This document shows positions 1 to 64,000 of a stretch of 64,000 bases of DNA, one piece after another. Each line of letters opens with the position of its first letter. Position 1 is the first letter of the stretch. The stretch covers positions 3,136 to 67,135 of the forward strand of contig JBLWZG010000008.1 in the NCBI GenBank assembly GCA_048266525.1, in the 5' to 3' direction. This stretch comes from Pseudomonas sp. (GTDB taxonomy: Bacteria; Pseudomonadota; Gammaproteobacteria; Pseudomonadales; Pseudomonadaceae). Under the pieces are notes generated by a model, which searched no databases, had not been told where the DNA came from, and worked only from the letters and a program-made list of their open reading frames with translations. The translations under genes were made by a program, and so were the position numbers.

Positions 1-2022
1 GGATTATCCAGTCCTAAGCGTTATTTGTGGGATGAAAACGCCTATGATCATGGTTGGCGTTTTAATTCCTCTTACATTAAAAGTGACACGGAAGCACATG
101 CCACTGCGGCGCCATTTTCCCATTTGATCGATGAATACGGGGAAGCCTTATTTACCTTGGATGAAGATGACCGTTTGCCGGTTTTCTTGCCGCGCTATTC
201 GCGCAGTTCCTTGATGACTTTTATGTTGGCCGAAGTGCTCGCCCAAGCACTGTGTCAAATCAACAGTCCGGCCCAGCGTGCACGCCAAGGGCAGACAGAC
301 ACACCGCGCCGCCTCAATAGCATTACCCTGACTGTACCGCCGGGTATGGCGCAAGCTGAGCGTGCTATTTTGCAAGAGCGCTTAAACCAAGCGATCGTTT
401 TAGTGTGGAAAAGCCTCGGTTGGCACAGCGGTGAAGAGTCGCCGTTTCTTGCCGGTAAAGAAGCCAATCCCTTTAATCCTAAGCCAAGCGTGCCAATGCC
501 CAAAACCAGCGTGGAGTGGGATGAGGCGTCTTGTGGACAGCTGGTCTACCTCTTCACCGAAATTAATGAGCACTTTGGTGGTCACCCTGAAGAGTTCTTC
601 AAAGCGATTTTGCGGCCGGATAAGAAACTGCAAAAACGTGATGAAAGAATCACTTTGGCCAGCATTGATATCGGTGGCGGCACCACTGACCTGGTGATTA
701 CTGAGTACCGGCTTGATCGTGCCGGGAGTAATAGCAGCGGCAGTAACGTGCATATTGTGCCCAAGCAGCTGTTTCGTGACAGCTTCAAAGTGGCCGGTGA
801 TGACATTGTTTTAGATGTGATCCAAACCTTTATTTTGCCCAGCTTCGCCCATGCGCTGGAAAACATTGGGATTAAAGAGACAGAGGCTTTGCTGGCCATT
901 TTGTGCGGCAACGACTCGGTCAGTACGCAAAACCAAATTTATCGTCAGCAGCTGACTTTGCAGGTGTTTGTCCCGATTGCCTTGAGCATTTTAAAGAAAT
1001 ACGAAGACTACAATCCGGAAGAGCCAGAGGGGCGTTTGACCTTCAGCTATGAGGAGCTGATGCAGGGTTCAAGAGCCAGCCCTGAGGTGCAAGACTTTGT
1101 TGTGAGTATGTTGCGGCGCAATCTGCGACGCAATGACATTGTGTTTGATGTGCATACAGTCAACATCGACATTGACTTACAAAAGCTGCATGGCATGTTT
1201 TTGTCAGGGAAAATAACCATCACCGATTCACTGTCGGCACTCTGTGAAGTGATCACCCAGTACCCTTGTGACATGTTGTTATTAACCGGTCGACCATCGC
1301 GCTTACCGGGTCTGCAAGCCTTTGTGCGTAAGAGTCTGCCGCTGCCTCCAGGGCGTATTTTACCGATGCACAACTACCATACCGGTGGTTGGTACCCGTT
1401 CCATAAAAACGGCATGATCGATGATCCAAAAACCACCGCAGCAGTCGGCGCGATGCTCTGTATGTTGTCGGCCAACTACAGCATTTTAAGTTTCTACTTC
1501 CGCTCGATTGATTTAAAGCCGTACTCCACCATTCGTTATTTTGGCGTGATTGATAATACCAACCATGTCAGTCTCGGTGACGTGCTCTACAGTGATATCA
1601 AAACGGCAGATGGCAAAATGCAATTGCCCAGCGAAGATGGAACTGAAGAAAGCGAGACACCGCCACTTGAGTTCCGTGGTGATATTCGCTTGGGTTTCCG
1701 TCAATTACCGATTCAGCGCTGGACCGCATCGCCTTTGTACACCTTGCGTTTTACTGACTCAGGTAAAGAAAAGTACACCCGCGCATCGAAGCAGAATAAT
1801 GAAATTCCTGTCTTAAAAATTCGTTTTAAAGTTAAGGATCCGACTGAGTATATGAAGAAGATGGGTATTAATAGTGACCGTTTAGAGGTCTCGAAAGTTG
1901 AGTGCAGCGTCACTAGCAGCACCTTCAATCTGCGCACAGACTTTAAGCTTGAGCTCAATACAATGCTAGATACCGATATGAGTGATACCAATTATTGGCT
2001 TGATAGTGGGAATGTGAAATGA
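1..2022 (+). CDS. srfB: SrfB-family protein (actin/Hsp70-like ATPase fold), 5' end cut by window edge
   Basis: Frame 1 is open from base 1 (GLSSPKRYLWDEN...), so the TTG at 25 in the ORF track is not the true start. The overall sequence is recognised as the SrfB family. It carries IDIGGGTTDL (phosphate-1-like) and LLLTGRPSRLPG motifs. Its stop overlaps the next ATG (ATGA at 2019-2022). Confidence 0.8.
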   Translation, partial: GLSSPKRYLWDENAYDHGWRFNSSYIKSDTEAHATAAPFSHLIDEYGEALFTLDEDDRLPVFLPRYSRSSLMTFMLAEVLAQALCQINSPAQRARQGQTDTPRRLNSITLTVPPGMAQAERAILQERLNQAIVLVWKSLGWHSGEESPFLAGKEANPFNPKPSVPMPKTSVEWDEASCGQLVYLFTEINEHFGGHPEEFFKAILRPDKKLQKRDERITLASIDIGGGTTDLVITEYRLDRAGSNSSGSNVHIVPKQLFRDSFKVAGDDIVLDVIQTFILPSFAHALENIGIKETEALLAILCGNDSVSTQNQIYRQQLTLQVFVPIALSILKKYEDYNPEEPEGRLTFSYEELMQGSRASPEVQDFVVSMLRRNLRRNDIVFDVHTVNIDIDLQKLHGMFLSGKITITDSLSALCEVITQYPCDMLLLTGRPSRLPGLQAFVRKSLPLPPGRILPMHNYHTGGWYPFHKNGMIDDPKTTAAVGAMLCMLSANYSILSFYFRSIDLKPYSTIRYFGVIDNTNHVSLGDVLYSDIKTADGKMQLPSEDGTEESETPPLEFRGDIRLGFRQLPIQRWTASPLYTLRFTDSGKEKYTRASKQNNEIPVLKIRFKVKDPTEYMKKMGINSDRLEVSKVECSVTSSTFNLRTDFKLELNTMLDTDMSDTNYWLDSGNVK

Positions 2023-4715
2023 CTGTACGTACATTAACCGCAAAGCAAAGTCAGCTGATTGCCAAGTGGAAGGCTGTCTATGCGGGTTCTGAACAGGCGC
2101 TGAACTGGATTGCTCAGACGCGCGCAAACGCCCCCCGTTTGGATGCTGAGGCCGATGATTTTAATCTAAAGCTGTACCGCGCCCGTAACCTTGCGCGCAG
2201 TCTACAGCGTGTCGCTGGCACGCCGATGACGGTAGGCTTTTTCGGTTTATCGCAAGCCGGCAAGTCATACTTGATTTCTGCACTGGCCGCTGATCAAGAC
2301 GGCGAGCTAGAAACAGATATTGGTAACAGTCAGACACTTAATTTTATCGACCATTTCAACCCAGTGGGCAGCGGTAAAGAGGCGACAGGCTTGGTCACGC
2401 GCTTTACTTGTCAAAGCCAGCCGATTGAAGATGCAAACTATCCGCTGCAATTGCGCCTGTTTCAAGAAATTGAAATTGCCATGATTTTGTCCAACGCCTG
2501 GTTCAAAGACTTTGATCAAGAGCGGGTTGATTTCAAAATCAGCGAAGAGTTGATTCAGCGTGTCCTTGCGCCGTATGACAACCTCGATACCACGCAACCG
2601 GTTGCCGGGGTCAGTGCCGAAGACATTGTGGCGCTGGCCGACTACTTGCACGCCACTTCCAAAAACTCAGTGGGTAAGCTTGAAGCGCACTACTGGCCAC
2701 GCTTAATTAAAATTGCACCTTATCTAAGCATTGCGCAGCGCGCCGATGTGTTCTCGATTCTTTGGGGTCAGCAAGCTTTATTGAGTAAAACCTACGTTGA
2801 GTTAAGCACGGCTTTGCATAAAGTGAGCTTGGCCGACATTGTGTATGCGCCGATCAGTGTGTTGGTGCAGCCGCGAGGTGACGCGCTGGTACAAAGCAAC
2901 AGCATTATGAATGTTGATACTTTGAACTTGCTACTAACGTCGCGTGATACCTCAGTGCAAGTACGTCCCATGCTTAATGGACAGCTGGGTCAAGCGCAGT
3001 CCATTTTAACGGCGCAATTGACCGCACTGACCACAGAAATGGTTTTCCCTCTCGCCAGTGCACCAAAAAATAAAATTGTTGAAGAGGTTGATTTACTCGA
3101 TTTTCCGGGCTATCGCACCCGCCAGCAATTTATCAAGATTGAAGATGCCGCTGCTTCTGACTCTGAAGCCAGCCCTGTTGCGCGTTTACTTCTGCGCGGC
3201 AAGGTGGCCTATTTGTTTGAGCGCTACACCACTTCGCAAGAAATGAGTGCGTTGGTCATGTGCACCAGCTCTTTCAAACAAAGTGATGTGGTGACTGTAG
3301 GCCCGGTGTTAACCGACTGGATCAATAACACCCAAGGAGCCACAGCCGAGGAGCGCCAGGGGCGTTGCGGTTTGATTTGGGCGTTAACCATGATGGACGG
3401 TTTTATCACTAGCTCGCTCAGCCTTAAAACTGAGCAAGTGCCTGAAGCCTGTGAAAACATGCTCAAACTGACCATGATGGAGCGTTTTGGCAATTTAAAC
3501 TGGATGCAAGAGTGGGGTTTGGGCAAACCTTTCAATAATACCTTTTTTGTCCGCAAGCCGGGTTTGCAAACACCTTTTATTCAGCTTGATGGGCAAGAGC
3601 GTGAGGTCAATCTCGCCGAGCAGCATATCGGTAAACTCAGCGAGTTGCGGCAAACCTTAGTGGCTACGCCCTCTGTTGTGCGTCACATAGCCAACGCTGG
3701 CGAAGCCTGGGATGCGATGTTGCTGTTGAATGATGGTGGTATGGCGCGCTTTACCGAAAGCTTTACCAATGCGGCCAATATTGAGTTTAAACTGGATCGT
3801 ATTCAGCAGCAGTGGCAACAGCTCGATGACAGCCTGACAGGAGGTTTGAGACGTTGGTATCAAGCCGATGGCGATGCCGCCCTAGATGAAAAACGTGGCA
3901 AAGCGCAGTTGGTGCTGCAGGGCTTGGGCCCTTATGCGGCCTCTATAGGCGAGTTGATGCAGTATATGGCGGTGCCAGATGATGTCTTGCGCAACTTATA
4001 TTTAAGTGGCGTTTACGAAGACAATAACAGCGATGCCAGTGCAGACACCGCAAGCACCAGTAGCAGCCTGTATTCCAATGACGCGGGTTTTGATTTTGGC
4101 AATATTTTCAGTACGGAAACTGCAGCGCCAGTGCTGGAAAACACCACGCGTAAAGTCACCAGCCATGAACAACGGTTTGCCAAAGCGGTATTCAGTGCTT
4201 GGGTGGGTCACTTGCGTGACCTTTCAGAGCGTACGCAAGTGCTTAATATCCTCTCCCTGAAGCGTGAGGTGGTCAGCGCCCTGGTTGATGAAATGATTAC
4301 CTCCAGCTACCGTTTCGGCTTGCAAGATAAGCTGACCGAGGCACTGTTAGCACATGCGCAAACGGGTAATCGCCGCGAGCAAACTGTCGAAAAGCAAATA
4401 CTCACCACGCAGATTATTTTGCAAGATTATATTGCTTGGTTGGGTAATTTAGATTTGCCGGCCAGTCAACGCTCGAAGCGCCATGTCAATAAAGCCCCAG
4501 GCGAGGTGTTTGATTTTTATCCTCAAGAGGGACCAACAGATTTACCGCAACTGCCAGAAAAACCTGAAGATCCAAGCCGCCGCTATTTAATGGATTGGTT
4601 TTCTTCAGTGGTAGATGTGACGTTAAACAATGCTGGGCATAGTCAAGGGCGTGAAATCACCTTGGAACAAAATAATGCTCTGGGTGCGGTTTTACAAACA
4701 TTTAAGGCATTTTAA
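2019..4715 (+). CDS. srfC: SrfC-family protein, P-loop (dynamin-like) GTPase
   Basis: 898-aa ORF. G1/Walker A is GLSQAGKSYLISAL and a DxxG-type G3 is LLDFPGYR. Family recognised as SrfC. It is translationally coupled to srfB. Confidence 0.8.
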   Translation: MTVRTLTAKQSQLIAKWKAVYAGSEQALNWIAQTRANAPRLDAEADDFNLKLYRARNLARSLQRVAGTPMTVGFFGLSQAGKSYLISALAADQDGELETDIGNSQTLNFIDHFNPVGSGKEATGLVTRFTCQSQPIEDANYPLQLRLFQEIEIAMILSNAWFKDFDQERVDFKISEELIQRVLAPYDNLDTTQPVAGVSAEDIVALADYLHATSKNSVGKLEAHYWPRLIKIAPYLSIAQRADVFSILWGQQALLSKTYVELSTALHKVSLADIVYAPISVLVQPRGDALVQSNSIMNVDTLNLLLTSRDTSVQVRPMLNGQLGQAQSILTAQLTALTTEMVFPLASAPKNKIVEEVDLLDFPGYRTRQQFIKIEDAAASDSEASPVARLLLRGKVAYLFERYTTSQEMSALVMCTSSFKQSDVVTVGPVLTDWINNTQGATAEERQGRCGLIWALTMMDGFITSSLSLKTEQVPEACENMLKLTMMERFGNLNWMQEWGLGKPFNNTFFVRKPGLQTPFIQLDGQEREVNLAEQHIGKLSELRQTLVATPSVVRHIANAGEAWDAMLLLNDGGMARFTESFTNAANIEFKLDRIQQQWQQLDDSLTGGLRRWYQADGDAALDEKRGKAQLVLQGLGPYAASIGELMQYMAVPDDVLRNLYLSGVYEDNNSDASADTASTSSSLYSNDAGFDFGNIFSTETAAPVLENTTRKVTSHEQRFAKAVFSAWVGHLRDLSERTQVLNILSLKREVVSALVDEMITSSYRFGLQDKLTEALLAHAQTGNRREQTVEKQILTTQIILQDYIAWLGNLDLPASQRSKRHVNKAPGEVFDFYPQEGPTDLPQLPEKPEDPSRRYLMDWFSSVVDVTLNNAGHSQGREITLEQNNALGAVLQTFKAF

Positions 4716-4717
4716 GC

Positions 4718-5803
4718 ATGAGAATTAATGTTCGCTTAGATTCACTAGCGCCGAATATTCCTGGTCAGGCGCAGATGTCGATTAAAAACTGGAGCGGTGA
4801 GGTGAGCGGCTTAAAGTTCACCGTGCAACGCCACCAAGACCTCGGTTATTTAAACGGCGTACAACATGATTGGAGCAATAGTGAATATTGGTTCCAACTC
4901 AGTAGTGTCGAGCAGGATGGAGAGTTTCTGCGCGTTAATATCGGTGCAGACTTACTTGATCCGTTGCTTGAAGACATTAACGCCAACTACCGCATTACGC
5001 TGCGTAACAATGACGGTGTAAACCAGTCTGGCACGCTTAAAATTGCTTCCAGCTTGCTGCCCAGCAGTGCCTTGGGTAGCAGTCAGGCGCATCAAGCCTC
5101 AGGTCATCTTTCATCCCCTGTTGCAGCTTCTGTGCCAGAGCCACAGGCAGAACCACAGCCAGAACCAGAGTTCAGTTTAGACTTGCCGGCAGAAGAGTCC
5201 GAGCCCCAAATCGTGGTGGAGGAGCAAACGCCTGTTGCCGCCGCAGAGCCGGTTGTCAGTGCGCCGCCAGCACCTTCGCCGCAGGCGAGTAACAGCAGCA
5301 GTAAGAGGGTGTTAATTATTCTTCTGCTTGTGTTGTTGTTGCTAGCAATTGCTGGTGCGGTATGGTGGTTTTTACAGAAAAAAGACACTGCAACCAGCCC
5401 GGTTGCCCCTGTTGCACAAACTGAAGTTGGCGTAAGCCCTCCAGCCGCTGTTGCGGCGGGCGTATGTTCGCTGGCCAGTATGCAAGCGCAAGATGAGCTG
5501 AGCTTTATTCAAAACTGCTTGCAAGAATCAAATGACAGTCAGGCATTGCTCGAGGTGATTGGTCAGGCTAAAGCCAACAGTCACTGTGGTATTGCGCAGC
5601 GTTTATATGCCAATCGAGCGCAGTCAGGTGATGCGCTGATTGCTCTGGCCTACGCCAAAGAATACGACCCTGAGTTTTTCGTCGCCAATGATTGTTTCAA
5701 AGAAGCCAATATAGAAACGGCTGTGTATTGGTATGAAACTGTGCTGTTGAATCAACCTGACAATGCTGAAGCAGCTCAACGCTTAGAAGGATTAGTCCAG
5801 TGA
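4718..5803 (+). CDS. Bitopic membrane protein: N-terminal domain, Pro/Glu-rich linker, one TM helix, C-terminal Sel1/TPR-like repeats
   Basis: The ATG lies 2 nt after the srfC stop. The linker reads PEPQAEPQPEPEF, the TM helix is VLIILLLVLLLLAIAGAVWWFL, and the C-terminus (AQRLYANRAQSGDALIALAYAKEYD...AVYWYETVLLNQPDNAEAAQRL) looks like Sel1 repeats. Confidence 0.6.
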   Translation: MRINVRLDSLAPNIPGQAQMSIKNWSGEVSGLKFTVQRHQDLGYLNGVQHDWSNSEYWFQLSSVEQDGEFLRVNIGADLLDPLLEDINANYRITLRNNDGVNQSGTLKIASSLLPSSALGSSQAHQASGHLSSPVAASVPEPQAEPQPEPEFSLDLPAEESEPQIVVEEQTPVAAAEPVVSAPPAPSPQASNSSSKRVLIILLLVLLLLAIAGAVWWFLQKKDTATSPVAPVAQTEVGVSPPAAVAAGVCSLASMQAQDELSFIQNCLQESNDSQALLEVIGQAKANSHCGIAQRLYANRAQSGDALIALAYAKEYDPEFFVANDCFKEANIETAVYWYETVLLNQPDNAEAAQRLEGLVQ

Positions 5804-7743
5804 AATTAACTCTAACTCGCTTGGCGTGTACGCTGCTGGGCTCATTAAGTTTCAGTATGCTTGCTATAGCTGCGGATACACCCTTGTTGCAAGAGGGCAA
5901 AAAGACCTTGTACCAGCGCGTGTTAACCACGCCAGGTTGCCAGTTGGCCACTCAGGCTGGGCAACGCAAAGGAGTCGAGCAGGCTGCATTTAGCCGCTTT
6001 TATGTGTACGAGCGTGACAGCAGTGCTGGCAGTGAGTGGCTTAAAGTTGGGCCTGACAGCTATGGTAAAACCATTGGTTGGCTGCCCGCGAGCTGTGTGG
6101 TGGACTGGAAAATGCAGTTGACCTTAGCCTTTACCAACCCAGCGAATCGCGATCGTATGTTGTTTTTTAAAGATCGCCTCGCGTTAGAAAATATTTTGGA
6201 TTCAGAAAACCCTGCAGCGGCTGTTGAGCCATTGCGTGCATCGCTCAAATCGAAAAACACCGCTCAGAGCGTGTTAGCGCAAGAGCCAGAGTTCTACATC
6301 GACTTACAAAAGCAGTTTTATTTGCTGCCTATTTTAAGCGGTGAAGAAGTCATGACTGAAGAAGGTTTTCGCGCACGGGTACTCAATGTAGCTTCCGTCT
6401 CCAAGGATGATGGCAACTCTGCGGCCGCTCCAGATGTGACCAATCAGTTAAAAGAGTTCAGCGCCGCTGTTGTCTTTGTGATTGATTCAACCATCTCCAT
6501 GCAGCCGTACATTGAGCGCACGCGACAAGCCATTGAGAATATTTACAAGCGCGTTGAAGAAGAAAACCTGAGTAAGCAAGTGAAGTTTGGTCTGATTTCT
6601 TTTCGCAGCAGTACCAAAGATCGAGCGGGCCTTGAGTACTTAACCAAAATGTACGCTGACCCCAGTACGGTTAAAGATGGTGCTGATTTCTTAAATAAAA
6701 TCAAAGGCTTACAGCAGGCTAAAGTGTCTACTGCATATTGGCATGAAGACCCTATGGCCGGTGTCATGCAAGCGATTGAGCAGATTAAGTGGAACGAGTT
6801 TGGTGCCCGTTACATCGTCTTAATTACGGATGCCAGTGCGATCGAGGGTGATGATGTTTTAAGCTCAACAGGTCTGAGCGCCGAGCAAGTTCGCATCGAA
6901 GCGAGCAAGCCAGGCGTCGCCATTTACACCTTGCACCTAAAAACCCCAAAAGGTGAGAAAGATCACGCGCGCGCTGAAGCACAGTATCAAACCCTGTCCA
7001 CCTACTCATCGACCAATACCTCTCTTTATTACCCGGTTAATGCCGGTGACGTTGAGCAATTTGGGCAGAAAGTCGATGCGTTGGCCAATGCCATTACTGG
7101 CCAAGTAAAAGCTGCTTATATCGGTGACGATGCGGTTGGCAGTGCCGCAAATGCGCAGACTGTTGAAGAAGATAAACTGCTCGCAGACGCCAAGTTAATT
7201 GGCCATGCCATGCAGTTGGCTTATTTGGGTAATAAAACCGGCGCTAAAGCGCCGCCGGTGTTTCAGGCATGGATCAGTGACCGCGACTTGGTCAAACAAA
7301 ATATCCCCACCACCGATGTGCGAGTGCTGCTGACAAAAGCGCAATTAAGTGATCTGAGCGACATCATGAAAGAGATCTTAAATGCGGCCAATGAAGGTTT
7401 GATTTCGCCTTCGGAAATGTTCAGTCGTCTACGTTCAGTGGCCGCAACTATGGGCGCTGACCCCAATCAGCTGCAACAAAAAAACAGCACTAAGCTGGCC
7501 GAGCTGGGTGTGATGGGCGAGTACCTAGAAGATTTACCCTACCAAAGTGAAGTGCTCAACTTAGACGAAGAAACCTGGAAAGGTTGGGACGGCTTAGCTC
7601 AAGAAAAGTTTATCCGTAATGTCAGTACAAAGCTGCGTCACTACCAGCGCTATAACGCTGATGTGGATCGCTGGGTCAAGCTCACTGCCAGCGCCGACGC
7701 CCGTGAAGATGTGTACCCTGTGCCGCTGGAGATGATGCCTTAA
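5800..7743 (+). CDS. Secreted von Willebrand factor A (vWA) domain protein
   Basis: The GTG start overlaps the upstream stop (GTGA). Signal peptide is MKLTLTRLACTLLGSLSFSMLAIAA. The MIDAS-type DxSxS motif is VFVIDSTISM, with a later IVLITDASA. Confidence 0.75.
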   Translation: MKLTLTRLACTLLGSLSFSMLAIAADTPLLQEGKKTLYQRVLTTPGCQLATQAGQRKGVEQAAFSRFYVYERDSSAGSEWLKVGPDSYGKTIGWLPASCVVDWKMQLTLAFTNPANRDRMLFFKDRLALENILDSENPAAAVEPLRASLKSKNTAQSVLAQEPEFYIDLQKQFYLLPILSGEEVMTEEGFRARVLNVASVSKDDGNSAAAPDVTNQLKEFSAAVVFVIDSTISMQPYIERTRQAIENIYKRVEEENLSKQVKFGLISFRSSTKDRAGLEYLTKMYADPSTVKDGADFLNKIKGLQQAKVSTAYWHEDPMAGVMQAIEQIKWNEFGARYIVLITDASAIEGDDVLSSTGLSAEQVRIEASKPGVAIYTLHLKTPKGEKDHARAEAQYQTLSTYSSTNTSLYYPVNAGDVEQFGQKVDALANAITGQVKAAYIGDDAVGSAANAQTVEEDKLLADAKLIGHAMQLAYLGNKTGAKAPPVFQAWISDRDLVKQNIPTTDVRVLLTKAQLSDLSDIMKEILNAANEGLISPSEMFSRLRSVAATMGADPNQLQQKNSTKLAELGVMGEYLEDLPYQSEVLNLDEETWKGWDGLAQEKFIRNVSTKLRHYQRYNADVDRWVKLTASADAREDVYPVPLEMMP

Positions 7744-8445
7744 ATGCTCACTGTTCAAGGATTGAAAATAACCCGAGGGAGTGGTGAGCAACAACATCAA
7801 GTGGTGCTGCCGCACCTTGAGTTGGCCGCCGGTCAAGTGCTGGCGGTCACCGGTGAAAGTGGCTGTGGTAAAAGCACTTTATTGGAAGTCTTAGGTTTGC
7901 TGCTCAAGCCTGACCGAGTGGATATTTTCCAGTTGGGGCAGCCAAGCATCGATATCGTTGACTTACAACTCAAGCAGAATGAAAGTGTGTTGGCGCAGAT
8001 ACGTGCGCAACGCTTAGGCTTTGTTCTGCAAAACGGTGGCTTACTGCCGTATCTCAATGTGCGCGATAACATTCAGCTGCCACGCCGTATCTTAGGTTTA
8101 AGCGCTGACAGTGCGCGTATCCAACAGGCGATTGCCACCCTCAAACTTGAGCATTTGCTGGATAAATTGCCGCAAGCTTTATCGATTGGTGAGCGTCAGC
8201 GCGTGGCCTGCTTGCGCGCTATCGCCCATGAGCCTCAGTTGCTCTTGGCCGATGAGCCAACGGCTGCGCTTGACCCGCACAGTGCGCGACGCTTGTTTAA
8301 CCTGTTTCTTGAAGTGGTCAGTGCTTTGCAACTCAGTGCGCTGGTGGTGTCACACGATTGGGCATTGGTTAAAGAGTTTAATTTACCGGTCTTGCACGCT
8401 CATAGTGAGCCAGGAGTCAGCACCTTTGCGCTCGCCCACCGTTAG
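7744..8445 (+). CDS. ABC transporter ATP-binding protein (LolD/MacB-type)
   Basis: The ATG directly abuts the upstream TAA. Walker A GESGCGKST, signature LSIGERQR, Walker B LLLADEPTAALD, H-loop VVSHD. Confidence 0.9.
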   Translation: MLTVQGLKITRGSGEQQHQVVLPHLELAAGQVLAVTGESGCGKSTLLEVLGLLLKPDRVDIFQLGQPSIDIVDLQLKQNESVLAQIRAQRLGFVLQNGGLLPYLNVRDNIQLPRRILGLSADSARIQQAIATLKLEHLLDKLPQALSIGERQRVACLRAIAHEPQLLLADEPTAALDPHSARRLFNLFLEVVSALQLSALVVSHDWALVKEFNLPVLHAHSEPGVSTFALAHR

Positions 8446-9649
8446 TTTTTGGCTATTACTGCGTCTTGCTACGCGTGACCTCTGGCATGACCGCAAGGTG
8501 TCTTTTTGCATTGCCGCCTCTTTGGTTGCGGTGATTGCGCCCTTGCTATTGCTGTTTGGTTTAAAGCATGGGGTGGTCAATCAGTTGCAAGATGAGTTGC
8601 TCAGTGATCCACGTAATCTTGAAATAAAAATGCTCGCCAGTGGCAACTATTCAAGTCAATGGATACAGGATCTACAAGCTACGCCGGGGGTTGGTTTTGC
8701 CATCGGGCAAACCCGCTCACTCAATACCCAGGCCGATTTATTTATTGATAATCGGCGTTTTGTGGAAAACGCCGAGGTGATTCCAACCGCAGCGCATGAT
8801 CCACTGCTCAACAACACTTTGAGTGATTTGCAAGCGGGGCAAACCATTTTGAGCTACAGCGCTGCTCAGCGTTTAAATGTGAACGTGGGCGATACTCTTC
8901 GCCTGCGGGTCTTGCGCAAGTTGGAGCACGTCAATGAGCGCGGTGAGCTGGAGTTAACCATTGTCGCAGTGCTGGATGCCAGCCGTTTTTCCCGTCCTGC
9001 GGCCTTTGTAAACTTGCCTTTACTGATCGCCTTAGAGCAGTTTCGTGACGGTGTCAGCATGCCTGAGTTTGGCTTAGATACCGGTACGCCGCCAGCCAAC
9101 AATCCGGTCAGCTTTTCCAAAGTGCGCCTGTATGCACAGAGCATGGATGATGTGGCGGGGTTAAGTGACCGCTTAGCCGAGCAGCGCATTGAAACCAGCA
9201 GTCGACTGGCTGAAATAGACAGCGTGAAAGCGATTAATCATGTGCTTGGTTTGATTTTTGCAGTGATTGCTTTAACCGCACTGGTCGGCTGCATTGCTTC
9301 ATTGGTGGGCGCGTTTTTAGCCAATATTGACCGCAAGCGTAAAGATTTAGCGGTGCTGAGGCTGCTGGGCTTTACCCATCAAGCGATTGGCGCCTATGTG
9401 ATAGTGCAAGCATTAATCATTACCCTATTGGCCTATCTGGTGGGCTTGTTGCTCTATGCCATCGCCAGTGAGCTGTTCAATAACGTTTTAATCAGTAACC
9501 AAAGTACCAACCAGTTTGCCTGCCAGATTAATCTGAGCCACGGCCTTCTGGCTTTGTTATTGGCTGTGGTGGTAGCGGTATCTGTTTCCTGCATTGGTGC
9601 CGTGCGCGCTATTCGTATTCAACCGGCGGAGAGTTTACGTGAACTATAA
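8426..9649 (+). CDS. FtsX-like ABC permease (MacB/LolCE type, 4 TM with periplasmic domain)
   Basis: The tracked ORF (8111-9649) overlaps the ATPase gene in its first 335 nt, so the realistic start is TTG 8426 or GTG 8405. The N-terminus LRLATRDLWHDRKVSF plus a TM is typical of this type. The C-terminal FtsX module reads RKRKDLAVLRLLGF... Confidence 0.75.
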   Translation: MRSPTVSFWLLLRLATRDLWHDRKVSFCIAASLVAVIAPLLLLFGLKHGVVNQLQDELLSDPRNLEIKMLASGNYSSQWIQDLQATPGVGFAIGQTRSLNTQADLFIDNRRFVENAEVIPTAAHDPLLNNTLSDLQAGQTILSYSAAQRLNVNVGDTLRLRVLRKLEHVNERGELELTIVAVLDASRFSRPAAFVNLPLLIALEQFRDGVSMPEFGLDTGTPPANNPVSFSKVRLYAQSMDDVAGLSDRLAEQRIETSSRLAEIDSVKAINHVLGLIFAVIALTALVGCIASLVGAFLANIDRKRKDLAVLRLLGFTHQAIGAYVIVQALIITLLAYLVGLLLYAIASELFNNVLISNQSTNQFACQINLSHGLLALLLAVVVAVSVSCIGAVRAIRIQPAESLREL

Positions 9650-11180
9650 AAAATGGCTGAGCATCAGTCTCTTCAGTGCATCGCTGAGCTTGGTGAGTGC
9701 AGCACAGGCCGAAATCACTTGGAATGAAAAACACTACAACCCCGCGGCACTGGCGGATGATGTCACCCTGCCGATGCCCTGCGGTGGCGCGATGGTGTTT
9801 CGCAAAGTGTATATCCCATCCAGTAGCCCGTTGGATGATTATTCCATTCAGCTGGGTCAGGACAGTGAAGACTGGGGCTATGTTGAGCACACGCGGCCAA
9901 CCTTCGTCGCGGGAAGCTTTTCTGAGCCAAATAACAACTCACGTTATTACTTGATGGCCAAGTATGAGATGACTGAGTTGCAATATCAGGCACTGATGAC
10001 GCAAGCGTGCGTGAGCTCTTCCAACAAGTTGCGTCTGCCAGCAGTCAGTTATAGCTGGATGAATGCCATGCAAGCTGCGGACACATACAATTTATGGTTG
10101 CGTCAACAAGCCGCTAAAGTCTTGCCGAAAGAAGATGGGGTGATGGGTTTTGTGCGCTTACCCACCGAGGTTGAGTGGGAGTTTGCCGCACGCGGCGGGC
10201 TGGAAGTGGCTACAGCTGAGTTTCGTGACAACCGTTATCCTATGCCAGACGGAATCAATAACTATGAATGGTTTTCTGGCGCACAGTCGGCCAACGGTAA
10301 ATTGCAGCTCAGTGGCTTATTACAAGCCAATCCGCTGGGCCTGCACGACATGCTGGGCAACGCTTCAGAAATGATGTTTGAATCCTTTCGTCTGAATAAG
10401 CTCGACCGTAACCATGGCCAGGCCGGTGGTTATATCGTGCGTGGCGGCAACTACTTAAGCAAAGCAGAGGATATTCGCAGCGCCAATCGTCGCGAAGAGT
10501 CGTATTACTCTGACAGCGGTGAACAGGGCAATAAAACCACAGGCTTTCGTCTGGTGTTAACCGCACCTATTCTAACCTCGCGCGAACGTGTCGCCAGTAT
10601 TGAACAAAGCTGGAAGACCCTTGGTAGTGGTAATGCTGTTGATGGCAGCCAAGCGAGCACCTCGGAGCTGGGTAAAATTGCCTCTAAAATTGAAGACAAA
10701 GCCCTTAAAGAGCAAATCAAAACCGTAGAAAGTCAGCTGCGCGCCAGTAATCAGCAGCAAGAAGAAGCACGTAATCAAGCGATTCGTGCCAGTCTTAATT
10801 TGGGCGCGTTTTTATGCACAAAAATGCTAGATGACGGCAAGTATTTAGACTTTTTACAGAATAACTATAGTATTAACTGCGCAGTTGAAGAACCTGATGC
10901 AAGTTGTGGTATGCGCAAGAGCAAACTCGACGAGCAAGAGGAACGCTTAAGTAAACTCAGCCGTTATTATGCCAGCAGCCTGATTGATGCAGCGACCTTG
11001 TATGGTGAGTCGGCGATTAAGCAGCAAGTGCCGGTGATGACTGAGATTGTGGAACGTAATAAGCAACTCAGCGAATTAAAGCCTTATTTAGCGGCACACT
11101 GGGATAACCAGAAGTCGTTTCTAAAAAGCCAGCAAATCACTACTAAACAGTGGCTGGAAAACTGTAAAACAGTACGTTAA
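9639..11180 (+). CDS. Secreted FGE-sulfatase (SUMF1/PvdO) fold protein with C-terminal coiled coil
   Basis: GTG at 9639 follows a GGAGAG RBS and yields the signal peptide VNYKKWLSISLFSASLSLVSAAQA. Family motifs are WEFAARGG, GLHDMLGNASEMM, RGGNY and GFRLV. The C-terminal 170 aa are heptad-like and Q/E/K rich. Confidence 0.75.
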   Translation: MNYKKWLSISLFSASLSLVSAAQAEITWNEKHYNPAALADDVTLPMPCGGAMVFRKVYIPSSSPLDDYSIQLGQDSEDWGYVEHTRPTFVAGSFSEPNNNSRYYLMAKYEMTELQYQALMTQACVSSSNKLRLPAVSYSWMNAMQAADTYNLWLRQQAAKVLPKEDGVMGFVRLPTEVEWEFAARGGLEVATAEFRDNRYPMPDGINNYEWFSGAQSANGKLQLSGLLQANPLGLHDMLGNASEMMFESFRLNKLDRNHGQAGGYIVRGGNYLSKAEDIRSANRREESYYSDSGEQGNKTTGFRLVLTAPILTSRERVASIEQSWKTLGSGNAVDGSQASTSELGKIASKIEDKALKEQIKTVESQLRASNQQQEEARNQAIRASLNLGAFLCTKMLDDGKYLDFLQNNYSINCAVEEPDASCGMRKSKLDEQEERLSKLSRYYASSLIDAATLYGESAIKQQVPVMTEIVERNKQLSELKPYLAAHWDNQKSFLKSQQITTKQWLENCKTVR

Positions 11181-11205
11181 CTCTTACTATTAAAGGATAA
11201 AATCC

Positions 11206-11931
11206 ATGGATATCACTCGTCTGTTCAACCATAAAACCCTCGTCAGTTTAGCGATTTCTAGTGCCATTCTTTTATCCGGTTGTGCATCAACTGGCAGTGA
11301 CATGACAGCAGGTTCGGCGGATTCACGCTTAACCAAGAGTGAAAGCGCTAAGTTTTTTAGCAAATCCGGTTATCAAGCCTGTGCCGTCGGCGCCGGGGTT
11401 GGCGTGTTGGCCTGCTTAGCCTCCAATACCAGCAATAAAGCAGCTTGTGCGATCGCTGCAGGCATTACCGCGTGTGGTGTGGCCATGGGGGCAAACTATT
11501 ATTTGGATGATCGTCGTAGCCAGTACGCCGATACCAATGAGCGTTTGCAGGCGATGACCCAAGATATTCAGCAAGATACCGACCGTGTGGTACAGCGTAC
11601 CCAAGTGGCACAACGTGTGATTGCCGATGACAAAGCGCTGATGGCTAAGATTGAGCAAGATCGCGCCAGTAAAAAACTTGATGTTGCTAAAGCAAACAAA
11701 GACTTAGCCTCGATTGATAATAATATAGCCCTGCTGAAAAAAGATTTGAAAAACATGCAATTTAAGGCAGAAGAATATGCAAAAGCCGCGCAAAAAGAGC
11801 GCGAAGATGGGGCCGGTGACAAAGTGGCGCTGATGGATCAAGAAATTGCGCGCATGAATCAAAAAGTGGCCTTGTTGCAGACTGAAGTAGATGGTCTGTT
11901 TGATCAGCGTTCAGCGATTACCTTAGGATAA
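11206..11931 (+). CDS. Lipoprotein with Gly/Ala/Cys-rich glycine-zipper-like segment and coiled-coil tail
   Basis: Lipobox is LLSGC. The glycine-zipper-like stretch is ACAVGAGVGVLACLAS...AAGITACGVAMGANYY. The C-terminal half is charged and heptad-like. Confidence 0.65.
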   Translation: MDITRLFNHKTLVSLAISSAILLSGCASTGSDMTAGSADSRLTKSESAKFFSKSGYQACAVGAGVGVLACLASNTSNKAACAIAAGITACGVAMGANYYLDDRRSQYADTNERLQAMTQDIQQDTDRVVQRTQVAQRVIADDKALMAKIEQDRASKKLDVAKANKDLASIDNNIALLKKDLKNMQFKAEEYAKAAQKEREDGAGDKVALMDQEIARMNQKVALLQTEVDGLFDQRSAITLG

Positions 11932-11935
11932 TCTA

Positions 11936-12427
11936 ATGCAAAAACTATTATTGAGTACTGCGTTGCTGAGTGTGCTGTTGAGTGGTTGTGCTACCCAGCA
12001 AGCATGCGACTCCAGTAAGCACGATCCAAGCTTATTGGAGAAACTCAATTGCGATGTGGGCGGTGGTTATCAGCAGCAAATTAGCCAAAGGGAACGCGAT
12101 TTATTGGATGCGCAAGCTGAAAACAAGTTGTTTCATGAGGTCTATGTGCAGATTGAGGCACAGCAGCAGTCAGTGCGTACTGACTTGCTCAGCCAGCAGA
12201 AGCAACAGGCGCAACTGCAAGCCAGCCTCAATCAGTTACTGCGCCAACTGAAGACAAAACATGCGGCAAAAGCTGACACGCAACAGCAGTTAGCCGCGCT
12301 GCAAGCGCAGTCCTTAAGTTTGCAATCAGTCACCAGTAACGATCCGCAAGTGATAAAGCAAAAGCAAGAACAGCTGGTTGAATTACAGCGGCAAGTCAGT
12401 CGTTTGCAATTGAGTTTGGGGTATTAA
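11936..12427 (+). CDS. Gln-rich coiled-coil lipoprotein
   Basis: Starts 4 nt after the upstream stop. Lipobox is LLSGC. The sequence shows a Q/L heptad pattern, and a hairpin plus T-run follows the gene. Confidence 0.6.
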   Translation: MQKLLLSTALLSVLLSGCATQQACDSSKHDPSLLEKLNCDVGGGYQQQISQRERDLLDAQAENKLFHEVYVQIEAQQQSVRTDLLSQQKQQAQLQASLNQLLRQLKTKHAAKADTQQQLAALQAQSLSLQSVTSNDPQVIKQKQEQLVELQRQVSRLQLSLGY

Positions 12428-12442
12428 CTGAGCTTATTCTTG

Positions 12443-12478
12443 CTGGCGGCAATGCCTTAGGCGTGCCGCTGGTTTTTT
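12443..12478 (+). terminator. Possible rho-independent terminator
   Basis: Arms GCGGCA/TGCCGC can be extended by wobble pairs and are followed by TTTTTT. Confidence 0.4.
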
Positions 12479-12507
12479 ATCTTTAACCTTTAAGACCTCA
12501 ATCCGTT

Positions 12508-13803
12508 ATGCAAAGAATTCTTCGCAGCAGCATGCTTTACTCCGCGCTGAGCAGTGAAACCCGCGAGCAACATCAAGTCCTGCTTAAAGTCTGTCCGCCG
12601 CATTTAGCACAACTCTTTGCGATCGGCCGCAGCGGCAGTGATGACCAACTTGAATGGTGGACCCCTTTAGGCGGGCAAGCCAAGCCTTACAGTGCTTTGC
12701 CAGATGAACCGCAAAAACAGCTGTTAAAGGTGTTTGAGCAGCGCCAGAAGTCCTTAGCAGAGTTGGCGGATCATCTTGAACAACGGGGACAAACTGCACC
12801 TGCTCAGACGCTGCGCCGACTGCTCAGTGAGATCGATGTGAGCAAGCTCTACAGCATTGATAATCAACCGGTGTTGGTGGAGTACTACCCAGCAGTAGAA
12901 ACCAAAGTAATCCCGCCGGTTGCTGTTGCTAGCGCCGCGGCGGTTGCAACTGGAACTACGGCGGCGGTGGCAGCTGCGCCACGCGTGCTGAAAAAAAGAG
13001 CGCTATGGCCTTGGCTGTTGCTGCTGTTGCTGCTCGGTTTGGCTTTATTGGTCTGGTGGCAATTGCTCTACAAAGATGTTTCTTTTTTGAATGCGGTCAA
13101 GCTGTTCACTGAAAGAGGCAGTCGCATTGAAAGCTATGCTTGCGCCAAGCAACAAAGCAAGAGTAAACCTGACTTTGTCACCGTATTTGATACGTCCGGC
13201 TCGATGACCCTCAATATCAACGCGTCTGCCGCGGATGAAGAGTGGCTGCTGGATATCGGTGGTTTATATGAGCATGACAACCGTGATCCAAGACGTTTAC
13301 GCGTGCTCAGTTCACCAACCCGCGAAGAAGTGGCCAAGCAAGCCTATGGGCATATGCTGGCGAATTTGCATCCAGACATCGACACCCGTCTGATCACCTT
13401 TGCCGGATGTGGCAGCGTGATTGATCATGGTATGCATAACCACCAACAACGTCCTCAGTTGCTCGAACGCCTGCTGCAAAGCAAAGCTGAAGACGGTACA
13501 CCTTTGGCGGAGAGTTTAAGGGTGGCGGCTAGTCAGGTGGATGGCGTTAACAAAGATGCCATGATCATTTTATTTATAGACGGTGAAGATGGTTGTGGTG
13601 AAAATGTCTGCGCGTTGGCAGGGCAGTTGGCCACTGAAAAACCACGCTTACAAATTAATGTGGTGGACGTCAGTGGTAATGGTTTATCCAGTTGTGCGGC
13701 GCGGCTGACCAATGGGCGCATCTACAGCTCGCAAGATGCAGAGCAGATTAATGCTGTGTTCCTAGAGGCGGCTGAAGAGTTCACTGCGGCGGCGTGTGAA
13801 TAA
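12508..13803 (+). CDS. Membrane-anchored vWA domain protein (cytoplasmic N-domain, Ala-rich linker, one TM, periplasmic vWA)
   Basis: TM helix is LWPWLLLLLLLGLALLVWWQLL. MIDAS motif is VTVFDTSGSM, with a later ILFIDGEDGC. Confidence 0.7.
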   Translation: MQRILRSSMLYSALSSETREQHQVLLKVCPPHLAQLFAIGRSGSDDQLEWWTPLGGQAKPYSALPDEPQKQLLKVFEQRQKSLAELADHLEQRGQTAPAQTLRRLLSEIDVSKLYSIDNQPVLVEYYPAVETKVIPPVAVASAAAVATGTTAAVAAAPRVLKKRALWPWLLLLLLLGLALLVWWQLLYKDVSFLNAVKLFTERGSRIESYACAKQQSKSKPDFVTVFDTSGSMTLNINASAADEEWLLDIGGLYEHDNRDPRRLRVLSSPTREEVAKQAYGHMLANLHPDIDTRLITFAGCGSVIDHGMHNHQQRPQLLERLLQSKAEDGTPLAESLRVAASQVDGVNKDAMIILFIDGEDGCGENVCALAGQLATEKPRLQINVVDVSGNGLSSCAARLTNGRIYSSQDAEQINAVFLEAAEEFTAAACE

Positions 13804-13896
13804 AGCTGCCGTTATGGGGCTGCTATTATGTCGGCTTAACTGTCGCGTAGCTGCACTATGCTTTGTTTGTTAAAGCACAATACGGCTAAGTGATGG

Positions 13897-14748
13897 TCAG
13901 CTCGCGAAAATACTGTAGGCAACATCAGAGCCGTTAAATACCAGCGCATTGTGTAGCTGCACAAGATCTGCGCCTGCCAGCAGGCGCGCTTGATAGTCTT
14001 CGGCGTGGCGAACGCCACCCACGGCAATTAAGGCGATATCGGCGTGAATTTCACCGCGGTAGAAGGCTAATTGCTGGCAGGCGAGGGCCTGCGCAGCTGG
14101 ATTTTGCCAAAGTGCAAAATCGCGTGCGGTCACCGGTTTGCCTAGATCAAAAGCAATTGCAATACCTGCTAACGGAGCGGACCTGAGTGTTTTAATGGTA
14201 GCACCGAGTGTTTCTGTGCCTAGAGTTGTGTGTAGTTTCACGACCATGGGTAAATTGGTGTTGTGCTCTTGCAGCAGGCTAGCCTGTTGCTGTTGGATGC
14301 TGTGCAAACGCGCAATGATCTGTTCTAAGTCGAGTTGGCTGTAGCTGTCGTAGATATTGATACTAATGTAGTCGGCTATTTTGCTGATTGCCGCTAGCGT
14401 GCCGCGCAGCTGCTGAATCGATGCGGGCAGCGCTGCGTCATGTATATTCAGGTTGATACCTAAAATGGCTGGATTGTTGTGCGCTGCTGCATCGCACATG
14501 TGCAGTAACGCTGCTTGATTGAGTGTGCAAGAGCCCAGTTCAATACAACCAAAACCAAGCGCAGCAGCAGCTCGGCCGAGTTGTCCGTGCTTATCAAAAC
14601 CTGCAGCAATACCCAGACGGTTGGGAAAACGAATGCCCATCACTGTCGCTGCGTTATTTTCGAAACAGCGCGCCTGCTGCGCGGCTGCCGGAGCACTTTG
14701 CGCGCGTAAGCACGCTGCATTGAAGGCGTCTGCCCTAGGGTTGTGCAT
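13897..14748 (-). CDS. Divergent dihydroorotate-dehydrogenase-fold (FMN TIM-barrel) protein, probably not a true PyrD
   Basis: Aligns by eye to class-2 PyrD (FPNRLGIAAGFDKHG, GFGCIELGS, LGINLN, YISINI, AVGGV, GADLVQL). It lacks the NRMGFNN loop and the catalytic-Ser context (NISSPNT becomes NIYDSYS). The start is taken as ATG 14748; the tracked TTG 14901 would overlap the upstream gene by 167 nt. Confidence 0.6.
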   Translation of the reverse strand: MHNPRADAFNAACLRAQSAPAAAQQARCFENNAATVMGIRFPNRLGIAAGFDKHGQLGRAAAALGFGCIELGSCTLNQAALLHMCDAAAHNNPAILGINLNIHDAALPASIQQLRGTLAAISKIADYISINIYDSYSQLDLEQIIARLHSIQQQQASLLQEHNTNLPMVVKLHTTLGTETLGATIKTLRSAPLAGIAIAFDLGKPVTARDFALWQNPAAQALACQQLAFYRGEIHADIALIAVGGVRHAEDYQARLLAGADLVQLHNALVFNGSDVAYSIFAS

Positions 14749-15844
14749 GACGGCTGCCGTGCGTGGCACGAAAGTGCTGCATAAAGTCGGCCAACGCCTG
14801 GAGGGCTTGATCGGTTTGTGCGTTATACAGGCTGGCGCGTATGCCGCCAAATTGTTGATGGCCTTGCAGGTGCAGCAAACCCTGTTGCTCGGCAGTCGCA
14901 ATAAAGTGTTGCTCGAGTTGCGCTGTCGGCAAATGAAAGCACAGGTTCATGCTTGAACGGTACAGCGGGTCGACATGATTGCTATAAAAAGAGTCATGAT
15001 CAATGATCGCGTAGAGCTTTTGCGCGCGCTGCGTGTTTCTGGCAGACAGTGCGCTGACGCCGCCTTGTGCAATGATCCAATCACACACCAGCTCGGTTAA
15101 ATAAATGCTATAGGTCAGTGGCGTATTGAGACGGTTGTTGTTAGTAATGTGCTGTTTGTAGCTGAGCATTCTCGGGGTTTCTGGACGCATATTTTCTAGT
15201 AAGTCATCCCTGATGATTAAAATCACCAGCCCTGTTGGGCCTATATTTTTTTGCGTGCCAGCATAGAGCATGGCGTAGTTTTCAATGCAGATCGGCCGCG
15301 ACATAAAGTCTGAAGTCATATCTGCAATCAGAGCGGTAGAGGCCAGCTGCGGATCGGTATGCCGCGCAACACCTTGCGCTGTTTCATTACTGGTGATGTG
15401 GCAATAATCCGCATTGTCTGGAATAGACCAGGTCGATACCTCAGGCATACTCAGCGGCTGGCAATCTTGATTGCTGGCGCCAATATGCACTCGGCCAAAG
15501 GCTGCAGCATCAGCAGCGGCTTTGCGTGACCAATAGCCGCTATCGATATACACCGCTTGCCCGTTGGGCGTGAGCAAGTTCATCGGCACTAAAGCAAACT
15601 GGGTTGATGCACCGCCTTGCATAAATAAGACATGGTAATTATCCGGCACACTGAGAATTTGACGTATTTTTTGCTTGGCCGATGCCATAATCCCCATGAA
15701 GTGCGCACCGGTGAAAGGCATTTCCAGCACAGACATGCCGCTGTTATGCCAATTAAGTAGCTCACTCTGCGCACGGAGTAATACCGACTCTGGCATCAGC
15801 GCAGGCCCGCCAGAGAAATTAAAAGTTTGCTCTCTACTGCGCAT
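14735..15844 (-). CDS. SerC-like class V aminotransferase (phosphoserine aminotransferase family)
   Basis: The N-terminus FNFSGGPALMPESVL and the PLP-lysine context GTQKNIGPTGL are typical of SerC. Its start overlaps the stop of the upstream membrane-protein gene (TAATG). Confidence 0.8.
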   Translation of the reverse strand: MRSREQTFNFSGGPALMPESVLLRAQSELLNWHNSGMSVLEMPFTGAHFMGIMASAKQKIRQILSVPDNYHVLFMQGGASTQFALVPMNLLTPNGQAVYIDSGYWSRKAAADAAAFGRVHIGASNQDCQPLSMPEVSTWSIPDNADYCHITSNETAQGVARHTDPQLASTALIADMTSDFMSRPICIENYAMLYAGTQKNIGPTGLVILIIRDDLLENMRPETPRMLSYKQHITNNNRLNTPLTYSIYLTELVCDWIIAQGGVSALSARNTQRAQKLYAIIDHDSFYSNHVDPLYRSSMNLCFHLPTAQLEQHFIATAEQQGLLHLQGHQQFGGIRASLYNAQTDQALQALADFMQHFRATHGSRHAQP

Positions 15845-16356
15845 TAGAACAGCACCAAGCTATGGCTGGCGGCGGTCATAAAAAATATCAGCGGAAAGGA
15901 TAAAATGGTATTGGTGCGTGATGATAGAAAGGTGATGCGTGAACAGCGAATCCGCTCTTCCAGCGAGGCGGGTACAAAACCTAGGACTTTCTTTTGATGA
16001 GGCCAGAGTACAAACCAGAGGTTGCACACCATGATGATGCCAAGCCAAGCGCCGATGCCAATCACAGCTTGATGGCCGTCGAGGGTTAAGGCGGACAGCA
16101 GTGTGCCTCGGTACCAGAGCATGGCCAAGCCTGAGATCAGCACCAACAGCGAAGCATGCCGAAAAACGCCATGCTCGCGTTGCATACGGCGGGTTAAATT
16201 CTGCGCTCGATCCTCGGCACTGGATTCGCTGTGCAAGGCTTTAAAGGTGGGGTTTTGCACCACATTGGCATAGTTGTGGCCGATCCACACTAAAGCACCA
16301 AGGATGTGCAGGTAACGAAACAGACTGTCGAGAATGGGCCACAACATATTAGACAC
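15844..16356 (-). CDS. His-rich 4-TM membrane protein (resembles the membrane domain of PuuD/HemJ-like heme-binding proteins)
   Basis: Four hydrophobic segments. The N-terminal motif LHILGALVWIGHNYANVVQ has conserved His residues. The start is GTG 16356 or ATG 16347. Confidence 0.5.
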   Translation of the reverse strand: MSNMLWPILDSLFRYLHILGALVWIGHNYANVVQNPTFKALHSESSAEDRAQNLTRRMQREHGVFRHASLLVLISGLAMLWYRGTLLSALTLDGHQAVIGIGAWLGIIMVCNLWFVLWPHQKKVLGFVPASLEERIRCSRITFLSSRTNTILSFPLIFFMTAASHSLVLF

Positions 16357-16450
16357 CGTTAATCAGTTTGAGCGCGAGGACGCAGAGCACTGCGGTAAGA
16401 ATGAGCCCAGCGCTCAGTGTGCCAAACAATGAATCATGCGGAAGTTTCAT
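16349..16450 (-). CDS. 33-aa single-TM micro-protein (not in ORF track)
   Basis: Hand translation of the minus strand gives MKLPHDSLFGTLSAGLILTAVLCVLALKLINGV*. Its ATG overlaps the stop of the PqqE-like gene (ATGA). Its stop abuts or overlaps the start of the next gene. Confidence 0.45.
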   Translation of the reverse strand: MKLPHDSLFGTLSAGLILTAVLCVLALKLINGV

Positions 16451-17580
16451 GATTGACTGCTCAGGTCGACCCAGCCGGCTTCGCGCCCAATCAGCGGCGC
16501 TTTATTGGCGTTGTTGGCCTGTTGCACCGCATCAGTAATCAGTGAGTGATGCGGTGATTTACTGCAAGCCGGATCGGTATTGCTGGCATCGCCGGTGAGT
16601 AAAAATGCTTGGCAGCGACAACCGCCAAAATCGGTGGTTTTTTCGGAGCAATTTCGGCAAGGCTCTTTCATCCAGCTGTCGCCGCGATACAAATTAAACT
16701 CGTTGGACTTGTGCCAAATCCACGACAAATCCTGATTGCGCACATTGGGGAAGTTCAGGTGCTGCATGCTGCGTGCTTGTGAGCAGGGTAAAACAGTCCC
16801 ATCGGGCGCTACGGTTAAATGAATACTGCCCCAGCCGTTCATGCAGGCTTTGGGTCGTCCTTCAAAATAATCTGGGATGACAAAAAACAATGTCATTGTG
16901 TCGCCCAACCGTTGGCGCGCGGCAATCACTTGCGCTTCAGCCTTAAGTAACTCCTCTTGCGTGGGCATCAGCTGTTCACGATTGACCAGCGCCCAGTTGT
17001 AGTACTGCACATTGGCCAGCTCTAAATATTCCACGCCGATCTCTGCGGCCAGCTCGATAATCTGCGGTACCAAATGGATATTGATTTTAGAGATAGGCAC
17101 GTTAAGCACCATCGGAAAGCCGAGGCGTTTGATCTCTTTGGCGATCTTGATTTTCTTATCGAAACAATCCACACCTGAGAGCCAGTGGGTTGTCATTGGC
17201 TCGCTGGACTGCATGCCCAGTTGAATATGCCTTAAGCCTGCTTTTTTTAAACGCTCTAAGCGTTTTGTGGTTAAACCAATGCCTGAGGTGATCAGGTTGG
17301 TGTAGTAGCCTAGACTATTGGCTTCTTCGACGAGTTCTTCTAAGTCTTTGCGCAGCGTCGGCTCGCCACCGGAAAAGCCAATCTGCATAGAGCCCATCTT
17401 CTTGGCATCACGGATCACTTGCTTCCATTCATCGGTGCTCAGTTCGTTGTCTAAGTCATCCAAGTCTGTCGGGTTGCTACAAAAAGCACACTTGAGAGGG
17501 CATTTGTAAGTGAGTTCCAGTAATAGCCAGATGGGTGCACCATTACCATCAAGACGTAATTCTGATCCAACCTTTGTCAT
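16447..17580 (-). CDS. pqqE: PqqE-like radical SAM/SPASM peptide cyclase (second copy)
   Basis: The CxxxCxxC cluster is ELTYKCPLKCAFCSNP. The SPASM Cys pattern [40 protein letters not shown] is nearly identical to the canonical PqqE at 48970. The start is taken at ATG 17580, which gives the same spacing to the cluster as the canonical copy. Confidence 0.85.
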   Translation of the reverse strand: MTKVGSELRLDGNGAPIWLLLELTYKCPLKCAFCSNPTDLDDLDNELSTDEWKQVIRDAKKMGSMQIGFSGGEPTLRKDLEELVEEANSLGYYTNLITSGIGLTTKRLERLKKAGLRHIQLGMQSSEPMTTHWLSGVDCFDKKIKIAKEIKRLGFPMVLNVPISKINIHLVPQIIELAAEIGVEYLELANVQYYNWALVNREQLMPTQEELLKAEAQVIAARQRLGDTMTLFFVIPDYFEGRPKACMNGWGSIHLTVAPDGTVLPCSQARSMQHLNFPNVRNQDLSWIWHKSNEFNLYRGDSWMKEPCRNCSEKTTDFGGCRCQAFLLTGDASNTDPACSKSPHHSLITDAVQQANNANKAPLIGREAGWVDLSSQS

Positions 17581-17842
17581 GACTGACCTCCAGGAAATCG
17601 TTAACCTGCTCGAAAATAAAGCTTTCACTTGCATCGAATTTTTTCTTCAAACCCGCCACGATGTCACCAATACAATGTTGCCCATCGCAATAATTTAAGA
17701 TTTCACCGGCGGTTTGATTGAGCTTCACAATGCCTTCTGGGTACATGATGACGTAGGCATCTTGCGAGGGTTCCCAGCGAAACATAAATGATTCGTTAAT
17801 ATTAAAAAAACAGGTATTCGTTATTGAGCTTTTGTTTTTCAT
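17549..17842 (-). CDS. pqqD: PqqD-like peptide chaperone (second copy)
   Basis: FRWEPSQDAYVIMYPEGIVKLNQTAGEILNYCDG aligns to the canonical [36 protein letters not shown]. It overlaps the PqqE-like start by 32 nt. Confidence 0.8.
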   Translation of the reverse strand: MKNKSSITNTCFFNINESFMFRWEPSQDAYVIMYPEGIVKLNQTAGEILNYCDGQHCIGDIVAGLKKKFDASESFIFEQVNDFLEVSHDKGWIRITS

Positions 17843-17896
17843 AGTGTTAGCGCCTTAATAAGGAGCACTGGGAAAAGCATTCCCAGCGCTCTACTG

Positions 17897-17971
17897 TTAG
17901 CGAACGTAAACGTAAGCTGTTACTTCAAAGCCTAGTCTCAGGTCGCTGTACGCTGGATTAATCCACGGCAT
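17897..17971 (-). CDS. pqqA: PqqA-like precursor peptide, 24 aa (not in ORF track)
   Basis: Hand translation gives MPWINPAYSDLRLGFEVTAYVYVR*, preceded by a GGAGGT RBS. It keeps the W..P...DLR.GFEVT.Y...R pattern, with the Glu and Tyr in the same spacing as the copy at 46904. Confidence 0.8.
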   Translation of the reverse strand: MPWINPAYSDLRLGFEVTAYVYVR

Positions 17972-18246
17972 AATTACCTCCAATAGTTTCTTTGATTTAG
18001 AACGAAATATATCGTTCGGGTTTGAGTATATGTCTTGAAAAAGTCAGAGATACACAATGCTTTGGAAGTAATACATCTATCTATTGGTGTTGGTTTGTCT
18101 ATTTTTCTATTGATAAGTTTTTAAATTGATGTAATTGATTTTTGTCATTTTATTATTGTTTTTTTTGTTGTAAGCGATATTTGTGGAAGCTTTAATTAAA
18201 TATATTGAGTGCTATGTTCAAGGAGATACTGAATAAATCAAAAAAT

Positions 18247-18333
18247 GCCATTGCGAGCGTAGCGAAGCAATCCCATTGGCTTTATTTAGCAACACGTTAG
18301 AGATTGCCGCGTCGCGTTGCTCCTCGCAATGAC
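18247..18333. repeat. Pair of short GC-rich palindromic units in inverted orientation
   Basis: GCCATTGCGAGCGTAGCGAAGCAATCCC (18247-18274) and AGATTGCCGCGTCGCGTTGCTCCTCGCAATGAC (18301-18333) sit within an otherwise AT-rich intergenic region. Confidence 0.5.
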
Positions 18334-18564
18334 CTAATTAATCAGTGCTTCCTCAAGTATTAAGTTGATATAAAACGTCATCATTTTATCTCAAGACAGT
18401 GGTGGCAGGATGTTAGAGGGACGGAAAGGCGGGAGATGTGTTGCAGCTTGCCTGTGAGACAAGAAAGGGTCAGTCGGTTGTCCGAGTTATCCCTCAATAG
18501 GCTTTATGTTGTATCCGATGACAGCTTGCATAAAGCGCTATTGGCGGGATGTGGTGCGCTGTGT

Positions 18565-18849
18565 TTATTTTTTCCAGTAGTTGTTGGCGGCGGCAACGGT
18601 TTGATAGTTGGTGGCGACAACTTGGGCTGCGGCCATTAAATTGTCGGCATTGGTTTCATACATGGCACGTACTTGCGTGCGCTTCTCTGCAGAAGGCTGC
18701 GTGTGTTTAACCGCCATTCGCGACATTTTAATGGCCAGCTCATAGCCTTCTTGTGGCGTTTTGGTTTCCAGGCTGCTGAGCCACTGTTCGGCGAAAGCGG
18801 CAGGGCTGATAAAGACGGTTAGGCAGAGTGCGGTTATTGTTTTGTTCAT
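18565..18849 (-). CDS. Small secreted helical protein, unknown function
   Basis: Signal peptide MNKTITALCLTVFISPAAFA begins at ATG 18849. No family recognised. Confidence 0.5.
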   Translation of the reverse strand: MNKTITALCLTVFISPAAFAEQWLSSLETKTPQEGYELAIKMSRMAVKHTQPSAEKRTQVRAMYETNADNLMAAAQVVATNYQTVAAANNYWKK

Positions 18850-19137
18850 AATGGACTCACTGTTTGTATGTATGAGGGGCATGTATTGCGTTCGTTGAAC
18901 TGCACTGGCAGTGTGTCGAGAGGCTGGCTGTTTTTTGAATACTACTTTGGTGTGTTTTGAAATATTTTCGAATTAAGACTTCGGTGTGCTACTGGCGTTG
19001 AATAGGTCAGGCGGCTTGGCTGGTATTGCGCTGTGGCTAGGCAGCACGTAAGGCGTCTGTGTTGCCTGTTCTAAAGCACTATTGCATTCTTCTTCGGGGC
19101 TGTGGATTGTGTAAGCCATTCTCGCTAAGGGGCATAT

Positions 19138-21579
19138 ATGCACGCTATTGACGCACCAACTGATCCTTTATGGGAAATCGATTTAGGCGCAGGCTGTCAA
19201 CTCACCGTGTTACAAGCGGCGGGTGCGCAGCAATGTGCTTTGGCGCTGAGTCTGTGTTCCGGCAGTCATGATGAGCCTTCTGCATATTTGGGCATGGCGC
19301 ATTTCTTAGAGCACTTGGTGTTTCGTGGCAGTAAAAACTATGCGACAGATGATGGCTTAATGGCCTTTGTGCAGCGTCATGGCGGGCAGGTCAATGCACA
19401 AACCCAAGCGCTGCACACCCTGTTTCACTTCCAAGTGGAGGCGCCACTCTTTATCGGTGCACTTGCACGCTTGGTCGATATGCTGGTGTCGCCACGTTTG
19501 GAGCAGGCGATGCTGGAGTCTGAACGAGAAGTGCTGCATGAAGAGTTTCATTTGTATTGCCAGGCCCCACAGATGCTGATGGATGCCGCGCTTGCTCTGG
19601 GCTTGTCGACAGCGCACCCCTTGCAGCGTTTTTATGCCGGTCACCGTGACAGCTTAGCCATTGAGGATGCAGGCTTTAACCAAGTGTTAAGCGCGTTTCA
19701 TCAAAGCGCGTATTTATCCAGTCAGTTAAACATAGTTGTGGTGGTTCCCGATGTTTGGCCACTTTGGCAGGATAACGTTTTAAATGCATTACGGCCCTTA
19801 ACCGAGGTGTTACGAGACAAGCCGCGCCGCGCATTAGCTGCGATAAGTGTTCAGCCAAGCGCAGCGCTTAAGTTATGTTTGCCGCTGCCGGAGCACTATT
19901 GTGTGGTGCATGTGCCGATTAACCAGCAGGCTGAGGGCTTGGCGCAACTGGCGGAGAAACTGCAGCACGCCTTAGTTGTGGGCGCATCGCACTCGTTTCT
20001 AGCCTATGCCAAACAACAGCATGGCTGCTCCAGTATTAAAGTGCGCGCACCTTATGCAGGATCTGAGCAAGGTGTTTTAACTTTCGAGTTTAAATGTTTA
20101 CACAATGATGGTGCGGCGCTATTCACCGCCTTGTTTGCTTGGCTAAGGCAATGGCAGCAGCAGCTGCACAGCGCAGAGCAGCAGGCGTATGAGGCGCAAG
20201 CGCAGGCCAATCGTTGGTTGGTTGCACAGCCCCTAGCTAAAGCCCAGCAGATACTCCGCGATGGCTGGCCGTTACAAGGAATCACAGTGGCCTGCTTCGC
20301 CGCGCTGAAGCAGGTTATGCAGCAGATTGCCGAGCAGGCGTTTGTTCAAGTACTCGCAGGTCCAGAGCCGGTAGAGGGCTTTTATCAGCAAGGTTTGCCG
20401 CTGCAAGTAGAGCGGCTGCCTGTGCGTCAGATTGCCGTTGTGGATACTGCCACCTATAGGTTTTGTAATCCCTTATTTGCTCGGCATGAGCATGTGCCTT
20501 GTGCGCAGAGGCTTGCCTGTAATGCCTTAGCGCAGCATCAACCTGAGGCGTTGGCACAGGGTTTGGCGGTCTGTTATTGGGGATGGCAGGTTGCTCAGCC
20601 GTATGCGCATGCGCAGCGCTTACAGGGGCATATTGCACCTGTGCAGGCGTTGCTGAGCTACAACGCCGTGCAGGTGCAAGTGGAGTGCATGCGCGGTTAT
20701 GTGTTTGTTCGCTTGACCGGTCCAACTGCGTTTTTACCCCTTGCTTTGCAGCAGGTGCTGGCGGCTGTGGACGTACCTTTGCTTGATCTGCCCGTTGAGG
20801 AGAACGGCCACTTTGCTTTGCGCAGGCTTCTGCAGCGCTTGCCTGCGGCCCTTGCTGGGGCTGAACAGGCGTCTGGCACAGCGCAGATGGCATGGGCTGG
20901 TCAAGTGCAAAGCGCGCTGTGGTTGGGTCAGCCGCTGCCAGTGGATGTGTTGCCTGAAGATTATGTGCAGCGTTTACAAGGGTTGCCGAGCAGTCAGGCA
21001 GAGCAACGCCGTTTGCTGGGCTGGCAGTGTGTCGTGGATGACGCTACTGCTGATGCTGTATTAATCGTGCACATCCCTTTACCAGCTATCAACAGTGCGG
21101 ATAAGGATCGGATGCGCGCGGTAAACAAGGTGCTGAGTCGGCATTTTCAGAGTGCCTTACAGCGTTCTTTGCGCGATGAACAGGGCTTATGTTATGCGGT
21201 CTTGGTGATGCCGTCGGCGCAAGTCGAGCATGAGGGGCTGGTTTGTGCTGTGCAGTCCAGTAAGGTCAGCGCAGCACGGATCTTGACTGAGATACAGCAC
21301 TGTTTAGCAGATTTTCAGGCCGGTTTGCCGGCACACTTGGAGGTGCTGCTGACAGAAATATTGGCTCAGGCTGAACAGTTAGAGCGTGGCTGCTTTAGTG
21401 TTGAACACTTAAGTCAGATGCTGTTTAGGCACTGGTTGGAACAACGCCTCGCCACAGGTTTGGCTGAAGAGGCGCGAGCGGTGCGCGCCATAAGCACTGC
21501 TGATATTGGGCGGTATTGCCAAACCATCCAAGATCAGCGCTGCTGGTTTTTATTGAGCAATCAGGCGGCTGCTGAATAA
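19138..21579 (+). CDS. pqqF: M16-family zinc protease PqqF
   Basis: 813-aa ORF with the inverted zinc motif HxxEH (GMAHFLEHLVFRGSKNY). Its size and context match PqqF. Confidence 0.75.
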   Translation: MHAIDAPTDPLWEIDLGAGCQLTVLQAAGAQQCALALSLCSGSHDEPSAYLGMAHFLEHLVFRGSKNYATDDGLMAFVQRHGGQVNAQTQALHTLFHFQVEAPLFIGALARLVDMLVSPRLEQAMLESEREVLHEEFHLYCQAPQMLMDAALALGLSTAHPLQRFYAGHRDSLAIEDAGFNQVLSAFHQSAYLSSQLNIVVVVPDVWPLWQDNVLNALRPLTEVLRDKPRRALAAISVQPSAALKLCLPLPEHYCVVHVPINQQAEGLAQLAEKLQHALVVGASHSFLAYAKQQHGCSSIKVRAPYAGSEQGVLTFEFKCLHNDGAALFTALFAWLRQWQQQLHSAEQQAYEAQAQANRWLVAQPLAKAQQILRDGWPLQGITVACFAALKQVMQQIAEQAFVQVLAGPEPVEGFYQQGLPLQVERLPVRQIAVVDTATYRFCNPLFARHEHVPCAQRLACNALAQHQPEALAQGLAVCYWGWQVAQPYAHAQRLQGHIAPVQALLSYNAVQVQVECMRGYVFVRLTGPTAFLPLALQQVLAAVDVPLLDLPVEENGHFALRRLLQRLPAALAGAEQASGTAQMAWAGQVQSALWLGQPLPVDVLPEDYVQRLQGLPSSQAEQRRLLGWQCVVDDATADAVLIVHIPLPAINSADKDRMRAVNKVLSRHFQSALQRSLRDEQGLCYAVLVMPSAQVEHEGLVCAVQSSKVSAARILTEIQHCLADFQAGLPAHLEVLLTEILAQAEQLERGCFSVEHLSQMLFRHWLEQRLATGLAEEARAVRAISTADIGRYCQTIQDQRCWFLLSNQAAAE

Positions 21580-21733
21580 AGCCTCTAAATCTGCCCTACA
21601 CAAGCGCAGACTTTTAAGTTCGAGTTTGAATTTAAAGCTGTGCCGCTTGCTTATTATCTTTTAATGTATTGTTTGATGTGTTTAAAGTCAGTTTGCATTT
21701 TTTATTATCCTGCTGAATTAACTCTAAAGTAGT

Positions 21734-21777
21734 GCCTGCTGGTTAAGCCAGCAGGCTCAAGCTAAGTTGTGTTTTTT
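21734..21777 (+). terminator. Hairpin downstream of pqqF, possible terminator
   Basis: GCCTGCTGG-ttaag-CCAGCAGGC forms a 9-bp stem. The T-run begins only about 15 nt later. Confidence 0.35.
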
Positions 21778-21967
21778 ATAAATATTAATTTTTAAACTTA
21801 GTTCTTTTGGATGCATACGATAGAGATGAATTATATATATCCAAAGAAGCTATCTGTAAGTTGTGTTCAATAGCCTCTAAAGCGGTGTATTAGTCGAGTG
21901 CATAGCTTCTAATAATCAGTACCGAAGCGACTGATAGGTCAGTTGTTGCATTTCTGTGGAGAAGTTT

Positions 21968-23152
21968 ATGTATAACAAAAAAATTGCCAAACATATTTTT
22001 ATGCCGTTAGCACTGGCTGGTGCTGTCGCCGCCGCCAGTACTCCCGCTTTAGCTGAGATCGTTCTTTATGATAAAGACGATACAACTTTCTCGACCGATG
22101 GTTATGTAAATGCGTTTTATGTGAACAGTGATGTTGACCGTGATGGTGATCAGTTTGACCGCCGTCAGTCGCGGATCAAGATGGGTTTTTTGCCCAACTA
22201 CATTGGCTTCAATATGGGTAAAAAAATCGATGGCTTGCAGCTAGGTGGCCGCGCCTCGTTTTGGGTGACGATCAATGACAGCGATGATAATGGTACCGGC
22301 ACCGATATCGATGTACGTCAGTTTTACGGCACGGTTAGCAATAGCGAGTGGGGTGAAGTGCTGATTGGTAAAGATTTCGGTCTGTTTGCCCGCTCTAATA
22401 TTTTGCTTGATGAGCTGCTAGCTGGTTACGGACAAGTCAGTGACACCTTAGGCTTAGTCGATGGTGGTGGCGTGTCCTTTGGTAATATCGGCAGTGGCTA
22501 CCCGTACCCATTCCCAACTTCACAGATTACCTATCGCTCACCGGTCATGAGTGGTTTACGTGTCGCGGTGGGTTTAATGGATCCCGTCGATACCAACGAT
22601 AGCAGTGCATTGGGTAAGGCTTATCAGAAAAATCCACGCATGGAATCAGAAATCACCTATCAGTTTGACCTGGCTGGCGCAGAGATTTACTCATGGCTCA
22701 ATGGCGGCTATCAGACTTCAGAAAACACTGACAGTGCGGTTAAAGACGTCACCTCCAAAGGCTTAGGTTACGGTGTACAAGCCAAGATGGGGCAATTTAC
22801 TGTCAGCGGTTCAGGTTTTACTGCGAAAGGGATTAACCCGTTCTTTACCAATAACGCGGGTAACGCAACACTGCGCGATATCGACAGTAAAGGGTACTTG
22901 GCGCAGGGCTCGTATCGCTTTGGTAAAAACCGCTTGGCTCTAAGCTATGGTAAAACCAAGGATGATGGTAACGGTGCAGTGGCGACCGGTGCTGATTATG
23001 AAACACGCGGCATTGCCTTGTTCCGCGACATCAATGACAACTTAAAGTTAGTGGCTGAATACAATCAGTTTGAAATTGATGGCCACAAAGGCAACACCGC
23101 CGCCAATGAAGACACCAATACTTTTGCCGTGGGTGCTGTGTTGACCTGGTAA
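21968..23152 (+). CDS. Outer-membrane general porin
   Basis: ATG follows a GGAGAA RBS. Signal peptide ends ...TPALA. The sequence has a beta-strand-rich alternating pattern, and the C-terminus ...FAVGAVLTW ends in an aromatic residue. Confidence 0.75.
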   Translation: MYNKKIAKHIFMPLALAGAVAAASTPALAEIVLYDKDDTTFSTDGYVNAFYVNSDVDRDGDQFDRRQSRIKMGFLPNYIGFNMGKKIDGLQLGGRASFWVTINDSDDNGTGTDIDVRQFYGTVSNSEWGEVLIGKDFGLFARSNILLDELLAGYGQVSDTLGLVDGGGVSFGNIGSGYPYPFPTSQITYRSPVMSGLRVAVGLMDPVDTNDSSALGKAYQKNPRMESEITYQFDLAGAEIYSWLNGGYQTSENTDSAVKDVTSKGLGYGVQAKMGQFTVSGSGFTAKGINPFFTNNAGNATLRDIDSKGYLAQGSYRFGKNRLALSYGKTKDDGNGAVATGADYETRGIALFRDINDNLKLVAEYNQFEIDGHKGNTAANEDTNTFAVGAVLTW

Positions 23153-23173
23153 GCCCCTGCGATTGTGCTGACA

Positions 23174-23205
23174 AACCAGAAGTGTTCAGGCCTTCTGGTT
23201 TTTTA
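23174..23205 (+). terminator. Rho-independent terminator
   Basis: AACCAGAAG-loop-CTTCTGGTT followed by TTTTT. Confidence 0.8.
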
Positions 23206-23299
23206 TTATTAAGCCTTTAGTAGGTACTGCTCGCGACTGAAGGGGCATGGGTTTCTGGCTTGATGTTCTTAAAATAGACACATAATAGGTAGGTGAGTT

Positions 23300-24472
23300 A
23301 TGGGTCTAGCACAATTATCATTTGATAATGAAGGAATCACAACAGCAGTGTCCTTTGCCCAGCAGGCAGAGGCTGCCTCCGAGGATTTAGCACAGCAGCT
23401 GCTGGATCCTTACTTGGGTTTTGTACTGTTTTTCTGCTCGGCGGAATATGATTTAGCTGCGCTGTCAAAAGCCCTTGAAGGTTGTTTTGGCAGTGTGCCG
23501 CTGATTGGTTGCACTACGGCTGGAGAAATCAGCTCGGAAGGCTATGGCCGTGGTTGTATCAGTGCCATCGGTTTTGATCATCGGCATTTTTCTGTGGCCA
23601 GTGTCTTGATCGATGAAATGGAGCGTTTCAGTTTATATGATGCACAAGAGCTGGTGGAAAACCTGGTCAGTGATTGCCGCAGTAACGCTTTAGCACCGAT
23701 TAAAGACCATAGTTTTGCCTTAACCCTGCTCGATGGTCTGTCCAGTCGTGAAGAAGTGGTGCTGGCTGCGCTCAGTGCTGCATTGGGGAGCATTCCTCAC
23801 TTTGGCGGTTCTGCCGGTGATGACAACCATTTGACCCACACCCATGTTTATTACGATGGCCAATTCCACAATGGCGCGGCAGTGGTGGTGTTGATTAACA
23901 CCCATTTAGATTTTGAGGTGTTTACCACCCACCACTTACAGCCCTCCACAGAAAAGTTGGTGGTCACTAAGGTAGACAGCGACTCTCGCCGCGTGCTCGA
24001 GTTCAATGCTGAGCCTGCCGCTAAAGAGTATGCACGCTTAATCGGTCGACGCTTAGATGAGTTGGATATGCATCTGTTTGCCAGCCATCCATTGGCGGTG
24101 AAAATCAGTGGACGTTACTATCCGCGCGCGATTCAGCAGACCAATGCTGATCAGAGCCTGACATTTTATTGTGCAGTAGAAAATGGCATTGTCCTCACTG
24201 CCATGCATACCACCTCCTTGCTGGATAATGTTAATGAGCTGTTTTTAGGACTCAATCAACGTTTGGGTGAGCTGCTGATTACCATCGGCTGTGATTGTTT
24301 TTTACGCCGCTTGGAAATTGATAGCACAGGCAGTCAGCAGTCCATTGAGGACGTGCTGAAAAAGCAGCATGTGATTGGCTTCAACACCTACGGTGAGCAG
24401 TTCAATGGCATGCACATTAATCAGACTTTTACTGGCGTAGCCATTGGACGGCCCAAATATGGCCAGCGCTGA
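23300..24472 (+). CDS. FIST-domain sensory protein
   Basis: Recognised as FIST N/C-like. It overlaps the start of the downstream hybrid kinase, as in the Pseudomonas PA1975-PA1976 arrangement. Confidence 0.6.
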   Translation: MGLAQLSFDNEGITTAVSFAQQAEAASEDLAQQLLDPYLGFVLFFCSAEYDLAALSKALEGCFGSVPLIGCTTAGEISSEGYGRGCISAIGFDHRHFSVASVLIDEMERFSLYDAQELVENLVSDCRSNALAPIKDHSFALTLLDGLSSREEVVLAALSAALGSIPHFGGSAGDDNHLTHTHVYYDGQFHNGAAVVVLINTHLDFEVFTTHHLQPSTEKLVVTKVDSDSRRVLEFNAEPAAKEYARLIGRRLDELDMHLFASHPLAVKISGRYYPRAIQQTNADQSLTFYCAVENGIVLTAMHTTSLLDNVNELFLGLNQRLGELLITIGCDCFLRRLEIDSTGSQQSIEDVLKKQHVIGFNTYGEQFNGMHINQTFTGVAIGRPKYGQR

Positions 24473-27038
24473 CCTTGCCGCACAGCTTCATGTTTTGCAG
24501 CAAGAAAACAGCAAGCTGCGCCGGATCAATGCTGCCTTAGTTGAGCGGGTTGAGTCCGGTACGACACAAAACTCGGATGCCTATGCTGCATTTCGCCATT
24601 CTGTGGTACTCGCCGAACAAGTGCGTGAGCGCACCGATGCGCTCAATCAAACCATGGCTGATTTGAAAAAAAGCAATACATTGCTCAGTCATGCGCGGCA
24701 AACCGCAGAAGTTGCCCATCAGCATTTAATTGATGCGATCGAGAGCACCAGTGATGGGTTTGTCTTGTTTGATAAAGAGCATCGGGTGGTTCTATTTAAC
24801 CGCCACTTTAAAAAGTTTTGGGACAAAAGTGCTTATCGGATTCATGTTGGCACCTTGCTCAGTGAGGTCAGAAGCTTTATTGAAGGCACAGGCTTGATTG
24901 TTGAAAAGCAACGCAGTGGCCACCAGCGTTTGTTGTATCGTTTGCGCACTGGCCGCTGGTTACAAGTTACCGAACGCCCGACCCAAGAGGGTGGCTTGGT
25001 GATTTTATACACTGACATCACTGAGTTAAAACACTCAGAGGCGCAGCGGCGTGAGCAAGCACTCGCGCAAAAAACCCGCTTATTGCAGCAAACCGTAGAT
25101 AACTTGTCGCAAGGCGTTGCGATGGTCAGCGCTGAAGGTGTTTTAGAGTTGTGGAACCACCGCTTTTTGGAGTTGTGTGATCTGCAGCCGATTGAAGCCA
25201 ACTGTTCATTTGTGGAGGTGATGGCCAGCAGTCCTGCCGCAGTATTGACCCCGCAAAGTGTTGATCAGGAAGGCCAGCCGCTCCGGCAAAAAGAGCAGCA
25301 CTTGGCCGATGATCGAGTGGTTGAAATTCGTACCCATTTGCTCCCTGGCGGTGCCTTTGTGAATACCTTTACTGACATCACAGAGCGTTACCAACATGCG
25401 CAAGCGCTGCGTAAAAGTGAGCAATGGATACGTTTGATCACCGACCATGTGCCGGCCATGATTGCCTATGTCAATCAAGACTTTACCTATGAGTTTACCA
25501 ATAAGGTCTATGAAGAGTGGTACCGCTGGCCGCGCAATAGCATTTTAGGGTGCAGTTTGCGTGATGCACACAGTGATGAGCATTTTCTGCGTTTGCAGCC
25601 CTATATCAATCGCGCCCTCAAAGGCGAAAGTCTAACCTTCGATGTGGCGGAAAGCAGCGTCTTGGGTAAGCAGCGTTTTATGCAGCGCTCCTATGTACCG
25701 AACCGACAGAGCAGTGGTGAAATTACCGGTATTTTTGTGCTGGTACGCGACATCACTGAGCGCCGACAAACTGCCGAGGCATTGCACCAAGCCTACCAAA
25801 ACCTTGAAGGACGGGTGCGTGAGCGTACGGCGGAATTAACTCAGTTAAACGCACAGTTGGTCTCGGAAATTGATGTGCGTAAGCGTGCCGAAGTCCATCT
25901 GCTTGAGGCAAAACGTGAAGCGGAAGAAGCTAATTTATCAAAAACAAAGTTTTTAGCTGCGGTCAGTCATGATTTATTGCAGCCCTTAAATGCGGCGCGC
26001 CTATTTACCGGCTCCTTAGCCGAGCGCTCGGAAGCGAGCAACTGCCTCAGTCTGATTAAGAACATCAGTAACTCGCTGGATGATGTGGAAAATCTGTTGG
26101 GCACTTTAGTCGACATTTCTAAGTTGGATGCCGGTGTAATTAAGGCAGATGTCTCGGCGTTTGCTGTCCATCAATTGCTAAAAAATCTAGCCGTGGAGCA
26201 TCAACAGTTGGCGAAAAGTGTCGGATTGAGCTTGGATTTTGTACCCAGTTCAGTTTTGGTAAAAAGCGACATTAATTTGTTGGCGCGTATCTTACGCAAC
26301 TTTTTAAGTAATGCGATTCGTTATACCGAGAGCGGTAGAGTGTTATTGGGCTGTCGTCGCCATGTTGATTGTATTTCTATTGAGGTGTGGGATACGGGCA
26401 TTGGTGTGCCTAAGGATAAACAAGAAGAGATTTTTCAAGAGTTTAAACGCGGTGATGGACAGCGGTTAAAGCAGGATCGAGGGCTGGGTTTAGGTTTGGC
26501 GATCGTGGAAAAAATTACGCGCATTTTAGGCCATCGGGTGCGGGTGTCCTCTCAGCCTGGCAAAGGCTCAATGTTCGCTGTTGAAGTACCTTTAGCCCAA
26601 TCCCACGAACTGCAGAGGTTGCCCGATGTGCAAGTACCGTTCTGTGATTTAGATCGTCTGGCTGGCGCTCGTATTTGGGTGCTGGACAATGACCTGGCGA
26701 TTTGTCAGGCCATGCGCACGTTGCTGGAAGGCTGGGGCTGTTTGGTCAGCACCGGGCTGTCAGAAGAGGATTTAGCCGAGCAAGTTGGCAGCTTTCAGGC
26801 TGACGCAGATTTATTAATCGTCGATTACCATTTGGATAATGAAGCCAACGGGGTGGATGTGGCGGTGAACATCAATCAGCAACGTCGCACGCCACTGCCA
26901 ACCTTGATGATTACCGCCAACTACAGTAATGAGCTTAAGCAACAAATGCGCACGCTGGGACACACCATGATGCATAAGCCAATCAAGCCTATGCGCTTAA
27001 AAACTGCACTCAATCATCTATTGGATCATTCTCGCTGA
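24459..27038 (+). CDS. PAS-containing hybrid sensor histidine kinase with receiver (ErcS/NahK-like)
   Basis: H-box FLAAVSHDLLQPLNAA, N-box LRNFLSNAIRYT, G-boxes WDTGIGVP and GLGLGLAIV, C-terminal receiver (LLIVDYHLD...HKPIKP). The start is probably ATG 24459. Confidence 0.85.
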   Translation: MASADLAAQLHVLQQENSKLRRINAALVERVESGTTQNSDAYAAFRHSVVLAEQVRERTDALNQTMADLKKSNTLLSHARQTAEVAHQHLIDAIESTSDGFVLFDKEHRVVLFNRHFKKFWDKSAYRIHVGTLLSEVRSFIEGTGLIVEKQRSGHQRLLYRLRTGRWLQVTERPTQEGGLVILYTDITELKHSEAQRREQALAQKTRLLQQTVDNLSQGVAMVSAEGVLELWNHRFLELCDLQPIEANCSFVEVMASSPAAVLTPQSVDQEGQPLRQKEQHLADDRVVEIRTHLLPGGAFVNTFTDITERYQHAQALRKSEQWIRLITDHVPAMIAYVNQDFTYEFTNKVYEEWYRWPRNSILGCSLRDAHSDEHFLRLQPYINRALKGESLTFDVAESSVLGKQRFMQRSYVPNRQSSGEITGIFVLVRDITERRQTAEALHQAYQNLEGRVRERTAELTQLNAQLVSEIDVRKRAEVHLLEAKREAEEANLSKTKFLAAVSHDLLQPLNAARLFTGSLAERSEASNCLSLIKNISNSLDDVENLLGTLVDISKLDAGVIKADVSAFAVHQLLKNLAVEHQQLAKSVGLSLDFVPSSVLVKSDINLLARILRNFLSNAIRYTESGRVLLGCRRHVDCISIEVWDTGIGVPKDKQEEIFQEFKRGDGQRLKQDRGLGLGLAIVEKITRILGHRVRVSSQPGKGSMFAVEVPLAQSHELQRLPDVQVPFCDLDRLAGARIWVLDNDLAICQAMRTLLEGWGCLVSTGLSEEDLAEQVGSFQADADLLIVDYHLDNEANGVDVAVNINQQRRTPLPTLMITANYSNELKQQMRTLGHTMMHKPIKPMRLKTALNHLLDHSR

Positions 27039-27047
27039 GTGATTGTC

Positions 27048-27466
27048 GGCCCTAAAGTGCCGACCTACAGGATCTGCGGGTTTGCCAGGTGTGGTTGGGC
27101 TAAGGCCCGAGCTAAGGTCGTTCTTGTTGTAGGTCGTTCATTTATGAACGACATAACCAACCCGCTTGGCGATGCGATTGTCGGCCTGTAGGTCGTTCAT
27201 TTATGAACGACAAGACCAACCCGCTTGGCGATGCGGTTGTCGGCCTGTAGGTCGTTCATTTATGAACGACAAGAGCAACCCGCTTGGCGATACGGTTGTC
27301 GGCCTGTAGGTCGTTCATTTATGAACGACAAATCCAGCCCGCTTGGCGATGTGATTGTCGGCCTGTAGGTCGTTCATTTATGAACGACAAGAGCAACCCG
27401 CTTGGCGATGTGATTGTCGGCACCTAAAGTGCCGACCTACAGGGGCTGCGGGTTTGCCAAGTGTTG
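27048..27466. repeat. REP-like hairpin array: five tandem 59-bp units flanked by a direct repeat of about 50 bp
   Basis: Units start at 27127, 27186, 27245, 27304 and 27363. Each contains the hairpin GTCGTTCA-ttta-TGAACGAC. The flanking copies GATTGTCGGC.CCTAAAGTGCCGACCTACAGG..CTGCGGGTTTGCCA lie at about 27050 and about 27411. Confidence 0.9.
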
Positions 27467-27477
27467 TATCGAAAAGC

Positions 27478-28140
27478 CTAGCGGCGCAGGTAGGTAGAGA
27501 AATCAATATCACCCACGGAGAGGATGGCTTGCACGCGGTTATGCACATTGAGTTTTCTTAAAATCGCTGAGACATGCGCTTTGACTGTGGTTTCGGCAAT
27601 ATCTAAATTATAGGCAATCTGCTTATTGGCCTCGCCCTTGGCCATGCGCTCGAGCACTTGCAATTGTTTGCGCGTCAGCGCCTGTAACAGCTCTGGAGAA
27701 ATGGTCGCCTCACGGGGGGTACGGCGGGTGTTAGCTTGTTCTGAGCGAATGATCTCTGCCGGCAAATACACATGCCCTGCTAACACTTGCGCGATTGCTG
27801 CAGTCATTTGTTCACGTGGTGTGGACTTGGTGATGAAGCCTACTGCACCGTAGGTGATGGCTTGTAAAACAATGTGCTTGTCTTGTTCAGCAGAAACAAT
27901 CACCACCGGAATGGTGGGTGCTTCATTGCGTAAACTCATCAAACCATTGAGCCCGCTCATGCCGGGCATGTTTAAGTCCAATAGAATTAAATCCAAATTA
28001 TCCTGCTCCGTTGCCAGCAGCAGGGTGCTATCCAAGTCTGCGGTTTCGATGATGGTGCAGTCAGGAAAGCCAGAGCGAATGACATTGCAAATCGCCTCGC
28101 GAAATAGGGGATGATCGTCAGCGATTAATATGTTGTACAT
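27478..28140 (-). CDS. erbR: NarL/LuxR-family response regulator (ErbR/AgmR/PedR1-like)
   Basis: Receiver begins [15 protein letters not shown]. The C-terminal LuxR HTH reads [27 protein letters not shown]. Position matches the ped/exa cluster. Confidence 0.75.
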
Positions 28141-28178
28141 GGTCTTTGACCTCGTTTTTATAGATAACACACAAGTGA

Positions 28179-28724
28179 TTAGAAAGGTTCAGGTTGTGAC
28201 AATTGCAGTGGCAAATCAGCTTGTTCCCAGCCGTCAGTGCCATCGCGTAGCCAGTAAAGATTGCTATAGCCTAGTGCGTGTGCGCGCTTGACTGCATTCC
28301 AGCCCAGCCAACAATCAGAACGACAGTAAAACACAATAGGGTGTGAGCTGTTATTGGCTGTGGCCTGCTCAAGATTACGTTTACAGTATGCCAGCCATTG
28401 CGCACTTAGCGTGCCATCCCCGCAATTGGCCAACCATAGGCTTTTGGGTAGATTACGGTGTGGCTCTGGCAGAGTGAACTGCCCGCGTAGCCATGGATTA
28501 CGGTATACATCAACCAGCAGCAAATCAGGGATTTTCTGTTGTAAGGCCAGTAGTTCACTGGGCTCAATGGTTTTGGCATGCTCGTGAAAGGTGGGCGTAG
28601 GACTGCGATAGAGGGTGCTTCGGTAGCCATCTTCTGTAAATAAATTGCTTGGCTCTGCATAACTGTTGACTGACACTAAGTACAACAATGTTGCTGCGAG
28701 CGCAGTACAGACTGATTTCAACAT
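28179..28724 (-). CDS. Periplasmic rhodanese-like protein (PQQ-dependent catabolism-associated CXXCW-motif family)
   Basis: Has a signal peptide and the Cys motif [11 protein letters not shown]. Its position between erbR and pedC matches P. putida. Confidence 0.6.
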
Positions 28725-28834
28725 AAGTATTCCTCTTCGCCAGTCAATTCATTAGATGCAAAAGAAGCACCTTTGCAAATGGTACGTTGTGCTCTATGCC
28801 TTGCTACTAAAGTGCTGTTTTTTGTTATGGGGGA

Positions 28835-29632
28835 TTATGTGCGTTGTGCCGAGCGCAATGATGAGCGTTTCGGGCTAAAGGTTAAGACCGCAGCGACCAA
28901 GCAAATCTGGGTAGTGGTAGCACAGACCATCAGCGCGCCTAGATTAAATTGCAAGTACAGCGCGTAACGAACCAACTCGACCGCATGACTGAAGGGATTG
29001 ATCAGGCAGATCCAATACAACCAGAGACTGGCTTCTTGCATTTTCCACAGTGGGTACAAGGCTGAGGATAAGAAAAACAGCGGGAAAATTACAAAATTCA
29101 TGACCCCAGCAAAGTTCTCCAACTGGCGAATGCCATTGGATAACAGCAAGCCAATCGCACCAAGCATCAATGCCACCATAAACAAAGCCGGTAAAGCACT
29201 GAGCAAGCCCAGCCAAGGTGGCTGTACTCCGTAGAGCCAGGTGATGGCTAAGAAAATATACACTTGGACAATCGAAATGCAGGCGCTGGCGATTAATTTG
29301 CTGACCAATAAAAAGCTGCGCGGCTGTGGGCTGGTCAATAAAATACGCATGCTGCCCATCTCGCGATCATAGACCATACTTAACGAGCTCTGCATGCCGT
29401 TGAACAGCAAAATCATGCACACCAACCCCGGCACAATATAGGTTTCATAGGTGATGTAGGTGTCATAAGGCGCAATGATGGCGATGCCCAGCGCTGCACG
29501 AAAGCCTGAGGCAAATACAATCAGCCACAATAACGGACGCACTAAAGCGCTGAGCAGACGGGTACGTTGCTGCCAAAACCTCAGCCATTCACGGAAAAAA
29601 ATACCTGAGAGGCAATACCAATAGGCCTTCAT
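28835..29632 (-). CDS. pedC: ABC-2 type transporter permease
   Basis: 265-aa polytopic membrane protein. It overlaps the upstream ATPase gene by 4 nt. Confidence 0.75.
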   Translation of the reverse strand: MKAYWYCLSGIFFREWLRFWQQRTRLLSALVRPLLWLIVFASGFRAALGIAIIAPYDTYITYETYIVPGLVCMILLFNGMQSSLSMVYDREMGSMRILLTSPQPRSFLLVSKLIASACISIVQVYIFLAITWLYGVQPPWLGLLSALPALFMVALMLGAIGLLLSNGIRQLENFAGVMNFVIFPLFFLSSALYPLWKMQEASLWLYWICLINPFSHAVELVRYALYLQFNLGALMVCATTTQICLVAAVLTFSPKRSSLRSAQRT

Positions 29633-30360
29633 AGTGCTTCCTTTGGCGTCAGTTGTGCAAAGATCTGCGTCAGTGTTTGCTGCTGATACTGGGCTTGGAT
29701 GGCCGCAATACTGCCGTTGGCGACTAAGGCACCTTGGTTAAGGATTAACACATGATCGTCTGGGCCGATTTCGTCCAATAAATGGGTGGTGGACAACACG
29801 GCAATATCGCGCTCGGCACAGAGGCTGCGCAAATGTGCCTGTAACGCTTGGCGACTGGCAGGATCGAGTCCTACGCTGGCTTCATCGAGCAGCAGTAAGC
29901 GCGGGTTGTGCAGGAGTGCGCGGGCAATTTCAACGCGTCGGCGGTGACCGCCATTGAGCAGGCGCACTTTGTCATGACGTCGATCACTGAGCTGCTGGCG
30001 TGCTAGCTCATCATTAATGCGTTGCTTGGCGTCAGCCGGAGAAAAACCATGCAAGGCAGCGTGGTAGCGCAGGTTTTGCTCAACGCTGAGGTCCAGGTCG
30101 AGGGTGCTTTGTTGAAAGACCACGCCTAGCTCACGCAGGGCTAAGCGTGGACTGCGATTCAGGTCATGGCCGCTGACATAAATCTGCCCCTGTTGAATCG
30201 GAAAAAGGCAGGTGAGCAAGGAAATCAGGGTTGTTTTGCCGGCCCCGTTGGGTCCGAGTAAGGCGGTCAGGCGGCCTTTCGGGCAACTGAAGTTCAGCGC
30301 ATGTAAGACATCACGTGCGCCATAGGAAAAACTGACATCGCTGACTTGCAAAGCATTCAT
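29629..30360 (-). CDS. pedB: ABC transporter ATP-binding protein
   Basis: Walker A GPNGAGKTT, signature LNGGHRRR, Walker B LLLLDEASVGLD. ATG 30360 forms an ATGA overlap with the upstream stop. Confidence 0.85.
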   Translation of the reverse strand: MNALQVSDVSFSYGARDVLHALNFSCPKGRLTALLGPNGAGKTTLISLLTCLFPIQQGQIYVSGHDLNRSPRLALRELGVVFQQSTLDLDLSVEQNLRYHAALHGFSPADAKQRINDELARQQLSDRRHDKVRLLNGGHRRRVEIARALLHNPRLLLLDEASVGLDPASRQALQAHLRSLCAERDIAVLSTTHLLDEIGPDDHVLILNQGALVANGSIAAIQAQYQQQTLTQIFAQLTPKEAL

Positions 30361-31316
30361 GGTGTCACCACAACGCCCCAAGGGTAACGGCCGACTTTAA
30401 TTGACTTGGTGACTTTGAGGCTGTCGACATCAATCAAGGAGACATCACCACTGACGCCATTGGTCGACACTAAAGTTTTCTGATCTGGGGTAAAGGCCAT
30501 ATGCCAGACGCGGCGACCGACCAGTAAATAATCTAAAATCTCCCAGGTTTTCGCATCCACCACGGCAATGTGATTGGCCGGGCCGAGTGCGACGAAAGCG
30601 TAACGGCCATCGTCCGTCAGCTTGATGCCGACCGGCTGGATTTTGTCAGGGTGCACACCTTTGATTTCGAAGGTCATGCTTTTCAAAATCTCACGCTGAT
30701 CAACATCGATGATGGTTACCGTGCCGCCGATTTCTGCGCTGGCCCACAGACGTTTACTGTCTTTACTGAACTCAACGTGACGTGGACGCTGATCGACCAA
30801 GGTATTGTGCACCAGCTCATTGCTGGCGGTGTCGATCCAATGCAGCATGTTGGTGGTTTCACTGGTATTGACCGCCCATTTGCCATCAGGGCTGACTGCC
30901 ATGCCTTCTGGCTCGACACCGACATCAATCTGCGCCATGACAATGTTGCTCTCGACATCCACCACGGTGACCAAGGCGTCGTCTTCATTGGAGATGTACA
31001 GCCACTTATTATTGGGGTGTAAAGCAAATTGCTCAGGGTCATCGCCGGAGGCCAGCTCTTTGATAATAGTGCGGTTACTTAAGTCCATCACCTGCACGCG
31101 ATCCGAGTCGCTGGCGCAGATATACAGCAGTTTATTGTCATGTGAGAGCAAGAGGCCGCGCGGACGCATACCAACGTCAAGGGTCTCGGTGACGGTTTGC
31201 GTGGCTAGATCAATCACGCTGATGGTGTCGTCTTTTTCATTTGACACGTAAGCGGTAGCTGCCAAGCTGGTTTGGCAGACTAGAAACAGAGCGGATAAAG
31301 CTAATAAACGGCGCAT
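30357..31316 (-). CDS. pedA2: YVTN-family beta-propeller repeat protein (PQQ-dependent catabolism-associated)
   Basis: Has a signal peptide and repeated modules of the form YVSNEKDDTISVIDL / YISNEDDALVTVVD. Confidence 0.75.
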   Translation of the reverse strand: MRRLLALSALFLVCQTSLAATAYVSNEKDDTISVIDLATQTVTETLDVGMRPRGLLLSHDNKLLYICASDSDRVQVMDLSNRTIIKELASGDDPEQFALHPNNKWLYISNEDDALVTVVDVESNIVMAQIDVGVEPEGMAVSPDGKWAVNTSETTNMLHWIDTASNELVHNTLVDQRPRHVEFSKDSKRLWASAEIGGTVTIIDVDQREILKSMTFEIKGVHPDKIQPVGIKLTDDGRYAFVALGPANHIAVVDAKTWEILDYLLVGRRVWHMAFTPDQKTLVSTNGVSGDVSLIDVDSLKVTKSIKVGRYPWGVVVTP

Positions 31317-31372
31317 GGTGTGTCCTTATTGTTATCAATAGTTGACCGCTACAACAGCCAATAGGCGCGTTG

Positions 31373-32551
31373 TTACAGGGCTTTGTCGCTTAAATGGCAG
31401 GTGGTTTCGGCTTGGTCGAAACCTAAACTGTCCATTTCATTACGCGGGTGCAAGAAGCCCTCTTGTGGTGAGGTGCTGACCAGTGAACGTGGGTGGACGA
31501 GGGCAATGGGTTGGCGCAACTGGCCACTCCATGGGCGAAAACTCAGTTTGCGTCCTTTAAAACCATCGATGGGCAGTTGATCGCTGAGTGCTAAGGCGCG
31601 GATCTGCGCAGGGTCAGCATGTTTGAGTTTGGTCACTGCGGTGGCAATGCTGCGTAACGCAATCCAGCTGGCAAAGTCGATACTGTTCATCCAACGTTGG
31701 GCGTGTTTTTCAAAGCGCTTTTGCAGCTGCGCGGCACCATAGGTTTCAATGGTTTTATGCCAGCCCACTGGGGTTAAGCCTTGGGTGCCAATCACCGGGC
31801 GTGGCAGCCAAGTGTTGTAAGGCAAGTACTCACCAAAATCACCGGCTTTATCGGCCACCACCACCACGTCATAGTTTTTACTTTGGGTAAATAGCGGCAT
31901 TTCTGCGCTGGCCGAGCGGCGCTGATCGCTGCTGAAGTCCCAATGCTTTTCCGCCACGATGGTTAAACCAAAGCGTTTGGCTGAACGGCGTAAGGCGTTG
32001 GCATAGGCGATGTCTTCAGGGGCTTGGCCGACAATCAACAGCCAGCGTTGCCATTGGCGCAGCGCCATAAACTGGGCTAAAGCATCGGTTAACATCGCAT
32101 CGCTGGGTAAGGTATGCAGGACATTGCTGATGCAGGCGGACTGGCGTAGCTCGTCATCGGCACTGCCGGCGTTAAAAAACAAGCTGTCCGGTAGTTGCGT
32201 GGCCAGCTGACGCAGCATACTTTGTGGTGCATTGACCACAAACAAACGGACCCCAGCGTCATGCTGCGCGGTGGCGGCGGCCAGCAGTTGCTCGGCGCTA
32301 GCAGAGCTGTGGCTGCTCAGAGTGTAATGTTGTTTGAGAAAACGCCCAGTGCTGTTGTTGTCGTTTAATGCCAATTCAGCGCCGCGCAAGCCGCTGTCGG
32401 TGGGTTCAGGGATGACATTAGAGAGTAGCGGGCGAGCGGCCGGTTGGTAGGCTAAATAAGCAATGCTGATCTCGAGAGTCTCGGCATTATGGGTGGTTGC
32501 AAAGCTGGAGTGGATACAGCCCAGCGAGAGTAGAAAAAGTAAAATACGCAT
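31373..32551 (-). CDS. pedA1: ABC substrate-binding protein, PQQ-dependent alcohol dehydrogenase system
   Basis: ATG 32551 follows a GAGGAA RBS and gives the signal peptide MRILLFLLSLGCIHSSFA. Gene order A1-A2-B-C matches P. putida. Confidence 0.65.
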   Translation of the reverse strand: MRILLFLLSLGCIHSSFATTHNAETLEISIAYLAYQPAARPLLSNVIPEPTDSGLRGAELALNDNNSTGRFLKQHYTLSSHSSASAEQLLAAATAQHDAGVRLFVVNAPQSMLRQLATQLPDSLFFNAGSADDELRQSACISNVLHTLPSDAMLTDALAQFMALRQWQRWLLIVGQAPEDIAYANALRRSAKRFGLTIVAEKHWDFSSDQRRSASAEMPLFTQSKNYDVVVVADKAGDFGEYLPYNTWLPRPVIGTQGLTPVGWHKTIETYGAAQLQKRFEKHAQRWMNSIDFASWIALRSIATAVTKLKHADPAQIRALALSDQLPIDGFKGRKLSFRPWSGQLRQPIALVHPRSLVSTSPQEGFLHPRNEMDSLGFDQAETTCHLSDKAL

Positions 32552-32710
32552 AACAATGAATTCCTCTCTGATTAAAAACCAGCATAGGAACTGTCTGTCA
32601 CGAAAGGAATATGCAGAAAGTACCAAGCATGCAGTACCAAGGTAGGAGATTGTTTAGATTGCGCTCTGATTAGCATGGCCTTGTCATAAAAATAACTAGG
32701 AAGACAGACT

Positions 32711-33148
32711 ATGAGCTTTTTAAAAGCGACAACGTTAGCGGCAGTGTTGGTGTGTGGTATGGCAGGTATTGATACGGTGAAAGCCGCTGGAGATCTGACC
32801 ACCAAGCCGGAACGTTTGCCTGACTTAGTGATGGGCTCAGAGCAAAGCGACTACAGTTTTTCCGAAAAGACCTACGCATTAAGCACCGGTAGTTCTTACC
32901 GTCTCAAAGTCATTTCCAACGGGCAAAAAGAATGTGCCTTTCAAGCACCGCAGTTTATGCAGTCCATCTATTTACGCAAAGTAGAAGCCGGCGGCATGGA
33001 AATCAAAGTCATTATGCTGACTGAGCTTGAGTTTGAAGATGCAGGGCAAGCGGAGATGTTCTTTGTGCCGATTCGACCTGGCCGCTTCCCGTTCTACTGT
33101 AAGGGCCTGGAAGGCAAAGGGATGCAGGGCGAATTTGTGGTTAAGTGA
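32711..33148 (+). CDS. Small periplasmic cupredoxin-like protein lacking the His ligands
   Basis: Has a signal peptide. The C-terminal FYCKGLEGKGMQGEFVV resembles the blue-copper C..H..M loop, but with no His. Confidence 0.4.
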   Translation: MSFLKATTLAAVLVCGMAGIDTVKAAGDLTTKPERLPDLVMGSEQSDYSFSEKTYALSTGSSYRLKVISNGQKECAFQAPQFMQSIYLRKVEAGGMEIKVIMLTELEFEDAGQAEMFFVPIRPGRFPFYCKGLEGKGMQGEFVVK

Positions 33149-33166
33149 TGTTAACAAACAAGGATT

Positions 33167-34444
33167 ATGCCTATGTCGGCATTATGGCGCATCAACCTGT
33201 ATGTCACCTTGTTCTTCGCAGCGGTGGTGGCGGTTTGTTTAGTGGTGTTGTTGCGCCAAGCGCAGGCGGATGTCAAACGTGAGTTAGGCGCTGCACAAGT
33301 TTTGGTCGACTATTTGGCTGAAGCGGCAGCGCATGATCCCGAACGCTTTGTGCGTTTAGAAGGCTATTTGCGTCACGTGCGTCTTGAGTTGGTGGAGTCA
33401 GGACACACCAGCCAGTTAAACACCGCGCACAGTCATGACCGTTTAACTCAGTTGTTGTACCCGCAGCCGGCCCCTTTACATCGCATCGAGTTGGCCGATG
33501 GTCGTGCGTTATTTATGGCAATTGACCCGCAAGATGAAGTGGAAGAAGCGCAGGACTCCATTGTGCAGTTGCTCGGCGTATTTGCCTTGGCGCTGCTGTT
33601 GACCTTGCTCACTATTCGCTGGGCGGTGCGCCGGGGTTTGTTGGTATTGGAGGATGTGCTGTTGGCCTTGCAACACATTGGTGAAGGCCAGCTGGCCGTG
33701 CGTTTACAGCGCTACCCGGTGCATGAGGCGGAACAGCTTGCTGAGCAGTTTAATAAAATGGCCACGGCATTGCAGAGCACGCAAGCGGAAAACATGCAGT
33801 TGACCCGCGCATTGTTGAATCTACAAGACAGCGAACGCAGCCGTCTTGGGCAAACCTTGCATGATGACTTAGGCCAGTATGTGGCCGGCATGCGCGCGCA
33901 AATTAAGCTCTTGCAAGTGCTGCATGAGCAGCCACAAAGCGTCTTAGCTGTGGCGCAAACCTTAGAAGAGCACGGCCGGCAATTACAAACTGGTTTTCGC
34001 TGTTTGGTGCGCGATTTATACCCTGCTATGTTGGACCACCTGAATGCGGTGGAAATGCTGGATAACCTGCAGCAACAATGGCAACAAAATCATGGCGGTC
34101 ATTGCCGTTTACATGTGTTGGGTGTTATTCCAGAGTTGGCTGTTGCGCAAAAAAACCAGCTCTATCGTTTTCTCCAAGAAGCGTTAACCAATGTCAGCCG
34201 GCATGCACAGGCTACGCATGTGCACCTGTGGTTGCAGTATAAGGACCACGTGTTACGTATTCTGGTTCGCGATAACGGGCAAGGCACTTCAGCACCGCAG
34301 CAAGGTTTAGGTTTGCGTTCGATGGCTGAGCGCGCACGCAGCTTGGCTGCGCAATTGCAGATTAAGGCGCGAGAAAATCGCGGCTGGAGCCTCTATCTTT
34401 ATTTACCCCTAGCAGGCGCACACAATGAAAATATTATTGGTTGA
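33167..34444 (+). CDS. pedS2: NarX-type sensor histidine kinase (HisKA_3)
   Basis: N-terminal TM helix, HAMP-like region, H-box LHDDLGQ, N-box LTNVSRHAQA, G-box DNGQG...GLGLRSM. Confidence 0.75.
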   Translation: MPMSALWRINLYVTLFFAAVVAVCLVVLLRQAQADVKRELGAAQVLVDYLAEAAAHDPERFVRLEGYLRHVRLELVESGHTSQLNTAHSHDRLTQLLYPQPAPLHRIELADGRALFMAIDPQDEVEEAQDSIVQLLGVFALALLLTLLTIRWAVRRGLLVLEDVLLALQHIGEGQLAVRLQRYPVHEAEQLAEQFNKMATALQSTQAENMQLTRALLNLQDSERSRLGQTLHDDLGQYVAGMRAQIKLLQVLHEQPQSVLAVAQTLEEHGRQLQTGFRCLVRDLYPAMLDHLNAVEMLDNLQQQWQQNHGGHCRLHVLGVIPELAVAQKNQLYRFLQEALTNVSRHAQATHVHLWLQYKDHVLRILVRDNGQGTSAPQQGLGLRSMAERARSLAAQLQIKARENRGWSLYLYLPLAGAHNENIIG

Positions 34445-35072
34445 TGATCACGCGGTGGTGCGTCAAGGCTACGCCAGTTTACTCAAAGCCCTGCTGCCTG
34501 ATGTGCAGGTCAATGAAGCCGACAGTGGTGAAGATGCTTTGCAGGCAGTGCCGCAACTCGCCCCACATTTGGTGGTGTTGGATATTGGTTTGCCAGGCAT
34601 CAGTGGTTTAGAGACCTGCCGTCGTCTGCGTCAACGTTTACCGCAGTTGCCGGTGCTTTTTTTTAGCATGCATGATGAATTGTCCTTGGTGCGCCAAGCC
34701 TTGGATGCGGGAGCCACGGGCTACATCACCAAGAGCTCGAGTCCTGATGTGTTGGTCGAGGCGGTGCGCCGTACACTCTCTGGCCACATGTACATTGAAC
34801 AAGCATTAGCCACGCAACTGGCCAGCCAGAAATATACTCAAGGGGCGATTGATCCACGCTTACAAAGCATGACGCCAAGGGAAATGGAGGTGTTTGTCAT
34901 GTTGTCGCGCGGTTTGCCAACCCAGCAGATTGCGGCAAAACTCTGTATCAGTAATAAAACAGTGTCCAATTACATGACGCTATTGAAGCATAAGTTACAA
35001 GTCAGTTCGCACGTTGAGTTGGTGCATTTGGCGATTGATACGGGGGTGTTGCGCATTGGTGAAGCCAGCTAA
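34425..35072 (+). CDS. pedR2: NarL/LuxR-family response regulator
   Basis: Begins MKILLVDDHAVVRQGY. The LuxR HTH reads TQQIAAKLCISNKTVSNYMTLLKHKL. It overlaps the kinase gene. Confidence 0.8.
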   Translation: MKILLVDDHAVVRQGYASLLKALLPDVQVNEADSGEDALQAVPQLAPHLVVLDIGLPGISGLETCRRLRQRLPQLPVLFFSMHDELSLVRQALDAGATGYITKSSSPDVLVEAVRRTLSGHMYIEQALATQLASQKYTQGAIDPRLQSMTPREMEVFVMLSRGLPTQQIAAKLCISNKTVSNYMTLLKHKLQVSSHVELVHLAIDTGVLRIGEAS

Positions 35073-35098
35073 TAGGCCGTGGCAAACGGCTATTAGCT
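35067..35098. terminator. Hairpin between convergent genes (bidirectional terminator candidate)
   Basis: AGCTAATAGGCCG...CGGCTATTAGCT, 12-bp stem with one bulge. Confidence 0.5.
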
Positions 35099-35115
35099 GA
35101 AGGTGCGGATTGTTA

Positions 35116-35757
35116 TTACCAATCGAGCGGACATGCAGTGCAGCCTTCCATAAACGTGCCCAAGAAAGTTGCATAATGACGGCGTGCGCCAGTCATATTG
35201 GCTTTGGCCATATTGGCTTCGCTGAGTTTGGACTCTTGCATATTGGCGTCAATAAAAGTCGACTTGCGCAGGTCTGCTTTGGTCAGCCAGGCCATTTCTA
35301 AGTTGGCCGCATTAAAGTTTGCACTCTGTAAATCTGCCCCAGAGAAGCGTGCAAAATCTAAATTAGCGCCATTAAAATCAGTGTTTTTGCCCTTCGCGCC
35401 TTGTGCCATTAAGGCCCAGCCGGTAATGGCAACCAGTTTGGTATTGCTCAGATTAGCGCCGCGCAGGCTGGCTTGTTGTAAGCTGGCGCGGGTCAAGTTA
35501 GCGCCGGACAGGTCAGCTTTATCAAAGGTGGATAAATCAAGTTGGGCGTGACGTAAGTTGGCCCCAGATAAGTTTGCTCCATTGAAGTTGATTTTACGCA
35601 GATTCATATTGCTTAGATCCGCGTTGCGTAAATCCATGCCGGTACAGTTGCTGGCGGGCTCAAGCTTACAGCCATTGATGGTTGGCACGTCGTCTTGGTT
35701 GGCGACCACTGCAGTGCTTAACAGAAGGGCTACAACAGATAAAATATGGCGTTGCAT
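35116..35757 (-). CDS. Secreted pentapeptide-repeat protein
   Basis: Has a signal peptide and long A(D/N)LXX repeats (ANLSGANLRHAQLDLSTFDKADLSGANLTRASL...). Confidence 0.85.
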   Translation of the reverse strand: MQRHILSVVALLLSTAVVANQDDVPTINGCKLEPASNCTGMDLRNADLSNMNLRKINFNGANLSGANLRHAQLDLSTFDKADLSGANLTRASLQQASLRGANLSNTKLVAITGWALMAQGAKGKNTDFNGANLDFARFSGADLQSANFNAANLEMAWLTKADLRKSTFIDANMQESKLSEANMAKANMTGARRHYATFLGTFMEGCTACPLDW

Positions 35758-35832
35758 ATACAGTACCTCAGTAAAAACCGCTGCTATGCAAGCACAGCAG
35801 CGGTGCGGGTTAAGTGAATAGACGCAGTGCTA

Positions 35833-37716
35833 TTACTTGTTATCCCACTCTGGCAATTTGAACACCCAGAATGAACCTCCCTGTGCCACAGGTTTGGTCA
35901 GCTCTGCCATGTCGCCGCCCCACAGTGGTACAGCGCCGCCGTAACCTGAAGTGACACCGATGTACTGCTGACCATCCATTTCCCAAGTCACAGGTGGTGA
36001 AATCACGCCGCTACCGGTTTGGAATTTCCACAGCTCTTTACCTGTTTTAGCGTTAAAGGCTTTGAAGAAACCATCACTGGTGCCGGTGAATACGAGGTTA
36101 CCTTTGGTGGCCAATACGCCAGCCCATAATGGTAATTTCTCTTTATGTTCCCACGCCACTTTACCGGTGGTTGGATCCATGGCGCGCAAGATACCTACGT
36201 GGTCATCAAACAAACGCTTGATGCGGAAGCCTTGACCTAAGTAAGCCGAGCCTTTTTTGTAGGAGACTTCTTCAGTCCAGTAATCTTCTTTCCAGTGGTT
36301 AGCCGGTACATAGAACAAACCAGTGTCTTGGCTGTAGGCCATAGGGTTCCAGTTTTTACCACCCAAGAACGGTGGTGATACTTCGACTGACTTACCGCGC
36401 TTCTCACCTGGCTCAGGCTTGGGTGGACGCTGACCTTTAACTTCAGCCGGGCGACCGGTTTCCAAGTCAATGTGTGAAGCCCAAGTAATACCATCAACAA
36501 AAGGGAAAGCGTTTTTCAGCTTACCGTTGTTGCGATCGACCACATAGAAGAAGCCGTTACGGTCAGCGTGTGCTGTGGCTTTGGTGACTTTGCCGCTTTT
36601 GTCTTTGTGATCAAACAGCACCAACTCGTTGTTACCAGAGAAGTCCCAAGCATCGTTAGGTGTGTGCTGGTAGAACCATTTTACTTCACCGGTGGTGGCA
36701 TCAACGCCGACTTGACCTGAGGTGTAAAGACTGTCGAAGTCTTTTGGATCGCCACCATCAGCAGTGCGCTCCCAGCCATTCCACGGTGCTGGGTTACCGG
36801 CGCCAATGATGATGGTGTTGGTTTCTGCATCAAAACTGGCGCTCTGCCATGGTGCCCCACCGCCTTGACTCCACGCTTCTTTTTTGCCAGTTGGGTGATT
36901 TGGGTCATCCGGCCATGATGGTGCTTTAATGTCACCGGTTGGTGTGCTGTCTTTACCGTTGAGGCGGCCCATGTGCCCTTCGACAAATGGGCGCATCCAA
37001 ATTTCTTCACCCGTATCTGGGTCGCGGGCAAACAGTTTACCCACCACGCCAAACTCGTCACCTGAGCTGCCGTGAATCAACAGTACCTTGCCAGTTTTAG
37101 CATCTTTCGCCATGGTCGGTGCACCGGTCATGGTGTAACCCGCTGCTTGATCACCGAACTTCTTGTTCCAAACCACTTTACCGGTGTCTTTGTTGAGGGC
37201 AACTACGCGTGCATCTAACGTGCCGAAGAACACTTTATCGCCGAAGATCGCAACACCGCGGTTCACCACGTCACAGCATGGACGAATATCGTCAGGCAGG
37301 CGGTGGCTGTAATTCCACAGACGCTCACCAGTTTTAGCGTCCAACGCCCAGACACGGGAGTAGGAGCCGGTGACATAAATTACGCCGTCATGAATTACCG
37401 CTTGCGATTCTTGACCGCGTTGCTTTTCATCACCAAAAGAATAGGTCCAAGCCGGGGTCAGCTTGAATACGTTGTCTTCGTTGATTTTGGCTAACGGGCT
37501 GTAACGCTGTGCGTTAGTGCCCATACCATATTGCAAAACGTTGGTGGTGGTTAAATGGTCTTTAGCAATATCCTCCCAGGTAACAGGGGTTGCAAAACTA
37601 AGGCTTGAGCCAATCAAGCTCGCGCCCAAAATTAAGCCCTTTACCGCACGGGCTAATGGTTTGGCAGAGCTGGGTAATTGTTTTTTTATCATTGCTTTAC
37701 TTCCCATAGGTTGCAT
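35833..37716 (-). CDS. pedE: PQQ-dependent ethanol dehydrogenase, Ca-type (ExaA/PedE-like)
   Basis: Vicinal Cys pair RPCCDVVNRG, W-rich propeller repeats, and active-site stretch AWDFSGNNE (Ser two residues after the catalytic Asp). The start may be ATG 37692. Confidence 0.9.
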   Translation of the reverse strand: MQPMGSKAMIKKQLPSSAKPLARAVKGLILGASLIGSSLSFATPVTWEDIAKDHLTTTNVLQYGMGTNAQRYSPLAKINEDNVFKLTPAWTYSFGDEKQRGQESQAVIHDGVIYVTGSYSRVWALDAKTGERLWNYSHRLPDDIRPCCDVVNRGVAIFGDKVFFGTLDARVVALNKDTGKVVWNKKFGDQAAGYTMTGAPTMAKDAKTGKVLLIHGSSGDEFGVVGKLFARDPDTGEEIWMRPFVEGHMGRLNGKDSTPTGDIKAPSWPDDPNHPTGKKEAWSQGGGAPWQSASFDAETNTIIIGAGNPAPWNGWERTADGGDPKDFDSLYTSGQVGVDATTGEVKWFYQHTPNDAWDFSGNNELVLFDHKDKSGKVTKATAHADRNGFFYVVDRNNGKLKNAFPFVDGITWASHIDLETGRPAEVKGQRPPKPEPGEKRGKSVEVSPPFLGGKNWNPMAYSQDTGLFYVPANHWKEDYWTEEVSYKKGSAYLGQGFRIKRLFDDHVGILRAMDPTTGKVAWEHKEKLPLWAGVLATKGNLVFTGTSDGFFKAFNAKTGKELWKFQTGSGVISPPVTWEMDGQQYIGVTSGYGGAVPLWGGDMAELTKPVAQGGSFWVFKLPEWDNK

Positions 37717-38004
37717 GTTGTGAGTCCTGCGTCATTGATGCTCGCATTGACGGTTACCATGTTGGGAAAGTGCAGGACTTCTGCATACGGAAAAACTCCC
37801 GCTGGCTGCGGGAAAACTTCCCAGGTCGCCGGGTAATTGGCAGTGCTTCTAAAGCTGTTTTTTGTATACCTTTAAACCTACTACTAAGGGTGCGGCTCTC
37901 GACCACTAAAGCAGCGTTCTACTCTGAATGAGACGTTTCTAACATGAAAGCAAGGATGTAACTGGATGGCGTGAGCCTTGCTTAATACTTGTTAAAGGGT
38001 GGAA

Positions 38005-38442
38005 ATGATGAATAAGAAAAATATCCTGTTTGGTGCCTTAGTGACTGCATGTTTAGGCTTTTCTAGTGGCCTGTATGCGCACGGTGATATGGTTCCGCAA
38101 AGCGTTGACACCGGTGAGTTGCGCTTACTCGGCGAAGAATGGGTGGATGAAAACCCCTATCGTGGTGACGATCCGCAAAATGCTTTAGCGGTCGAGATTG
38201 GCTCTTCGGCTTACAACCAGAACTGCGCACGCTGTCATGGTTTAGAAGCGCAGTCGGGCGGCATTGCCCCAGATTTACGAATGTTAGATGCGGATATCTC
38301 TGGTGACGAATGGTACAAGGAACGTGTGATCAATGGCGCGGTACGCAATGGTGCGGTGTATATGCCAAAAATGGCTGAACACTTAAGCCAAGAAGCGTTG
38401 TGGGCGATTCGTACCTACGTTGAAAGCCGTCCTAAGCCATAA
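38005..38442 (+). CDS. pedF: Cytochrome c550 (electron acceptor of the quinoprotein ADH)
   Basis: Has a signal peptide and the heme motif CARCHG. It lies divergent from the ADH gene, as exaB does. Confidence 0.85.
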   Translation: MMNKKNILFGALVTACLGFSSGLYAHGDMVPQSVDTGELRLLGEEWVDENPYRGDDPQNALAVEIGSSAYNQNCARCHGLEAQSGGIAPDLRMLDADISGDEWYKERVINGAVRNGAVYMPKMAEHLSQEALWAIRTYVESRPKP

Positions 38443-38457
38443 AGCGGAGTAATAATA

Positions 38458-39354
38458 ATGCAGCGAATCCTGATCGCGTTGTGTGCCTTATTCAGCCTTA
38501 CACTGTCGTGCCAGTTGTCTGCCGAAAGTATTGGTAATCAAGTGCGCTCCTACGATGACATGATCGCCGCAGGCAACTTAAAAGTGGCCGTCTACGAAAA
38601 CTTTGCGCCTTACAGTTTTAGTGTTGATGGTCAGGCTAAAGGGGTTGATGTTGAACTTGCCGAGCAGATTGCTCAGCAACTGGGTGTGAGCTTGGAGCTA
38701 CTCTGGGTCACACCCGGTGAAAAACTCGATGATGATTTACGTAATTTTATTTGGCGTGGGCATTATCTGCGAAAGGATATTCGCGCTGATTTGATGCTGC
38801 GGGTGCCTTACGATCGTGAGTTTTCCTATCGACGTAACGAGCTGGGTGAGTTGGTCAACGAGTTAGTCGTGATGTTTGGGCCTTATCAGCGCGAACGCTG
38901 GCTGACGGTGTACAACAGTCGCCGAATTAAGCGTCTGGAAACGGTCGGTGTTTTTCAATACCACCCGGTGGGTGTTGAAGATGATTCAGTCCCCTCGTTT
39001 TATTTGCTCACCGCCTTTGCTGGGCGTTTAAGTGGCAACGTTAAACACTTTGTCAGCCCATCTGGCGCCTTCAGGGCGATGCAAGACGGCCAAGTCGATG
39101 CAGTGATGGCGATGCGCGGCGAGCTGGAGTGGTTGCTCAGTCAAGCAGGCGATGCGCAGCTTAAGCAGTCCGATGCAGCCTATCCAAACTTAGGTCAATC
39201 GACCTGGGAAGTGGGCATGGCTGTGCATGAAAGCAACCGTCAGCTGGCCTATACGGTGGAAGCCCTTAGCGAGGCGATGATTGCTGATGGACGTATGCAG
39301 GCGCTGTATACGAAATATCATTTAAGTTATGAAAAGCCAGAAATGTACCAATAG
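38458..39354 (+). CDS. pedG: Quinoprotein dehydrogenase-associated periplasmic binding protein (MxaJ/PedG-like)
   Basis: Has a signal peptide and looks like a family-3 SBP. Its position after the cytochrome c gene supports the call. Confidence 0.65.
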   Translation: MQRILIALCALFSLTLSCQLSAESIGNQVRSYDDMIAAGNLKVAVYENFAPYSFSVDGQAKGVDVELAEQIAQQLGVSLELLWVTPGEKLDDDLRNFIWRGHYLRKDIRADLMLRVPYDREFSYRRNELGELVNELVVMFGPYQRERWLTVYNSRRIKRLETVGVFQYHPVGVEDDSVPSFYLLTAFAGRLSGNVKHFVSPSGAFRAMQDGQVDAVMAMRGELEWLLSQAGDAQLKQSDAAYPNLGQSTWEVGMAVHESNRQLAYTVEALSEAMIADGRMQALYTKYHLSYEKPEMYQ

Positions 39355-39399
39355 CTTAAATACACAAGCGGTTCCCAAAAGTAGAGCGTGGGAGGTGGT

Positions 39400-40152
39400 A
39401 TGAAACAGTCAATTGTCGGCGCCTTAATGCTGTGGCTGATCTCAAGCGGAGTCAGTGCTGTGGAGGGTGATCCTTTGCCCTCGGTGATGTGGGAGTATTT
39501 CCATGAGCGTCTCCTGAAGAATGCAGAATTTGTCTTTGATGATGCGGTGAAGGTCAGTGTGCCGCCGTTTGCCGAAGATGCGCGGCAAGTTCCGGTGGAA
39601 GTGGATGCGCGTGCGCTCAAAGGCAAAGTTGAGCGGATCATGCTGTGGGCTGAACTCAACCCGATCCCGCAAATACTGACCGTGCACCCCACGAGCGAAT
39701 TAGAAAAGTTTTTAGCGGTACGTATTCGTGTTGAACAAGCCACGCCCATTCGTGCGGCATTCTTAATGGATGATGGTCTCTGGCATGTCGGCTCAACCCG
39801 TATTGAAGCCGCCGGTGGCGGTTGCAGTGCGCCGAGTGTGGTGCGCGCGCAGGACGGCTGGGAAGATAATCTAGGTAAAATCTTAGGTGCGCGTTTTGCC
39901 GCCGGTGATAACAGCCGTCTACGCATCAATATCTCGCATCCAATGGACAATGGTTTAGTGGATTCTGTGCCTGAGTTCTATGTTAATCAGGCTGAATTGC
40001 GTGACGTGTCGGGTACTGTGTTGGCCCGTTTGGATGTGTTTTCTGCCATGAGTGAAAACCCAACCATTACCTTAGGGGTGAAAGGTCATCCGCAAACTGA
40101 GTTCTGGTTGCGCGATAACAATGGCAATGAATTTACTGCCTACATTCCCTAA
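39400..40152 (+). CDS. Quinoprotein dehydrogenase-associated SoxYZ-like carrier
   Basis: ATG follows a GGAGGTGG RBS. Has a signal peptide and the internal Cys motif AAGGGCSAPS. Context supports the call. Confidence 0.6.
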   Translation: MKQSIVGALMLWLISSGVSAVEGDPLPSVMWEYFHERLLKNAEFVFDDAVKVSVPPFAEDARQVPVEVDARALKGKVERIMLWAELNPIPQILTVHPTSELEKFLAVRIRVEQATPIRAAFLMDDGLWHVGSTRIEAAGGGCSAPSVVRAQDGWEDNLGKILGARFAAGDNSRLRINISHPMDNGLVDSVPEFYVNQAELRDVSGTVLARLDVFSAMSENPTITLGVKGHPQTEFWLRDNNGNEFTAYIP

Positions 40153-40254
40153 ATCAATGCATGACAGGCACGCCATGTTGGGCCGTGTTGCTAGGTGTTG
40201 GATTGAGCACGGAGGCGTTACTTAACAGGTTTTTTGCTTTATCGAGGTCATACT

Positions 40255-41184
40255 ATGCGTTGCTTATTTCTCTTTTTATGCAGTTGTGTTTTCAGTGTGA
40301 CGGCTGTTGCTGATTATCAATTAGTCCCCAAAAAAATTGCCGAAAACACCTGGTTGCTGGAAGGCACAACGGAAAACTTTAACCTGCACAATGGCGGCAA
40401 CATTGTCAACGCGGCTTTTATTGTCAGCGACAACGGTGTCATCGTGATTGATACCGGCCCTTCGTTTGCCTATGGCAAAGAGATGCGCGCCGCCATCGCC
40501 AGCGTCACAGACAAAGCGGTGATCCAAGTGTTGCTGACCCATCACCATCCCGACCATGTGTTAGGCAACCAAGCCTTCTCTGAAGCACCGATCGCGGCTT
40601 TGCCGGGCACTAAAAAACTCTTGCAAGAGCAGGGCGATCACATGGCGGAAAACATGTATCGCGTGGTGGGTGATCGGATGCGCGGCACGGAAGTGGTGTT
40701 GCCAACACAGATGGTGGAAGAAGGCGTGCTAGAGATTGCCGGTTACCCTTTGCGTCTATTGAGTTTGACCGGACATACCGGCGCTGACTTGGCCGTGTTG
40801 GATGAGCGCACAGGGGTCTTGTTTGCTGGCGATTTGGTCTTTTATCAGCGCGCTTTAGCAACGCCCAATACGCCCAGTTTGACTGCGTGGCTGACAGATA
40901 TTGACACCCTTGAGCAGCTGCCCTGGAAATTCATTGTGCCGGGGCATGGACCGATAACCCATGACGCTAAACCTTTCGCACAAATGCGTGATTACTTAAC
41001 CTGGCTGGATCGTTCCTTACGTGAAGCGGCCAAGAGCGGTCAGGACATGAACCAAGTGTTGCGCATGCCAATACCGGAGCGTTTTGCTCAGGTCAGTTTG
41101 ACCCGTTATGAGCTAGTCCGCACAGTCAGTCATTTGTACCCACAATATGAGCAAGAGCAGTGGCAGCGCCTCGACCAAGAATAA
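40255..41184 (+). CDS. Metallo-beta-lactamase fold hydrolase (quinoprotein relay system zinc metallohydrolase-like)
   Basis: Signal peptide MRCLFLFLCSCVFSVTAVA and the HxHxDH motif LLTHHHPDHVLG. Confidence 0.75.
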   Translation: MRCLFLFLCSCVFSVTAVADYQLVPKKIAENTWLLEGTTENFNLHNGGNIVNAAFIVSDNGVIVIDTGPSFAYGKEMRAAIASVTDKAVIQVLLTHHHPDHVLGNQAFSEAPIAALPGTKKLLQEQGDHMAENMYRVVGDRMRGTEVVLPTQMVEEGVLEIAGYPLRLLSLTGHTGADLAVLDERTGVLFAGDLVFYQRALATPNTPSLTAWLTDIDTLEQLPWKFIVPGHGPITHDAKPFAQMRDYLTWLDRSLREAAKSGQDMNQVLRMPIPERFAQVSLTRYELVRTVSHLYPQYEQEQWQRLDQE

Positions 41185-41278
41185 GCAGAACAGCCAGTCC
41201 AGAAAACCCATGCGTGTAAACAACCTCCAAGCATTGCTCAAGCAAACTTTGAGGTTGTTACCGATAGAGTGAGGCAGA

Positions 41279-42517
41279 TCAATCTAGTACTAAATGCTCA
41301 CCACGTTCTTGTTGCCAGTCATCAAATGATTGCACTGCATGTTTACCCTGCATGCGATGGATGATTTCAAAATAATCCTGTTTGAGCGGGTCCTGCATGA
41401 TTTCAGTGCGTGGCTTAACGCGGATAGCATAAATATCTTGTACGTTTTGATGATCAAAACCACGCCACTGTTGTTGGCCTTTCAACAACTGATAGCGGTG
41501 ATCTTCTAACGCTTTAATAAGCGACTCACTGTCTAAGCTACGGGTGCGCTGCACCGCGTCCGCCCACTGATAGATCACGCTATAGGCTGAAGCCGCTGCG
41601 CTACCTGGGTATTCAGCGTAGCGTTGGGTGTAATCTTGTACAAAAGCGAGGCCTTTCTCACTGTTTTCCATGGTGGGTACGCGCCATGTCCAAGCTTGTG
41701 TACCAATCACGCCAGCCATAGTTTGTGGGCCAATATTTTGCACCAAGGTACGGCTTAAATTGGGAATAATAATTTGTACTGTGTCACTTAATCCCAACGC
41801 AGATACGACCCGCATGGCATGCATAATATTTTGACCTTGCAGCACTAATACCAAGATATCGGCTTGGCTTTTTGCTGCTTTTGTTAGTGCTTTTTTATAA
41901 TCAGCATGACTGGCATTGACTGATTTTAAACGGGTAAAACTGTGTTTTGCCCGGTCTTGGCTGCCGGTTGCTAAGCGCAACGCTGCTTCCATGCTCAACC
42001 CCCAAGTATCATCGCTGACAATGTAATGGTAGCGCTGGCGCGGCATATGCCAAGACAAGTATTCACCTAATACTTGTGCGCTCATCCAGTCATTGTTTGA
42101 TTCGCGGAAAATATAGCGATGACCTTCACGGCCTGTGACGTCATTGGCGTAGCTGAGCACCGCAAAATAAGGCAAACCCAGCTTTTTAGCGCGACGCCCT
42201 GCGGCAATGGCTTCTTCACTGGTAGCGCCCCCGAAAATCATTTTAGTGTCACTGCTAAAAAAATCATCAACATTGCGCCGTGCTTTTTCGGCGCGTGAGG
42301 CGCTGTTTTTTGTCAGCAGTTGTAATGGTCGATTAAGAACGCCCCCTGCTTGATTGATTTGTTCAATGGCCAGCAGTGAGCCTTGCATCAACTCCAAACC
42401 TTCTGCTTTATAGTTGCCTGTACGCGGGAAATTAAGACCTATTTTAATAGGATCGCTAGCAAGTGCGGTGATCGGCAAAAAGCACATGATCAAACCGCAA
42501 AGAGTGGATTGCTTCAC
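41279..42517 (-). CDS. LivK-like type I periplasmic substrate-binding protein
   Basis: Has a signal peptide. The N-terminus PIKIGLNFPRTGNYKAEG...AIEQINQAGGVLNRPL is typical of Leu/Ile/Val-type SBPs. Confidence 0.7.
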   Translation of the reverse strand: MKQSTLCGLIMCFLPITALASDPIKIGLNFPRTGNYKAEGLELMQGSLLAIEQINQAGGVLNRPLQLLTKNSASRAEKARRNVDDFFSSDTKMIFGGATSEEAIAAGRRAKKLGLPYFAVLSYANDVTGREGHRYIFRESNNDWMSAQVLGEYLSWHMPRQRYHYIVSDDTWGLSMEAALRLATGSQDRAKHSFTRLKSVNASHADYKKALTKAAKSQADILVLVLQGQNIMHAMRVVSALGLSDTVQIIIPNLSRTLVQNIGPQTMAGVIGTQAWTWRVPTMENSEKGLAFVQDYTQRYAEYPGSAAASAYSVIYQWADAVQRTRSLDSESLIKALEDHRYQLLKGQQQWRGFDHQNVQDIYAIRVKPRTEIMQDPLKQDYFEIIHRMQGKHAVQSFDDWQQERGEHLVLD

Positions 42518-42864
42518 TGATATTCCTCCTGTTGAGTGAAGCCTGTTTTTTAGTCTTTATGCGCGTGTTACCCCATGCTTAGTTATGAGCAACAGATTAG
42601 AACTTTAGCCTTGCGTATGCGGTACAGCATCATTTGACTAAAGTTGAATGAAGATAGCGATTAAGTCGCTGCGCTCTATAGTTCTTCTAATTCTGCGTCT
42701 GGTTAAGTAACCGGATTTGCTGTGCTAGCGGTGAAGTGTTACGACTAACGTACGTGGTAACTAAGCATTGAGGTCAATTGTTGTTGAGCCTGCTGCAGCG
42801 AAGAATCTAACTCGGTTCGGGATAATTTCCCGATCATAATAATAACGCTGTAGAGGTGGCCATA

Positions 42865-44634
42865 ATGAAACGCACACGACTGCACCACATGTTTGCTTTA
42901 TCCGCATTATGCGGAGCAATGCTCTTGCACACGAGCAGTGCATACGCGGTAACGGATCAAGATATTTTAGATGATGCTAAGACCACACATCAGATTGTGA
43001 GTAACGGTTTGGGTTTGGCCGGGCAGCGTTACAGCCCGTTGGCCAAAGTTAATGTGGATACCGTGCAACAACTGCGCCCAGTTTGGGCGTTATCCTTTGG
43101 TGGCGAGAAGCAGCGCGGTCAAGAATCACAGCCTATGATTAAAGATGGCGTGATGTATGTAACAGCGTCTTATTCCCGTGTGTTTGCCGTGGATGCGCGC
43201 ACCGGTAAAGAGCTGTGGCAGTATGATGCGCGCCTGCCGGACGGCATTATGCCGTGCTGTGATGTGATTAACCGTGGAGTTGCCTTGTACGGCAACTTGG
43301 TGATTTTCGGCACCTTGGATGCCAAGTTAGTCGCTCTTGATAAAGACACCGGTAAGGTGGTCTGGCGTAAAACCGTTGCGGATTACAAGGACGGTTATTC
43401 GATTACTGCGGCGCCGATTGTGGTTAAAGGAAAGCTGATTACCGGAGTATCTGGCGGTGAGTTCGGTATTGTCGGTAAAGTTGAAGCTTACAATCCAGTC
43501 AACGGTGATCTGATCTGGACGCGTCCGACCGTTGAAGGTCATATGGGCTATGTCTGGAAAGATGGTAAGAAAATTGAAAGCGGCATTTCCGGAGGTGAAG
43601 CGGGTAAAACTTGGCCGGGCGATCTCTGGAAAACCGGTGGCGCTGCACCTTGGTTGGGTGGTTCTTATGACGTTGAAACAGACTCCTTATTATTTGGTAC
43701 CAGTAACCCGTCGCCATGGAACTCGCATATGCGTCCAGGTGATAACCTGTTCTCCTCCTCACGCTTAGCATTGAATCCAGATGATGGTTCGATCAAATGG
43801 CACTTCCAGACCACGCCGCACGATGGCTGGGATTACGATGGGGTCAACGAGCTGGTGCCGTTTAGTTATGAAGAAAATGGCAAGACTATCAAAGCCGCAG
43901 GGACCGCTGACCGTAATGGTTACTTCTATGTGTTGGATCGTACTAACGGCAAGTTTATCCGTGGTTTCCCATTTGCCGACAAGATCACCTGGGCGAAAGG
44001 TTTGGATAAAAATGGCCGGCCAGTCTATGACGAGAGCAATCGCCCAGGCGCACCGGGTGCAGAGAAACAAGGCAGCTCTGTATTTGTCGCGCCGGCGTTC
44101 TTAGGTGCAAAAAACTGGATGCCCATGGCGTATAGCCAAGATACCGGATTGTTCTATGTCCCGGTCAATGAGTGGGGCATGGATATCTGGAACGAAGGCG
44201 TGACCTATAAAAAAGGTGCAGCCTACTTAGGCGCAGGCTTTACCATCAGACCGCTAAATGAAGATTATATTGGTGTGTTAAAAGCCATTGACCCGAAAAC
44301 AGGCAAAGAAGTGTGGCGCTATAAAAACTACTCGCCTTTATGGGGTGGTGTGTTAGCAACCAAAGGAAACCTGGTGTTTACCGGTAACCCTGAGGGCTTT
44401 TTAATGGCCTTTGATGCGAAAACCGGTAAAAAACTCTACGAGTTCCAAACCGGCTCGGGTGTACTCGGCTCTCCTGTGACATGGGACATGGACGGCGAGC
44501 AATACATCAGTGTTGTATCCGGCTGGGGTGGTGCGGTGCCGTTATGGGGCGGCGAAGTGGCTAAGCGGGTGAAGGAATACAACCAAGGCGGCATGGTTTG
44601 GACCTTTAAATTGCCAAAAGAGCACACGATGTAA
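42865..44634 (+). CDS. pedH: PQQ-dependent alcohol dehydrogenase, lanthanide-type (PedH/XoxF-like signature)
   Basis: ATG follows a GAGGTGG RBS. Vicinal Cys pair [10 protein letters not shown] and active-site stretch GWDYDGVNE (Asp two residues after the catalytic Asp). Confidence 0.85.
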
Positions 44635-44650
44635 TTTTTTAAGCGTTGTG

Positions 44651-44691
44651 CAGATACAACAAAACCGGCTTGGCCGGTTTTGTTGTATCTG
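44651..44691 (+). terminator. Long perfect hairpin after pedH
   Basis: CAGATACAACAAAACCGGC-ttg-GCCGGTTTTGTTGTATCTG, 19-bp stem. Confidence 0.7.
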
Positions 44692-44717
44692 GGTTGCCGC
44701 TCGCACAGAGAAGGATT

Positions 44718-44848
44718 AATCCTGTACGAGCAGGCCATGTGATCCTGTACGAGCAGGCCATGCCTGCGACCCGAACTTCCAACCAGCGCCTAACCTGGCA
44801 AGCACACCGCGATCCGAACTTCAAACCAGCGCCTAACTTGCCAAGCTC
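44718..44848. repeat. Two short tandem duplications in the intergenic region
   Basis: The 23-bp unit ATCCTGTACGAGCAGGCCATG(T/C)G occurs twice (44718-44763). The roughly 35-bp unit CCGAACTTC.AACCAGCGCCTAAC.T.GC.AAGC occurs twice with a 43-bp period (44770-44848). Confidence 0.8.
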
Positions 44849-45029
44849 ACTTGCGGGTGCGCTTGCGCGGCGGTGGTGGGTGGCCTTGAGTATCGGCGCG
44901 TGTTATCTAGTTCTAAATAACTAGATCTTTGGTGCGTTGGGTGGATTCGGCTGTTGGCTAAGAGTGGCTATTATCGAATCATCACCTGCCCGCGGTTGGC
45001 GCAGGCATTGAATAAAAAAGGATACTCTC

Positions 45030-46550
45030 ATGATTTATGCACAACCCGGTACACAAGGTTCACTACTCACAGTTAAGCCGCGTTATGGCAACTATATTGG
45101 TGGTCAGTTTGTGCCACCTGTGAATGGTGAGTATTTCACGAACACCACGCCAGTCACCGGTGCCGTAGCGGGTGAGTTTCCGCGTTCGACCGCCGATGAC
45201 ATCAATCTAGCTTTAGATGCTGCGCATGCTGCTGCCTGCGCTTGGGGTAAAACCTCAGCACAAGACCGTGCCTTAGTTCTGTTAAGAATTGCCGATCGTA
45301 TTGAAGAAAACCTTGAGCTGTTAGCCGTTAGCGAAACCTGGGATAACGGTAAGCCTGTGCGTGAAACGCTGAACGCTGACATCCCTTTAGCAGCTGATCA
45401 TTTCCGTTACTTTGCCGGTTGCTTACGTGCCCAAGAAGGCTCGGCAGCTGAGATCAACGAACACACTGCGGCCTATCACTTCTACGAGCCATTGGGTGTG
45501 GTTGGTCAAATTATTCCGTGGAACTTCCCTATCTTAATGGGAGCGTGGAAGCTGGCACCGGCTTTGGCGGCAGGTAACTGCATCGTCCTGAAGCCAGCTG
45601 AGCAAACGCCATTATCCATCACTGTTTTAATGGAACTGATTGGTGACTTGCTGCCGCCGGGCGTTCTAAACGTTGTGCAAGGTTTTGGTCGCGAAGCCGG
45701 TGAAGCCTTAGCCACTAGCAAGCGTATTGCCAAAATTGCCTTTACTGGATCAACCCCAGTTGGTGCGCACATTATGAAGTGTGCCGCAGAGAATATTATT
45801 CCAAGCACTGTTGAACTGGGCGGTAAATCACCGAACATTTTCTTTGCCGATATTATGAATGCCGAGCCGGCCTTTATTGAAAAAGCCGCCGAAGGTTTGG
45901 TTTTGGCCTTCTTTAACCAAGGTGAAGTGTGCACCTGTCCTTCGCGTGCGCTGATTCAAGAGTCTATTTATGAGTCCTTCATGGAAGTGGTCATGAAGAA
46001 GATCAAGCAAATCCGTCGTGGTAATCCGCTGGATACAGAAACGATGGTCGGTGCACAGGCCTCAGCCCAGCAGTTTGAAAAAATCATGTCGTACATGGAC
46101 ATTGCCAAAGCAGAAGGCGCTGAGCTGTTAACTGGCGGTAACATTGAGCACCTTGAGGGTGATTTGGCCAGCGGTTACTACATTCAGCCGACCTTGCTCA
46201 AAGGCCACAACAAAATGCGCATTTTCCAAGAAGAAATTTTTGGTCCAGTGGTCGCAGTCACCACCTTTAAAGATGAAGCTGAAGCGCTGGCGATTGCCAA
46301 TGACAGCGAATTTGGTTTAGGTGCTGGTTTGTGGACGCGTGACATTAACCGTGCCTACCGTATGGGGCGCGCCATTCAAGCAGGTCGTGTGTGGACCAAC
46401 TGCTACCACCTCTACCCAGCCCACGCAGCGTTCGGTGGATACAAGAAGTCGGGTGTGGGTCGTGAGAATCACAAAATGATGCTCAGCCATTACCAGCAGA
46501 CGAAAAACTTGCTGATCAGTTATGACGTTAATCCTTTAGGCTTTTTCTAA
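45030..46550 (+). CDS. pedI: NAD-dependent aldehyde dehydrogenase
   Basis: 506-aa ORF with catalytic motifs VELGGKSP and [12 protein letters not shown]. Its position matches exaC/pedI. Confidence 0.9.
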
Positions 46551-46725
46551 GCCTGTGGATGACTGGCGCACGGCCTCTGTTTTTATTGATTAAAACTCAA
46601 GCCGTGCGACATGTGGGACTCCGTGATGTTTGCATCTTGGATGGGATGCGGACCTTGTCGACGAACGAGTAGGACCTTGAATTATTAAGGTAGCGCCCCC
46701 CGCACACCTTACTTAGTTTTAGTCG

Positions 46726-46753
46726 AAACGCAGCCAATTGGCTGCGTTTTTTT
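46726..46753 (+). terminator. Rho-independent terminator
   Basis: CGCAGCC-aatt-GGCTGCG followed by TTTTTTT. Confidence 0.85.
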
Positions 46754-46903
46754 GCTTTAAATACAGTGTGGCGCTGGCCTTTAAATGAGTGCGACCAATG
46801 GCAATAAAAAACGGTCCCAAAGTACCGTTTTTTCTACAGCGCAACAGCGTTATTAATAGATACACCGGAATTGCCCGGTTTTAATAAGAAAGAGGAATCA
46901 ATC

Positions 46904-46975
46904 ATGTGGACTAAACCTAGCTTTAATGATCTGCGTATTGGCTTTGAAGTAACCATGTACATCGCAAACCGTTGA
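46904..46975 (+). CDS. pqqA: PQQ precursor peptide PqqA, 23 aa (not in ORF track)
   Basis: Hand translation gives [23 protein letters not shown], preceded by an AGAGGAA RBS and immediately upstream of pqqB. Confidence 0.95.
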
Positions 46976-47046
46976 TACATTGCGCTTCATGTTAAACGTC
47001 TAACGATCAGGCCCCAGCCCTGCTGGGGCCACTAAGGAAAAGCAGC

Positions 47047-47961
47047 ATGTACATTCAAGTATTGGGTTCAGCAGCAGGTGGTGGTTTTCCGCAATGGAAC
47101 TGCAATTGTCATAATTGCCATGGATTACGCCAAGGCACTTTAAATGCTGTGCCACGTACACAGTCTTCGATTGCTATTAGTGATGATGGTGTCAACTGGA
47201 TTTTATGCAATGCTTCGCCGGACATTCGAAACCAGCTTGAAGCATTTCCCGCTTTGCAGCCTGCGCGTCAAGCACGCGACACAGCGATTGCAGGGATTAT
47301 TTTACTCGACAGCCAGATCGACCATGTCACCGGTTTACTGACCTTGCGTGAAGGCTGTCCGCATGACGTCTGGTGCACCGACATGGTGCATCAAGATTTA
47401 ACTTCAGGCTTTCCCATCTTTAATATGCTGGCGCACTGGAACGGTGGTCTTAATCACCAGTTGATTAGCCTTGATGGCAGCGCGTTTAGCGTGCCGGCCT
47501 GCCCAGCCTTAAGCATCACAGCAGTGGCGTTGCGCAGTAATGCTCCGCCGTATTCACCGCGCCGTGATGATCCACACCCAGGCAATAATATTGGCCTGCT
47601 GATTGAAGACACACGCAGCGGTAAAACAGTGTTTTACGCGCCGGGTCTGGGTGAGATGGATGACAACCTGCGCCGCATTATGGCCAGTGCTGATTGTTTA
47701 TTAGTTGATGGCACTGTCTGGCGTGATGATGAAATGCAAGTCAACGGTGTGGGTACTAAACTGGGTAGCGAAATGGGCCATTTGGCGCAAAGCGGCCCTG
47801 GCGGCATGCTCGAAGTGCTAGCGGACTACCCAAACGCACGGCGGATTTTAATTCATATCAACAATACCAACCCTATTCTGGATGAGGACTCACCCGAGCG
47901 CGCGCAAGTGCAGGCTGCCGGTGTGGAAGTGTCTTATGACGGAATGAGTATTCAACTCTAG
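47047..47961 (+). CDS. pqqB: PqqB (MBL-fold PQQ biosynthesis protein)
   Basis: The N-terminus [24 protein letters not shown] is characteristic of PqqB. Confidence 0.95.
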
Positions 47962-47970
47962 GAGCCTGCG

Positions 47971-48723
47971 ATGAGCGAGCAAGCGATGACCCCCGAGCAG
48001 TTTGAGCAGGCGCTGCGCGCGAAGGGTGATTATTACCACATTCATCACCCCTACCATATCGCGATGCACAACGGGCAGGCGACCCGTGAGCAGATTCAAG
48101 GTTGGGTGGCCAATCGGTTTTATTACCAAATCAATATTCCCATGAAAGATGCCGCAATTATGGCCAACTGCCCTGACCGCGATGTGCGTCGAGAGTGGGT
48201 GCAGCGTATTTTGGATCATGATGGTGCGCCCGGTGAAGAAGGTGGGATTGAAGCCTGGCTGCGTCTGGCAGAAGCGGTCGGCTTGGATCGCGAGCAAGTC
48301 TTGTCCGGTGATTTGGTCTTGCCGGGCGTGCGCTTTGCGGTGGATGCCTACCTTAACTTTGCGCGCCGTGCCAGTTGGCAAGAAGCGGCGAGCAGCTCGT
48401 TAACCGAGTTATTCGCACCGCATATTCATCAATCGCGTTTGGATGCATGGCCGCAACATTACCCATGGATTGATGAAAGCGGTTATGACTATTTCCGTAA
48501 GCGTCTCAGCGAAGCGCGCCGTGATGTTGAGCATGGCCTCAGAATTACTTTGCAGCATTACACCACGCTCGCCGCGCAGCAGCGTATGTTAGAAATTTTG
48601 CAATTTAAACTGGATGTGCTGTGGAGCATGTTGGATGCGATGAGCATGGCCTATGAGCTCAAGCGTCCACCGTATCACACGGTGACCGAGCAACAGGTGT
48701 GGCATCGAGGGTTGGGTGTATGA
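47971..48723 (+). CDS. pqqC: Pyrroloquinoline-quinone synthase PqqC
   Basis: 250-aa ORF recognised as PqqC ([28 protein letters not shown]). Confidence 0.95.
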
Positions 48724-48998
48724 GTGAGTTTAAGCTTGAGGATCGCCCGCGTATTCGTCGTGGTTTTCGCTTGCAGTGGGAGCCGGTACAAAACTGTGAT
48801 GTGCTGCTGTACCCAGAGGGCATGATTCAACTCAATGACAGCGCTGCGCATATTTTAAAGTTAGTCGATGGTCAGCGCAGTATTGCAGAGATTATTGCGC
48901 AGTTGCAGGAGCAGTTTCCTGATGTGCAGGGGCTGGACGAAGATGTTTTAACCTTTATGGGGGTGGCCTATGCACAGTTCTGGCTTAAGTCCTGCTAA
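48720..48998 (+). CDS. pqqD: PqqD peptide chaperone
   Basis: ATG 48720 forms an ATGA overlap with the pqqC stop. Contains [27 protein letters not shown]. Confidence 0.9.
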
Positions 48999-50118
48999 GG
49001 CTGTGCAAAGCCCTCCGTTGTGGTTGCTGGCTGAGCTGACTTACCGTTGCCCTCTGCAATGCCCGTATTGCTCCAATCCAGTAGATTTTGCTCGCAGTGG
49101 CGAAGAGTTAAATACTGAGCAATGGATTGAGGTGTTTCGCCAGGCGCGTGAGCTGGGCGCTGCGCAATTGGGGTTTTCCGGTGGCGAGCCGCTGGTGCGG
49201 CAAGATTTGGCCGAGCTGGTCAAAGCGGCACGTGATTTAGGCTTTTATACCAATCTGATTACCTCAGGCATTGGCCTAACTGAAAAACGTATTACTGAGT
49301 TAAGCGAGGTCGGTTTAGACCATATTCAGATCAGCTTTCAGGCGGCCGATGAAGAGGTCAACAATATGTTGGCCGGCTCCAAAAAAGCTTTTGCACAAAA
49401 ACTGGCGATGGCCAAAGCAGTGAAAGCTGCGGGCTATCCAATGGTGCTCAATTTTGTTACGCATCGGCACAATATCGATCGCATGGACCGCATTATCGAG
49501 TTGTGTATTGAGCTGGATGCTGACTTTGTTGAGCTGGCCACCTGCCAATTTTATGGTTGGGCCGAGCTCAATCGCGCCGCATTATTGCCGACCCGCGAGC
49601 AGCTCGACCGTGCTGAAAAAGTCACCCAACAATGGCGTGAGAAGTTGGCGGCAGAGAACCATCCCTGCAAGCTGATTTTTGTTACGCCTGATTATTACGA
49701 AGAACGTCCCAAAGCTTGCATGAACGGTTGGGGCAGTTTGTTTTTGGATATCACTCCAGATGGCACTGCCTTGCCCTGTCACAGTGCGCGCCAGTTGCCG
49801 ATCAAGTTTCCCAATGTTAAAGAACATAGCGTGCAACACATCTGGCAAGAGTCATTCGGTTTTAATAAGTTTCGCGGCTTTGATTGGATGCCAGAACCCT
49901 GCCGCTCTTGTGATGAAAAAGAAAATGATTTTGGTGGCTGCCGTTGTCAGGCCTTTATGCTCACCGGTGATGCGAGTAATACCGACCCTGTGTGCAGTAA
50001 ATCTGAGCACCATGGGATTATTTTGGCGGCGCGCGAGCAGGCCGAACAGGCCCCGCTGGGCGTGGAGCAAATGGTTTATCGCAATGAAAAAATGTCCAAC
50101 ATTATTATCAAAGGTTGA
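48970..50118 (+). CDS. pqqE: PqqE radical SAM/SPASM PqqA peptide cyclase
   Basis: CxxxCxxC cluster [16 protein letters not shown] plus SPASM Cys clusters. It overlaps pqqD by 29 nt. Confidence 0.95.
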
Positions 50119-52020
50119 GTGCTGATGCTTGAGTCGCCGTCCTCTAACGCGGGCTTTTGGCCAAGCCAATGGAGTGCGCAGCAGGCGGCCGCCGCGGGCA
50201 AAGAGCTGAATGAGTTAAAAGTGTCAGCGCACGGGGTGTTTTGGGCTGAGTCTGATCCGCACAGTGCATGCACCTGGGTCTATCGTTTTGAGCATGCGAC
50301 ACAAGCCAGCCAGCGCTTCACTCCTGACGGTTTTTCGGTGCGCAGCCGCGTTTATGAGTACGGTGGTGGCTCATTTTGCCTGACCGATAATGGTCTGGTG
50401 TTTGTCAATGAAGCCGATCAGCAGCTGTATCTGCAAACCTGGCAAGGCGCACCGCAGCCGTTGACTCAGCGCCATGCTTGCCGTTATGCGGATATGCAAT
50501 TTGACCGGCTGACGCAAAGCCTTGTGGCCATTGAAGAAGAGCACGGTGGGCAAACTGTCGAGCATCGCTTGGTCCGTGTCAGTTTAACCGGTTTGGATGA
50601 ACAGGCTTGTCCTGCACCTACGGTTCTGGTTCAAGGCAGTGATTTTTACGCCGCGCCACGCTTAAGCCCCAATGCTCAGCGCTTGCTCTGGATTGAATGG
50701 CAGCGCCCCGATCAACCTTGGACGCAAACTCAAGCCTGGTGTGCGCAGCGTAATGCCGACGGAGGCTGGGGCGCAGCCTATTGTTTAGCGGGCGCAGCCG
50801 GTGCGGCAGCTGTGCAACAACCCGGGTTTGATCACAATAATCGAGCGTTGCTGCTCAATGATCAAGACGGCTATTGGCAGTTATGGCGTGAAGACAGACC
50901 AGGCCAATTAGACAAACTGCAAGGTGTCGAAGCTGACTACACCGGAGCACCTTGGCAGCTGGGCGGCTGCAATTATCTCGCGCTGGACAATGATGAGTAT
51001 TTGCTCAGTTGGCTGTATAACGGCTTTGGTCATTTGGCTGTGTATTGCTTTGCCGAGCAGCGCGTGATCAAGCGACTGGCCAGTGAGTACAGTCGCTTAA
51101 GGCACTTGGCAGCGGATGATGATTTTTTCTATTGCATTGCCTCGCATGTCGCGCAAGGCAGCGCGGTGCTAGCGATTGATCGAAGCACGGCTAAGGTGCA
51201 AGTGCTGACTCAGTTACAGATTGAGCTTGCTGTGGATGAGATCGCTCAGCCCTATAGTTTTTATTTCCCTAGTGGCGACAATCACCAAGTGCATGCGTTT
51301 TTTTATCCACCGTGCAATACGCGCTGTCAATTGGCTGAAACAGAGCGGCCACCCTTGTTGGTGTTTTTGCATGGTGGACCCACCTCAGCCTGTTATCCGG
51401 TGTTTGAGCCACGTATTCAGTTTTGGACGCAAAGGGGTTTTGCCGTGGCCGATTTGAACTACCGCGGCAGCACTGGCTTTGGTCGTCAGTATCGACAGCT
51501 CTTGCGTCATCAGTGGGGCTTGCTCGAGGTGGAGGATGTCTGCGCCCTGGTGGAACACTTGACCAAGAAAGATTGGATTAACCCGCAGCAGGTGTGTGTA
51601 CGCGGCGCCAGTGCTGGCGGTTATACAGCATTGTTAAGCATCGCCGCCAGCCAGCAGTTTGCCGCTGCGGCTAGCTTATATGGAGTGAGTGATCCGTGGG
51701 CTTTACGGCGCATGACGCACAAATTTGAAGCGGATTATTTAGATTGGTTATTGGGTGCGCCAGATGCGTTTACCACCCGTGCGCCGTTAGCAAAGGTCAA
51801 GAAAATCGCCACTCCCGTGATTTTCTTTCAAGGCGGGCGTGATGCGGTGGTGGTGCCTGAGCAAACCGCTGTGATGGTTGATGCTTTAGCCGCGCAGGGG
51901 GTAAAGGTTGAATGCCATGTGTTTGCCGAGGAAGGGCATGGTTTTCGCGATGCGGCCAATTTGGCACAGGTGCTGCGCCTTGAGTTGGATTTTTATCAGC
52001 GTGCCTTTCAAGGTGGTTAA
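50119..52020 (+). CDS. S9-family (prolyl oligopeptidase-type) serine peptidase, PqqG/PqqH-like position
   Basis: N-terminal beta-propeller-like region, nucleophile elbow RGASAGGY, and late motifs GGRDAVV / EGHGF. The start is GTG 50119 or ATG 50125, directly after pqqE. Confidence 0.8.
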   Translation: MLMLESPSSNAGFWPSQWSAQQAAAAGKELNELKVSAHGVFWAESDPHSACTWVYRFEHATQASQRFTPDGFSVRSRVYEYGGGSFCLTDNGLVFVNEADQQLYLQTWQGAPQPLTQRHACRYADMQFDRLTQSLVAIEEEHGGQTVEHRLVRVSLTGLDEQACPAPTVLVQGSDFYAAPRLSPNAQRLLWIEWQRPDQPWTQTQAWCAQRNADGGWGAAYCLAGAAGAAAVQQPGFDHNNRALLLNDQDGYWQLWREDRPGQLDKLQGVEADYTGAPWQLGGCNYLALDNDEYLLSWLYNGFGHLAVYCFAEQRVIKRLASEYSRLRHLAADDDFFYCIASHVAQGSAVLAIDRSTAKVQVLTQLQIELAVDEIAQPYSFYFPSGDNHQVHAFFYPPCNTRCQLAETERPPLLVFLHGGPTSACYPVFEPRIQFWTQRGFAVADLNYRGSTGFGRQYRQLLRHQWGLLEVEDVCALVEHLTKKDWINPQQVCVRGASAGGYTALLSIAASQQFAAAASLYGVSDPWALRRMTHKFEADYLDWLLGAPDAFTTRAPLAKVKKIATPVIFFQGGRDAVVVPEQTAVMVDALAAQGVKVECHVFAEEGHGFRDAANLAQVLRLELDFYQRAFQGG

Positions 52021-52209
52021 GTTGAGTTTTTTTCCAAGTTGCTACCAACCTGTGCAGTCTGCGTAGACTCTTGGCTAGTACTTAAACCACGGTGAGATTG
52101 CTAAGCTATGCAGCCTGTTTTGTGCACTTGCATGCTTGGGTGGATGCACTGCTGAAGCAGGTCGCCTATACTCTTTGGCCTGCTTTACGACAATTATAAA
52201 AGAGTCTCT

Positions 52210-53373
52210 ATGAATCGATCGATCAGCGAATTACGTAAATTCGTCTCTCCAGAAATTGTCTTTGGTGCCGGCTGTCGTCACCGCGTTGGTCACTTCGTCA
52301 GTGTGTTTGGTGCAACCAATGTGTTGGTTGTCTCCGATCCTGGAGTGCAAGCGGCAGGCTGGGTGGCAGACGTTGAGGTCAGTTTGCAAGAGCAAGGCAT
52401 TAGCTACCATGTGTTTACTGAAGTATCAGCCAACCCTCGAGTTGAAGAGGTGATGCACGGTGCCGAAGTCTATAAGTTGCATGGCTGTACCGCGATTGTT
52501 GCGGTGGGCGGTGGCAGTCCGATGGATTGTGCGAAAGCCATTGGTATTGTCGCTGCACACGGTCGCAGTATTTTAGAGTTTGAAGGGGTGGATACCATTC
52601 GCTTGCCGAGTCCACCGTTGATTTTAATCCCCACCACCGCTGGCACCTCGGCAGATGTTTCGCAGTTTGTGATTATTTCCAATCAGCAAAAGCGAATGAA
52701 GTTTTCCATCGTCAGCAAAGCGGTGGTGCCTGATGTGTCATTGATTGATCCAGAAACCACCCTAACCATGGATCCCTTTCTCGCCGCCTGCACCGGGATT
52801 GATGCTTTGGTCCACGCGATCGAAGCCTTTGTTTCGATTGGCAGCGGCCCACTCACCGATCATCATGCGCTGGAAGCGATGCGCTTGATCAGTGGTAACT
52901 TGATCGAGATGATTGCCAACCCTGAAGACATCGTCTTGCGTGAGCAAATTATGCTCGGCAGCATGCAGGCCGGCTTGGCTTTTTCGAATGCCATTTTGGG
53001 CGCAGTGCATGCCATGTCGCACAGCTTAGGCGGTTATTTAGATTTGCCGCATGGCCAGTGCAATGCCGCGTTAATTGAGCATGTGGTAGCGTTTAATTTC
53101 GACGCCGCGCCTGAGCGCTTTAAAATCATTGCGCAAACCTTTGGCATTGATTGCCGCGGTTTAACCCCGCCGCAAGTTCGCCAACATTTGATTGACTACC
53201 TGATTGCCTTTAAGCGCGCAGTGGGCTTTTATGACAGCCTCGGCGTGTATGGCGTCAGCGTCTCTGACATCCCGTTTTTATCGCGCCATGCGATGGTTGA
53301 CCCTTGTATCTTGACCAACCCGCGCGCATCCAATCAGCGTGATATGGAAGTGGTGTATGGCGAAGCACTCTGA
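52210..53373 (+). CDS. ercA: Iron-containing (group III) alcohol dehydrogenase, ErcA-like
   Basis: Motifs GGGSPMDCAKA and AVHAMSHSLGG. It lies immediately upstream of a hybrid kinase, as ercA-ercS' do. Confidence 0.8.
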   Translation: MNRSISELRKFVSPEIVFGAGCRHRVGHFVSVFGATNVLVVSDPGVQAAGWVADVEVSLQEQGISYHVFTEVSANPRVEEVMHGAEVYKLHGCTAIVAVGGGSPMDCAKAIGIVAAHGRSILEFEGVDTIRLPSPPLILIPTTAGTSADVSQFVIISNQQKRMKFSIVSKAVVPDVSLIDPETTLTMDPFLAACTGIDALVHAIEAFVSIGSGPLTDHHALEAMRLISGNLIEMIANPEDIVLREQIMLGSMQAGLAFSNAILGAVHAMSHSLGGYLDLPHGQCNAALIEHVVAFNFDAAPERFKIIAQTFGIDCRGLTPPQVRQHLIDYLIAFKRAVGFYDSLGVYGVSVSDIPFLSRHAMVDPCILTNPRASNQRDMEVVYGEAL

Positions 53374-55084
53374 TCACTTATTGGCCGGGCTGTTAGGCTT
53401 AAGTGATCAATCGGCGCGTAAGAGTCATTACCCTGAATTGCTGTTGCAGTTAGAAGAAGTTGAGCGTGAGCGCAATCGCTATAAATGGCTGTTTGAACAT
53501 GCCACTTATGGCATTTTTCAATCGCATATCAGTGGTGGTTTTCGCGCGGTGAATCCAGCGTTAGCCAGCATGCTGGGCTACAGCAGTGCTGACGAATTAC
53601 TAGCGATGAGGGGGGCGGAAACCGATAGTTTGTTTGTCAATGGTGCCAGCCAAGTCAAGCGTATTCGTGATGAGTTATTGCAGAAAAAAATTGTCCGCGG
53701 CTATGAAACGCGTCTGCGTTGCAAGGATGGCAGTGCGCTGGATGTGCTGATGAACCTGTTACTCAAAGACGATGAGCCGGGTGTGTTGGAAGGCTTTGTT
53801 GCGGACATTTCTGAACGGAAAAGAAATCAACTGCGCCTTGAGCAGCTCAATCTTGAGTTGGAGGACCGAGTTGCTGAGCGCACCCATGAATTACTGCTCA
53901 GCAATGAGGGCTTACAACAACAAATTGCCCAGCGTGAGCAAATGGAAATAGCTCTGCGCGAAGCGCGTGATGCGGCCGAAGAAGCCAATCATAGTAAAGA
54001 CAAGTACCTGGCCGCGGCCAGTCATGATTTATTGCAACCGTTAAATGCCGCGCGTTTGTTGATATCCACTTTGCGCGAACGTGAATTACCTGCAGCAGAA
54101 AAGCATTTGCTTGAGCGTGCGCATATGGCTCTGGAAGGTGCGGAAGACCTGTTAGCCGACTTGCTGGATATTGCTCGTCTTGATCAAGCCGCAATTACAC
54201 CTACCTTTGCTGCATGCCGTATTGATGAGTTGTTTAACGCATTGGCTTCCGAGTTCGAGCCGGTGGCGCAGGAAGCCGGTTTGCAATTGAGAGTGCTGCC
54301 GACCTCGTTGTGTGCCTATACCGATAGCCACTTGCTGATTCGTATTTTAAGAAACTTTCTCAGTAATGCATGCCGCTATACCAAGTCAGGACGCATTGTT
54401 TTAGGCGTGCGTAGACGCGGCAGCCATCTGCGTATTGAAGTCTGGGATACCGGTGTCGGCATTGCACTGGAGCAACAAGAAAAAATATTTTTAGAGTTTA
54501 ATCAGTTGGGCAATAACCATGCAAATGGCCGTAAAGGGGTTGGCTTAGGCTTGGCAATTGTTGAGCGGATTGCCACGATTCTAGAGGCGCGCGTGGCGCT
54601 ATGGTCACGTGAAGGGGTAGGCTCCTGTTTCAGCATTGAAGTGCCGGCGACCACCGCGCCTGCTCAGCCTTCCTTCGCGATCTTGCCGCGTGCGAGTCTA
54701 GCTAATGACTTGGCTGGCCAGCGTATACTGGTGATTGATAATGAGCCTGATATTTTGCACAGCATGGGCGCATTATTGGATCAATGGGCCTGTGAAACAG
54801 TGTTGGCCGCTGACTATGCCGGCGCGGTGCAAGCGCTCGGTGGGGTGGCGCCGAATTTGATTATTGTGGATTTACACCTCGACAACAATGTCACAGGTTT
54901 GCATGTGGTGGAGCAGTTGCGTGGTTATTTTTCAGAGCAACTGCCCGCGGTATTGATCACTGCAGACTACACTGATCAAGAGCAAGCGCTGCGCAAAAAA
55001 TTGGGCATCCCCATGCTGAATAAACCTGTGCGTCCAGGCAAGTTGCGCGCGGTGATGAGCCACCAGCTCAAACCGTCGGGTTAA
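53357..55084 (+). CDS. PAS hybrid sensor histidine kinase with receiver (ErcS'/PedS1-like)
   Basis: H-box YLAAASHDLLQPLNAA, N-box LRNFLSNACRYT, G-boxes WDTGVGI and GVGLGLAIV, receiver ILVIDNEPDI...LIIVDLHLD...NKPVRP. Confidence 0.85.
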   Translation: MAKHSDHLLAGLLGLSDQSARKSHYPELLLQLEEVERERNRYKWLFEHATYGIFQSHISGGFRAVNPALASMLGYSSADELLAMRGAETDSLFVNGASQVKRIRDELLQKKIVRGYETRLRCKDGSALDVLMNLLLKDDEPGVLEGFVADISERKRNQLRLEQLNLELEDRVAERTHELLLSNEGLQQQIAQREQMEIALREARDAAEEANHSKDKYLAAASHDLLQPLNAARLLISTLRERELPAAEKHLLERAHMALEGAEDLLADLLDIARLDQAAITPTFAACRIDELFNALASEFEPVAQEAGLQLRVLPTSLCAYTDSHLLIRILRNFLSNACRYTKSGRIVLGVRRRGSHLRIEVWDTGVGIALEQQEKIFLEFNQLGNNHANGRKGVGLGLAIVERIATILEARVALWSREGVGSCFSIEVPATTAPAQPSFAILPRASLANDLAGQRILVIDNEPDILHSMGALLDQWACETVLAADYAGAVQALGGVAPNLIIVDLHLDNNVTGLHVVEQLRGYFSEQLPAVLITADYTDQEQALRKKLGIPMLNKPVRPGKLRAVMSHQLKPSG

Positions 55085-55982
55085 GCACCGCGTGCGTGCC
55101 GCGCAGCAAGGCTGCATGTTCAGAAAATTGATCGACTAACCAGTTATACACGGCCTCAAAACGTGCCAGTTGCGCCGTTTGCCGGTGGCTGAGCAGCCAC
55201 ACTTCGCGAAACACAACAGGCTCATCACTCAGTTGTTTAAGCCCCGCTTCGTTGGCCAGCATGCAAGGTAAAACAGCCAGACCAACGCCATGCTTACAGG
55301 CATGAATCAGCGTTTCCAAGTGGCTCGATTGCAGGACTGGCGCTTGCTTGATGTTCAGTTGTTGCAGCCAGCGCATTTCGGGGACATGGGCTAAGTCATC
55401 GGTATAGCTGAGCCAAGCCTGTTGCGGCCAATCCGCTGCCTGCACGGCCGGGTGCTCAGGATGGCCGTAGACTGCCCAGCCCAGCTCACCAATTTTACGC
55501 ATGAAAAGTGCTGCATCGCGCTCTGGGCGGGCTAGACGAATCGCGATATCGGCTTCACTGTGGCTGAAGGATAAATCGCGGTTGTCATTCAGCAGCTCTA
55601 AGCTCAACTGCGGATGCTGGCGCTTCAAACTGGCCAGATGCTTGACCAGCCACAGGCTAAAAATAAAATCAACCGAGGTGATGCGCACCGTGCCACTGAT
55701 GCTCTGGGCGGCGTCTTGGGTGTTGTGCAACATCTGCTGCACATGCCCGCAAATGGTCTGCGCCGAGGCGAGAAAGGTCAGGCCCGCGGCGGTGGCTTGA
55801 TAACCGCTGGTGGTGCGGATAAATAGGCGGGTTTGTAACGTGGCTTCGGCAGCGCTAAGACGCCGACTGATGGTGGAAACATCCACTTTTAACTGGCGAG
55901 CGGTGGCGCGCAAGCTGCCTTCACGCTGTAGCACTAACAGCAAACGGATGTCATTCCAGTCAAAGGTATTGGCGAGCATCAT
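55068..55982 (-). CDS. LysR-family transcriptional regulator
   Basis: N-terminal wHTH reads FDWNDIRLLLVLQREGSLRATARQLKVDVSTISRRL. Its 3' end overlaps the convergent kinase gene by 17 nt. Confidence 0.9.
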   Translation of the reverse strand: MMLANTFDWNDIRLLLVLQREGSLRATARQLKVDVSTISRRLSAAEATLQTRLFIRTTSGYQATAAGLTFLASAQTICGHVQQMLHNTQDAAQSISGTVRITSVDFIFSLWLVKHLASLKRQHPQLSLELLNDNRDLSFSHSEADIAIRLARPERDAALFMRKIGELGWAVYGHPEHPAVQAADWPQQAWLSYTDDLAHVPEMRWLQQLNIKQAPVLQSSHLETLIHACKHGVGLAVLPCMLANEAGLKQLSDEPVVFREVWLLSHRQTAQLARFEAVYNWLVDQFSEHAALLRGTHAVLNPTV

Positions 55983-56103
55983 GTCAAATCATCCTTCAGT
56001 CAGGCTGTTGCAAAAATGCAAACTGTAACGGCAATTTTAGGTGTTCCCTTTACTGCCCGTCACTTCGACAATGGCACCATCAACCTACTACTGGAGAACA
56101 ACA

Positions 56104-56703
56104 ATGAGCGAGTTTCCAACCTTATTTCAGCTGACCGGCAGCGAGCATCCTGCGGCGCAATGGCAAGACGCTGTACTGGTGATTATTGATGCGCAAAATG
56201 AATACCGCATGGGCGATATGAAGCTGCCTAATGTTGAGCCGGCTACTGTGCAAATTCAACGTTTGCTTGCCGCGGCCCGTCAGCATGGTAGCCCAGTGGC
56301 GCACATTCGTCATATCGGCGTGCCGGGCTATTTATTTGATCCTGAAGGTCCGCGCGGGCAGATCTTCGATGAGCTGACCCCCGTCGCTGGTGAAGCGGTG
56401 ATTGATAAGCCGTTGCCCAATGCGTTTGCTGGGAGTTCGTTGCAAGCCTTTGTGCAAGACACTGGGCGCACATCCTTAATCGTTTGTGGTTTTATGACGC
56501 ACATGTGTGTCAGTGCCACGGTGCGTGCGGCAAAAGATTTGGGTTATCAAAGCACGGTCGTCGCCGATGCCTGCGCCACCCGAACCTTACCGGGTTTAGA
56601 TTCAGCTCAGTTGGATGCGCAAGCCTTGCATGAGATGGAGCTGGTGGCACTGGCTGACTTCTTTGCCTGCGTTGTGAAAGATGCTGCTGCATTGTCTGCT
56701 TAA
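56104..56703 (+). CDS. Isochorismatase-family (cysteine) hydrolase
   Basis: ATG follows a GGAGAA RBS. Motifs VLVIIDAQNEY and LIVCGFMTHMCVSATVRAA. Confidence 0.8.
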   Translation: MSEFPTLFQLTGSEHPAAQWQDAVLVIIDAQNEYRMGDMKLPNVEPATVQIQRLLAAARQHGSPVAHIRHIGVPGYLFDPEGPRGQIFDELTPVAGEAVIDKPLPNAFAGSSLQAFVQDTGRTSLIVCGFMTHMCVSATVRAAKDLGYQSTVVADACATRTLPGLDSAQLDAQALHEMELVALADFFACVVKDAAALSA

Positions 56704-56730
56704 TTAGCCATTACTGCCGGCGCTGTAAAT

Positions 56731-56764
56731 AAAAAAACCTTACTTTAACCTAAGGTTTTTTTTC
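56731..56764. terminator. Bidirectional rho-independent terminator
   Basis: AAAAAAACCTTA-loop-TAAGGTTTTTTTT. Confidence 0.8.
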
Positions 56765-57011
56765 ATCTGCAGAAAAGCTCGCCGCACGCGAGTGTGGCAT
56801 TAGAGCGCAGAGCTTTGCTGTGGATCAGCATCTAAACCACTAAACCCACTACAATGGCGCCAAACATATTGGTCCGCGTCTCACGCGACACAGGCTTACT
56901 TGGTGATCTGACCGCTCTGGCTGGTCTGAGTCGATGAATCGCTGAGGGTGTATTAGCCCTTTCTTATGGTTTTTCTAAAATGGCGCAGCAGTCGCCAGCT
57001 AAGGAGTAACG

Positions 57012-57365
57012 ATGAAAACAGTACAAGGTTTTGCCAAGCTGGGATGGGTTGTTGGTCTGGCGGCGGTATTGGTTGCTTGCGGTGGCGCACCCAGCGAAGC
57101 GGATATTCAGAAGGCTCTTGAGCAAGAAATACAGCTGCAAATTGATCAGGCCGCCGGCAGCAGTGGTGCCGATGTGAAAGGCATGATGGCTGCCTTGATG
57201 CCAAAGGTTGACAAAATCGTCGTGCAAGGTTGTGAGTCACTTGGTGATGACGCTTACCGCTGCACCGTTGAAGCGACCACCTCGATTAAAGATCGCACGA
57301 TGACCCATCGTGACAGTGTGCGGATGACTAAGAGTCAGTCTGGCGAATGGAAAATCTCGCGCTGA
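57012..57365 (+). CDS. Small lipoprotein, unknown function
   Basis: Lipobox is LVACG. No family recognised. Confidence 0.5.
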   Translation: MKTVQGFAKLGWVVGLAAVLVACGGAPSEADIQKALEQEIQLQIDQAAGSSGADVKGMMAALMPKVDKIVVQGCESLGDDAYRCTVEATTSIKDRTMTHRDSVRMTKSQSGEWKISR

Positions 57366-57523
57366 GTCAATACATGCCGCATAAGCTCAACTCAATACAT
57401 GCGCGTTGTTTGCCGTAACCTGCATGTTTTCTCCCCGCAAAATACGCAAGGCGCGCCTTAACAGATGCAAGGCCTTGCGCTTTGTGGTACAAATGCCTCC
57501 GTTAAACAACTGTTTAATTGAAC

Positions 57524-57725
57524 TACGTTCTCAGGGCGGGGTGGAAATCCCCACCGGCGGTAATTGTACTGATAGGTGCATAGCCCGCGAGCGCTTATTG
57601 TGCGGTGTTAATCACCCCTAATAAGGTCAGCAGACTTTGGTGAGATCCCAAGGCCGACGGTAATGAAAACTGTGCACATTAAGTGTCACGGTATTCTTAA
57701 AGTCCGGATGAAGAGAGAGCGGGAT
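57524..57725 (+). promoter_or_regulatory. FMN riboswitch (RFN element)
   Basis: Conserved blocks are TTCTCAGGGCGGGGTGGAAATCCCCACCGGCGGTA, AGCCCGCGAGCG, GGTCAGCAGA, GGCCGACGGTAA and AAAGTCCGGATGAAGAGAGA. It lies about 120 nt upstream of ribE. Confidence 0.9.
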
Positions 57726-57843
57726 CTAGCGCCGTACAGGTCTTGTACGGTGTGCTCCCATTCGATCAAAAAAGCCTTGTTTTCCACAAACAGGAGATCG
57801 ACAGCATGCAGATGGAAGCATTTTTTGCAGGGGCAGAATCAAT

Positions 57844-58506
57844 ATGTTTACTGGAATAATCGAAGCCGTTGGCAGCATTCGCAGCTTATCGCCCAAAGGC
57901 GGTGATGTGCGTGTGCGCGTGGCGACAGGCAAGTTGGATTTATCCGACGTCAAACTTGGCGACAGTATTGCGGTAAATGGTGTGTGTTTGACTGCGGTTG
58001 AGTTACCAGGCGATGGTTTTTGCGCTGATGTCAGCCGCGAAACCTTAGCGCGCAGTGCCTTTATTAACTTAAAGAACGGCAGTCAGGTCAATCTAGAGAA
58101 AGCCTTATTACCGACCACACGCCTTGGCGGGCATTTGGTCAGTGGTCATGTTGATGGGGTGGGTGAAGTCATTTCTCGGCAAGACAACGCCCGCGCGGTG
58201 CAATTTTGGATTCGTGCACCTAAGCAGTTGGCGCGCTATATCGCGATGAAAGGCTCAATTACCGTAGATGGCACCAGCCTGACGGTGAATGGGGTGAACG
58301 GCAGTGAGTTTGAGTTGACCATCGTGCCGCACACCTTGCAAGAAACCATCATGGCGGATTATCAAGCGGGCAGCTTGGTCAATCTAGAGATTGATTTGAT
58401 TGCACGCTACCTCGAGCGCCTGTTGCAGGGCGAGCACGCCGCAGAACCAACCAGCACAGCTATTACTGCAGGCTTTTTAGCCGAGCATGGCTTTATGCGC
58501 TCTTAA
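57844..58506 (+). CDS. ribE: Riboflavin synthase (alpha chain)
   Basis: Begins MFTGIIEAVG and has an internal duplication (GDSIAVNGVCLT / GSITVDGTSLTV). Confidence 0.95.
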   Translation: MFTGIIEAVGSIRSLSPKGGDVRVRVATGKLDLSDVKLGDSIAVNGVCLTAVELPGDGFCADVSRETLARSAFINLKNGSQVNLEKALLPTTRLGGHLVSGHVDGVGEVISRQDNARAVQFWIRAPKQLARYIAMKGSITVDGTSLTVNGVNGSEFELTIVPHTLQETIMADYQAGSLVNLEIDLIARYLERLLQGEHAAEPTSTAITAGFLAEHGFMRS

Positions 58507-58521
58507 TTGAAGGGTTATCCC

Positions 58522-59628
58522 ATGTCATTGAACAGCATTGAAGAAATTGTTGCCGATATTCGTGCCGGCAAAATGGTCATCCTAATGGATGACGAAGATC
58601 GTGAAAATGAAGGTGATTTAATCATCGCCTCTGAGTGCGTTACCGCTGAACATATTAATTTTATGGCTAAATATGCGCGTGGCTTGATTTGTATGCCGAT
58701 GAGCGTGGAGCGCTGCGAACGTTTGGGTTTGCCGCTGATGGCGCAACATAACGGTTCAGGCTTTGGCACCAAGTTCACCGTTTCGATTGAAGCGGCTGAA
58801 GGCGTGACCACGGGTATTTCTGCAGCCGACCGCGCGCGCACTGTGCTAGCAGCTGCAGCGAAAACCGCCAAAGCGAAAGATATCGTCAGCCCAGGGCATA
58901 TTTTCCCCTTGATGGCGCAAGCAGGCGGTGTTTTGGCGCGTGCTGGGCATACCGAAGCGGCCTGTGATTTGGCGCGTCTGGGTGGCTTTGAGCCAACGGG
59001 CGTGATCTGCGAGATCATGAATGACGATGGCACCATGGCGCGTCGTCCTGAGCTCGAAGTGTTTGCAGAAGAGCACGGGATTAAAATTGGCACCATTGCT
59101 GATTTAATTCACTACCGCATGATTCATGAGCGCACCATTGAGCGCGTGTCTGAGCAAGCGCTGGATAGCGAATTGGGTCAATTTAAATTGGTCACCTACC
59201 GCGAATCAAACCTTGGTGATGTCCATTTGGCGCTGACTTTAGGTACTATTACACCTGAACAACCAACCCTAGTGCGGGTGCACAATATGGACCCATTGCG
59301 CGACTTATTTATGGTCAAGCAAGACGGCCGTTGGAGTTTGCGTGCCGCGATGGCAGAAGTGGCCAAAGCCGGCAGCGGCGTGGTGTTATTGCTTGGCAAT
59401 CAAATGACCGGTTCCAGCTTATTAGCGCATCTTGAGCGCCAATTGGGCGCAGATGGCGACGCAAAAGCTACAAAAACCTCTGGCACCTATAGCACTGTCG
59501 GTGCCGGTTCACAGATTTTACGCGATTTGGGAGTACGCAAAATGCGCTTATTAAGTGCACCAATGCGTTTCAATGCCATATCCGGATTTGATCTAGAAGT
59601 TGTAGAATACCTGCAACCGCAGGATTAA
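58522..59628 (+). CDS. ribBA: 3,4-dihydroxy-2-butanone-4-phosphate synthase fused to a GTP cyclohydrolase II-like domain
   Basis: Motifs DDEDRENEGDLI and GHTEAACDLARL. A C-terminal domain of about 160 aa follows. The start is ATG 58522. Confidence 0.9.
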   Translation: MSLNSIEEIVADIRAGKMVILMDDEDRENEGDLIIASECVTAEHINFMAKYARGLICMPMSVERCERLGLPLMAQHNGSGFGTKFTVSIEAAEGVTTGISAADRARTVLAAAAKTAKAKDIVSPGHIFPLMAQAGGVLARAGHTEAACDLARLGGFEPTGVICEIMNDDGTMARRPELEVFAEEHGIKIGTIADLIHYRMIHERTIERVSEQALDSELGQFKLVTYRESNLGDVHLALTLGTITPEQPTLVRVHNMDPLRDLFMVKQDGRWSLRAAMAEVAKAGSGVVLLLGNQMTGSSLLAHLERQLGADGDAKATKTSGTYSTVGAGSQILRDLGVRKMRLLSAPMRFNAISGFDLEVVEYLQPQD

Positions 59629-59686
59629 CTGTTACTGGAGCAGCAGATGTTGCTGCTCCTTCGCTCTTTATTAGGATGGGAAGAAC

Positions 59687-60163
59687 ATGACCTTGAAGAC
59701 AATCGAAGGTACCTTTATTGCCCCACAAGGCACATTTGCGCTGGTTGTTGGCCGTTTTAACAGCTTTGTTGTTGAAAGTTTGGTTGAAGGTGCAATTGAT
59801 ACATTAGTGCGCCACGGTGTGAGCAAAGACTCAATTACCGTGATCCGTGCACCGGGTGCTTTTGAACTGCCTTTAGTGGCGCAGAAAGTTGCTGAGCGTA
59901 AAGAATACGCGGCAATTATTGCCTTAGGTGCAGTGATTCGTGGCGGCACGCCGCATTTTGAATATGTGTCAGGCGAATGCACTAAAGGTTTGGCGCAAGT
60001 CTCCATGCAGTTTGGTGTGCCAGTGGCTTTTGGTGTACTGACCGTTGACTCGATTGAACAAGCCATTGAACGTTCTGGTACTAAAGCCGGTAACAAAGGT
60101 GTAGAAGCAGCGTTGTCGGCGCTGGAAATGGTCAGTCTGCTCGCGCAGCTGGAGGCCAAGTGA
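59687..60163 (+). CDS. ribH: 6,7-dimethyl-8-ribityllumazine synthase
   Basis: 158-aa ORF recognised as RibH ([13 protein letters not shown]...GAFELP...[16 protein letters not shown]). Confidence 0.95.
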
Positions 60164-60654
60164 GTTTAAATAACGACGACTGTCACGATAACCCACCGCC
60201 GCGTGCAAAAGGACGCATTGCCATGCGTCGCGTTGCCCGTACTTTGGCGATGCAAGCCTTGTATCAATGGCATGTAGCTGGACAAAATCTCAATGAAATC
60301 GAAGCGCAGTTTCGAGTCGATAATGACTTTGCTGGCGTCGATGGTGCGTACTTCAATGAGATTCTACGCGGTGTTCCTGGTAAAAAAAGTGAAATTGATG
60401 CCTTAATTGAACCGTTTCTCGATCGCCCAATGAGCGAGCTGGATCCGGTTGAATGGGCAATCTTACGCTTAGCGACTTGGGAGCTGGGTAACCGTATTGA
60501 TGTGCCATACCGTGTGGTGATCAATGAAGGCATTGAGTTGGCAAAGGTGTTTGGCGCAACCGATGGCCACAAGTATGTCAATGGCGTACTGGATAAGCTG
60601 GCGCTGCGTTTACGTGGTGCAGAAATCCGTGACGCAAAACTCAACAAACAATAA
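60160..60654 (+). CDS. nusB: Transcription antitermination factor NusB
   Basis: Motifs [12 protein letters not shown] and [16 protein letters not shown]. The GTG start overlaps the ribH stop. Confidence 0.9.
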
Positions 60655-60696
60655 TCTTTGGCACGCTCGCCGAAGTTTAATGGTGGGCGTGGCTCG

Positions 60697-61668
60697 ATGA
60701 ATGAGTTTGAGTTGATTCAACATTTTTTCACCCGCTCTGCCTGTGCGCAGGGCGGTGAAAATATCTTCTTAGGCATTGGCGACGACTGTGCCTTACTGCA
60801 GATTCCTGAAGGTCATTACTGCGCTGTATCTACCGATAGCTTAGTTAGTGGTGTTCATTTTCCTAAAGATTCACCTTCCTTTTTGCTGGGCCAGCGCGCC
60901 TTAGCTGTCGCGGTTAGCGATTTGGCGGCAATGGGGGCCAAGCCGATTGGCTTTACCCTCGCTATCACCCTTGAACAGATTGACTCGCCCTGGTTGCAGG
61001 CCTTCAGTGAAGGTTTGAGTGCCATGGCACAACACTGTGCGATTGCTTTAATCGGTGGCGACACCACGCGCGGGCCCTTATCGATGACGGTCACAGTGAT
61101 GGGCGCAGTGCCGGCCAAGCATGCCTTGCTGCGTTCTGGCGCACAAGTGGGTGATCTGCTGTGTGTCAGTGGGCCCTTGGGCGCAGCGGCAGCTGCCTTG
61201 CCTTTAGTGCTCGGACAAGTGACGGCTAACGCTGTGCCTGCAGAAGTTCAGCAGCAACTCTTGGCAGCCTATTGGACGCCACAGCCGCAATTAGAACTGG
61301 GACAGTGGTTGCTGGGCAAAGCCAGTGCTGCGCTGGATATTTCCGATGGTTTATTGGCCGATTGTGGACACATTGCTAAAGCCTCGAACGTCGCTTTGCA
61401 GATTGAGCAGGCGCGGGTGCCTGTTGCTGAAGCCGCGCAGATGATTGCCGGTGATGTTGATGCGCTGCAATGTGCGCTAAGCGGTGGCGATGACTATCAG
61501 TTAGCCTTTACTATTGCCGCGTCATACCTTGAGTCACTGCAACAGCAGTTTGCTGATGTGCGGGTGATTGGCCAGGTCTGTGCCGGGCAAGGTGTGCAAT
61601 TGCTCGATAGCACAGGGCAATCAATCAAGAGCGCGCATCTTGGCTATCAGCATTTTCAACAAGGATAA
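60697..61668 (+). CDS. thiL: Thiamine-monophosphate kinase
   Basis: Begins MNEFELIQHFF and contains GIGDDCALL and ALIGGDTTRG. Confidence 0.9.
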   Translation: MNEFELIQHFFTRSACAQGGENIFLGIGDDCALLQIPEGHYCAVSTDSLVSGVHFPKDSPSFLLGQRALAVAVSDLAAMGAKPIGFTLAITLEQIDSPWLQAFSEGLSAMAQHCAIALIGGDTTRGPLSMTVTVMGAVPAKHALLRSGAQVGDLLCVSGPLGAAAAALPLVLGQVTANAVPAEVQQQLLAAYWTPQPQLELGQWLLGKASAALDISDGLLADCGHIAKASNVALQIEQARVPVAEAAQMIAGDVDALQCALSGGDDYQLAFTIAASYLESLQQQFADVRVIGQVCAGQGVQLLDSTGQSIKSAHLGYQHFQQG

Positions 61669-61676
61669 AACAACAC

Positions 61677-62147
61677 ATGCACAGCCCTAACGTATGGCGC
61701 AATTTCTGGCATTTTCTCGCCTTTGGCTTGGGCTCAGGTTTAGCGAAAAAAGCCCCTGGTACTTGGGGAACCTTAGTCGGTTTAGCCTTTGTACCTGTGC
61801 TGCACATGCTGCCATTATGGTTGGCGCTGCTATTGATTGCCGCAGCCGGCGTATTTGGCGTGTGGTTGTGCGGCCGTGTGGCGAGTGATCTTGGCGTGCA
61901 TGATCATGGTGGGATTGTTTGGGATGAGTTTGTCGGGATCTGGATCACCTTGATTTTTTTACCCAATACTTGGCTGTGGTTGCTGCTGGGTTTTGTGGTT
62001 TTTCGCGTGCTCGATATTGCTAAGCCTTGGCCGATTTCAGTGTTAGATCGCAACGTCGGTGGCGGCTTTGGCATTATGATTGATGACATATTGGCTGGGG
62101 TGATTGCCGCTGGCGTGTTGTACGCGGCTTGGTTTTTTACCTTGTAA
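61677..62147 (+). CDS. pgpA: Phosphatidylglycerophosphatase A
   Basis: Motifs GLGSGLAKKAPGTWGTL and DHGGIVWDEFVG. Confidence 0.9.
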   Translation: MHSPNVWRNFWHFLAFGLGSGLAKKAPGTWGTLVGLAFVPVLHMLPLWLALLLIAAAGVFGVWLCGRVASDLGVHDHGGIVWDEFVGIWITLIFLPNTWLWLLLGFVVFRVLDIAKPWPISVLDRNVGGGFGIMIDDILAGVIAAGVLYAAWFFTL

Positions 62148-62175
62148 GCATGGTCTATCTTGGGGGGAGAGAAGA

Positions 62176-62826
62176 ATGGGTTTTTTTCGGTTGCTGATGG
62201 GTGTGTGTTTGCTGGCTGGCAGTATGCTGGCTGGCGCACAGCCCTCTGTACGCGTGGTGGGCTTGTTTCCTAATGCGGCGCTGTTGAACATTGATGGCCA
62301 GCGTACATTGGTTAAAGCAGGGAAAACTGGGCCGCAAGGTGTCACCGTGGTCAGCGCCGATAGCCGTTCTGCGGTACTGCAGATTGATGGGGTGCAAAGT
62401 ACCCATACTTTGAGCCGTGATTACGGTAATGGTGGCTTTGCTGAACCTGGCAAACGCCGCTTAACCATCTCCAAAGGGGTGGCTGGGCATTATTGGGTGA
62501 CCGGATTGGTCAACGGCAATACCGTTCCCTTTATGGTGGATACCGGTGCCACGACCATTGCGATGAACGCAACGCAAGCGCAACGCTTAGGTATTGATTT
62601 TAAAAATAGTGGTAATCCAGTGCGAGTCAGTACGGCCAGCGGCACCGAAATGGCCTGGCGGGTCTATTTAAACAGCGTCAAGCTCGGCAGTATCGAAGTG
62701 CTGGGCGTTGATGCCATGGTGCTGGACGGTGAGTTTCCGCGTGATGTGCTGTTGGGTATGAGTTTTCTCAGTCGGGTCAGCTGGCGCGAAGAGCAGGGCG
62801 CGCTGATTGTTGAGGCAAAACACTAA
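62176..62826 (+). CDS. Retropepsin-like (clan AA) aspartic protease, membrane-anchored or secreted
   Basis: ATG follows a GGGGAGAGAAG RBS. An N-terminal hydrophobic segment is present, and the active-site motif is FMVDTGATTIAMN. Confidence 0.75.
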   Translation: MGFFRLLMGVCLLAGSMLAGAQPSVRVVGLFPNAALLNIDGQRTLVKAGKTGPQGVTVVSADSRSAVLQIDGVQSTHTLSRDYGNGGFAEPGKRRLTISKGVAGHYWVTGLVNGNTVPFMVDTGATTIAMNATQAQRLGIDFKNSGNPVRVSTASGTEMAWRVYLNSVKLGSIEVLGVDAMVLDGEFPRDVLLGMSFLSRVSWREEQGALIVEAKH

Positions 62827-62937
62827 GCGGTGCAGGGTTTTGCCACGCATCAGCGAGATGTACGACTGCTGGGCAATTTTTCTTCTGCGGTAGATCAGTT
62901 ACTATTGTTTTTTTGTTGTTATAGGCGATCAATCTAA

Positions 62938-63402
62938 ATGTATTGTCCTTTTTGTGGTGCCAATGATACCAAGGTGATTGACTCACGCTTAGTGGCCAAT
63001 GGCGATCAAGTGCGCCGTCGCCGTGAATGTTTGATTTGCGAAGAGCGCTTCACTACCTTTGAAACCGCTGAGTTGGTGTTGCCGCGTTTAATTAAGCAAG
63101 ACGGCAGTCGCCAACCTTTTGATGAAGAAAAATTTCGCGCTGGAATGCTGCGCGCCCTAGAAAAACGCCCGGTCAGTTTGGAGCGTTTGGAAGAGGCGGT
63201 GGCCAACATCAAACGTAAACTGCGTGCCAATGGTGAGCGTGAAGTGAAAACCTTGGTGGTCGGTGAGCTGGTAATGAACGAGCTGAAAAAACTTGATGAA
63301 GTGGCTTACATCCGTTTTGCGTCGGTTTATCGTCGCTTTCAAGATTTAAACGAGTTCCGTAAAGAAATCGATCTGATGGCCAGCGGCCAAGACGAAGAAT
63401 GA
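62938..63402 (+). CDS. nrdR: Transcriptional repressor NrdR
   Basis: Zinc ribbon MYCPFCG...[14 protein letters not shown] followed by an ATP-cone. Confidence 0.95.
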
Positions 63403-64000
63403 TCGATCAAGCCTATATGGCGCAGGCCTTGCGTCTAGCCGAGCAAGGTTTGTACAGCACCCATCCTAATCCGCGGGTCGGATGTGTGCTGGTTGCTGAC
63501 CAGCAGGTAGTGGGCGAAGGCTGGCATGTGCGTGCCGGTGAGGCGCACGCAGAAGTACACGCCTTGCGTCAAGCCGGTGCTTTAGCGCAGGGCGCTACCG
63601 CCTATGTCACTTTGGAACCGTGCAGTCATCATGGCCGTACACCGCCTTGCGCAGAAGCATTGGCGCAGTCCGGGGTGGCGCGCCTGGTGGTGGCCATGCA
63701 AGACCCCAATCCGCAAGTGGCTGGCCGCGGCATTGCTTATTTGCGAGAGCAAGGCATTCAGGTTGATCTCATGACGGGCGAGCTGGCCGCTGCTGCGCGC
63801 GCCTTAAATTGTGGTTTTGTCAAACGCATGGAAAGCGGCTTACCTTTTGTACGGGTAAAGCTGGCGATGAGCTTGGATGGGCGCAGCGCCATGGCCAGCG
63901 GTGAAAGTCAATGGATTACCGGGCCTGCGGCAAGAGCTGATGTGCAATGTTTGCGCGCCCGCTCCAGCGCTATTTTGACCGGCGCGGAAACGGTGTTGAC
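63399..64000 (+). CDS. ribD: Riboflavin biosynthesis deaminase/reductase RibD, 3' end cut by window edge
   Basis: ATG forms an ATGA overlap with the nrdR stop. Hand translation gives [32 protein letters not shown]...HAEVHAL...[11 protein letters not shown]. The frame stays open to the window end and the ORF is absent from the track. Confidence 0.9.

Follow-up and report, generated by a model that had tools for sequence, protein, structure and literature searches.

Why do srfB and srfC stand beside genes for vWA proteins, an ABC transporter, an FGE-fold protein and lipoproteins, and what does such a set of proteins do at the cell envelope? An earlier note, made from the sequence of a 64,000-nucleotide stretch of Pseudomonas DNA (the window), had described ten co-directional, tightly coupled genes and read them as a trans-envelope assembly, possibly for adhesion, export or conflict. 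Here we ask which parts of this picture hold and which known system the locus resembles.

Gene content and organization of the locus

All ten plus-strand open reading frames were confirmed (Table 1), and every junction reads as the earlier note had described it, bearing out translational coupling. The srfB and srfC genes share ATGA (2019-2022), gene 3 begins after a 2-nt gap, gene 3 and vWA1 share GTGA (5800-5803), and the vWA1 stop and ABC start read TAAATG (7741-7746). The ABC and permease genes overlap by 20 nt, given a permease start at TTG 8426 as taken from gene calls on identical metagenome contigs; the permease and FGE genes overlap by 11 nt (9639-9649), and 4 nt separate LpA from LpB. 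Genes of the operon are set well apart only before gene 10, by an 80-nt spacer. This spacer lies in a region (12425-12510) with a predicted fold of -23.8 kcal/mol (z -2.6), and its hairpin with U6 is a possible internal terminator or attenuator.

The unit is nevertheless longer than the ten genes described. The window starts inside srfB, with the 5' end outside and only the 3' two thirds inside; on contig L001, which has identical sequence, the full srfB encodes 1032 aa (6906-10004), and the operon opens, a short way before the window, with srfA (488 aa; NCBIfam SrfA_fam, 353 bits). The locus is therefore one operon-like unit of 11 genes, in the order srfA, srfB, srfC, g3, vWA1, ABC, FtsX, FGE, LpA, LpB, g10.

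Pfam confirmed the domain calls of the earlier note (SrfB, SrfC, VWA in genes 4 and 10, ABC_tran, FtsX plus MacB_PCD, and FGE-sulfatase), while hydropathy and motif conservation backed the predicted localization from cytoplasm to outer membrane. What emerges is a conserved trans-envelope set of two cytoplasmic NTPases, two MIDAS vWA proteins, a MacB/Lol-type ABC transporter, an FGE-fold protein and two coiled-coil lipoproteins. Three of the proteins (SrfA, g3 and g10) are bitopic in the inner membrane, and SrfA and g10 have a cytoplasmic SrfA-N domain in common. Kinase, phosphatase, FHA and T6SS genes are absent from this locus, and no type III secretion genes were found in the window, as had been noted before.

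Table 1. Features of the locus, with positions in the window
Feature	Length (aa)	Position	Strand	Assignment
srfB, 3' two thirds		1..2022	+	Pfam PF07520, 820 bits
srfC	898	2019..4715	+	Pfam PF10139 (SrfC/Virul_Fac), 966 bits
gene 3 (g3)	361	4718..5803	+	Bitopic inner-membrane protein, one TM segment
vWA1	647	5800..7743	+	Pfam VWA; Sec signal peptide; MIDAS DxSxS (229-233) and LITDA conserved
ABC ATPase	233	7744..8445	+	Pfam ABC_tran 1.7e-25; LolD/FtsE/MacB class, TagT-like
FtsX/MacB-type permease	407	8426..9649	+	Pfam FtsX + MacB_PCD; TagS-like
FGE-fold protein	513	9639..11180	+	Pfam FGE-sulfatase 7.8e-30; Sec signal peptide; TagR-like
LpA	241	11206..11931	+	Lipobox LSGC, Ala at +2; predicted outer-membrane lipoprotein
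LpB	163	11936..12427	+	Conserved lipobox L-x-G-C, Ala at +2; predicted outer-membrane coiled-coil lipoprotein
GC-rich hairpin, then U6		12445-12478	+	Inside 80-nt spacer 5' of gene 10
gene 10 (g10)	431	12508..13803	+	vWA by Pfam; NCBIfam SrfA_fam partial match, E 7.7e-7

Conservation and distribution

A synteny survey, which the earlier note had named beforehand as the refuting test, found the partners of srfBC strongly conserved. The complete 11-gene set occurs in 68 of the 70 loci with enough flank (beta- and gammaproteobacteria), and the eight core genes, srfA through FGE, keep their order in all 70 to the extent that they are present; this clustering is far beyond chance. Hosts include Pseudomonas, Halomonas, Aeromonas, Enterobacteriaceae, Proteus, Pasteurellaceae, Gilliamella and Alcaligenaceae. 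Alphaproteobacteria have the locus too, on plasmids among other records (it was found in Haematospirillum and Cereibacter), and the gene set was shown to be kept as a block over three proteobacterial classes. Among plasmid records, vWA1 was found in 126 and SrfC in 143, with the identical 114 Klebsiella records in both.

Some parts of the locus are more movable than others. The position of gene 10 differs between genomes, and the LpA-LpB block sometimes lies upstream of srfA; LpB still follows LpA directly, even in Azospirillum, where the periplasmic cassette occurs without Srf genes. Conversely, Salmonella and Rahnella have srfABC without the cassette, suggesting that SrfABC can act independently of it. 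The earlier note had called the locus uncharacterized, which is true of experiments but not of the gene neighborhood, already reported in two papers (PMC3608642; bioRxiv 10.64898/2026.09.18.752743).

Cytoplasmic NTPases and their membrane anchors

SrfB features three motifs that are invariant in 23 homologues: LDVGNSRT (phosphate-1), IDIGGGTTD (phosphate-2) and LLLTGRPSRLP (adenosine). From these motifs we assign it the actin/Hsp70 (ASKHA) fold and predict a cytoplasmic ATPase; neither sequence nor profile searches returned a relative in the PDB. Hydropathy indicated no TM segment in SrfB or SrfC, and neither has a signal peptide.

SrfC had been described as a P-loop GTPase, and its GTPase motifs, invariant in 68 sequences, agree: G1 GLSQAGKS (76-83), G3 DLLDFPG (358-364) and TxxD (457-460). 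The AF2 model (pLDDT 82, pTM 0.80) allows a more specific assignment, as the top 33 Foldseek matches in the PDB all belong to the dynamin superfamily, led by BDLP (2j69, E 1.4e-6) and followed by SynDLP, mitofusin 1/2, IniA, Fzo1 and a Campylobacter DLP, albeit with low TM-scores of 0.2-0.4. At the sequence level SrfC matched no solved DLP, nor did a hydrophobic paddle turn up. SrfC is thus predicted to be a cytoplasmic dynamin-like large GTPase with a BDLP/mitofusin fold.

The gene 10 product had been listed as a TM-anchored vWA protein. Both the single TM helix (~165-188) and the periplasmic vWA domain, which has a complete MIDAS, stand, but its identity had been missed: the cytoplasmic N-terminal part (~1-125) is of the SrfA-N type. 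Alignment of ortholog profiles with hhalign matches SrfA 37-172 to gene 10 19-131 (probability 99.4%, E 4.8e-22), and by this profile evidence the gene 10 product is a SrfA paralogue. In its AF2 model (pLDDT 82), the C-terminal domain groups with the vWA domains of BatB, LapA and ANTXR2 (Foldseek); D228-x-S230-x-S232, T331 and D358 are invariant, and six Cys are conserved. SrfA, SrfB and SrfC co-immunoprecipitate (PMC6950479), and a published AF3 model docks SrfB on SrfA-N (bioRxiv 10.64898/2026.09.18.752743). Elsewhere, SrfA-N is fused to periplasmic proteases (Cereibacter and Runella), which would fit a machine working from the inside out as well as a sensor working from the outside in.

Gene 3 follows srfC in 80/80 loci and also in the distant locus L098. 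Its product combines a poorly conserved cytoplasmic N-domain, a TM segment (~195-220) and a periplasmic, Cys-containing Sel1/TPR-like domain, with a conserved AQRLYA..G..A..YA.EYDP motif and four conserved Cys; in Haematospirillum the orthologue is listed as a tetratricopeptide repeat protein.

The periplasmic cassette and its homology with PpkA/TagTSRQ

The best conserved protein of the locus is vWA1 (median identity 70%, 79 loci), predicted to be secreted and soluble in the periplasm. The best NCBIfam matches of the ABC ATPase are LolD and FtsE, all under cut-offs. The permease has four TM helices (hydropathy) and a large periplasmic domain; by sequence, the PDB entries nearest to it are LolC, LolF and MacB, at an E of only ~1e-4. 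The FGE-fold protein is periplasmic, with a helical, Cys-containing C-terminal extension, and its closest solved relatives are PorK/GldK, structural T9SS ring proteins. Its fold had been called correctly in the earlier note, which had missed that the protein is, judging from 77 orthologues in which the site of FGE catalysis shows no conserved pair of Cys, non-catalytic. LpA features a coiled coil and a glycine-zipper segment (~55-100), and in Klebsiella its orthologue carries the annotation glycine zipper protein. NCBIfam VI_TagQ is matched by 32 of 39 LpA orthologues (best E 1.8e-13), although LpA from the window reaches 23.7 bits, far under the equivalog cut-off of 300; LpA is a remote TagQ homologue. 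LpB aligns with LpA at 96% probability (hhalign), a score that the coiled coil may inflate.

As judged from sequence comparison, vWA1-ABC-FtsX-FGE-LpA was shown to share both ancestry and gene order with the periplasmic region of PpkA followed by TagT-TagS-TagR-TagQ, members of the T6SS threonine-phosphorylation pathway. We used tblastn against L094, a T6SS-linked locus with the order TagF-PpkA-ABC-FtsX-FGE. Identity is 40.8% over 635 aa for vWA1 (E 3e-147), 39% between the ABC ATPase and the ABC gene after ppkA (E 9e-43), 34% over 404 aa for the permease (E 3.5e-51), and 44% over 403 aa for the FGE-fold protein, whose L094 counterpart follows the permease (E 1.5e-102). Residues 27-647 of vWA1 also align to two Pkinase-TM-vWA proteins, P0309 (43%, E 1e-138) and P0346 (37%, E 4e-112), both in T6SS/TagF/PppA contexts. 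In PpkA-type proteins the whole vWA1 region lies C-terminal of the Pkinase domain, and one such gene sits within a Fha-TssJ-TssK-TssL-TssM-TagF-PP2C-PpkA cluster. The COG equivalents are COG1262 for TagR, COG4591 for TagS and COG1136 for TagT (PMC13584744). The earlier note had counted it against its proposal if the locus proved to be a known named system; owing to the PpkA-TagT-TagS-TagR-TagQ homology this is partly so, since half of the locus is homologous to PpkA/TagTSRQ.

The cytoplasmic partners of the cassette vary. Elsewhere they are Hanks kinases or a large Hsp70-family protein: the cassette occurs with split kinases, PP2C and FHA proteins in L100, with a 908-aa HSP70-family protein in L099, and with unknown N-domains in L096 and L097. 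In another arrangement, an AAA ATPase is fused to a sensor region like that of vWA1.

Candidate functions of the locus

The explanation that we tentatively favor, while giving it somewhat less than an even chance, is by analogy: a TagQRST/PpkA-type sensor of envelope damage would recruit SrfB and SrfC through SrfA-type anchors for membrane repair or remodeling. LpA and LpB would tether the FGE-fold protein, itself non-catalytic, to the outer membrane, as in P. aeruginosa, and local outer-membrane damage or deformation would alter its contact with the MIDAS faces of vWA1 and g10. The MacB-type ABC transporter might mechanically set or reset the system with ATP. SrfA-type bitopic proteins would then cluster in the inner membrane, where their SrfA-N domains could nucleate SrfB and SrfC, which would use ATP and GTP, respectively, to tether, seal or remodel the inner membrane at the site of injury. 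The cell would in this way answer envelope injury on the spot instead of firing a T6SS. Bacterial DLPs do gather where membrane is damaged and confer protection from pore-formers and phage (PMC8844932, PMC12998192), and a Salmonella srfC mutant shows an endogenous phenotype in its poor swarming (PMC4219756). Speaking against this explanation are the srfABC genes of Salmonella and Rahnella, which do without the cassette, the fusions of SrfA-N to periplasmic proteases, the low TM-scores behind the dynamin assignment of SrfC, and the reported cytotoxicity of Xenorhabdus SrfABC preparations (PMC6950479).

Alternatively, SrfABC could be a tripartite cytotoxin against eukaryotic cells that the ABC, FGE-fold and vWA proteins process and export in outer-membrane or outer-inner-membrane vesicles, whose formation SrfC could drive as proposed for LeoABC of ETEC. 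SrfABC preparations from Xenorhabdus stockiae are cytotoxic and insecticidal, with the three proteins in a complex (PMC6950479), a preprint puts forward export by vesicles and a helper module of the Lol type (bioRxiv 10.64898/2026.09.18.752743), and LeoA, a DLP as SrfC is in its predicted structure, is tied to vesicle-associated toxin release (PMC4159319). However, the cytotoxicity comes from E. coli lysates and overexpression (PMC6950479), domain searches of all 11 proteins revealed neither a toxin domain nor an enzymatic effector domain, and non-pathogens from soil, the sea and plants (Pseudomonas, Halomonas, Azotobacter) commonly carry the locus. SrfA is bitopic in the inner membrane, SrfB and SrfC have neither a signal peptide nor a TM segment, and an FGE-fold protein without catalytic cysteines cannot modify SrfA-C in the FGE manner. 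The characterized homologue of the cassette is a sensor and no exporter; the evidence points to sensing and signaling over export, and we regard the toxin as unlikely. Overlapping with our favored explanation, and in our estimate just as unlikely as the toxin, is a conflict role as the selected function, in which the cassette detects a breach by phage, T6SS or bacteriocin and SrfB and SrfC respond protectively or abortively. The locus is mobile, lying on 114 Klebsiella IncF-type plasmids between IS elements; DynA of B. subtilis delays phage-induced lysis and defends against phage (PMC8844932), and the homologous TagQRST responds to attacks by neighboring cells (PMC11881912). SrfBC adjoins BREX in Runella and Cas3 in L098, and the Srf-less cassette adjoins Wadjet JetC/JetD in Azospirillum, yet these are three anecdotal cases. 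PADLOC models gave no specific match to any of the ten window proteins, most Pseudomonas loci are chromosomal, and in this window PQQ/alcohol-oxidation genes adjoin the locus.

A trans-envelope machine for surface motility or adhesion, combining cytoplasmic NTPases with adhesin-like vWA proteins of the periplasm or outer membrane, would recall gliding in Myxococcus (with MreB, MglA, Glt and CglB, a vWA adhesin) or the T9SS ring of FGE-fold PorK/GldK. The kinship with PorK/GldK, the intact MIDAS motifs of both vWA proteins and weak NCBIfam matches to GltJ, CglB and GldK/GldJ fit this idea, as does the FlhDC control of Salmonella srfABC, where srfC or operon mutants swarm poorly (PMC4219756). 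That phenotype, though, comes from a locus without the cassette, the gliding-related matches are far under cut-offs and some are low-complexity, and no TolQR/ExbBD/MotAB-like motor gene is present in the locus. With neither vWA protein predicted to be surface exposed (Sec would export vWA1 to the periplasm, and g10 would be held by its inner-membrane anchor) and a cassette with far closer ties to TagRST than to the components of T9SS or Glt, we hold such a machine to be very improbable. Little probability is likewise left for Lol-like trafficking, in which ABC-FtsX extracts LpA/LpB (or vWA1/FGE) for outer-membrane assembly and has no sensory role. The permease and ATPase are of the LolCDE/MacB type VII ABC class, two lipoproteins with a predicted outer-membrane destination are encoded alongside, and a preprint compares the permease to LolF (bioRxiv 10.64898/2026.09.18.752743). 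Against this, Lol equivalog scores are far under cut-offs (28 bits versus 362 for LolCE), the specific kinship of ABC-FtsX is with TagTS (E ~1e-43 and ~1e-51, versus only ~1e-4 for Lol), and no lipoprotein gene was seen beside the cassette in L097 and L098. Casabona et al. 2013 reportedly found TagQ sorting to be independent of TagTS.

Comparison with known systems

New here are the homology of the cassette with PpkA/TagTSRQ, the SrfA paralogy of g10, the predicted dynamin-like structure of SrfC and the lack of catalytic cysteines in the FGE-fold protein. In P. aeruginosa, TagQRST/PpkA is needed for local T6SS assembly within seconds of outer-membrane damage (PMC11881912), and the periplasmic vWA sensor domain of PpkA is the partner engaged by TagR (PMC3224232). 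The gene 10 product parallels PpkA in architecture (cytoplasmic domain, TM, vWA). Whereas the TagQRST/PpkA of the H1-T6SS is a kinase-linked sensor, the homologous cassette described here lacks the PpkA kinase, and its vWA1 is predicted to be soluble; a type of damage sensor that sets off a weapon in P. aeruginosa would here be joined, not to the weapon, but to a dynamin-like GTPase and an actin/Hsp70-like ATPase.

Gene content and surroundings of the srf locus

The locus consists of ten co-directional ORFs, and each of the gene junctions described in an earlier note was borne out when the sequence was read base by base: srfB and srfC share an ATGA, g3 starts after a gap of 2 nt and shares a GTGA with the vWA1 gene, the vWA1 stop runs into the start of the ABC ATPase gene as TAAATG, the ATPase and permease genes overlap by 20 nt (taking as permease start a TTG codon, the choice of the gene caller on identical contigs), the permease and FGE genes overlap by 11 nt, and the lipoprotein genes LpA and LpB lie 4 nt apart. 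Gene 10 (g10) is set apart from the rest by an 80-nt spacer containing a GC-rich hairpin followed by U6; the loop of this hairpin is too long for a consensus terminator scan, and it was spotted by eye and then folded. As to the ten-gene locus of the earlier note, the ten ORFs stand, but the window opens inside srfB. On L001, a metagenome contig identical to the window locus, the full srfB (1032 aa) is directly preceded by srfA (488 aa), so that the unit comprises 11 genes. The SrfA product on this contig scores 353 bits with the NCBIfam model SrfA_fam (NF040486; cut-off, 150), and about 950 bp of noncoding DNA lie upstream of srfA.

Pfam confirmed the domains named earlier (SrfB, SrfC/Virul_Fac, two vWA, ABC_tran, FtsX with MacB_PCD, and FGE-sulfatase), and a hydropathy scan together with motif conservation across orthologs backs the proposed localization. 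There are no transmembrane (TM) segments in SrfB and SrfC, one each in g3 and g10, and four in the permease; vWA1 and the FGE-fold protein carry Sec signal peptides, and LpA and LpB share a conserved lipobox, L-x-G-C, with Ala at +2.

Upstream of srfA on L001, a piece of DNA looks like a tRNA or tmRNA 3' end (…GGGTTCGAGTCCC…CCA-like); a hairpin and then a T-run come after it. Its tmRNA match in Rfam is weak (12.7 bits, E 0.0097), no gene is called there by ARAGORN, and the piece could be a scar left when an island inserted at ssrA. Foreign-looking DNA, with a beta-CASP/Lactamase_B protein and small unknowns, lies further upstream. Past the other end of the locus follow unrelated genes on the opposite strand (DHO-dehydrogenase-like, aminotransferase, PqqE-like, and PqqF-like). 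The DHO-dehydrogenase-like ORF, with a TTG start, overlaps the aminotransferase ORF upstream of it by 167 nt; its Pfam match begins at residue 137, so the true start is probably further in. The remaining window is a PQQ/alcohol-oxidation cluster with two-component regulators. In its PQQ-dependent region are genes for two quinoprotein dehydrogenases, an aldehyde dehydrogenase, hybrid sensor kinases, and a PqqF-like peptidase, together with two separate PqqE-like genes. A stretch of about 1.5 kb that separates a PqqE-like from the PqqF-like gene contains no long ORF and has a low GC content (0.43) and a strong GC skew (0.235 in one kilobase of it). An FMN riboswitch, which at 83.7 bits exceeds the gathering score of Rfam RF00050, precedes what are presumably riboflavin genes. 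No secretion-system genes were seen in the rest of the window, and PppA, Fha, TagF, and T6SS core genes are absent from the locus and from 20 larger ORFs scanned elsewhere in the window.

Positions of the features discussed, in the window and on compared loci
Feature	Sequence	Position	Strand
Ten ORFs of the srf locus	window	1-13803	+
Permease start codon (TTG)	window	8426	+
Hairpin and U6 ahead of g10	window	12445-12478	
DHO-dehydrogenase-like ORF	window	13897-14901	-
Aminotransferase ORF	window	14735-15844	-
PQQ-dependent alcohol-oxidation region	window	14735-55084	
PqqE-like radical-SAM/SPASM gene 1	window	16447-17634	-
Low-GC stretch without long ORF	window	17635-19137	
GC-skewed kilobase	window	18001-19000	
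Quinoprotein dehydrogenase 1	window	35833-37716	-
Quinoprotein dehydrogenase 2	window	42856-44634	+
PqqE-like radical-SAM/SPASM gene 2	window	48970-50118	+
FMN riboswitch	window	57523-57724	+
Start of ORFs downstream of riboswitch	window	57844	
tRNA/tmRNA-like fragment	L001	4816-4875	
Interrupted vWA1 match, Testudinibacter sp.	L074	13758-14300	
'Serine protease' gene, Cereibacter azotoformans plasmid	L010	7125-9653	
246-aa ORF, same plasmid	L010	7046-7783	
SrfB-SrfC-linked site with 'S8 serine peptidase', Runella sp. SP2 plasmid	L011	16742-19405	
Cassette, Azospirillum brasilense 2-Mb replicon	L092	13848-21697	

Conservation of the unit across species

Scanning one genome per GTDB species with a SrfC alignment gave 569 relatives, of which the best 80 (SrfC 40-69% identical) were taken on; the nearest SrfC among these, from Pseudomonas sp. 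F1_0610, is 69% identical. We then compared all 11 proteins with the 80 loci by tblastn. Among the 70 loci with sufficient flank, 68 have the full set of 11, and gene order within the core srfA-srfB-srfC-g3-vWA1-ABC-FtsX-FGE is kept in 70 of 70 wherever its genes are present. The synteny survey proposed in the earlier note thus identifies the vWA, ABC, FtsX, FGE, and lipoprotein genes as conserved partners of srf genes. One of the two exceptions has no detected LpB; in the other, from Testudinibacter sp., the vWA1 match ends after about 75 codons in unrelated, repeat-adhesin-like sequence and the remainder of the cassette is missing, so that either the locus has been rearranged or the assembly is chimeric. 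The tail of the unit alone changes position: LpA-LpB-g10 lies downstream in 51 loci and upstream of srfA in 13 (Enterobacteriaceae and Aeromonas), and g10 by itself is found upstream in 6 (Proteus and others). Median identity is highest for vWA1 (70%), the best-conserved product of the locus, followed by FGE (63%), the permease (61%), the ATPase (60%), SrfB (52%), SrfC (46%), SrfA (41%), g10 (38%), and g3 (37%).

The locus occurs in Pseudomonas, Stutzerimonas, Halomonas/Vreelandella, Aeromonas, Citrobacter, Kluyvera, Pantoea, Proteus, Gilliamella, Azotobacter, Advenella, and Alcaligenes, as well as in Pasteurellaceae and Burkholderiaceae. It is plasmid borne in 114 Klebsiella records and in the alphaproteobacterium Haematospirillum, and a Cereibacter plasmid carries it without both lipoprotein genes and without g10. 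Plasmid records number 126 for vWA1 versus 143 for SrfC, a difference explained by the existence of an srfABC-only type (Rahnella, Salmonella). A far more distant vWA1 (32% identity), on locus L098, again adjoins SrfB-SrfC-g3. The Klebsiella carriers, Klebsiella oxytoca plasmid NZ_CP138768.1 and 113 others with the whole locus, are large IncF-type resistance/virulence plasmids in which the locus sits between IS1 and IS66 elements. The g10 ortholog of the K. oxytoca plasmid is labeled "tellurite resistance domain protein," and vWA1 is labeled "Serine/threonine protein kinase" in Klebsiella plasmid MN423364.1.

Homology of the periplasmic cassette to TagQRST and PpkA

An exhaustive HMMER search found 1280 relatives of vWA1, most of them free-standing proteins of about 650 aa. 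P0309 (995 aa) and P0346 (1028 aa), however, have the PpkA architecture, with a Hanks kinase domain at the N terminus, and align to vWA1 residues 27-647 with 43% (E 1e-138) and 37% (E 4e-112) identity, respectively. Their genomic contexts settle their identity as PpkA-type proteins: P0346 ends a Fha-TssJ-TssK-TssL-TssM-TagF-PP2C-kinase cluster (L093), whose gene order is that of the P. aeruginosa H1-T6SS genes PA0081 to PA0074, and P0309 lies in a TagF-kinase-ABC-FtsX-FGE context (L094). Four products of our locus align with those of the latter.

Alignment of cassette products with the T6SS-linked locus L094
Product	Identity	Aligned length	E value	Remark
vWA1	40.8%	635 aa	3e-147	
ABC	39%	198 aa	9e-43	gene following ppkA, same position
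Permease	34%	404 aa (of 407)	3.5e-51	
FGE	44%	403 aa	1.5e-102	

The NCBIfam equivalog model VI_TagQ matches 32 of 39 LpA orthologs (best E 1.8e-13, with coiled-coil noise at about 1e-5), none of them at equivalog level. The window LpA reaches 23.7 bits, far under the cut-off of 300, and is therefore regarded as a remote TagQ homolog and not as an equivalog. Judged by homology, the order vWA1-ABC-FtsX-FGE-LpA is that of ppkA-tagT-tagS-tagR-tagQ. The sensor region of PpkA is represented here by a free vWA1 (41% identity to the PpkA ectodomain), and Pfam finds a Pkinase domain in none of the ten products. The published COG assignments of TagR (COG1262), TagS, and TagT match the cassette (PMC13584744), and PpkA has a periplasmic vWA sensor that is engaged by TagR (PMC3224232).

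The FGE active-site region (VRGG...R.E...Y) holds no conserved Cys across 77 orthologs, and the nearest solved relatives of the protein are the structural proteins PorK/GldK. Given the missing catalytic Cys pair and the structural relatives, the annotation "nonheme iron enzyme" is misleading, and a catalytic role was rejected. Homology searches with the FGE protein gave close orthologs only and did not retrieve TagR by name; the link to the T6SS came via the vWA1 search. The permease matches LolC, LolF, and MacB in the PDB at E of about 1e-4 only, and the NCBIfam Lol equivalog cut-offs are missed (28.2 bits versus 362 for lolCE and 135 bits versus 308 for LolD). Sequence and profile searches found no PDB relatives of vWA1, and sub-threshold Pfam scans of fragments of SrfB, SrfC, g3, vWA1, and the FGE C terminus gave nothing useful. 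Weak matches to GltJ, CglB, and FliL were dismissed as low-complexity or TM noise, and paralogy of LpA and LpB was not accepted as firm, since coiled-coil bias may explain their match.

The cassette with other partners

The 2-Mb replicon of Azospirillum brasilense, an unannotated record, has a complete vWA1-ABC-FtsX-FGE-LpA-LpB cassette for which a 14-kb surrounding shows neither srfA nor srfB nor srfC; the Wadjet genes JetC/JetD are found about 10 kb upstream of it. Further compared loci show other neighbors. In L096, the vWA protein has a 345-aa N-domain of unknown type and is accompanied by a glycine-zipper lipoprotein and a trypsin-like protease; L097 has a different N-domain, with a TPR protein nearby. 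Metagenome contig L099 combines the cassette with an HSP70-family protein of 908 aa, an RHS/YD-repeat protein of 1842 aa, an S41 peptidase, and a glycine-zipper lipoprotein. On metagenome contig L100, where no T6SS genes are in view, it occurs with PP2C, FHA-vWA, and trypsin-FHA proteins and with two Hanks kinases that stand alone. In P0335, just the vWA1-like region recurs, as a fusion to an AAA_22/AAA_16 ATPase; only an ABC fragment lies upstream, and a full cassette was not found beside it. The T6SS kinases are closer to vWA1 (37-43% identity) than are the alphaproteobacterial Srf-linked copies (27-31%), which suggests that the kinase fusion arose inside the vWA1 family.

A predicted dynamin-like SrfC and a domain common to SrfA and g10

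SrfC matches Pfam PF10139 with 966.3 bits and has no PDB relative by sequence or profile search. An AF2 model built on a 68-sequence alignment (pLDDT 82, pTM 0.80) was compared with the PDB by Foldseek: the first 33 matches belong exclusively to the dynamin superfamily, the best being BDLP (E 1.4e-6, probability 1.0), with SynDLP, mitofusins, IniA, Fzo1, and a Campylobacter dynamin-like protein (DLP) among the others; TM-scores are low. The G1 (GLSQAGKS), G3 (DLLDFPG), and G4-like (TxxD) motifs are invariant in the 68 sequences. SrfC is thus predicted to be a GTPase with a dynamin-like fold of BDLP/mitofusin-type architecture, a link found in no paper in the literature searched. No hydrophobic paddle was seen (maximal 19-residue Kyte-Doolittle mean, 1.45), so that membrane attachment would have to come via SrfA, g3, or g10. 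SrfB (Pfam PF07520, 820.6 bits) has three canonical motifs of the actin/Hsp70-fold (ASKHA) ATPases, invariant in 23 homologs, one Bacteroidota sequence among them; sequence and profile searches found no PDB relatives.

SrfA and g10 share a domain that is visible by profile-profile comparison only (SrfA residues 37-172 versus g10 residues 19-131; 99.4% probability, E 4.8e-22), BLASTP giving no match. On the strength of this profile similarity, g10 is a SrfA paralog. The g10 model starts with an alpha/beta N-domain and continues through a disordered linker and a TM helix to a vWA domain with a complete and invariant MIDAS and six conserved cysteines; vWA matches dominate its Foldseek search. The SrfA-N domain of g10 stands where PpkA has its kinase. 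A kinase-like fold has been claimed for SrfA-N and a lipocalin-like one for the SrfA head (bioRxiv 10.64898/2026.09.18.752743), which is Cys-rich and has a conserved FLNGKW motif. The operon encodes three bitopic proteins (SrfA, g3, and g10) with differing periplasmic heads, that of g10 being a vWA domain and that of g3 Sel1/TPR-like.

SrfA-N-like segments are also found on periplasmic proteases of Cereibacter and Runella. On the Cereibacter azotoformans plasmid, an annotated "serine protease" upstream of srfB has an SrfA-N/g10-N-like domain at residues 260-364, and a separate 246-aa ORF bears an SrfA-C-like domain; SrfA-N has therefore been combined with several different periplasmic heads. 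On the plasmid of Runella sp. SP2 (Bacteroidota), SrfB-SrfC lie beside BREX; after them comes an "S8 serine peptidase" with both SrfA-N-like and SrfA-C-like segments, i.e., a SrfA homolog with an inserted protease. A TagRST-like cassette is wholly absent from this locus.

DISCUSSION

The earlier note had called the locus uncharacterized. This holds for experiments, but the neighborhood itself is in print: co-location of srfABC with tagQRST-like and "ppkA"-like genes was described in 2013 for host-associated Deltaproteobacteria (PMC3608642) and again, for Haemophilus and Xenorhabdus, in a 2026 preprint that interpreted the transporter as an exporter of the Lol-like kind (bioRxiv 10.64898/2026.09.18.752743). 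As far as the literature searched shows, what our comparisons add is the collinear homology between vWA1 and the PpkA ectodomain over the whole length, the g10-SrfA paralogy and the noncatalytic FGE state indicated by the alignments, the predicted dynamin-like fold of SrfC, the modularity of the cassette with several outputs, and how far the synteny reaches.

Local T6SS assembly, which follows mechanical or chemical outer-membrane damage within seconds, requires TagQRST/PpkA (PMC11881912). SrfA, SrfB, and SrfC co-immunoprecipitate in Xenorhabdus (PMC6950479), and an AF3 model docks SrfB on SrfA-N (bioRxiv 10.64898/2026.09.18.752743). Bacterial DLPs collect where the membrane is damaged and confer protection from pore-formers and phage (PMC8844932, PMC12998192), and IniA has fusion or fission activity (PMC6715688). 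Starting from the observed conservation of the gene set, the cassette homology, the missing kinase and T6SS parts, the SrfA-N domain in common, and the predicted folds, we propose that the cassette would report local envelope damage, that SrfA-type anchors would cluster in the inner membrane, and that SrfB and SrfC would assemble on their SrfA-N domains and act on this membrane. The contacts between the parts, the direction of signaling, and membrane repair as the output are what we infer here. We give this whole reading a chance slightly short of even, and the occurrence of srfABC alone in some species speaks against it; the SrfA-N protease fusions would also fit a machine working from the inside out. 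The narrower claim, that a sensor cassette of the threonine phosphorylation pathway (TPP) type is functionally coupled to SrfABC, is highly probable. A joint proposition appears doubtful: that the unit is a dedicated envelope-injury response, whose TagQRST-type sensor guides the actin/Hsp70-like ATPase and the dynamin-like GTPase to a lesion, where they reseal or remodel the inner membrane, and that the cassette is at the same time a general-purpose envelope sensor with interchangeable outputs (Hanks kinase and T6SS, SrfABC, AAA ATPase, or Hsp70-like protein).

SrfABC has alternatively been described as a toxin (PMC6950479), with export by vesicles in the recent preprint (bioRxiv 10.64898/2026.09.18.752743). 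We consider this improbable, given that no effector domain backs it and that the topology of SrfA, the noncatalytic FGE fold, and the distribution of the locus in nonpathogens contradict it. A role in conflict or phage defense, which would be compatible with the damage-response model, is hinted at by plasmid carriage and by three adjacencies to defense genes (BREX in Runella, Wadjet in Azospirillum, and Cas3 in L098); PADLOC-DB 2.0, however, returned generic ABC/AAA and coiled-coil matches only and nothing specific, and we judge such a role unlikely. The swarming phenotype in Salmonella (PMC4219756) and weak matches to gliding proteins could point to a motility or adhesion machine, for which we see little chance. 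Least probable is Lol-like trafficking, the transporter being much closer to TagTS than to Lol.

Although still labeled "virulence factors," the srf genes are found across hundreds of species, and clinical Klebsiella plasmids with them number more than 100. The TagQRST/PpkA-type half and the dynamin-looking SrfC turn this anonymous operon into a testable hypothesis, which predicts SrfC foci at sites of damage that depend on LpA, the FGE-fold protein, and vWA1. A kinase-free cassette with other outputs also offers an independent handle on the TagQRST signal and on the role of the ABC transporter, and it bears on the purpose and targeting of dynamins in Gram-negative cells. Misleading annotations can be corrected, namely, "SUMF1/EgtB/PvdO nonheme iron enzyme," "tellurite resistance domain protein," and, for vWA1, "Serine/threonine protein kinase." If the model is true, bacteria would have a counterpart to eukaryotic plasma-membrane repair, and a cassette so far known solely as a T6SS accessory would have a general use.

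Comparison with known systems

With TagQRST-PpkA, the unit shares the envelope-spanning layout and a run of collinear, homologous genes, four of them with 34-44% identity to the T6SS-linked locus and the fifth, LpA, a remote homolog of the glycine-zipper outer-membrane lipoprotein TagQ, and g10 repeats the PpkA arrangement of cytoplasmic domain, TM helix, and vWA domain. It differs from the TPP in that the locus and the 64-kb window have no Hanks kinase, PP2C phosphatase, FHA protein, TagF, or T6SS core gene; vWA1 is free and secreted, whereas the vWA domain of PpkA is a kinase ectodomain; the cytoplasmic partners are SrfA, SrfB, and SrfC; and LpB, the Sel1-like bitopic g3, and a second vWA protein are extra. 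The transporter resembles type VII ABC systems (LolCDE, MacB, and FtsEX) in its four TM segments, large periplasmic domain between TM1 and TM2, separate ATPase, and FtsX and MacB_PCD domains, but it scores far under the Lol, FtsX, and MacB equivalog cut-offs, and its nearest relatives are TagTS-type pairs. Like PorK/GldK of the T9SS, the FGE-fold protein is periplasmic, lacks catalytic cysteines, and would work with outer-membrane lipoproteins; these are its best solved relatives by sequence, yet only at E of about 1e-6 over the FGE core, and, unlike them, it is not a lipoprotein, has a helical, Cys-containing C-terminal extension, and is accompanied by no T9SS genes.

The known systems closest to SrfC are Nostoc BDLP, SynDLP, B. 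subtilis DynA, M. smegmatis IniA, ETEC LeoABC, Campylobacter DLP1/2, and the mitofusins. Its predicted N-terminal helices, large GTPase domain, and C-terminal helical bundle are those of bacterial DLPs and mitofusins, although SrfC has no detectable sequence similarity to them and its partner is an ASKHA ATPase, not the second DLP of common bacterial DLP pairs. Finally, SrfA, SrfB, and SrfC are true members of the families known from srfABC of Salmonella enterica and the "SrfABC toxin" of Xenorhabdus stockiae (353, 820, and 966 bits), with the gene order and overlapping genes of Salmonella. The names "virulence factor" and "toxin" are backed by no domain found in this locus, and, where Salmonella and Rahnella have three genes only, the unit described here has eight further fixed partners.

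Follow-up and report, generated by a model that had tools for sequence, protein, structure and literature searches.

Why would a bacterium with a complete set of PQQ genes carry a second copy of three of them? In the window, a 64,000-nucleotide stretch of a Pseudomonas sp. genome, canonical pqqABCDE with an S9 peptidase gene lay 29 kb from a second cluster, in which an ORF check placed seven tightly coupled reading frames on the minus strand between 17971 and 13897, all at the coordinates noted for them (Table 1). Read 5' to 3', these were pqqA2, pqqD2, pqqE2, a 33-aa peptide (X), a 4-TM membrane protein (U), a SerC-like protein (S) and a DHODH-like protein (H), with neither pqqB nor pqqC. The pqqD2 and pqqE2 frames overlapped by 32 nt, as in a related locus (L001); ATGA was common to the pqqE2 stop and the start of the 33-aa ORF, TAATG to the U stop and the S start, and S and H overlapped by 14 nt. 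Head-to-tail packing, overlaps, missing pqqB and pqqC, and the position of the canonical set were all as the original prediction had described.

Table 1. Features of the second pqq cluster and its surroundings (positions in the window).
Feature	Position	Strand	Evidence
pqqA2, 24-aa precursor peptide MPWINPAYSDLRLGFEVTAYVYVR	17897..17971	-	TIGR02107 36.6 bits (cut-off 20); PF08042 33.2 bits
GC-rich hairpin, 12 bp, between pqqA2 and pqqD2	17863..17891	-	folding -22.4 kcal/mol, z = -3.4
pqqD2, peptide chaperone	17549..17842	-	TIGR03859 83.8 bits (cut-off 46)
pqqE2, radical SAM/SPASM enzyme, Glu-Tyr cross-linking (predicted)	16447..17580	-	TIGR02109 499 bits (cut-off 381)
33-aa single-TM micro-protein MKLPHDSLFGTLSAGLILTAVLCVLALKLINGV	16349..16450	-	conserved ORF
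U, 167-aa 4-TM His-rich membrane protein	15844..16347	-	PF06181 Urate_ox_N 45.8 bits (cut-off 26.9)
S, SerC-fold PLP aminotransferase, phosphate pocket lost	14735..15844	-	NF003764 447 (cut-off 253)
H, 283-aa class-2 DHODH-fold TIM-barrel, substrate loops remodelled	13897..14748	-	PF01180 66.6 bits
Weak FNR/ANR-type box ATGACAAAAATCAA, 177 nt upstream of pqqA2 ATG	18135..18148	-	two mismatches to TTGAT-N4-ATCAA
HTHP, hexameric tyrosine-coordinated haem protein, N-terminal extension before domain	18565..18882	-	PF11534 112.5 bits
PqqF-like M16 peptidase, divergent from cluster	19138..21579	+	PF00675 88.7 bits; PqqF-like_C_4 42 bits
Canonical pqqA1-B-C-D-E + S9 peptidase, O2-dependent route	46904..52020	+	ORFs + Pfam matches

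In the literature, PqqC requires O2, and Klebsiella and P. aeruginosa, which have the canonical genes only, make zero PQQ anaerobically. The original prediction knew of no described pathway with the second gene set, but clusters of the form pqqAED-puuD-serC-pyrD have been described in Hyphomicrobium, Halomonas, S. stutzeri, Methylophaga and Azoarcus (PMC12423496, section 2.9). Gene set and order in Hyphomicrobium denitrificans (Hden_0548-0553) and other denitrifiers were as in the window; these clusters likewise co-exist with canonical pqqABCDE in one genome, and the window-related hosts were also denitrifiers. In H. denitrificans the cluster shares its regulation with denitrification and with the anaerobic synthesis of ubiquinone, and on this basis O2-independent PQQ synthesis was proposed for such clusters in Mol Microbiol in 2025, in words the authors themselves chose as "tempting to speculate" (PMC12423496). 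That report is silent on the 33-aa peptide, the FNR-type boxes and the missing phosphate pocket of the SerC-like protein, and mentions neither the constant tail of PqqA2 nor a PqqE2 clade of its own; the window's lineage further differs in its HTHP and PqqF-like neighbours and in a shortened, fast-evolving H.

The first three genes resembled their canonical counterparts closely, with equivalog-level scores, an E-x3-Y motif in PqqA2, a RLGFEVT-x-Y Glu/Tyr core the same as that of canonical PqqA, and an M16 or S9 peptidase nearby in both systems; on folding, pqqA1 (whose product has 23 letters) also had a comparable hairpin downstream. The PqqA2 C-terminal sequence DLRLGFEVTAYVYVR was identical across 48 loci and the window, giving an invariant tail ...EVTAYVYVR where canonical PqqA has ...EVTMY[FI]ANR; an A2-type tail, AYV[YH][VT]R, occurred in 54 across all loci, with ...VTAYVHTR as the variant in L087. 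PqqE2 and the canonical PqqE of the window shared 49% identity (49-59% for PqqE2 against PqqE1 overall), and E2 and E1 were reciprocally monophyletic in the PqqE tree, which places PqqE2 by phylogeny in an ancient clade separate from canonical PqqE. Both the tail and the clade would suit a cluster whose cross-linked PqqA2 peptide becomes a PQQ-like but distinct redox cofactor, or another RiPP, with transamination removing or relocating an amino group; we judge this unlikely, and the core shared with canonical PqqA already speaks against it. Mycofactocin offers a precedent: its MftA/B/C/E/D proteins comprise a precursor peptide, a PqqD-like chaperone, a radical-SAM/SPASM enzyme, a peptidase and a TIM-barrel flavoenzyme acting on the excised core. 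As an analogy it is partial, since peptide core and flavoenzyme family differ and mycofactocin has neither an aminotransferase nor a membrane protein.

Where the canonical pathway has PqqB, an Fe/O2 hydroxylase, and PqqC, an O2-dependent oxidase, the second cluster has U, S, H and the micro-peptide. The original expectation of different tailoring chemistry held. The ORF between pqqE2 and the 4-TM gene (MKLPHDSxxGTLxAG...) was present in 47/53 related loci (48/54 with the window) and annotated as a gene in L090, and its product had no Pfam or NCBIfam family match. U was the most conserved of the tailoring genes, with aligned homologues at least 58% identical and H14, H24, H59, H162, C135, R63 and E58 invariant. 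Its PF06181 match covered only profile positions 160-241 of 295, and its AlphaFold2 model (pLDDT 88.5) consisted of four long helices and found no fold match in the PDB. U corresponds to half of the PuuD membrane domain (DUF989/Urate_ox_N), with four of eight TM helices and without the fused cytochrome c domain. According to a published proposal (PMC4562309), PuuD, a membrane cytochrome c urate oxidase, oxidises urate on the cytosolic side, produces no H2O2 and hands the electrons to cytochrome c. U lay outside any purine-catabolism context and certainly acts on something other than urate; the logic that the two may share is oxidation or hydroxylation of a heterocycle at the membrane, with electrons going to the respiratory chain and not to O2.

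S was about 50% identical to solved phosphoserine aminotransferases and scored 423 with TIGR01364, below the cut-off of 444. Judged by active-site residues whose roles were taken from PMC6043687, it retained the PLP lysine, the Asp and the carboxylate Arg, and the phosphate-binding His/Arg residues were lost in 53/53 family members (52 from the loci plus the window copy). In nearly all of the 52, SHR had become PF[T/S] and GHR had become GH[non-Arg], with two PFG and one PFA. Because of this loss in every copy examined, S is by its residues not a housekeeping serC, in keeping with the original prediction. The pocket remodelled in every member would also suit a distinct product, as would the fact that PQQ needs no aminotransferase.

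H was remodelled further, as its earlier description as a degenerate DHODH-fold protein implied. Its best fold matches were E. coli and human DHODH (probability 1.0, TM 0.63-0.73), and it fell far under the cut-off of every NCBIfam pyrD model. The segment matching residues 91-122 of E. coli PyrD was absent from H, its Ser175 loop was not conserved and NTT was replaced by FDxGxP; the orotate-binding loops and the DHODH catalytic Ser and Asn were gone. The central third (14533-14195) could not be aligned even against close relatives, and between the window and L006 identity was 58% for H against 89-96% for E2, U and S; by these measures the window's H is a member of a shortened, fast-evolving subfamily. 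Given the lost catalytic Ser and Asn and a central third that is almost free to vary, H may be no dehydrogenase whatsoever.

Of 48 species loci with the DHODH-like family, 47 had the same gene order and the 48th was cut off by a contig end; three further genera shared this order. The A2-D2-E2-X-U-S-H arrangement occurred in Pseudomonadaceae, Marinobacter, Halomonas/Billgrantia, Marinobacterium, Piscirickettsiaceae and Motiliproteus with strict co-occurrence and translational coupling, an arrangement far beyond chance. The comparison of gene neighbourhoods across genomes that the original prediction had called for thus bore out its claim of one functional unit. A redundant pqqADE duplicate lying by accident beside an ordinary serC, a pyrD and unrelated membrane genes could account for the above-cut-off NF003764 score of S and for database records that read phosphoserine aminotransferase, PuuD or DHODH. 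Its probability is close to negligible given the overlapping stop and start codons and the gap between the H family and true PyrD, where E-values stepped from 3.9e-31 to 1.2e-15, about 15 orders of magnitude, with matches at 31% identity or less falling in loci without the cluster. Chance juxtaposition was effectively refuted by the conserved order and the active-site losses in S and H.

The genomic setting pointed to anaerobic respiration and to PQQ. Classic denitrifiers were among the carriers; in eight Marinobacter species the cluster came directly after narGK|narXL-SCP2, and in M. metalliresistant norCBQD was also near. In the Stutzerimonas/Pseudomonas group it adjoined canonical pqqABCDE, and in the window it sat inside a PQQ-alcohol-dehydrogenase island. 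In Motiliproteus (L088) the sole PqqA/D/E set in the cluster was of A2/D2/E2 type, and behind it came pqqB, pqqC and the remnant of a truncated PqqD, so the canonical PQQ enzymes appear to take up what A2/D2/E2 makes. The only PqqA peptide beside pqqB and pqqC there was thus of A2 type, and this counts against a distinct product, as do the recurring PQQ dehydrogenase and canonical pqq neighbours and the flanks, which varied from genus to genus with no conserved new client enzyme or transporter.

Upstream of pqqA2, at -171 to -219, TTGAT-N4-ATCAA was perfect in 15/49 (48 loci plus the window) and had one mismatch in 7/49, compared with 0.125% and 0.175% of random 60-nt windows, and the spacers varied from lineage to lineage. 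The window's putative box fell within the range of its relatives' perfect and one-mismatch boxes; taken alone, this FNR-like box is not significant. Its two mismatches, and the degenerate FNR-type box that was all the S. stutzeri group had, run counter to a reading of O2-independent PQQ synthesis.

Because of the FNR-type boxes, the nar/nor, PQQ-dehydrogenase and canonical pqq neighbours, the Motiliproteus arrangement and the lack of a new client enzyme, the context favours PQQ made without O2 over the distinct quinone-like cofactor or RiPP originally predicted. With slightly better than even confidence, we propose that the cluster is an accessory PQQ branch with which a nitrate-respiring host finishes the cofactor without molecular oxygen. 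From the observed cluster anatomy, conservation, subfamily signatures, active-site changes and regulatory and genomic context, we infer PQQ as the product and the following catalytic roles for U, S, H and the 33-aa peptide. By equivalog-level homology, PqqD2 would bind PqqA2 and PqqE2 would join Glu C-gamma to the Tyr ring, just as the canonical proteins do, in a step that already needs no O2. The PqqF-like M16 neighbour or another protease would then cut out the cross-linked Glu-Tyr unit, and U, H and S may stand in for the O2-requiring PqqB and PqqC. By analogy with PuuD, U, probably with the 33-aa peptide, could carry out ring oxidation or hydroxylation at the cytoplasmic face with water-derived oxygen and pass electrons on to the respiratory chain. 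H might dehydrogenate the N-CH(COO-)-CH2 units in the nascent pyridine and pyrrole rings with a quinone, not O2, as acceptor, the local chemistry being that of dihydroorotate to orotate. S, in which Pro-Phe-Thr has taken the place of the phosphate (gamma-carboxylate) pocket, would act on an amino-acid part of the cross-linked intermediate, and has no obvious place in the PQQ route because PQQ retains both amino nitrogens.

Alternatively, the cluster might support PQQ at low oxygen and not make it de novo, by repairing or recycling adducts or shunt intermediates, or by supplying more cross-linked precursor to PqqB/PqqC under micro-oxic conditions. PQQ forms adducts with amino acids, H is partly degenerate in appearance, and a canonical pqq set co-existed wherever visible (the window, Stutzerimonas, two Marinobacter species, Marinobacterium and Motiliproteus). 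Such a role seems quite improbable: private PqqA/D/E were always present and coupled to U, S and H, which implies newly cross-linked peptide and not salvage, and FNR-type control with nar adjacency points to full anoxia. The O2-independent branch that we prefer would parallel UbiU/V/T versus UbiH/F/I, HemN versus HemF and HemG/HemJ versus HemY, in which an anaerobically controlled second set replaces oxygenases or oxidases of cofactor synthesis in facultative anaerobes; the protein families are unrelated.

The divergent PqqF-like peptidase gene was syntenic in L004, L006, L007 and L090, and in Billgrantia (L089) a PqqF-like gene immediately preceded pqqA2 in the same orientation. HTHP also adjoined the cluster in L004/L006, L007 (Denitrificimonas caeni) and L090, and as a neighbour is specific to the window's lineage.

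The seven minus-strand open reading frames proposed in the original prediction to lie head to tail between 17971 and 13897 were all located (see table), and their junctions were as described. pqqD2 and pqqE2 overlapped by 32 nt, pqqE2 and the 33-aa frame X shared ATGA, the genes for the four-TM PuuD-like protein U and the SerC-like protein S shared TAATG, and the genes for S and the DHODH-like protein H overlapped by 14 nt. The pqqA2 sequence included EVTAY, the E-x3-Y precursor motif, and a 12-bp hairpin (-22.4 kcal/mol) lay 3' of the gene, with a comparable hairpin after canonical pqqA1. Compared with the canonical PQQ operon, the unit possessed the PqqA motif, PqqD and PqqE but not PqqB or PqqC: no Lactamase_B_2 or TENA/PqqC gene was present in 13897-21579, in agreement with the prediction, such genes being confined to 47047-48723. 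A canonical set comprising pqqA1, pqqB, pqqC, pqqD, pqqE and an S9 peptidase was confirmed at 46904-52020 in the same window. NCBIfam had no models for X, U, the S subfamily or the H subfamily, and its best score for H was 98.7 against a cut-off of 267. In a scan for sigma-70 promoters and terminators, sites were no more frequent than in shuffled sequence.

Features of the second pqq cluster and its surroundings, with the profile matches found
Feature	Position	Strand	Profile match or remark
pqqA2, 24 aa, MPWINPAYSDLRLGFEVTAYVYVR	17971-17897	minus	TIGR02107 36.6 bits, cut-off 20
pqqD2 (chaperone)	17842-17549	minus	TIGR03859 83.8 bits, cut-off 46
pqqE2 (radical-SAM/SPASM)	17580-16447	minus	TIGR02109 499 bits, cut-off 381
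X, 33-aa ORF	16450-16349	minus	no family
U, 167-aa membrane protein	16347-15844	minus	PF06181 Urate_ox_N 45.8 bits, profile positions 160-241 of 295 only
S, SerC-like	15844-14735	minus	NF003764 447, cut-off 253; TIGR01364 423, under cut-off 444
H, DHODH-like, 283 aa	14748-13897	minus	PF01180 66.6 bits; all NCBIfam pyrD models far under cut-off
HTHP (hexameric tyrosine-coordinated haem protein)	18882-18565	minus	PF11534 112.5 bits
PqqF-like M16 peptidase	19138-21579		divergent from HTHP gene
PQQ-dependent dehydrogenase	35833-37716		
PQQ-dependent dehydrogenase	42856-44634		

The H family was small, with ~42 proteins at E < 1e-30 (from Marinobacter, Halomonas/Billgrantia, Stutzerimonas and MAGs), and was separated from true PyrD by a gap in E-value from 3.9e-31 to 1.2e-15. 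Scanning one genome per GTDB species for H yielded 48 loci at ≥34% identity. Gene order D2-E2-(X)-U-S-H was preserved to the limit of the contig in 47 of them, and the 48th was truncated by a contig end. At ≤31% identity, the loci were ordinary pyrD genes without the cluster. The possibility that these genes never co-occur in relatives, raised with the original prediction, was thus decisively dismissed. Further look-ups extended the cluster to Marinobacterium, a Piscirickettsiaceae MAG, Motiliproteus and Billgrantia. The isolate nearest to the window cluster was Denitrificimonas caeni, also Pseudomonadaceae (E2 89%, U 81%), and a MAG labelled Desulfuromonas was closer (E2 96%).

The C-terminal DLRLGFEVTAYVYVR of PqqA2 was identical in 48 loci and the window. 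Across all loci an A2-type tail occurred in 54, a variant in one (L087) ending ...VTAYVHTR; canonical PqqA copies from the same loci ended ...RIGFEVTMY[FI]ANR. PqqE2 and canonical PqqE were reciprocally monophyletic (50 and 16 sequences), with a mean between-clade identity of 53% (49% within the window), which indicates that the duplication is old and has been functionally maintained. A recent pqqADE duplication was ruled out on the same grounds, the two PqqE types being ~50% identical.

S retained the PLP lysine, the PLP-ring-nitrogen Asp and the alpha-carboxylate Arg within QKN, DMTSD and GG[IVL]RAS in nearly all 52 members and in the window, with a few members varying (QKS, ADVTSD/ADTTSD, GGVRVS). 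Phosphoserine aminotransferase (PSAT) binds the phosphate group of its substrate through His-Arg pairs, At H110/R111 and H396/R397 (PMC6043687). In S, PF[T/S] stood in place of SHR in nearly all 52 members, two reading PFG and one PFA instead, and none of the 52 kept the Arg of GHR, so S is not a phosphoserine aminotransferase. The concern that S might be only a housekeeping serC was accordingly set aside, as the phosphate-binding His/Arg were lost and the TIGR01364 score was under its cut-off.

The AF2 model of H (pLDDT 86) had its best PDB matches in 7t5k and 1f76 (probability 1.0). Like class-2 (quinone) PyrD, H had a TIM-barrel fold and an N-terminal helical extension, but it lacked an equivalent of E. 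coli residues 91-122, did not conserve the catalytic Ser loop (NISSPN) and carried FDxGxP in place of NTT, the catalytic Ser and orotate-binding Asn roles being assigned after 1F76. The predicted description of H as a degenerate DHODH fold is fair, although putative FMN-site motifs and several family-specific residues (D201, W214, C224 and H266) were invariant. Active-site losses and strict synteny together rule out ordinary serC and pyrD neighbours, and a chance juxtaposition of these genes is extremely improbable.

H was 58% identical to one relative whose E2, U and S were 89-96% identical, and its central third (14533-14195) was unalignable as DNA even with relatives whose pqqA2-to-S block was 76-91% identical. 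Recombination as the cause of this low identity is disfavoured, since the alignment break at ~14533 recurred against two different relatives and fell in the central part of the family alignment, where columns are poorly conserved. We therefore read the pattern as a sign that selection on this third of the protein is relaxed or diversifying, or else of a cassette-like replacement.

Of 54 sequences including the window, 48 had an X-type peptide (MKLPHDSxxGTLxAGxxLT...) encoded between pqqE2 and U, and in L090, a locus sharing HTHP and PqqF-like neighbours with the window, X was called as a gene by a gene caller; X is a real ORF. Among the tailoring proteins U was conserved best: the homologues aligned were ≥58% identical, and invariant residues included H14, H24, H59, H162, C135, R63 and E58. 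Its AF2 model (pLDDT 88.5) comprised four long TM helices, and a fold search of the PDB returned no relative (best E-value 0.44), so that no solved relative offers a clue to a cofactor. Searching 1.84 billion representatives with a U profile retrieved 1074 clusters, the best 150 of which were all 63-267 aa, with no fusion hinting at a partner. [quoted passage not shown] In contrast, U had neither the 8-TM domain nor the C-terminal cytochrome c, with 167 aa, four TM helices and no CxxCH; the partial profile match, four TM helices and missing cytochrome c identify it as a half-size, unfused PuuD homologue. In public records (P0019, P0027, P0028, P0042, P0133-P0196), U was named 'urate hydroxylase PuuD' and, in several genomes, H was named 'phosphoserine aminotransferase'; these are likely misannotations that are propagating.

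The view that the pathway was undescribed did not survive a literature search, which found a single paper on the cluster (PMC12423496; Mol Microbiol 2025). The cluster has been noticed there and is uncharacterised. [quoted passage not shown] The window shared the gene set of this pqqAED-puuD-serC-pyrD cluster, in one direction and in the order seen in relatives, and likewise had canonical pqqABCDE in the same genome. The known PQQ pathway needs O2 at PqqB and PqqC, and organisms with that pathway only make no PQQ anaerobically, as in Klebsiella and P. aeruginosa, which have canonical genes only; the authors speculated that the additional genes perform the final, O2-free steps of PQQ synthesis (PMC12423496).

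A TTGAT-N4-ATCAA (FNR/ANR/DNR-type) box lay 171-219 nt 5' of the pqqA2 ATG, perfect in 15 and with one mismatch in 7 of 49 sequences (48 loci and the window), compared with 0.125% and 0.175% of random 60-nt windows. Box spacers differed between Marinobacter, Halomonas, the P. borbori group and the P. indica group. The D. caeni box had one mismatch, the window box (ATGACAAAAATCAA, 18148-18135) had two at the same spacing, and the S. stutzeri group had a degenerate box only. In eight Marinobacter species the cluster came directly after narG-narK | narX-narL-SCP2, and in M. metalliresistant norCBQD was <10 kb away. The cluster was divergent from canonical pqqABCDE in Stutzerimonas and Pseudomonas, and that set was 6 kb off in two Marinobacter species. 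In Motiliproteus one cluster ran A2-D2-E2-X-U-S-H-pqqB-pqqC, followed by a truncated PqqD remnant and an S9 peptidase, and the locus had no second pqqA or pqqE. As A2, D2 and E2 were the sole such set in this locus, the simplest reading is that they also supply PqqB and PqqC there. The remnant, in Motiliproteus sp. MSK22-1 (L088, 12683-12892), was a 69-aa canonical-type PqqD after pqqC with no pqqE behind it, which looks like decay of redundant canonical D and E genes.

The FNR-type boxes, nar/nor genes and PQQ neighbours form a context pointing to anoxia and to PQQ, and we lean towards O2-independent PQQ synthesis as the function of the cluster. The original interpretation stood in that the unit is real, conserved and non-canonical; its novelty did not, and anaerobic PQQ is more probable than the new cofactor it envisaged. 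We postulate that PqqD2 and PqqE2 would cross-link the Glu and Tyr of PqqA2, and that PqqF or another protease would free the cross-linked diamino acid. By analogy with PuuD, U, probably with X, might then oxidise or hydroxylate the ring using oxygen from water and pass electrons to the respiratory chain, with HTHP a possible partner in the window's lineage. H may catalyse FMN-/quinone-linked dehydrogenation of N-CH(COO-)-CH2 units, which locally resembles the conversion of dihydroorotate into orotate. S would act on an amino-acid moiety of the intermediate, and its enlarged, hydrophobic Pro-Phe-Thr pocket could take a gamma-aryl substituent at the site of the PSAT phosphate/gamma-carboxylate. 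The assignment of S is the least secure part of the scheme; PQQ retains both nitrogens, and this gives scope for a different end product. Such a distinct product would ease the difficulty of placing S, but the flanks of the cluster in relatives held no other conserved gene and no candidate client enzyme for a new cofactor, and we consider it unlikely. Also unlikely is the specific version in which the cluster makes no PQQ but a second, chemically distinct peptide-derived quinone cofactor, through transamination (one nitrogen lost or relocated), a membrane PuuD-like oxidase and a DHODH-fold flavoprotein, the new heterocycle serving unrecognised enzymes of anaerobically respiring proteobacteria. 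That the cluster has an auxiliary or salvage role is quite improbable.

Under the preferred reading of anaerobic PQQ synthesis, the missing route has no concrete genetic candidate other than this cluster, which is of substantial interest because it renders an old question directly testable. PQQ-dependent methanol and ethanol dehydrogenases drive methanol- or ethanol-fed denitrification (wastewater treatment, marine and soil nitrogen loss). Confirmation would add a new case of oxygen-independent cofactor biosynthesis beside UbiUVT and HemN, give first functions to a half-size PuuD-like protein, a SerC-fold enzyme that lacks the phosphate pocket and a DHODH fold that has been remodelled, put right the widespread misannotation of U, S and H as PuuD, SerC and PyrD, and open a way to anaerobic PQQ production. 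The cluster can be recognised by the invariant PqqA2 tail, the PqqE2 clade, PF[T/S] in S, the 33-aa KLPHDS peptide and the FNR-type boxes.

Between the FNR-type box and pqqA2 was a leader of ~130 nt with cross-genus blocks, (G/C)ACCAA and, ~20 nt on, (T/C)CCAAAGT..TAT, seen in the window (17972-18190, minus) and in eight relatives' loci (L001, L003, L016, L017, L025, L042, L043, L086). An Rfam scan of 13600-19200 gave no match, so the leader is not a known RNA family; the blocks could be a promoter, operator or leader RNA element. An AT-rich spacer of ~600 bp separated pqqA2 from the upstream HTHP gene, which sat between pqqA2 and the PqqF-like peptidase and encoded an N-terminal extension ahead of the domain. 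This gene was kept in D. caeni and two MAG lineages and missing from other genera; HTHP is possibly a periplasmic redox partner, or unrelated. A PqqF-like peptidase was next to the cluster in two unrelated lineages.

The wider window was a PQQ/alcohol-oxidation island with two PQQ-dependent dehydrogenases, an aldehyde dehydrogenase and ped-like accessory genes. Its ped/exa-like part (27478-46550), which held both PQQ-dependent dehydrogenases and the aldehyde dehydrogenase, also encoded a LuxR-type response regulator, an ABC-2 transporter, a YNCE-like beta-propeller, periplasmic binding proteins and a metallo-beta-lactamase-fold protein. On the plus strand, 21956-27038 encoded a 398-aa protein without a Pfam match (its L090 counterpart was Porin_4), a FIST-domain protein and a PAS/histidine-kinase/receiver hybrid. 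In L004, L006, L007 (D. caeni) and L090 this block was in synteny with the cluster's pqqF side, and it may be a sensory module tied to the locus. Unrelated to pqq was the plus-strand block at 25-11180. There, homologues of the virulence factors SrfB and 'Virul_Fac' (SrfC-like) preceded VWA-domain proteins, a MacB-type ABC/FtsX pair and a 528-aa protein with an FGE-sulfatase domain.
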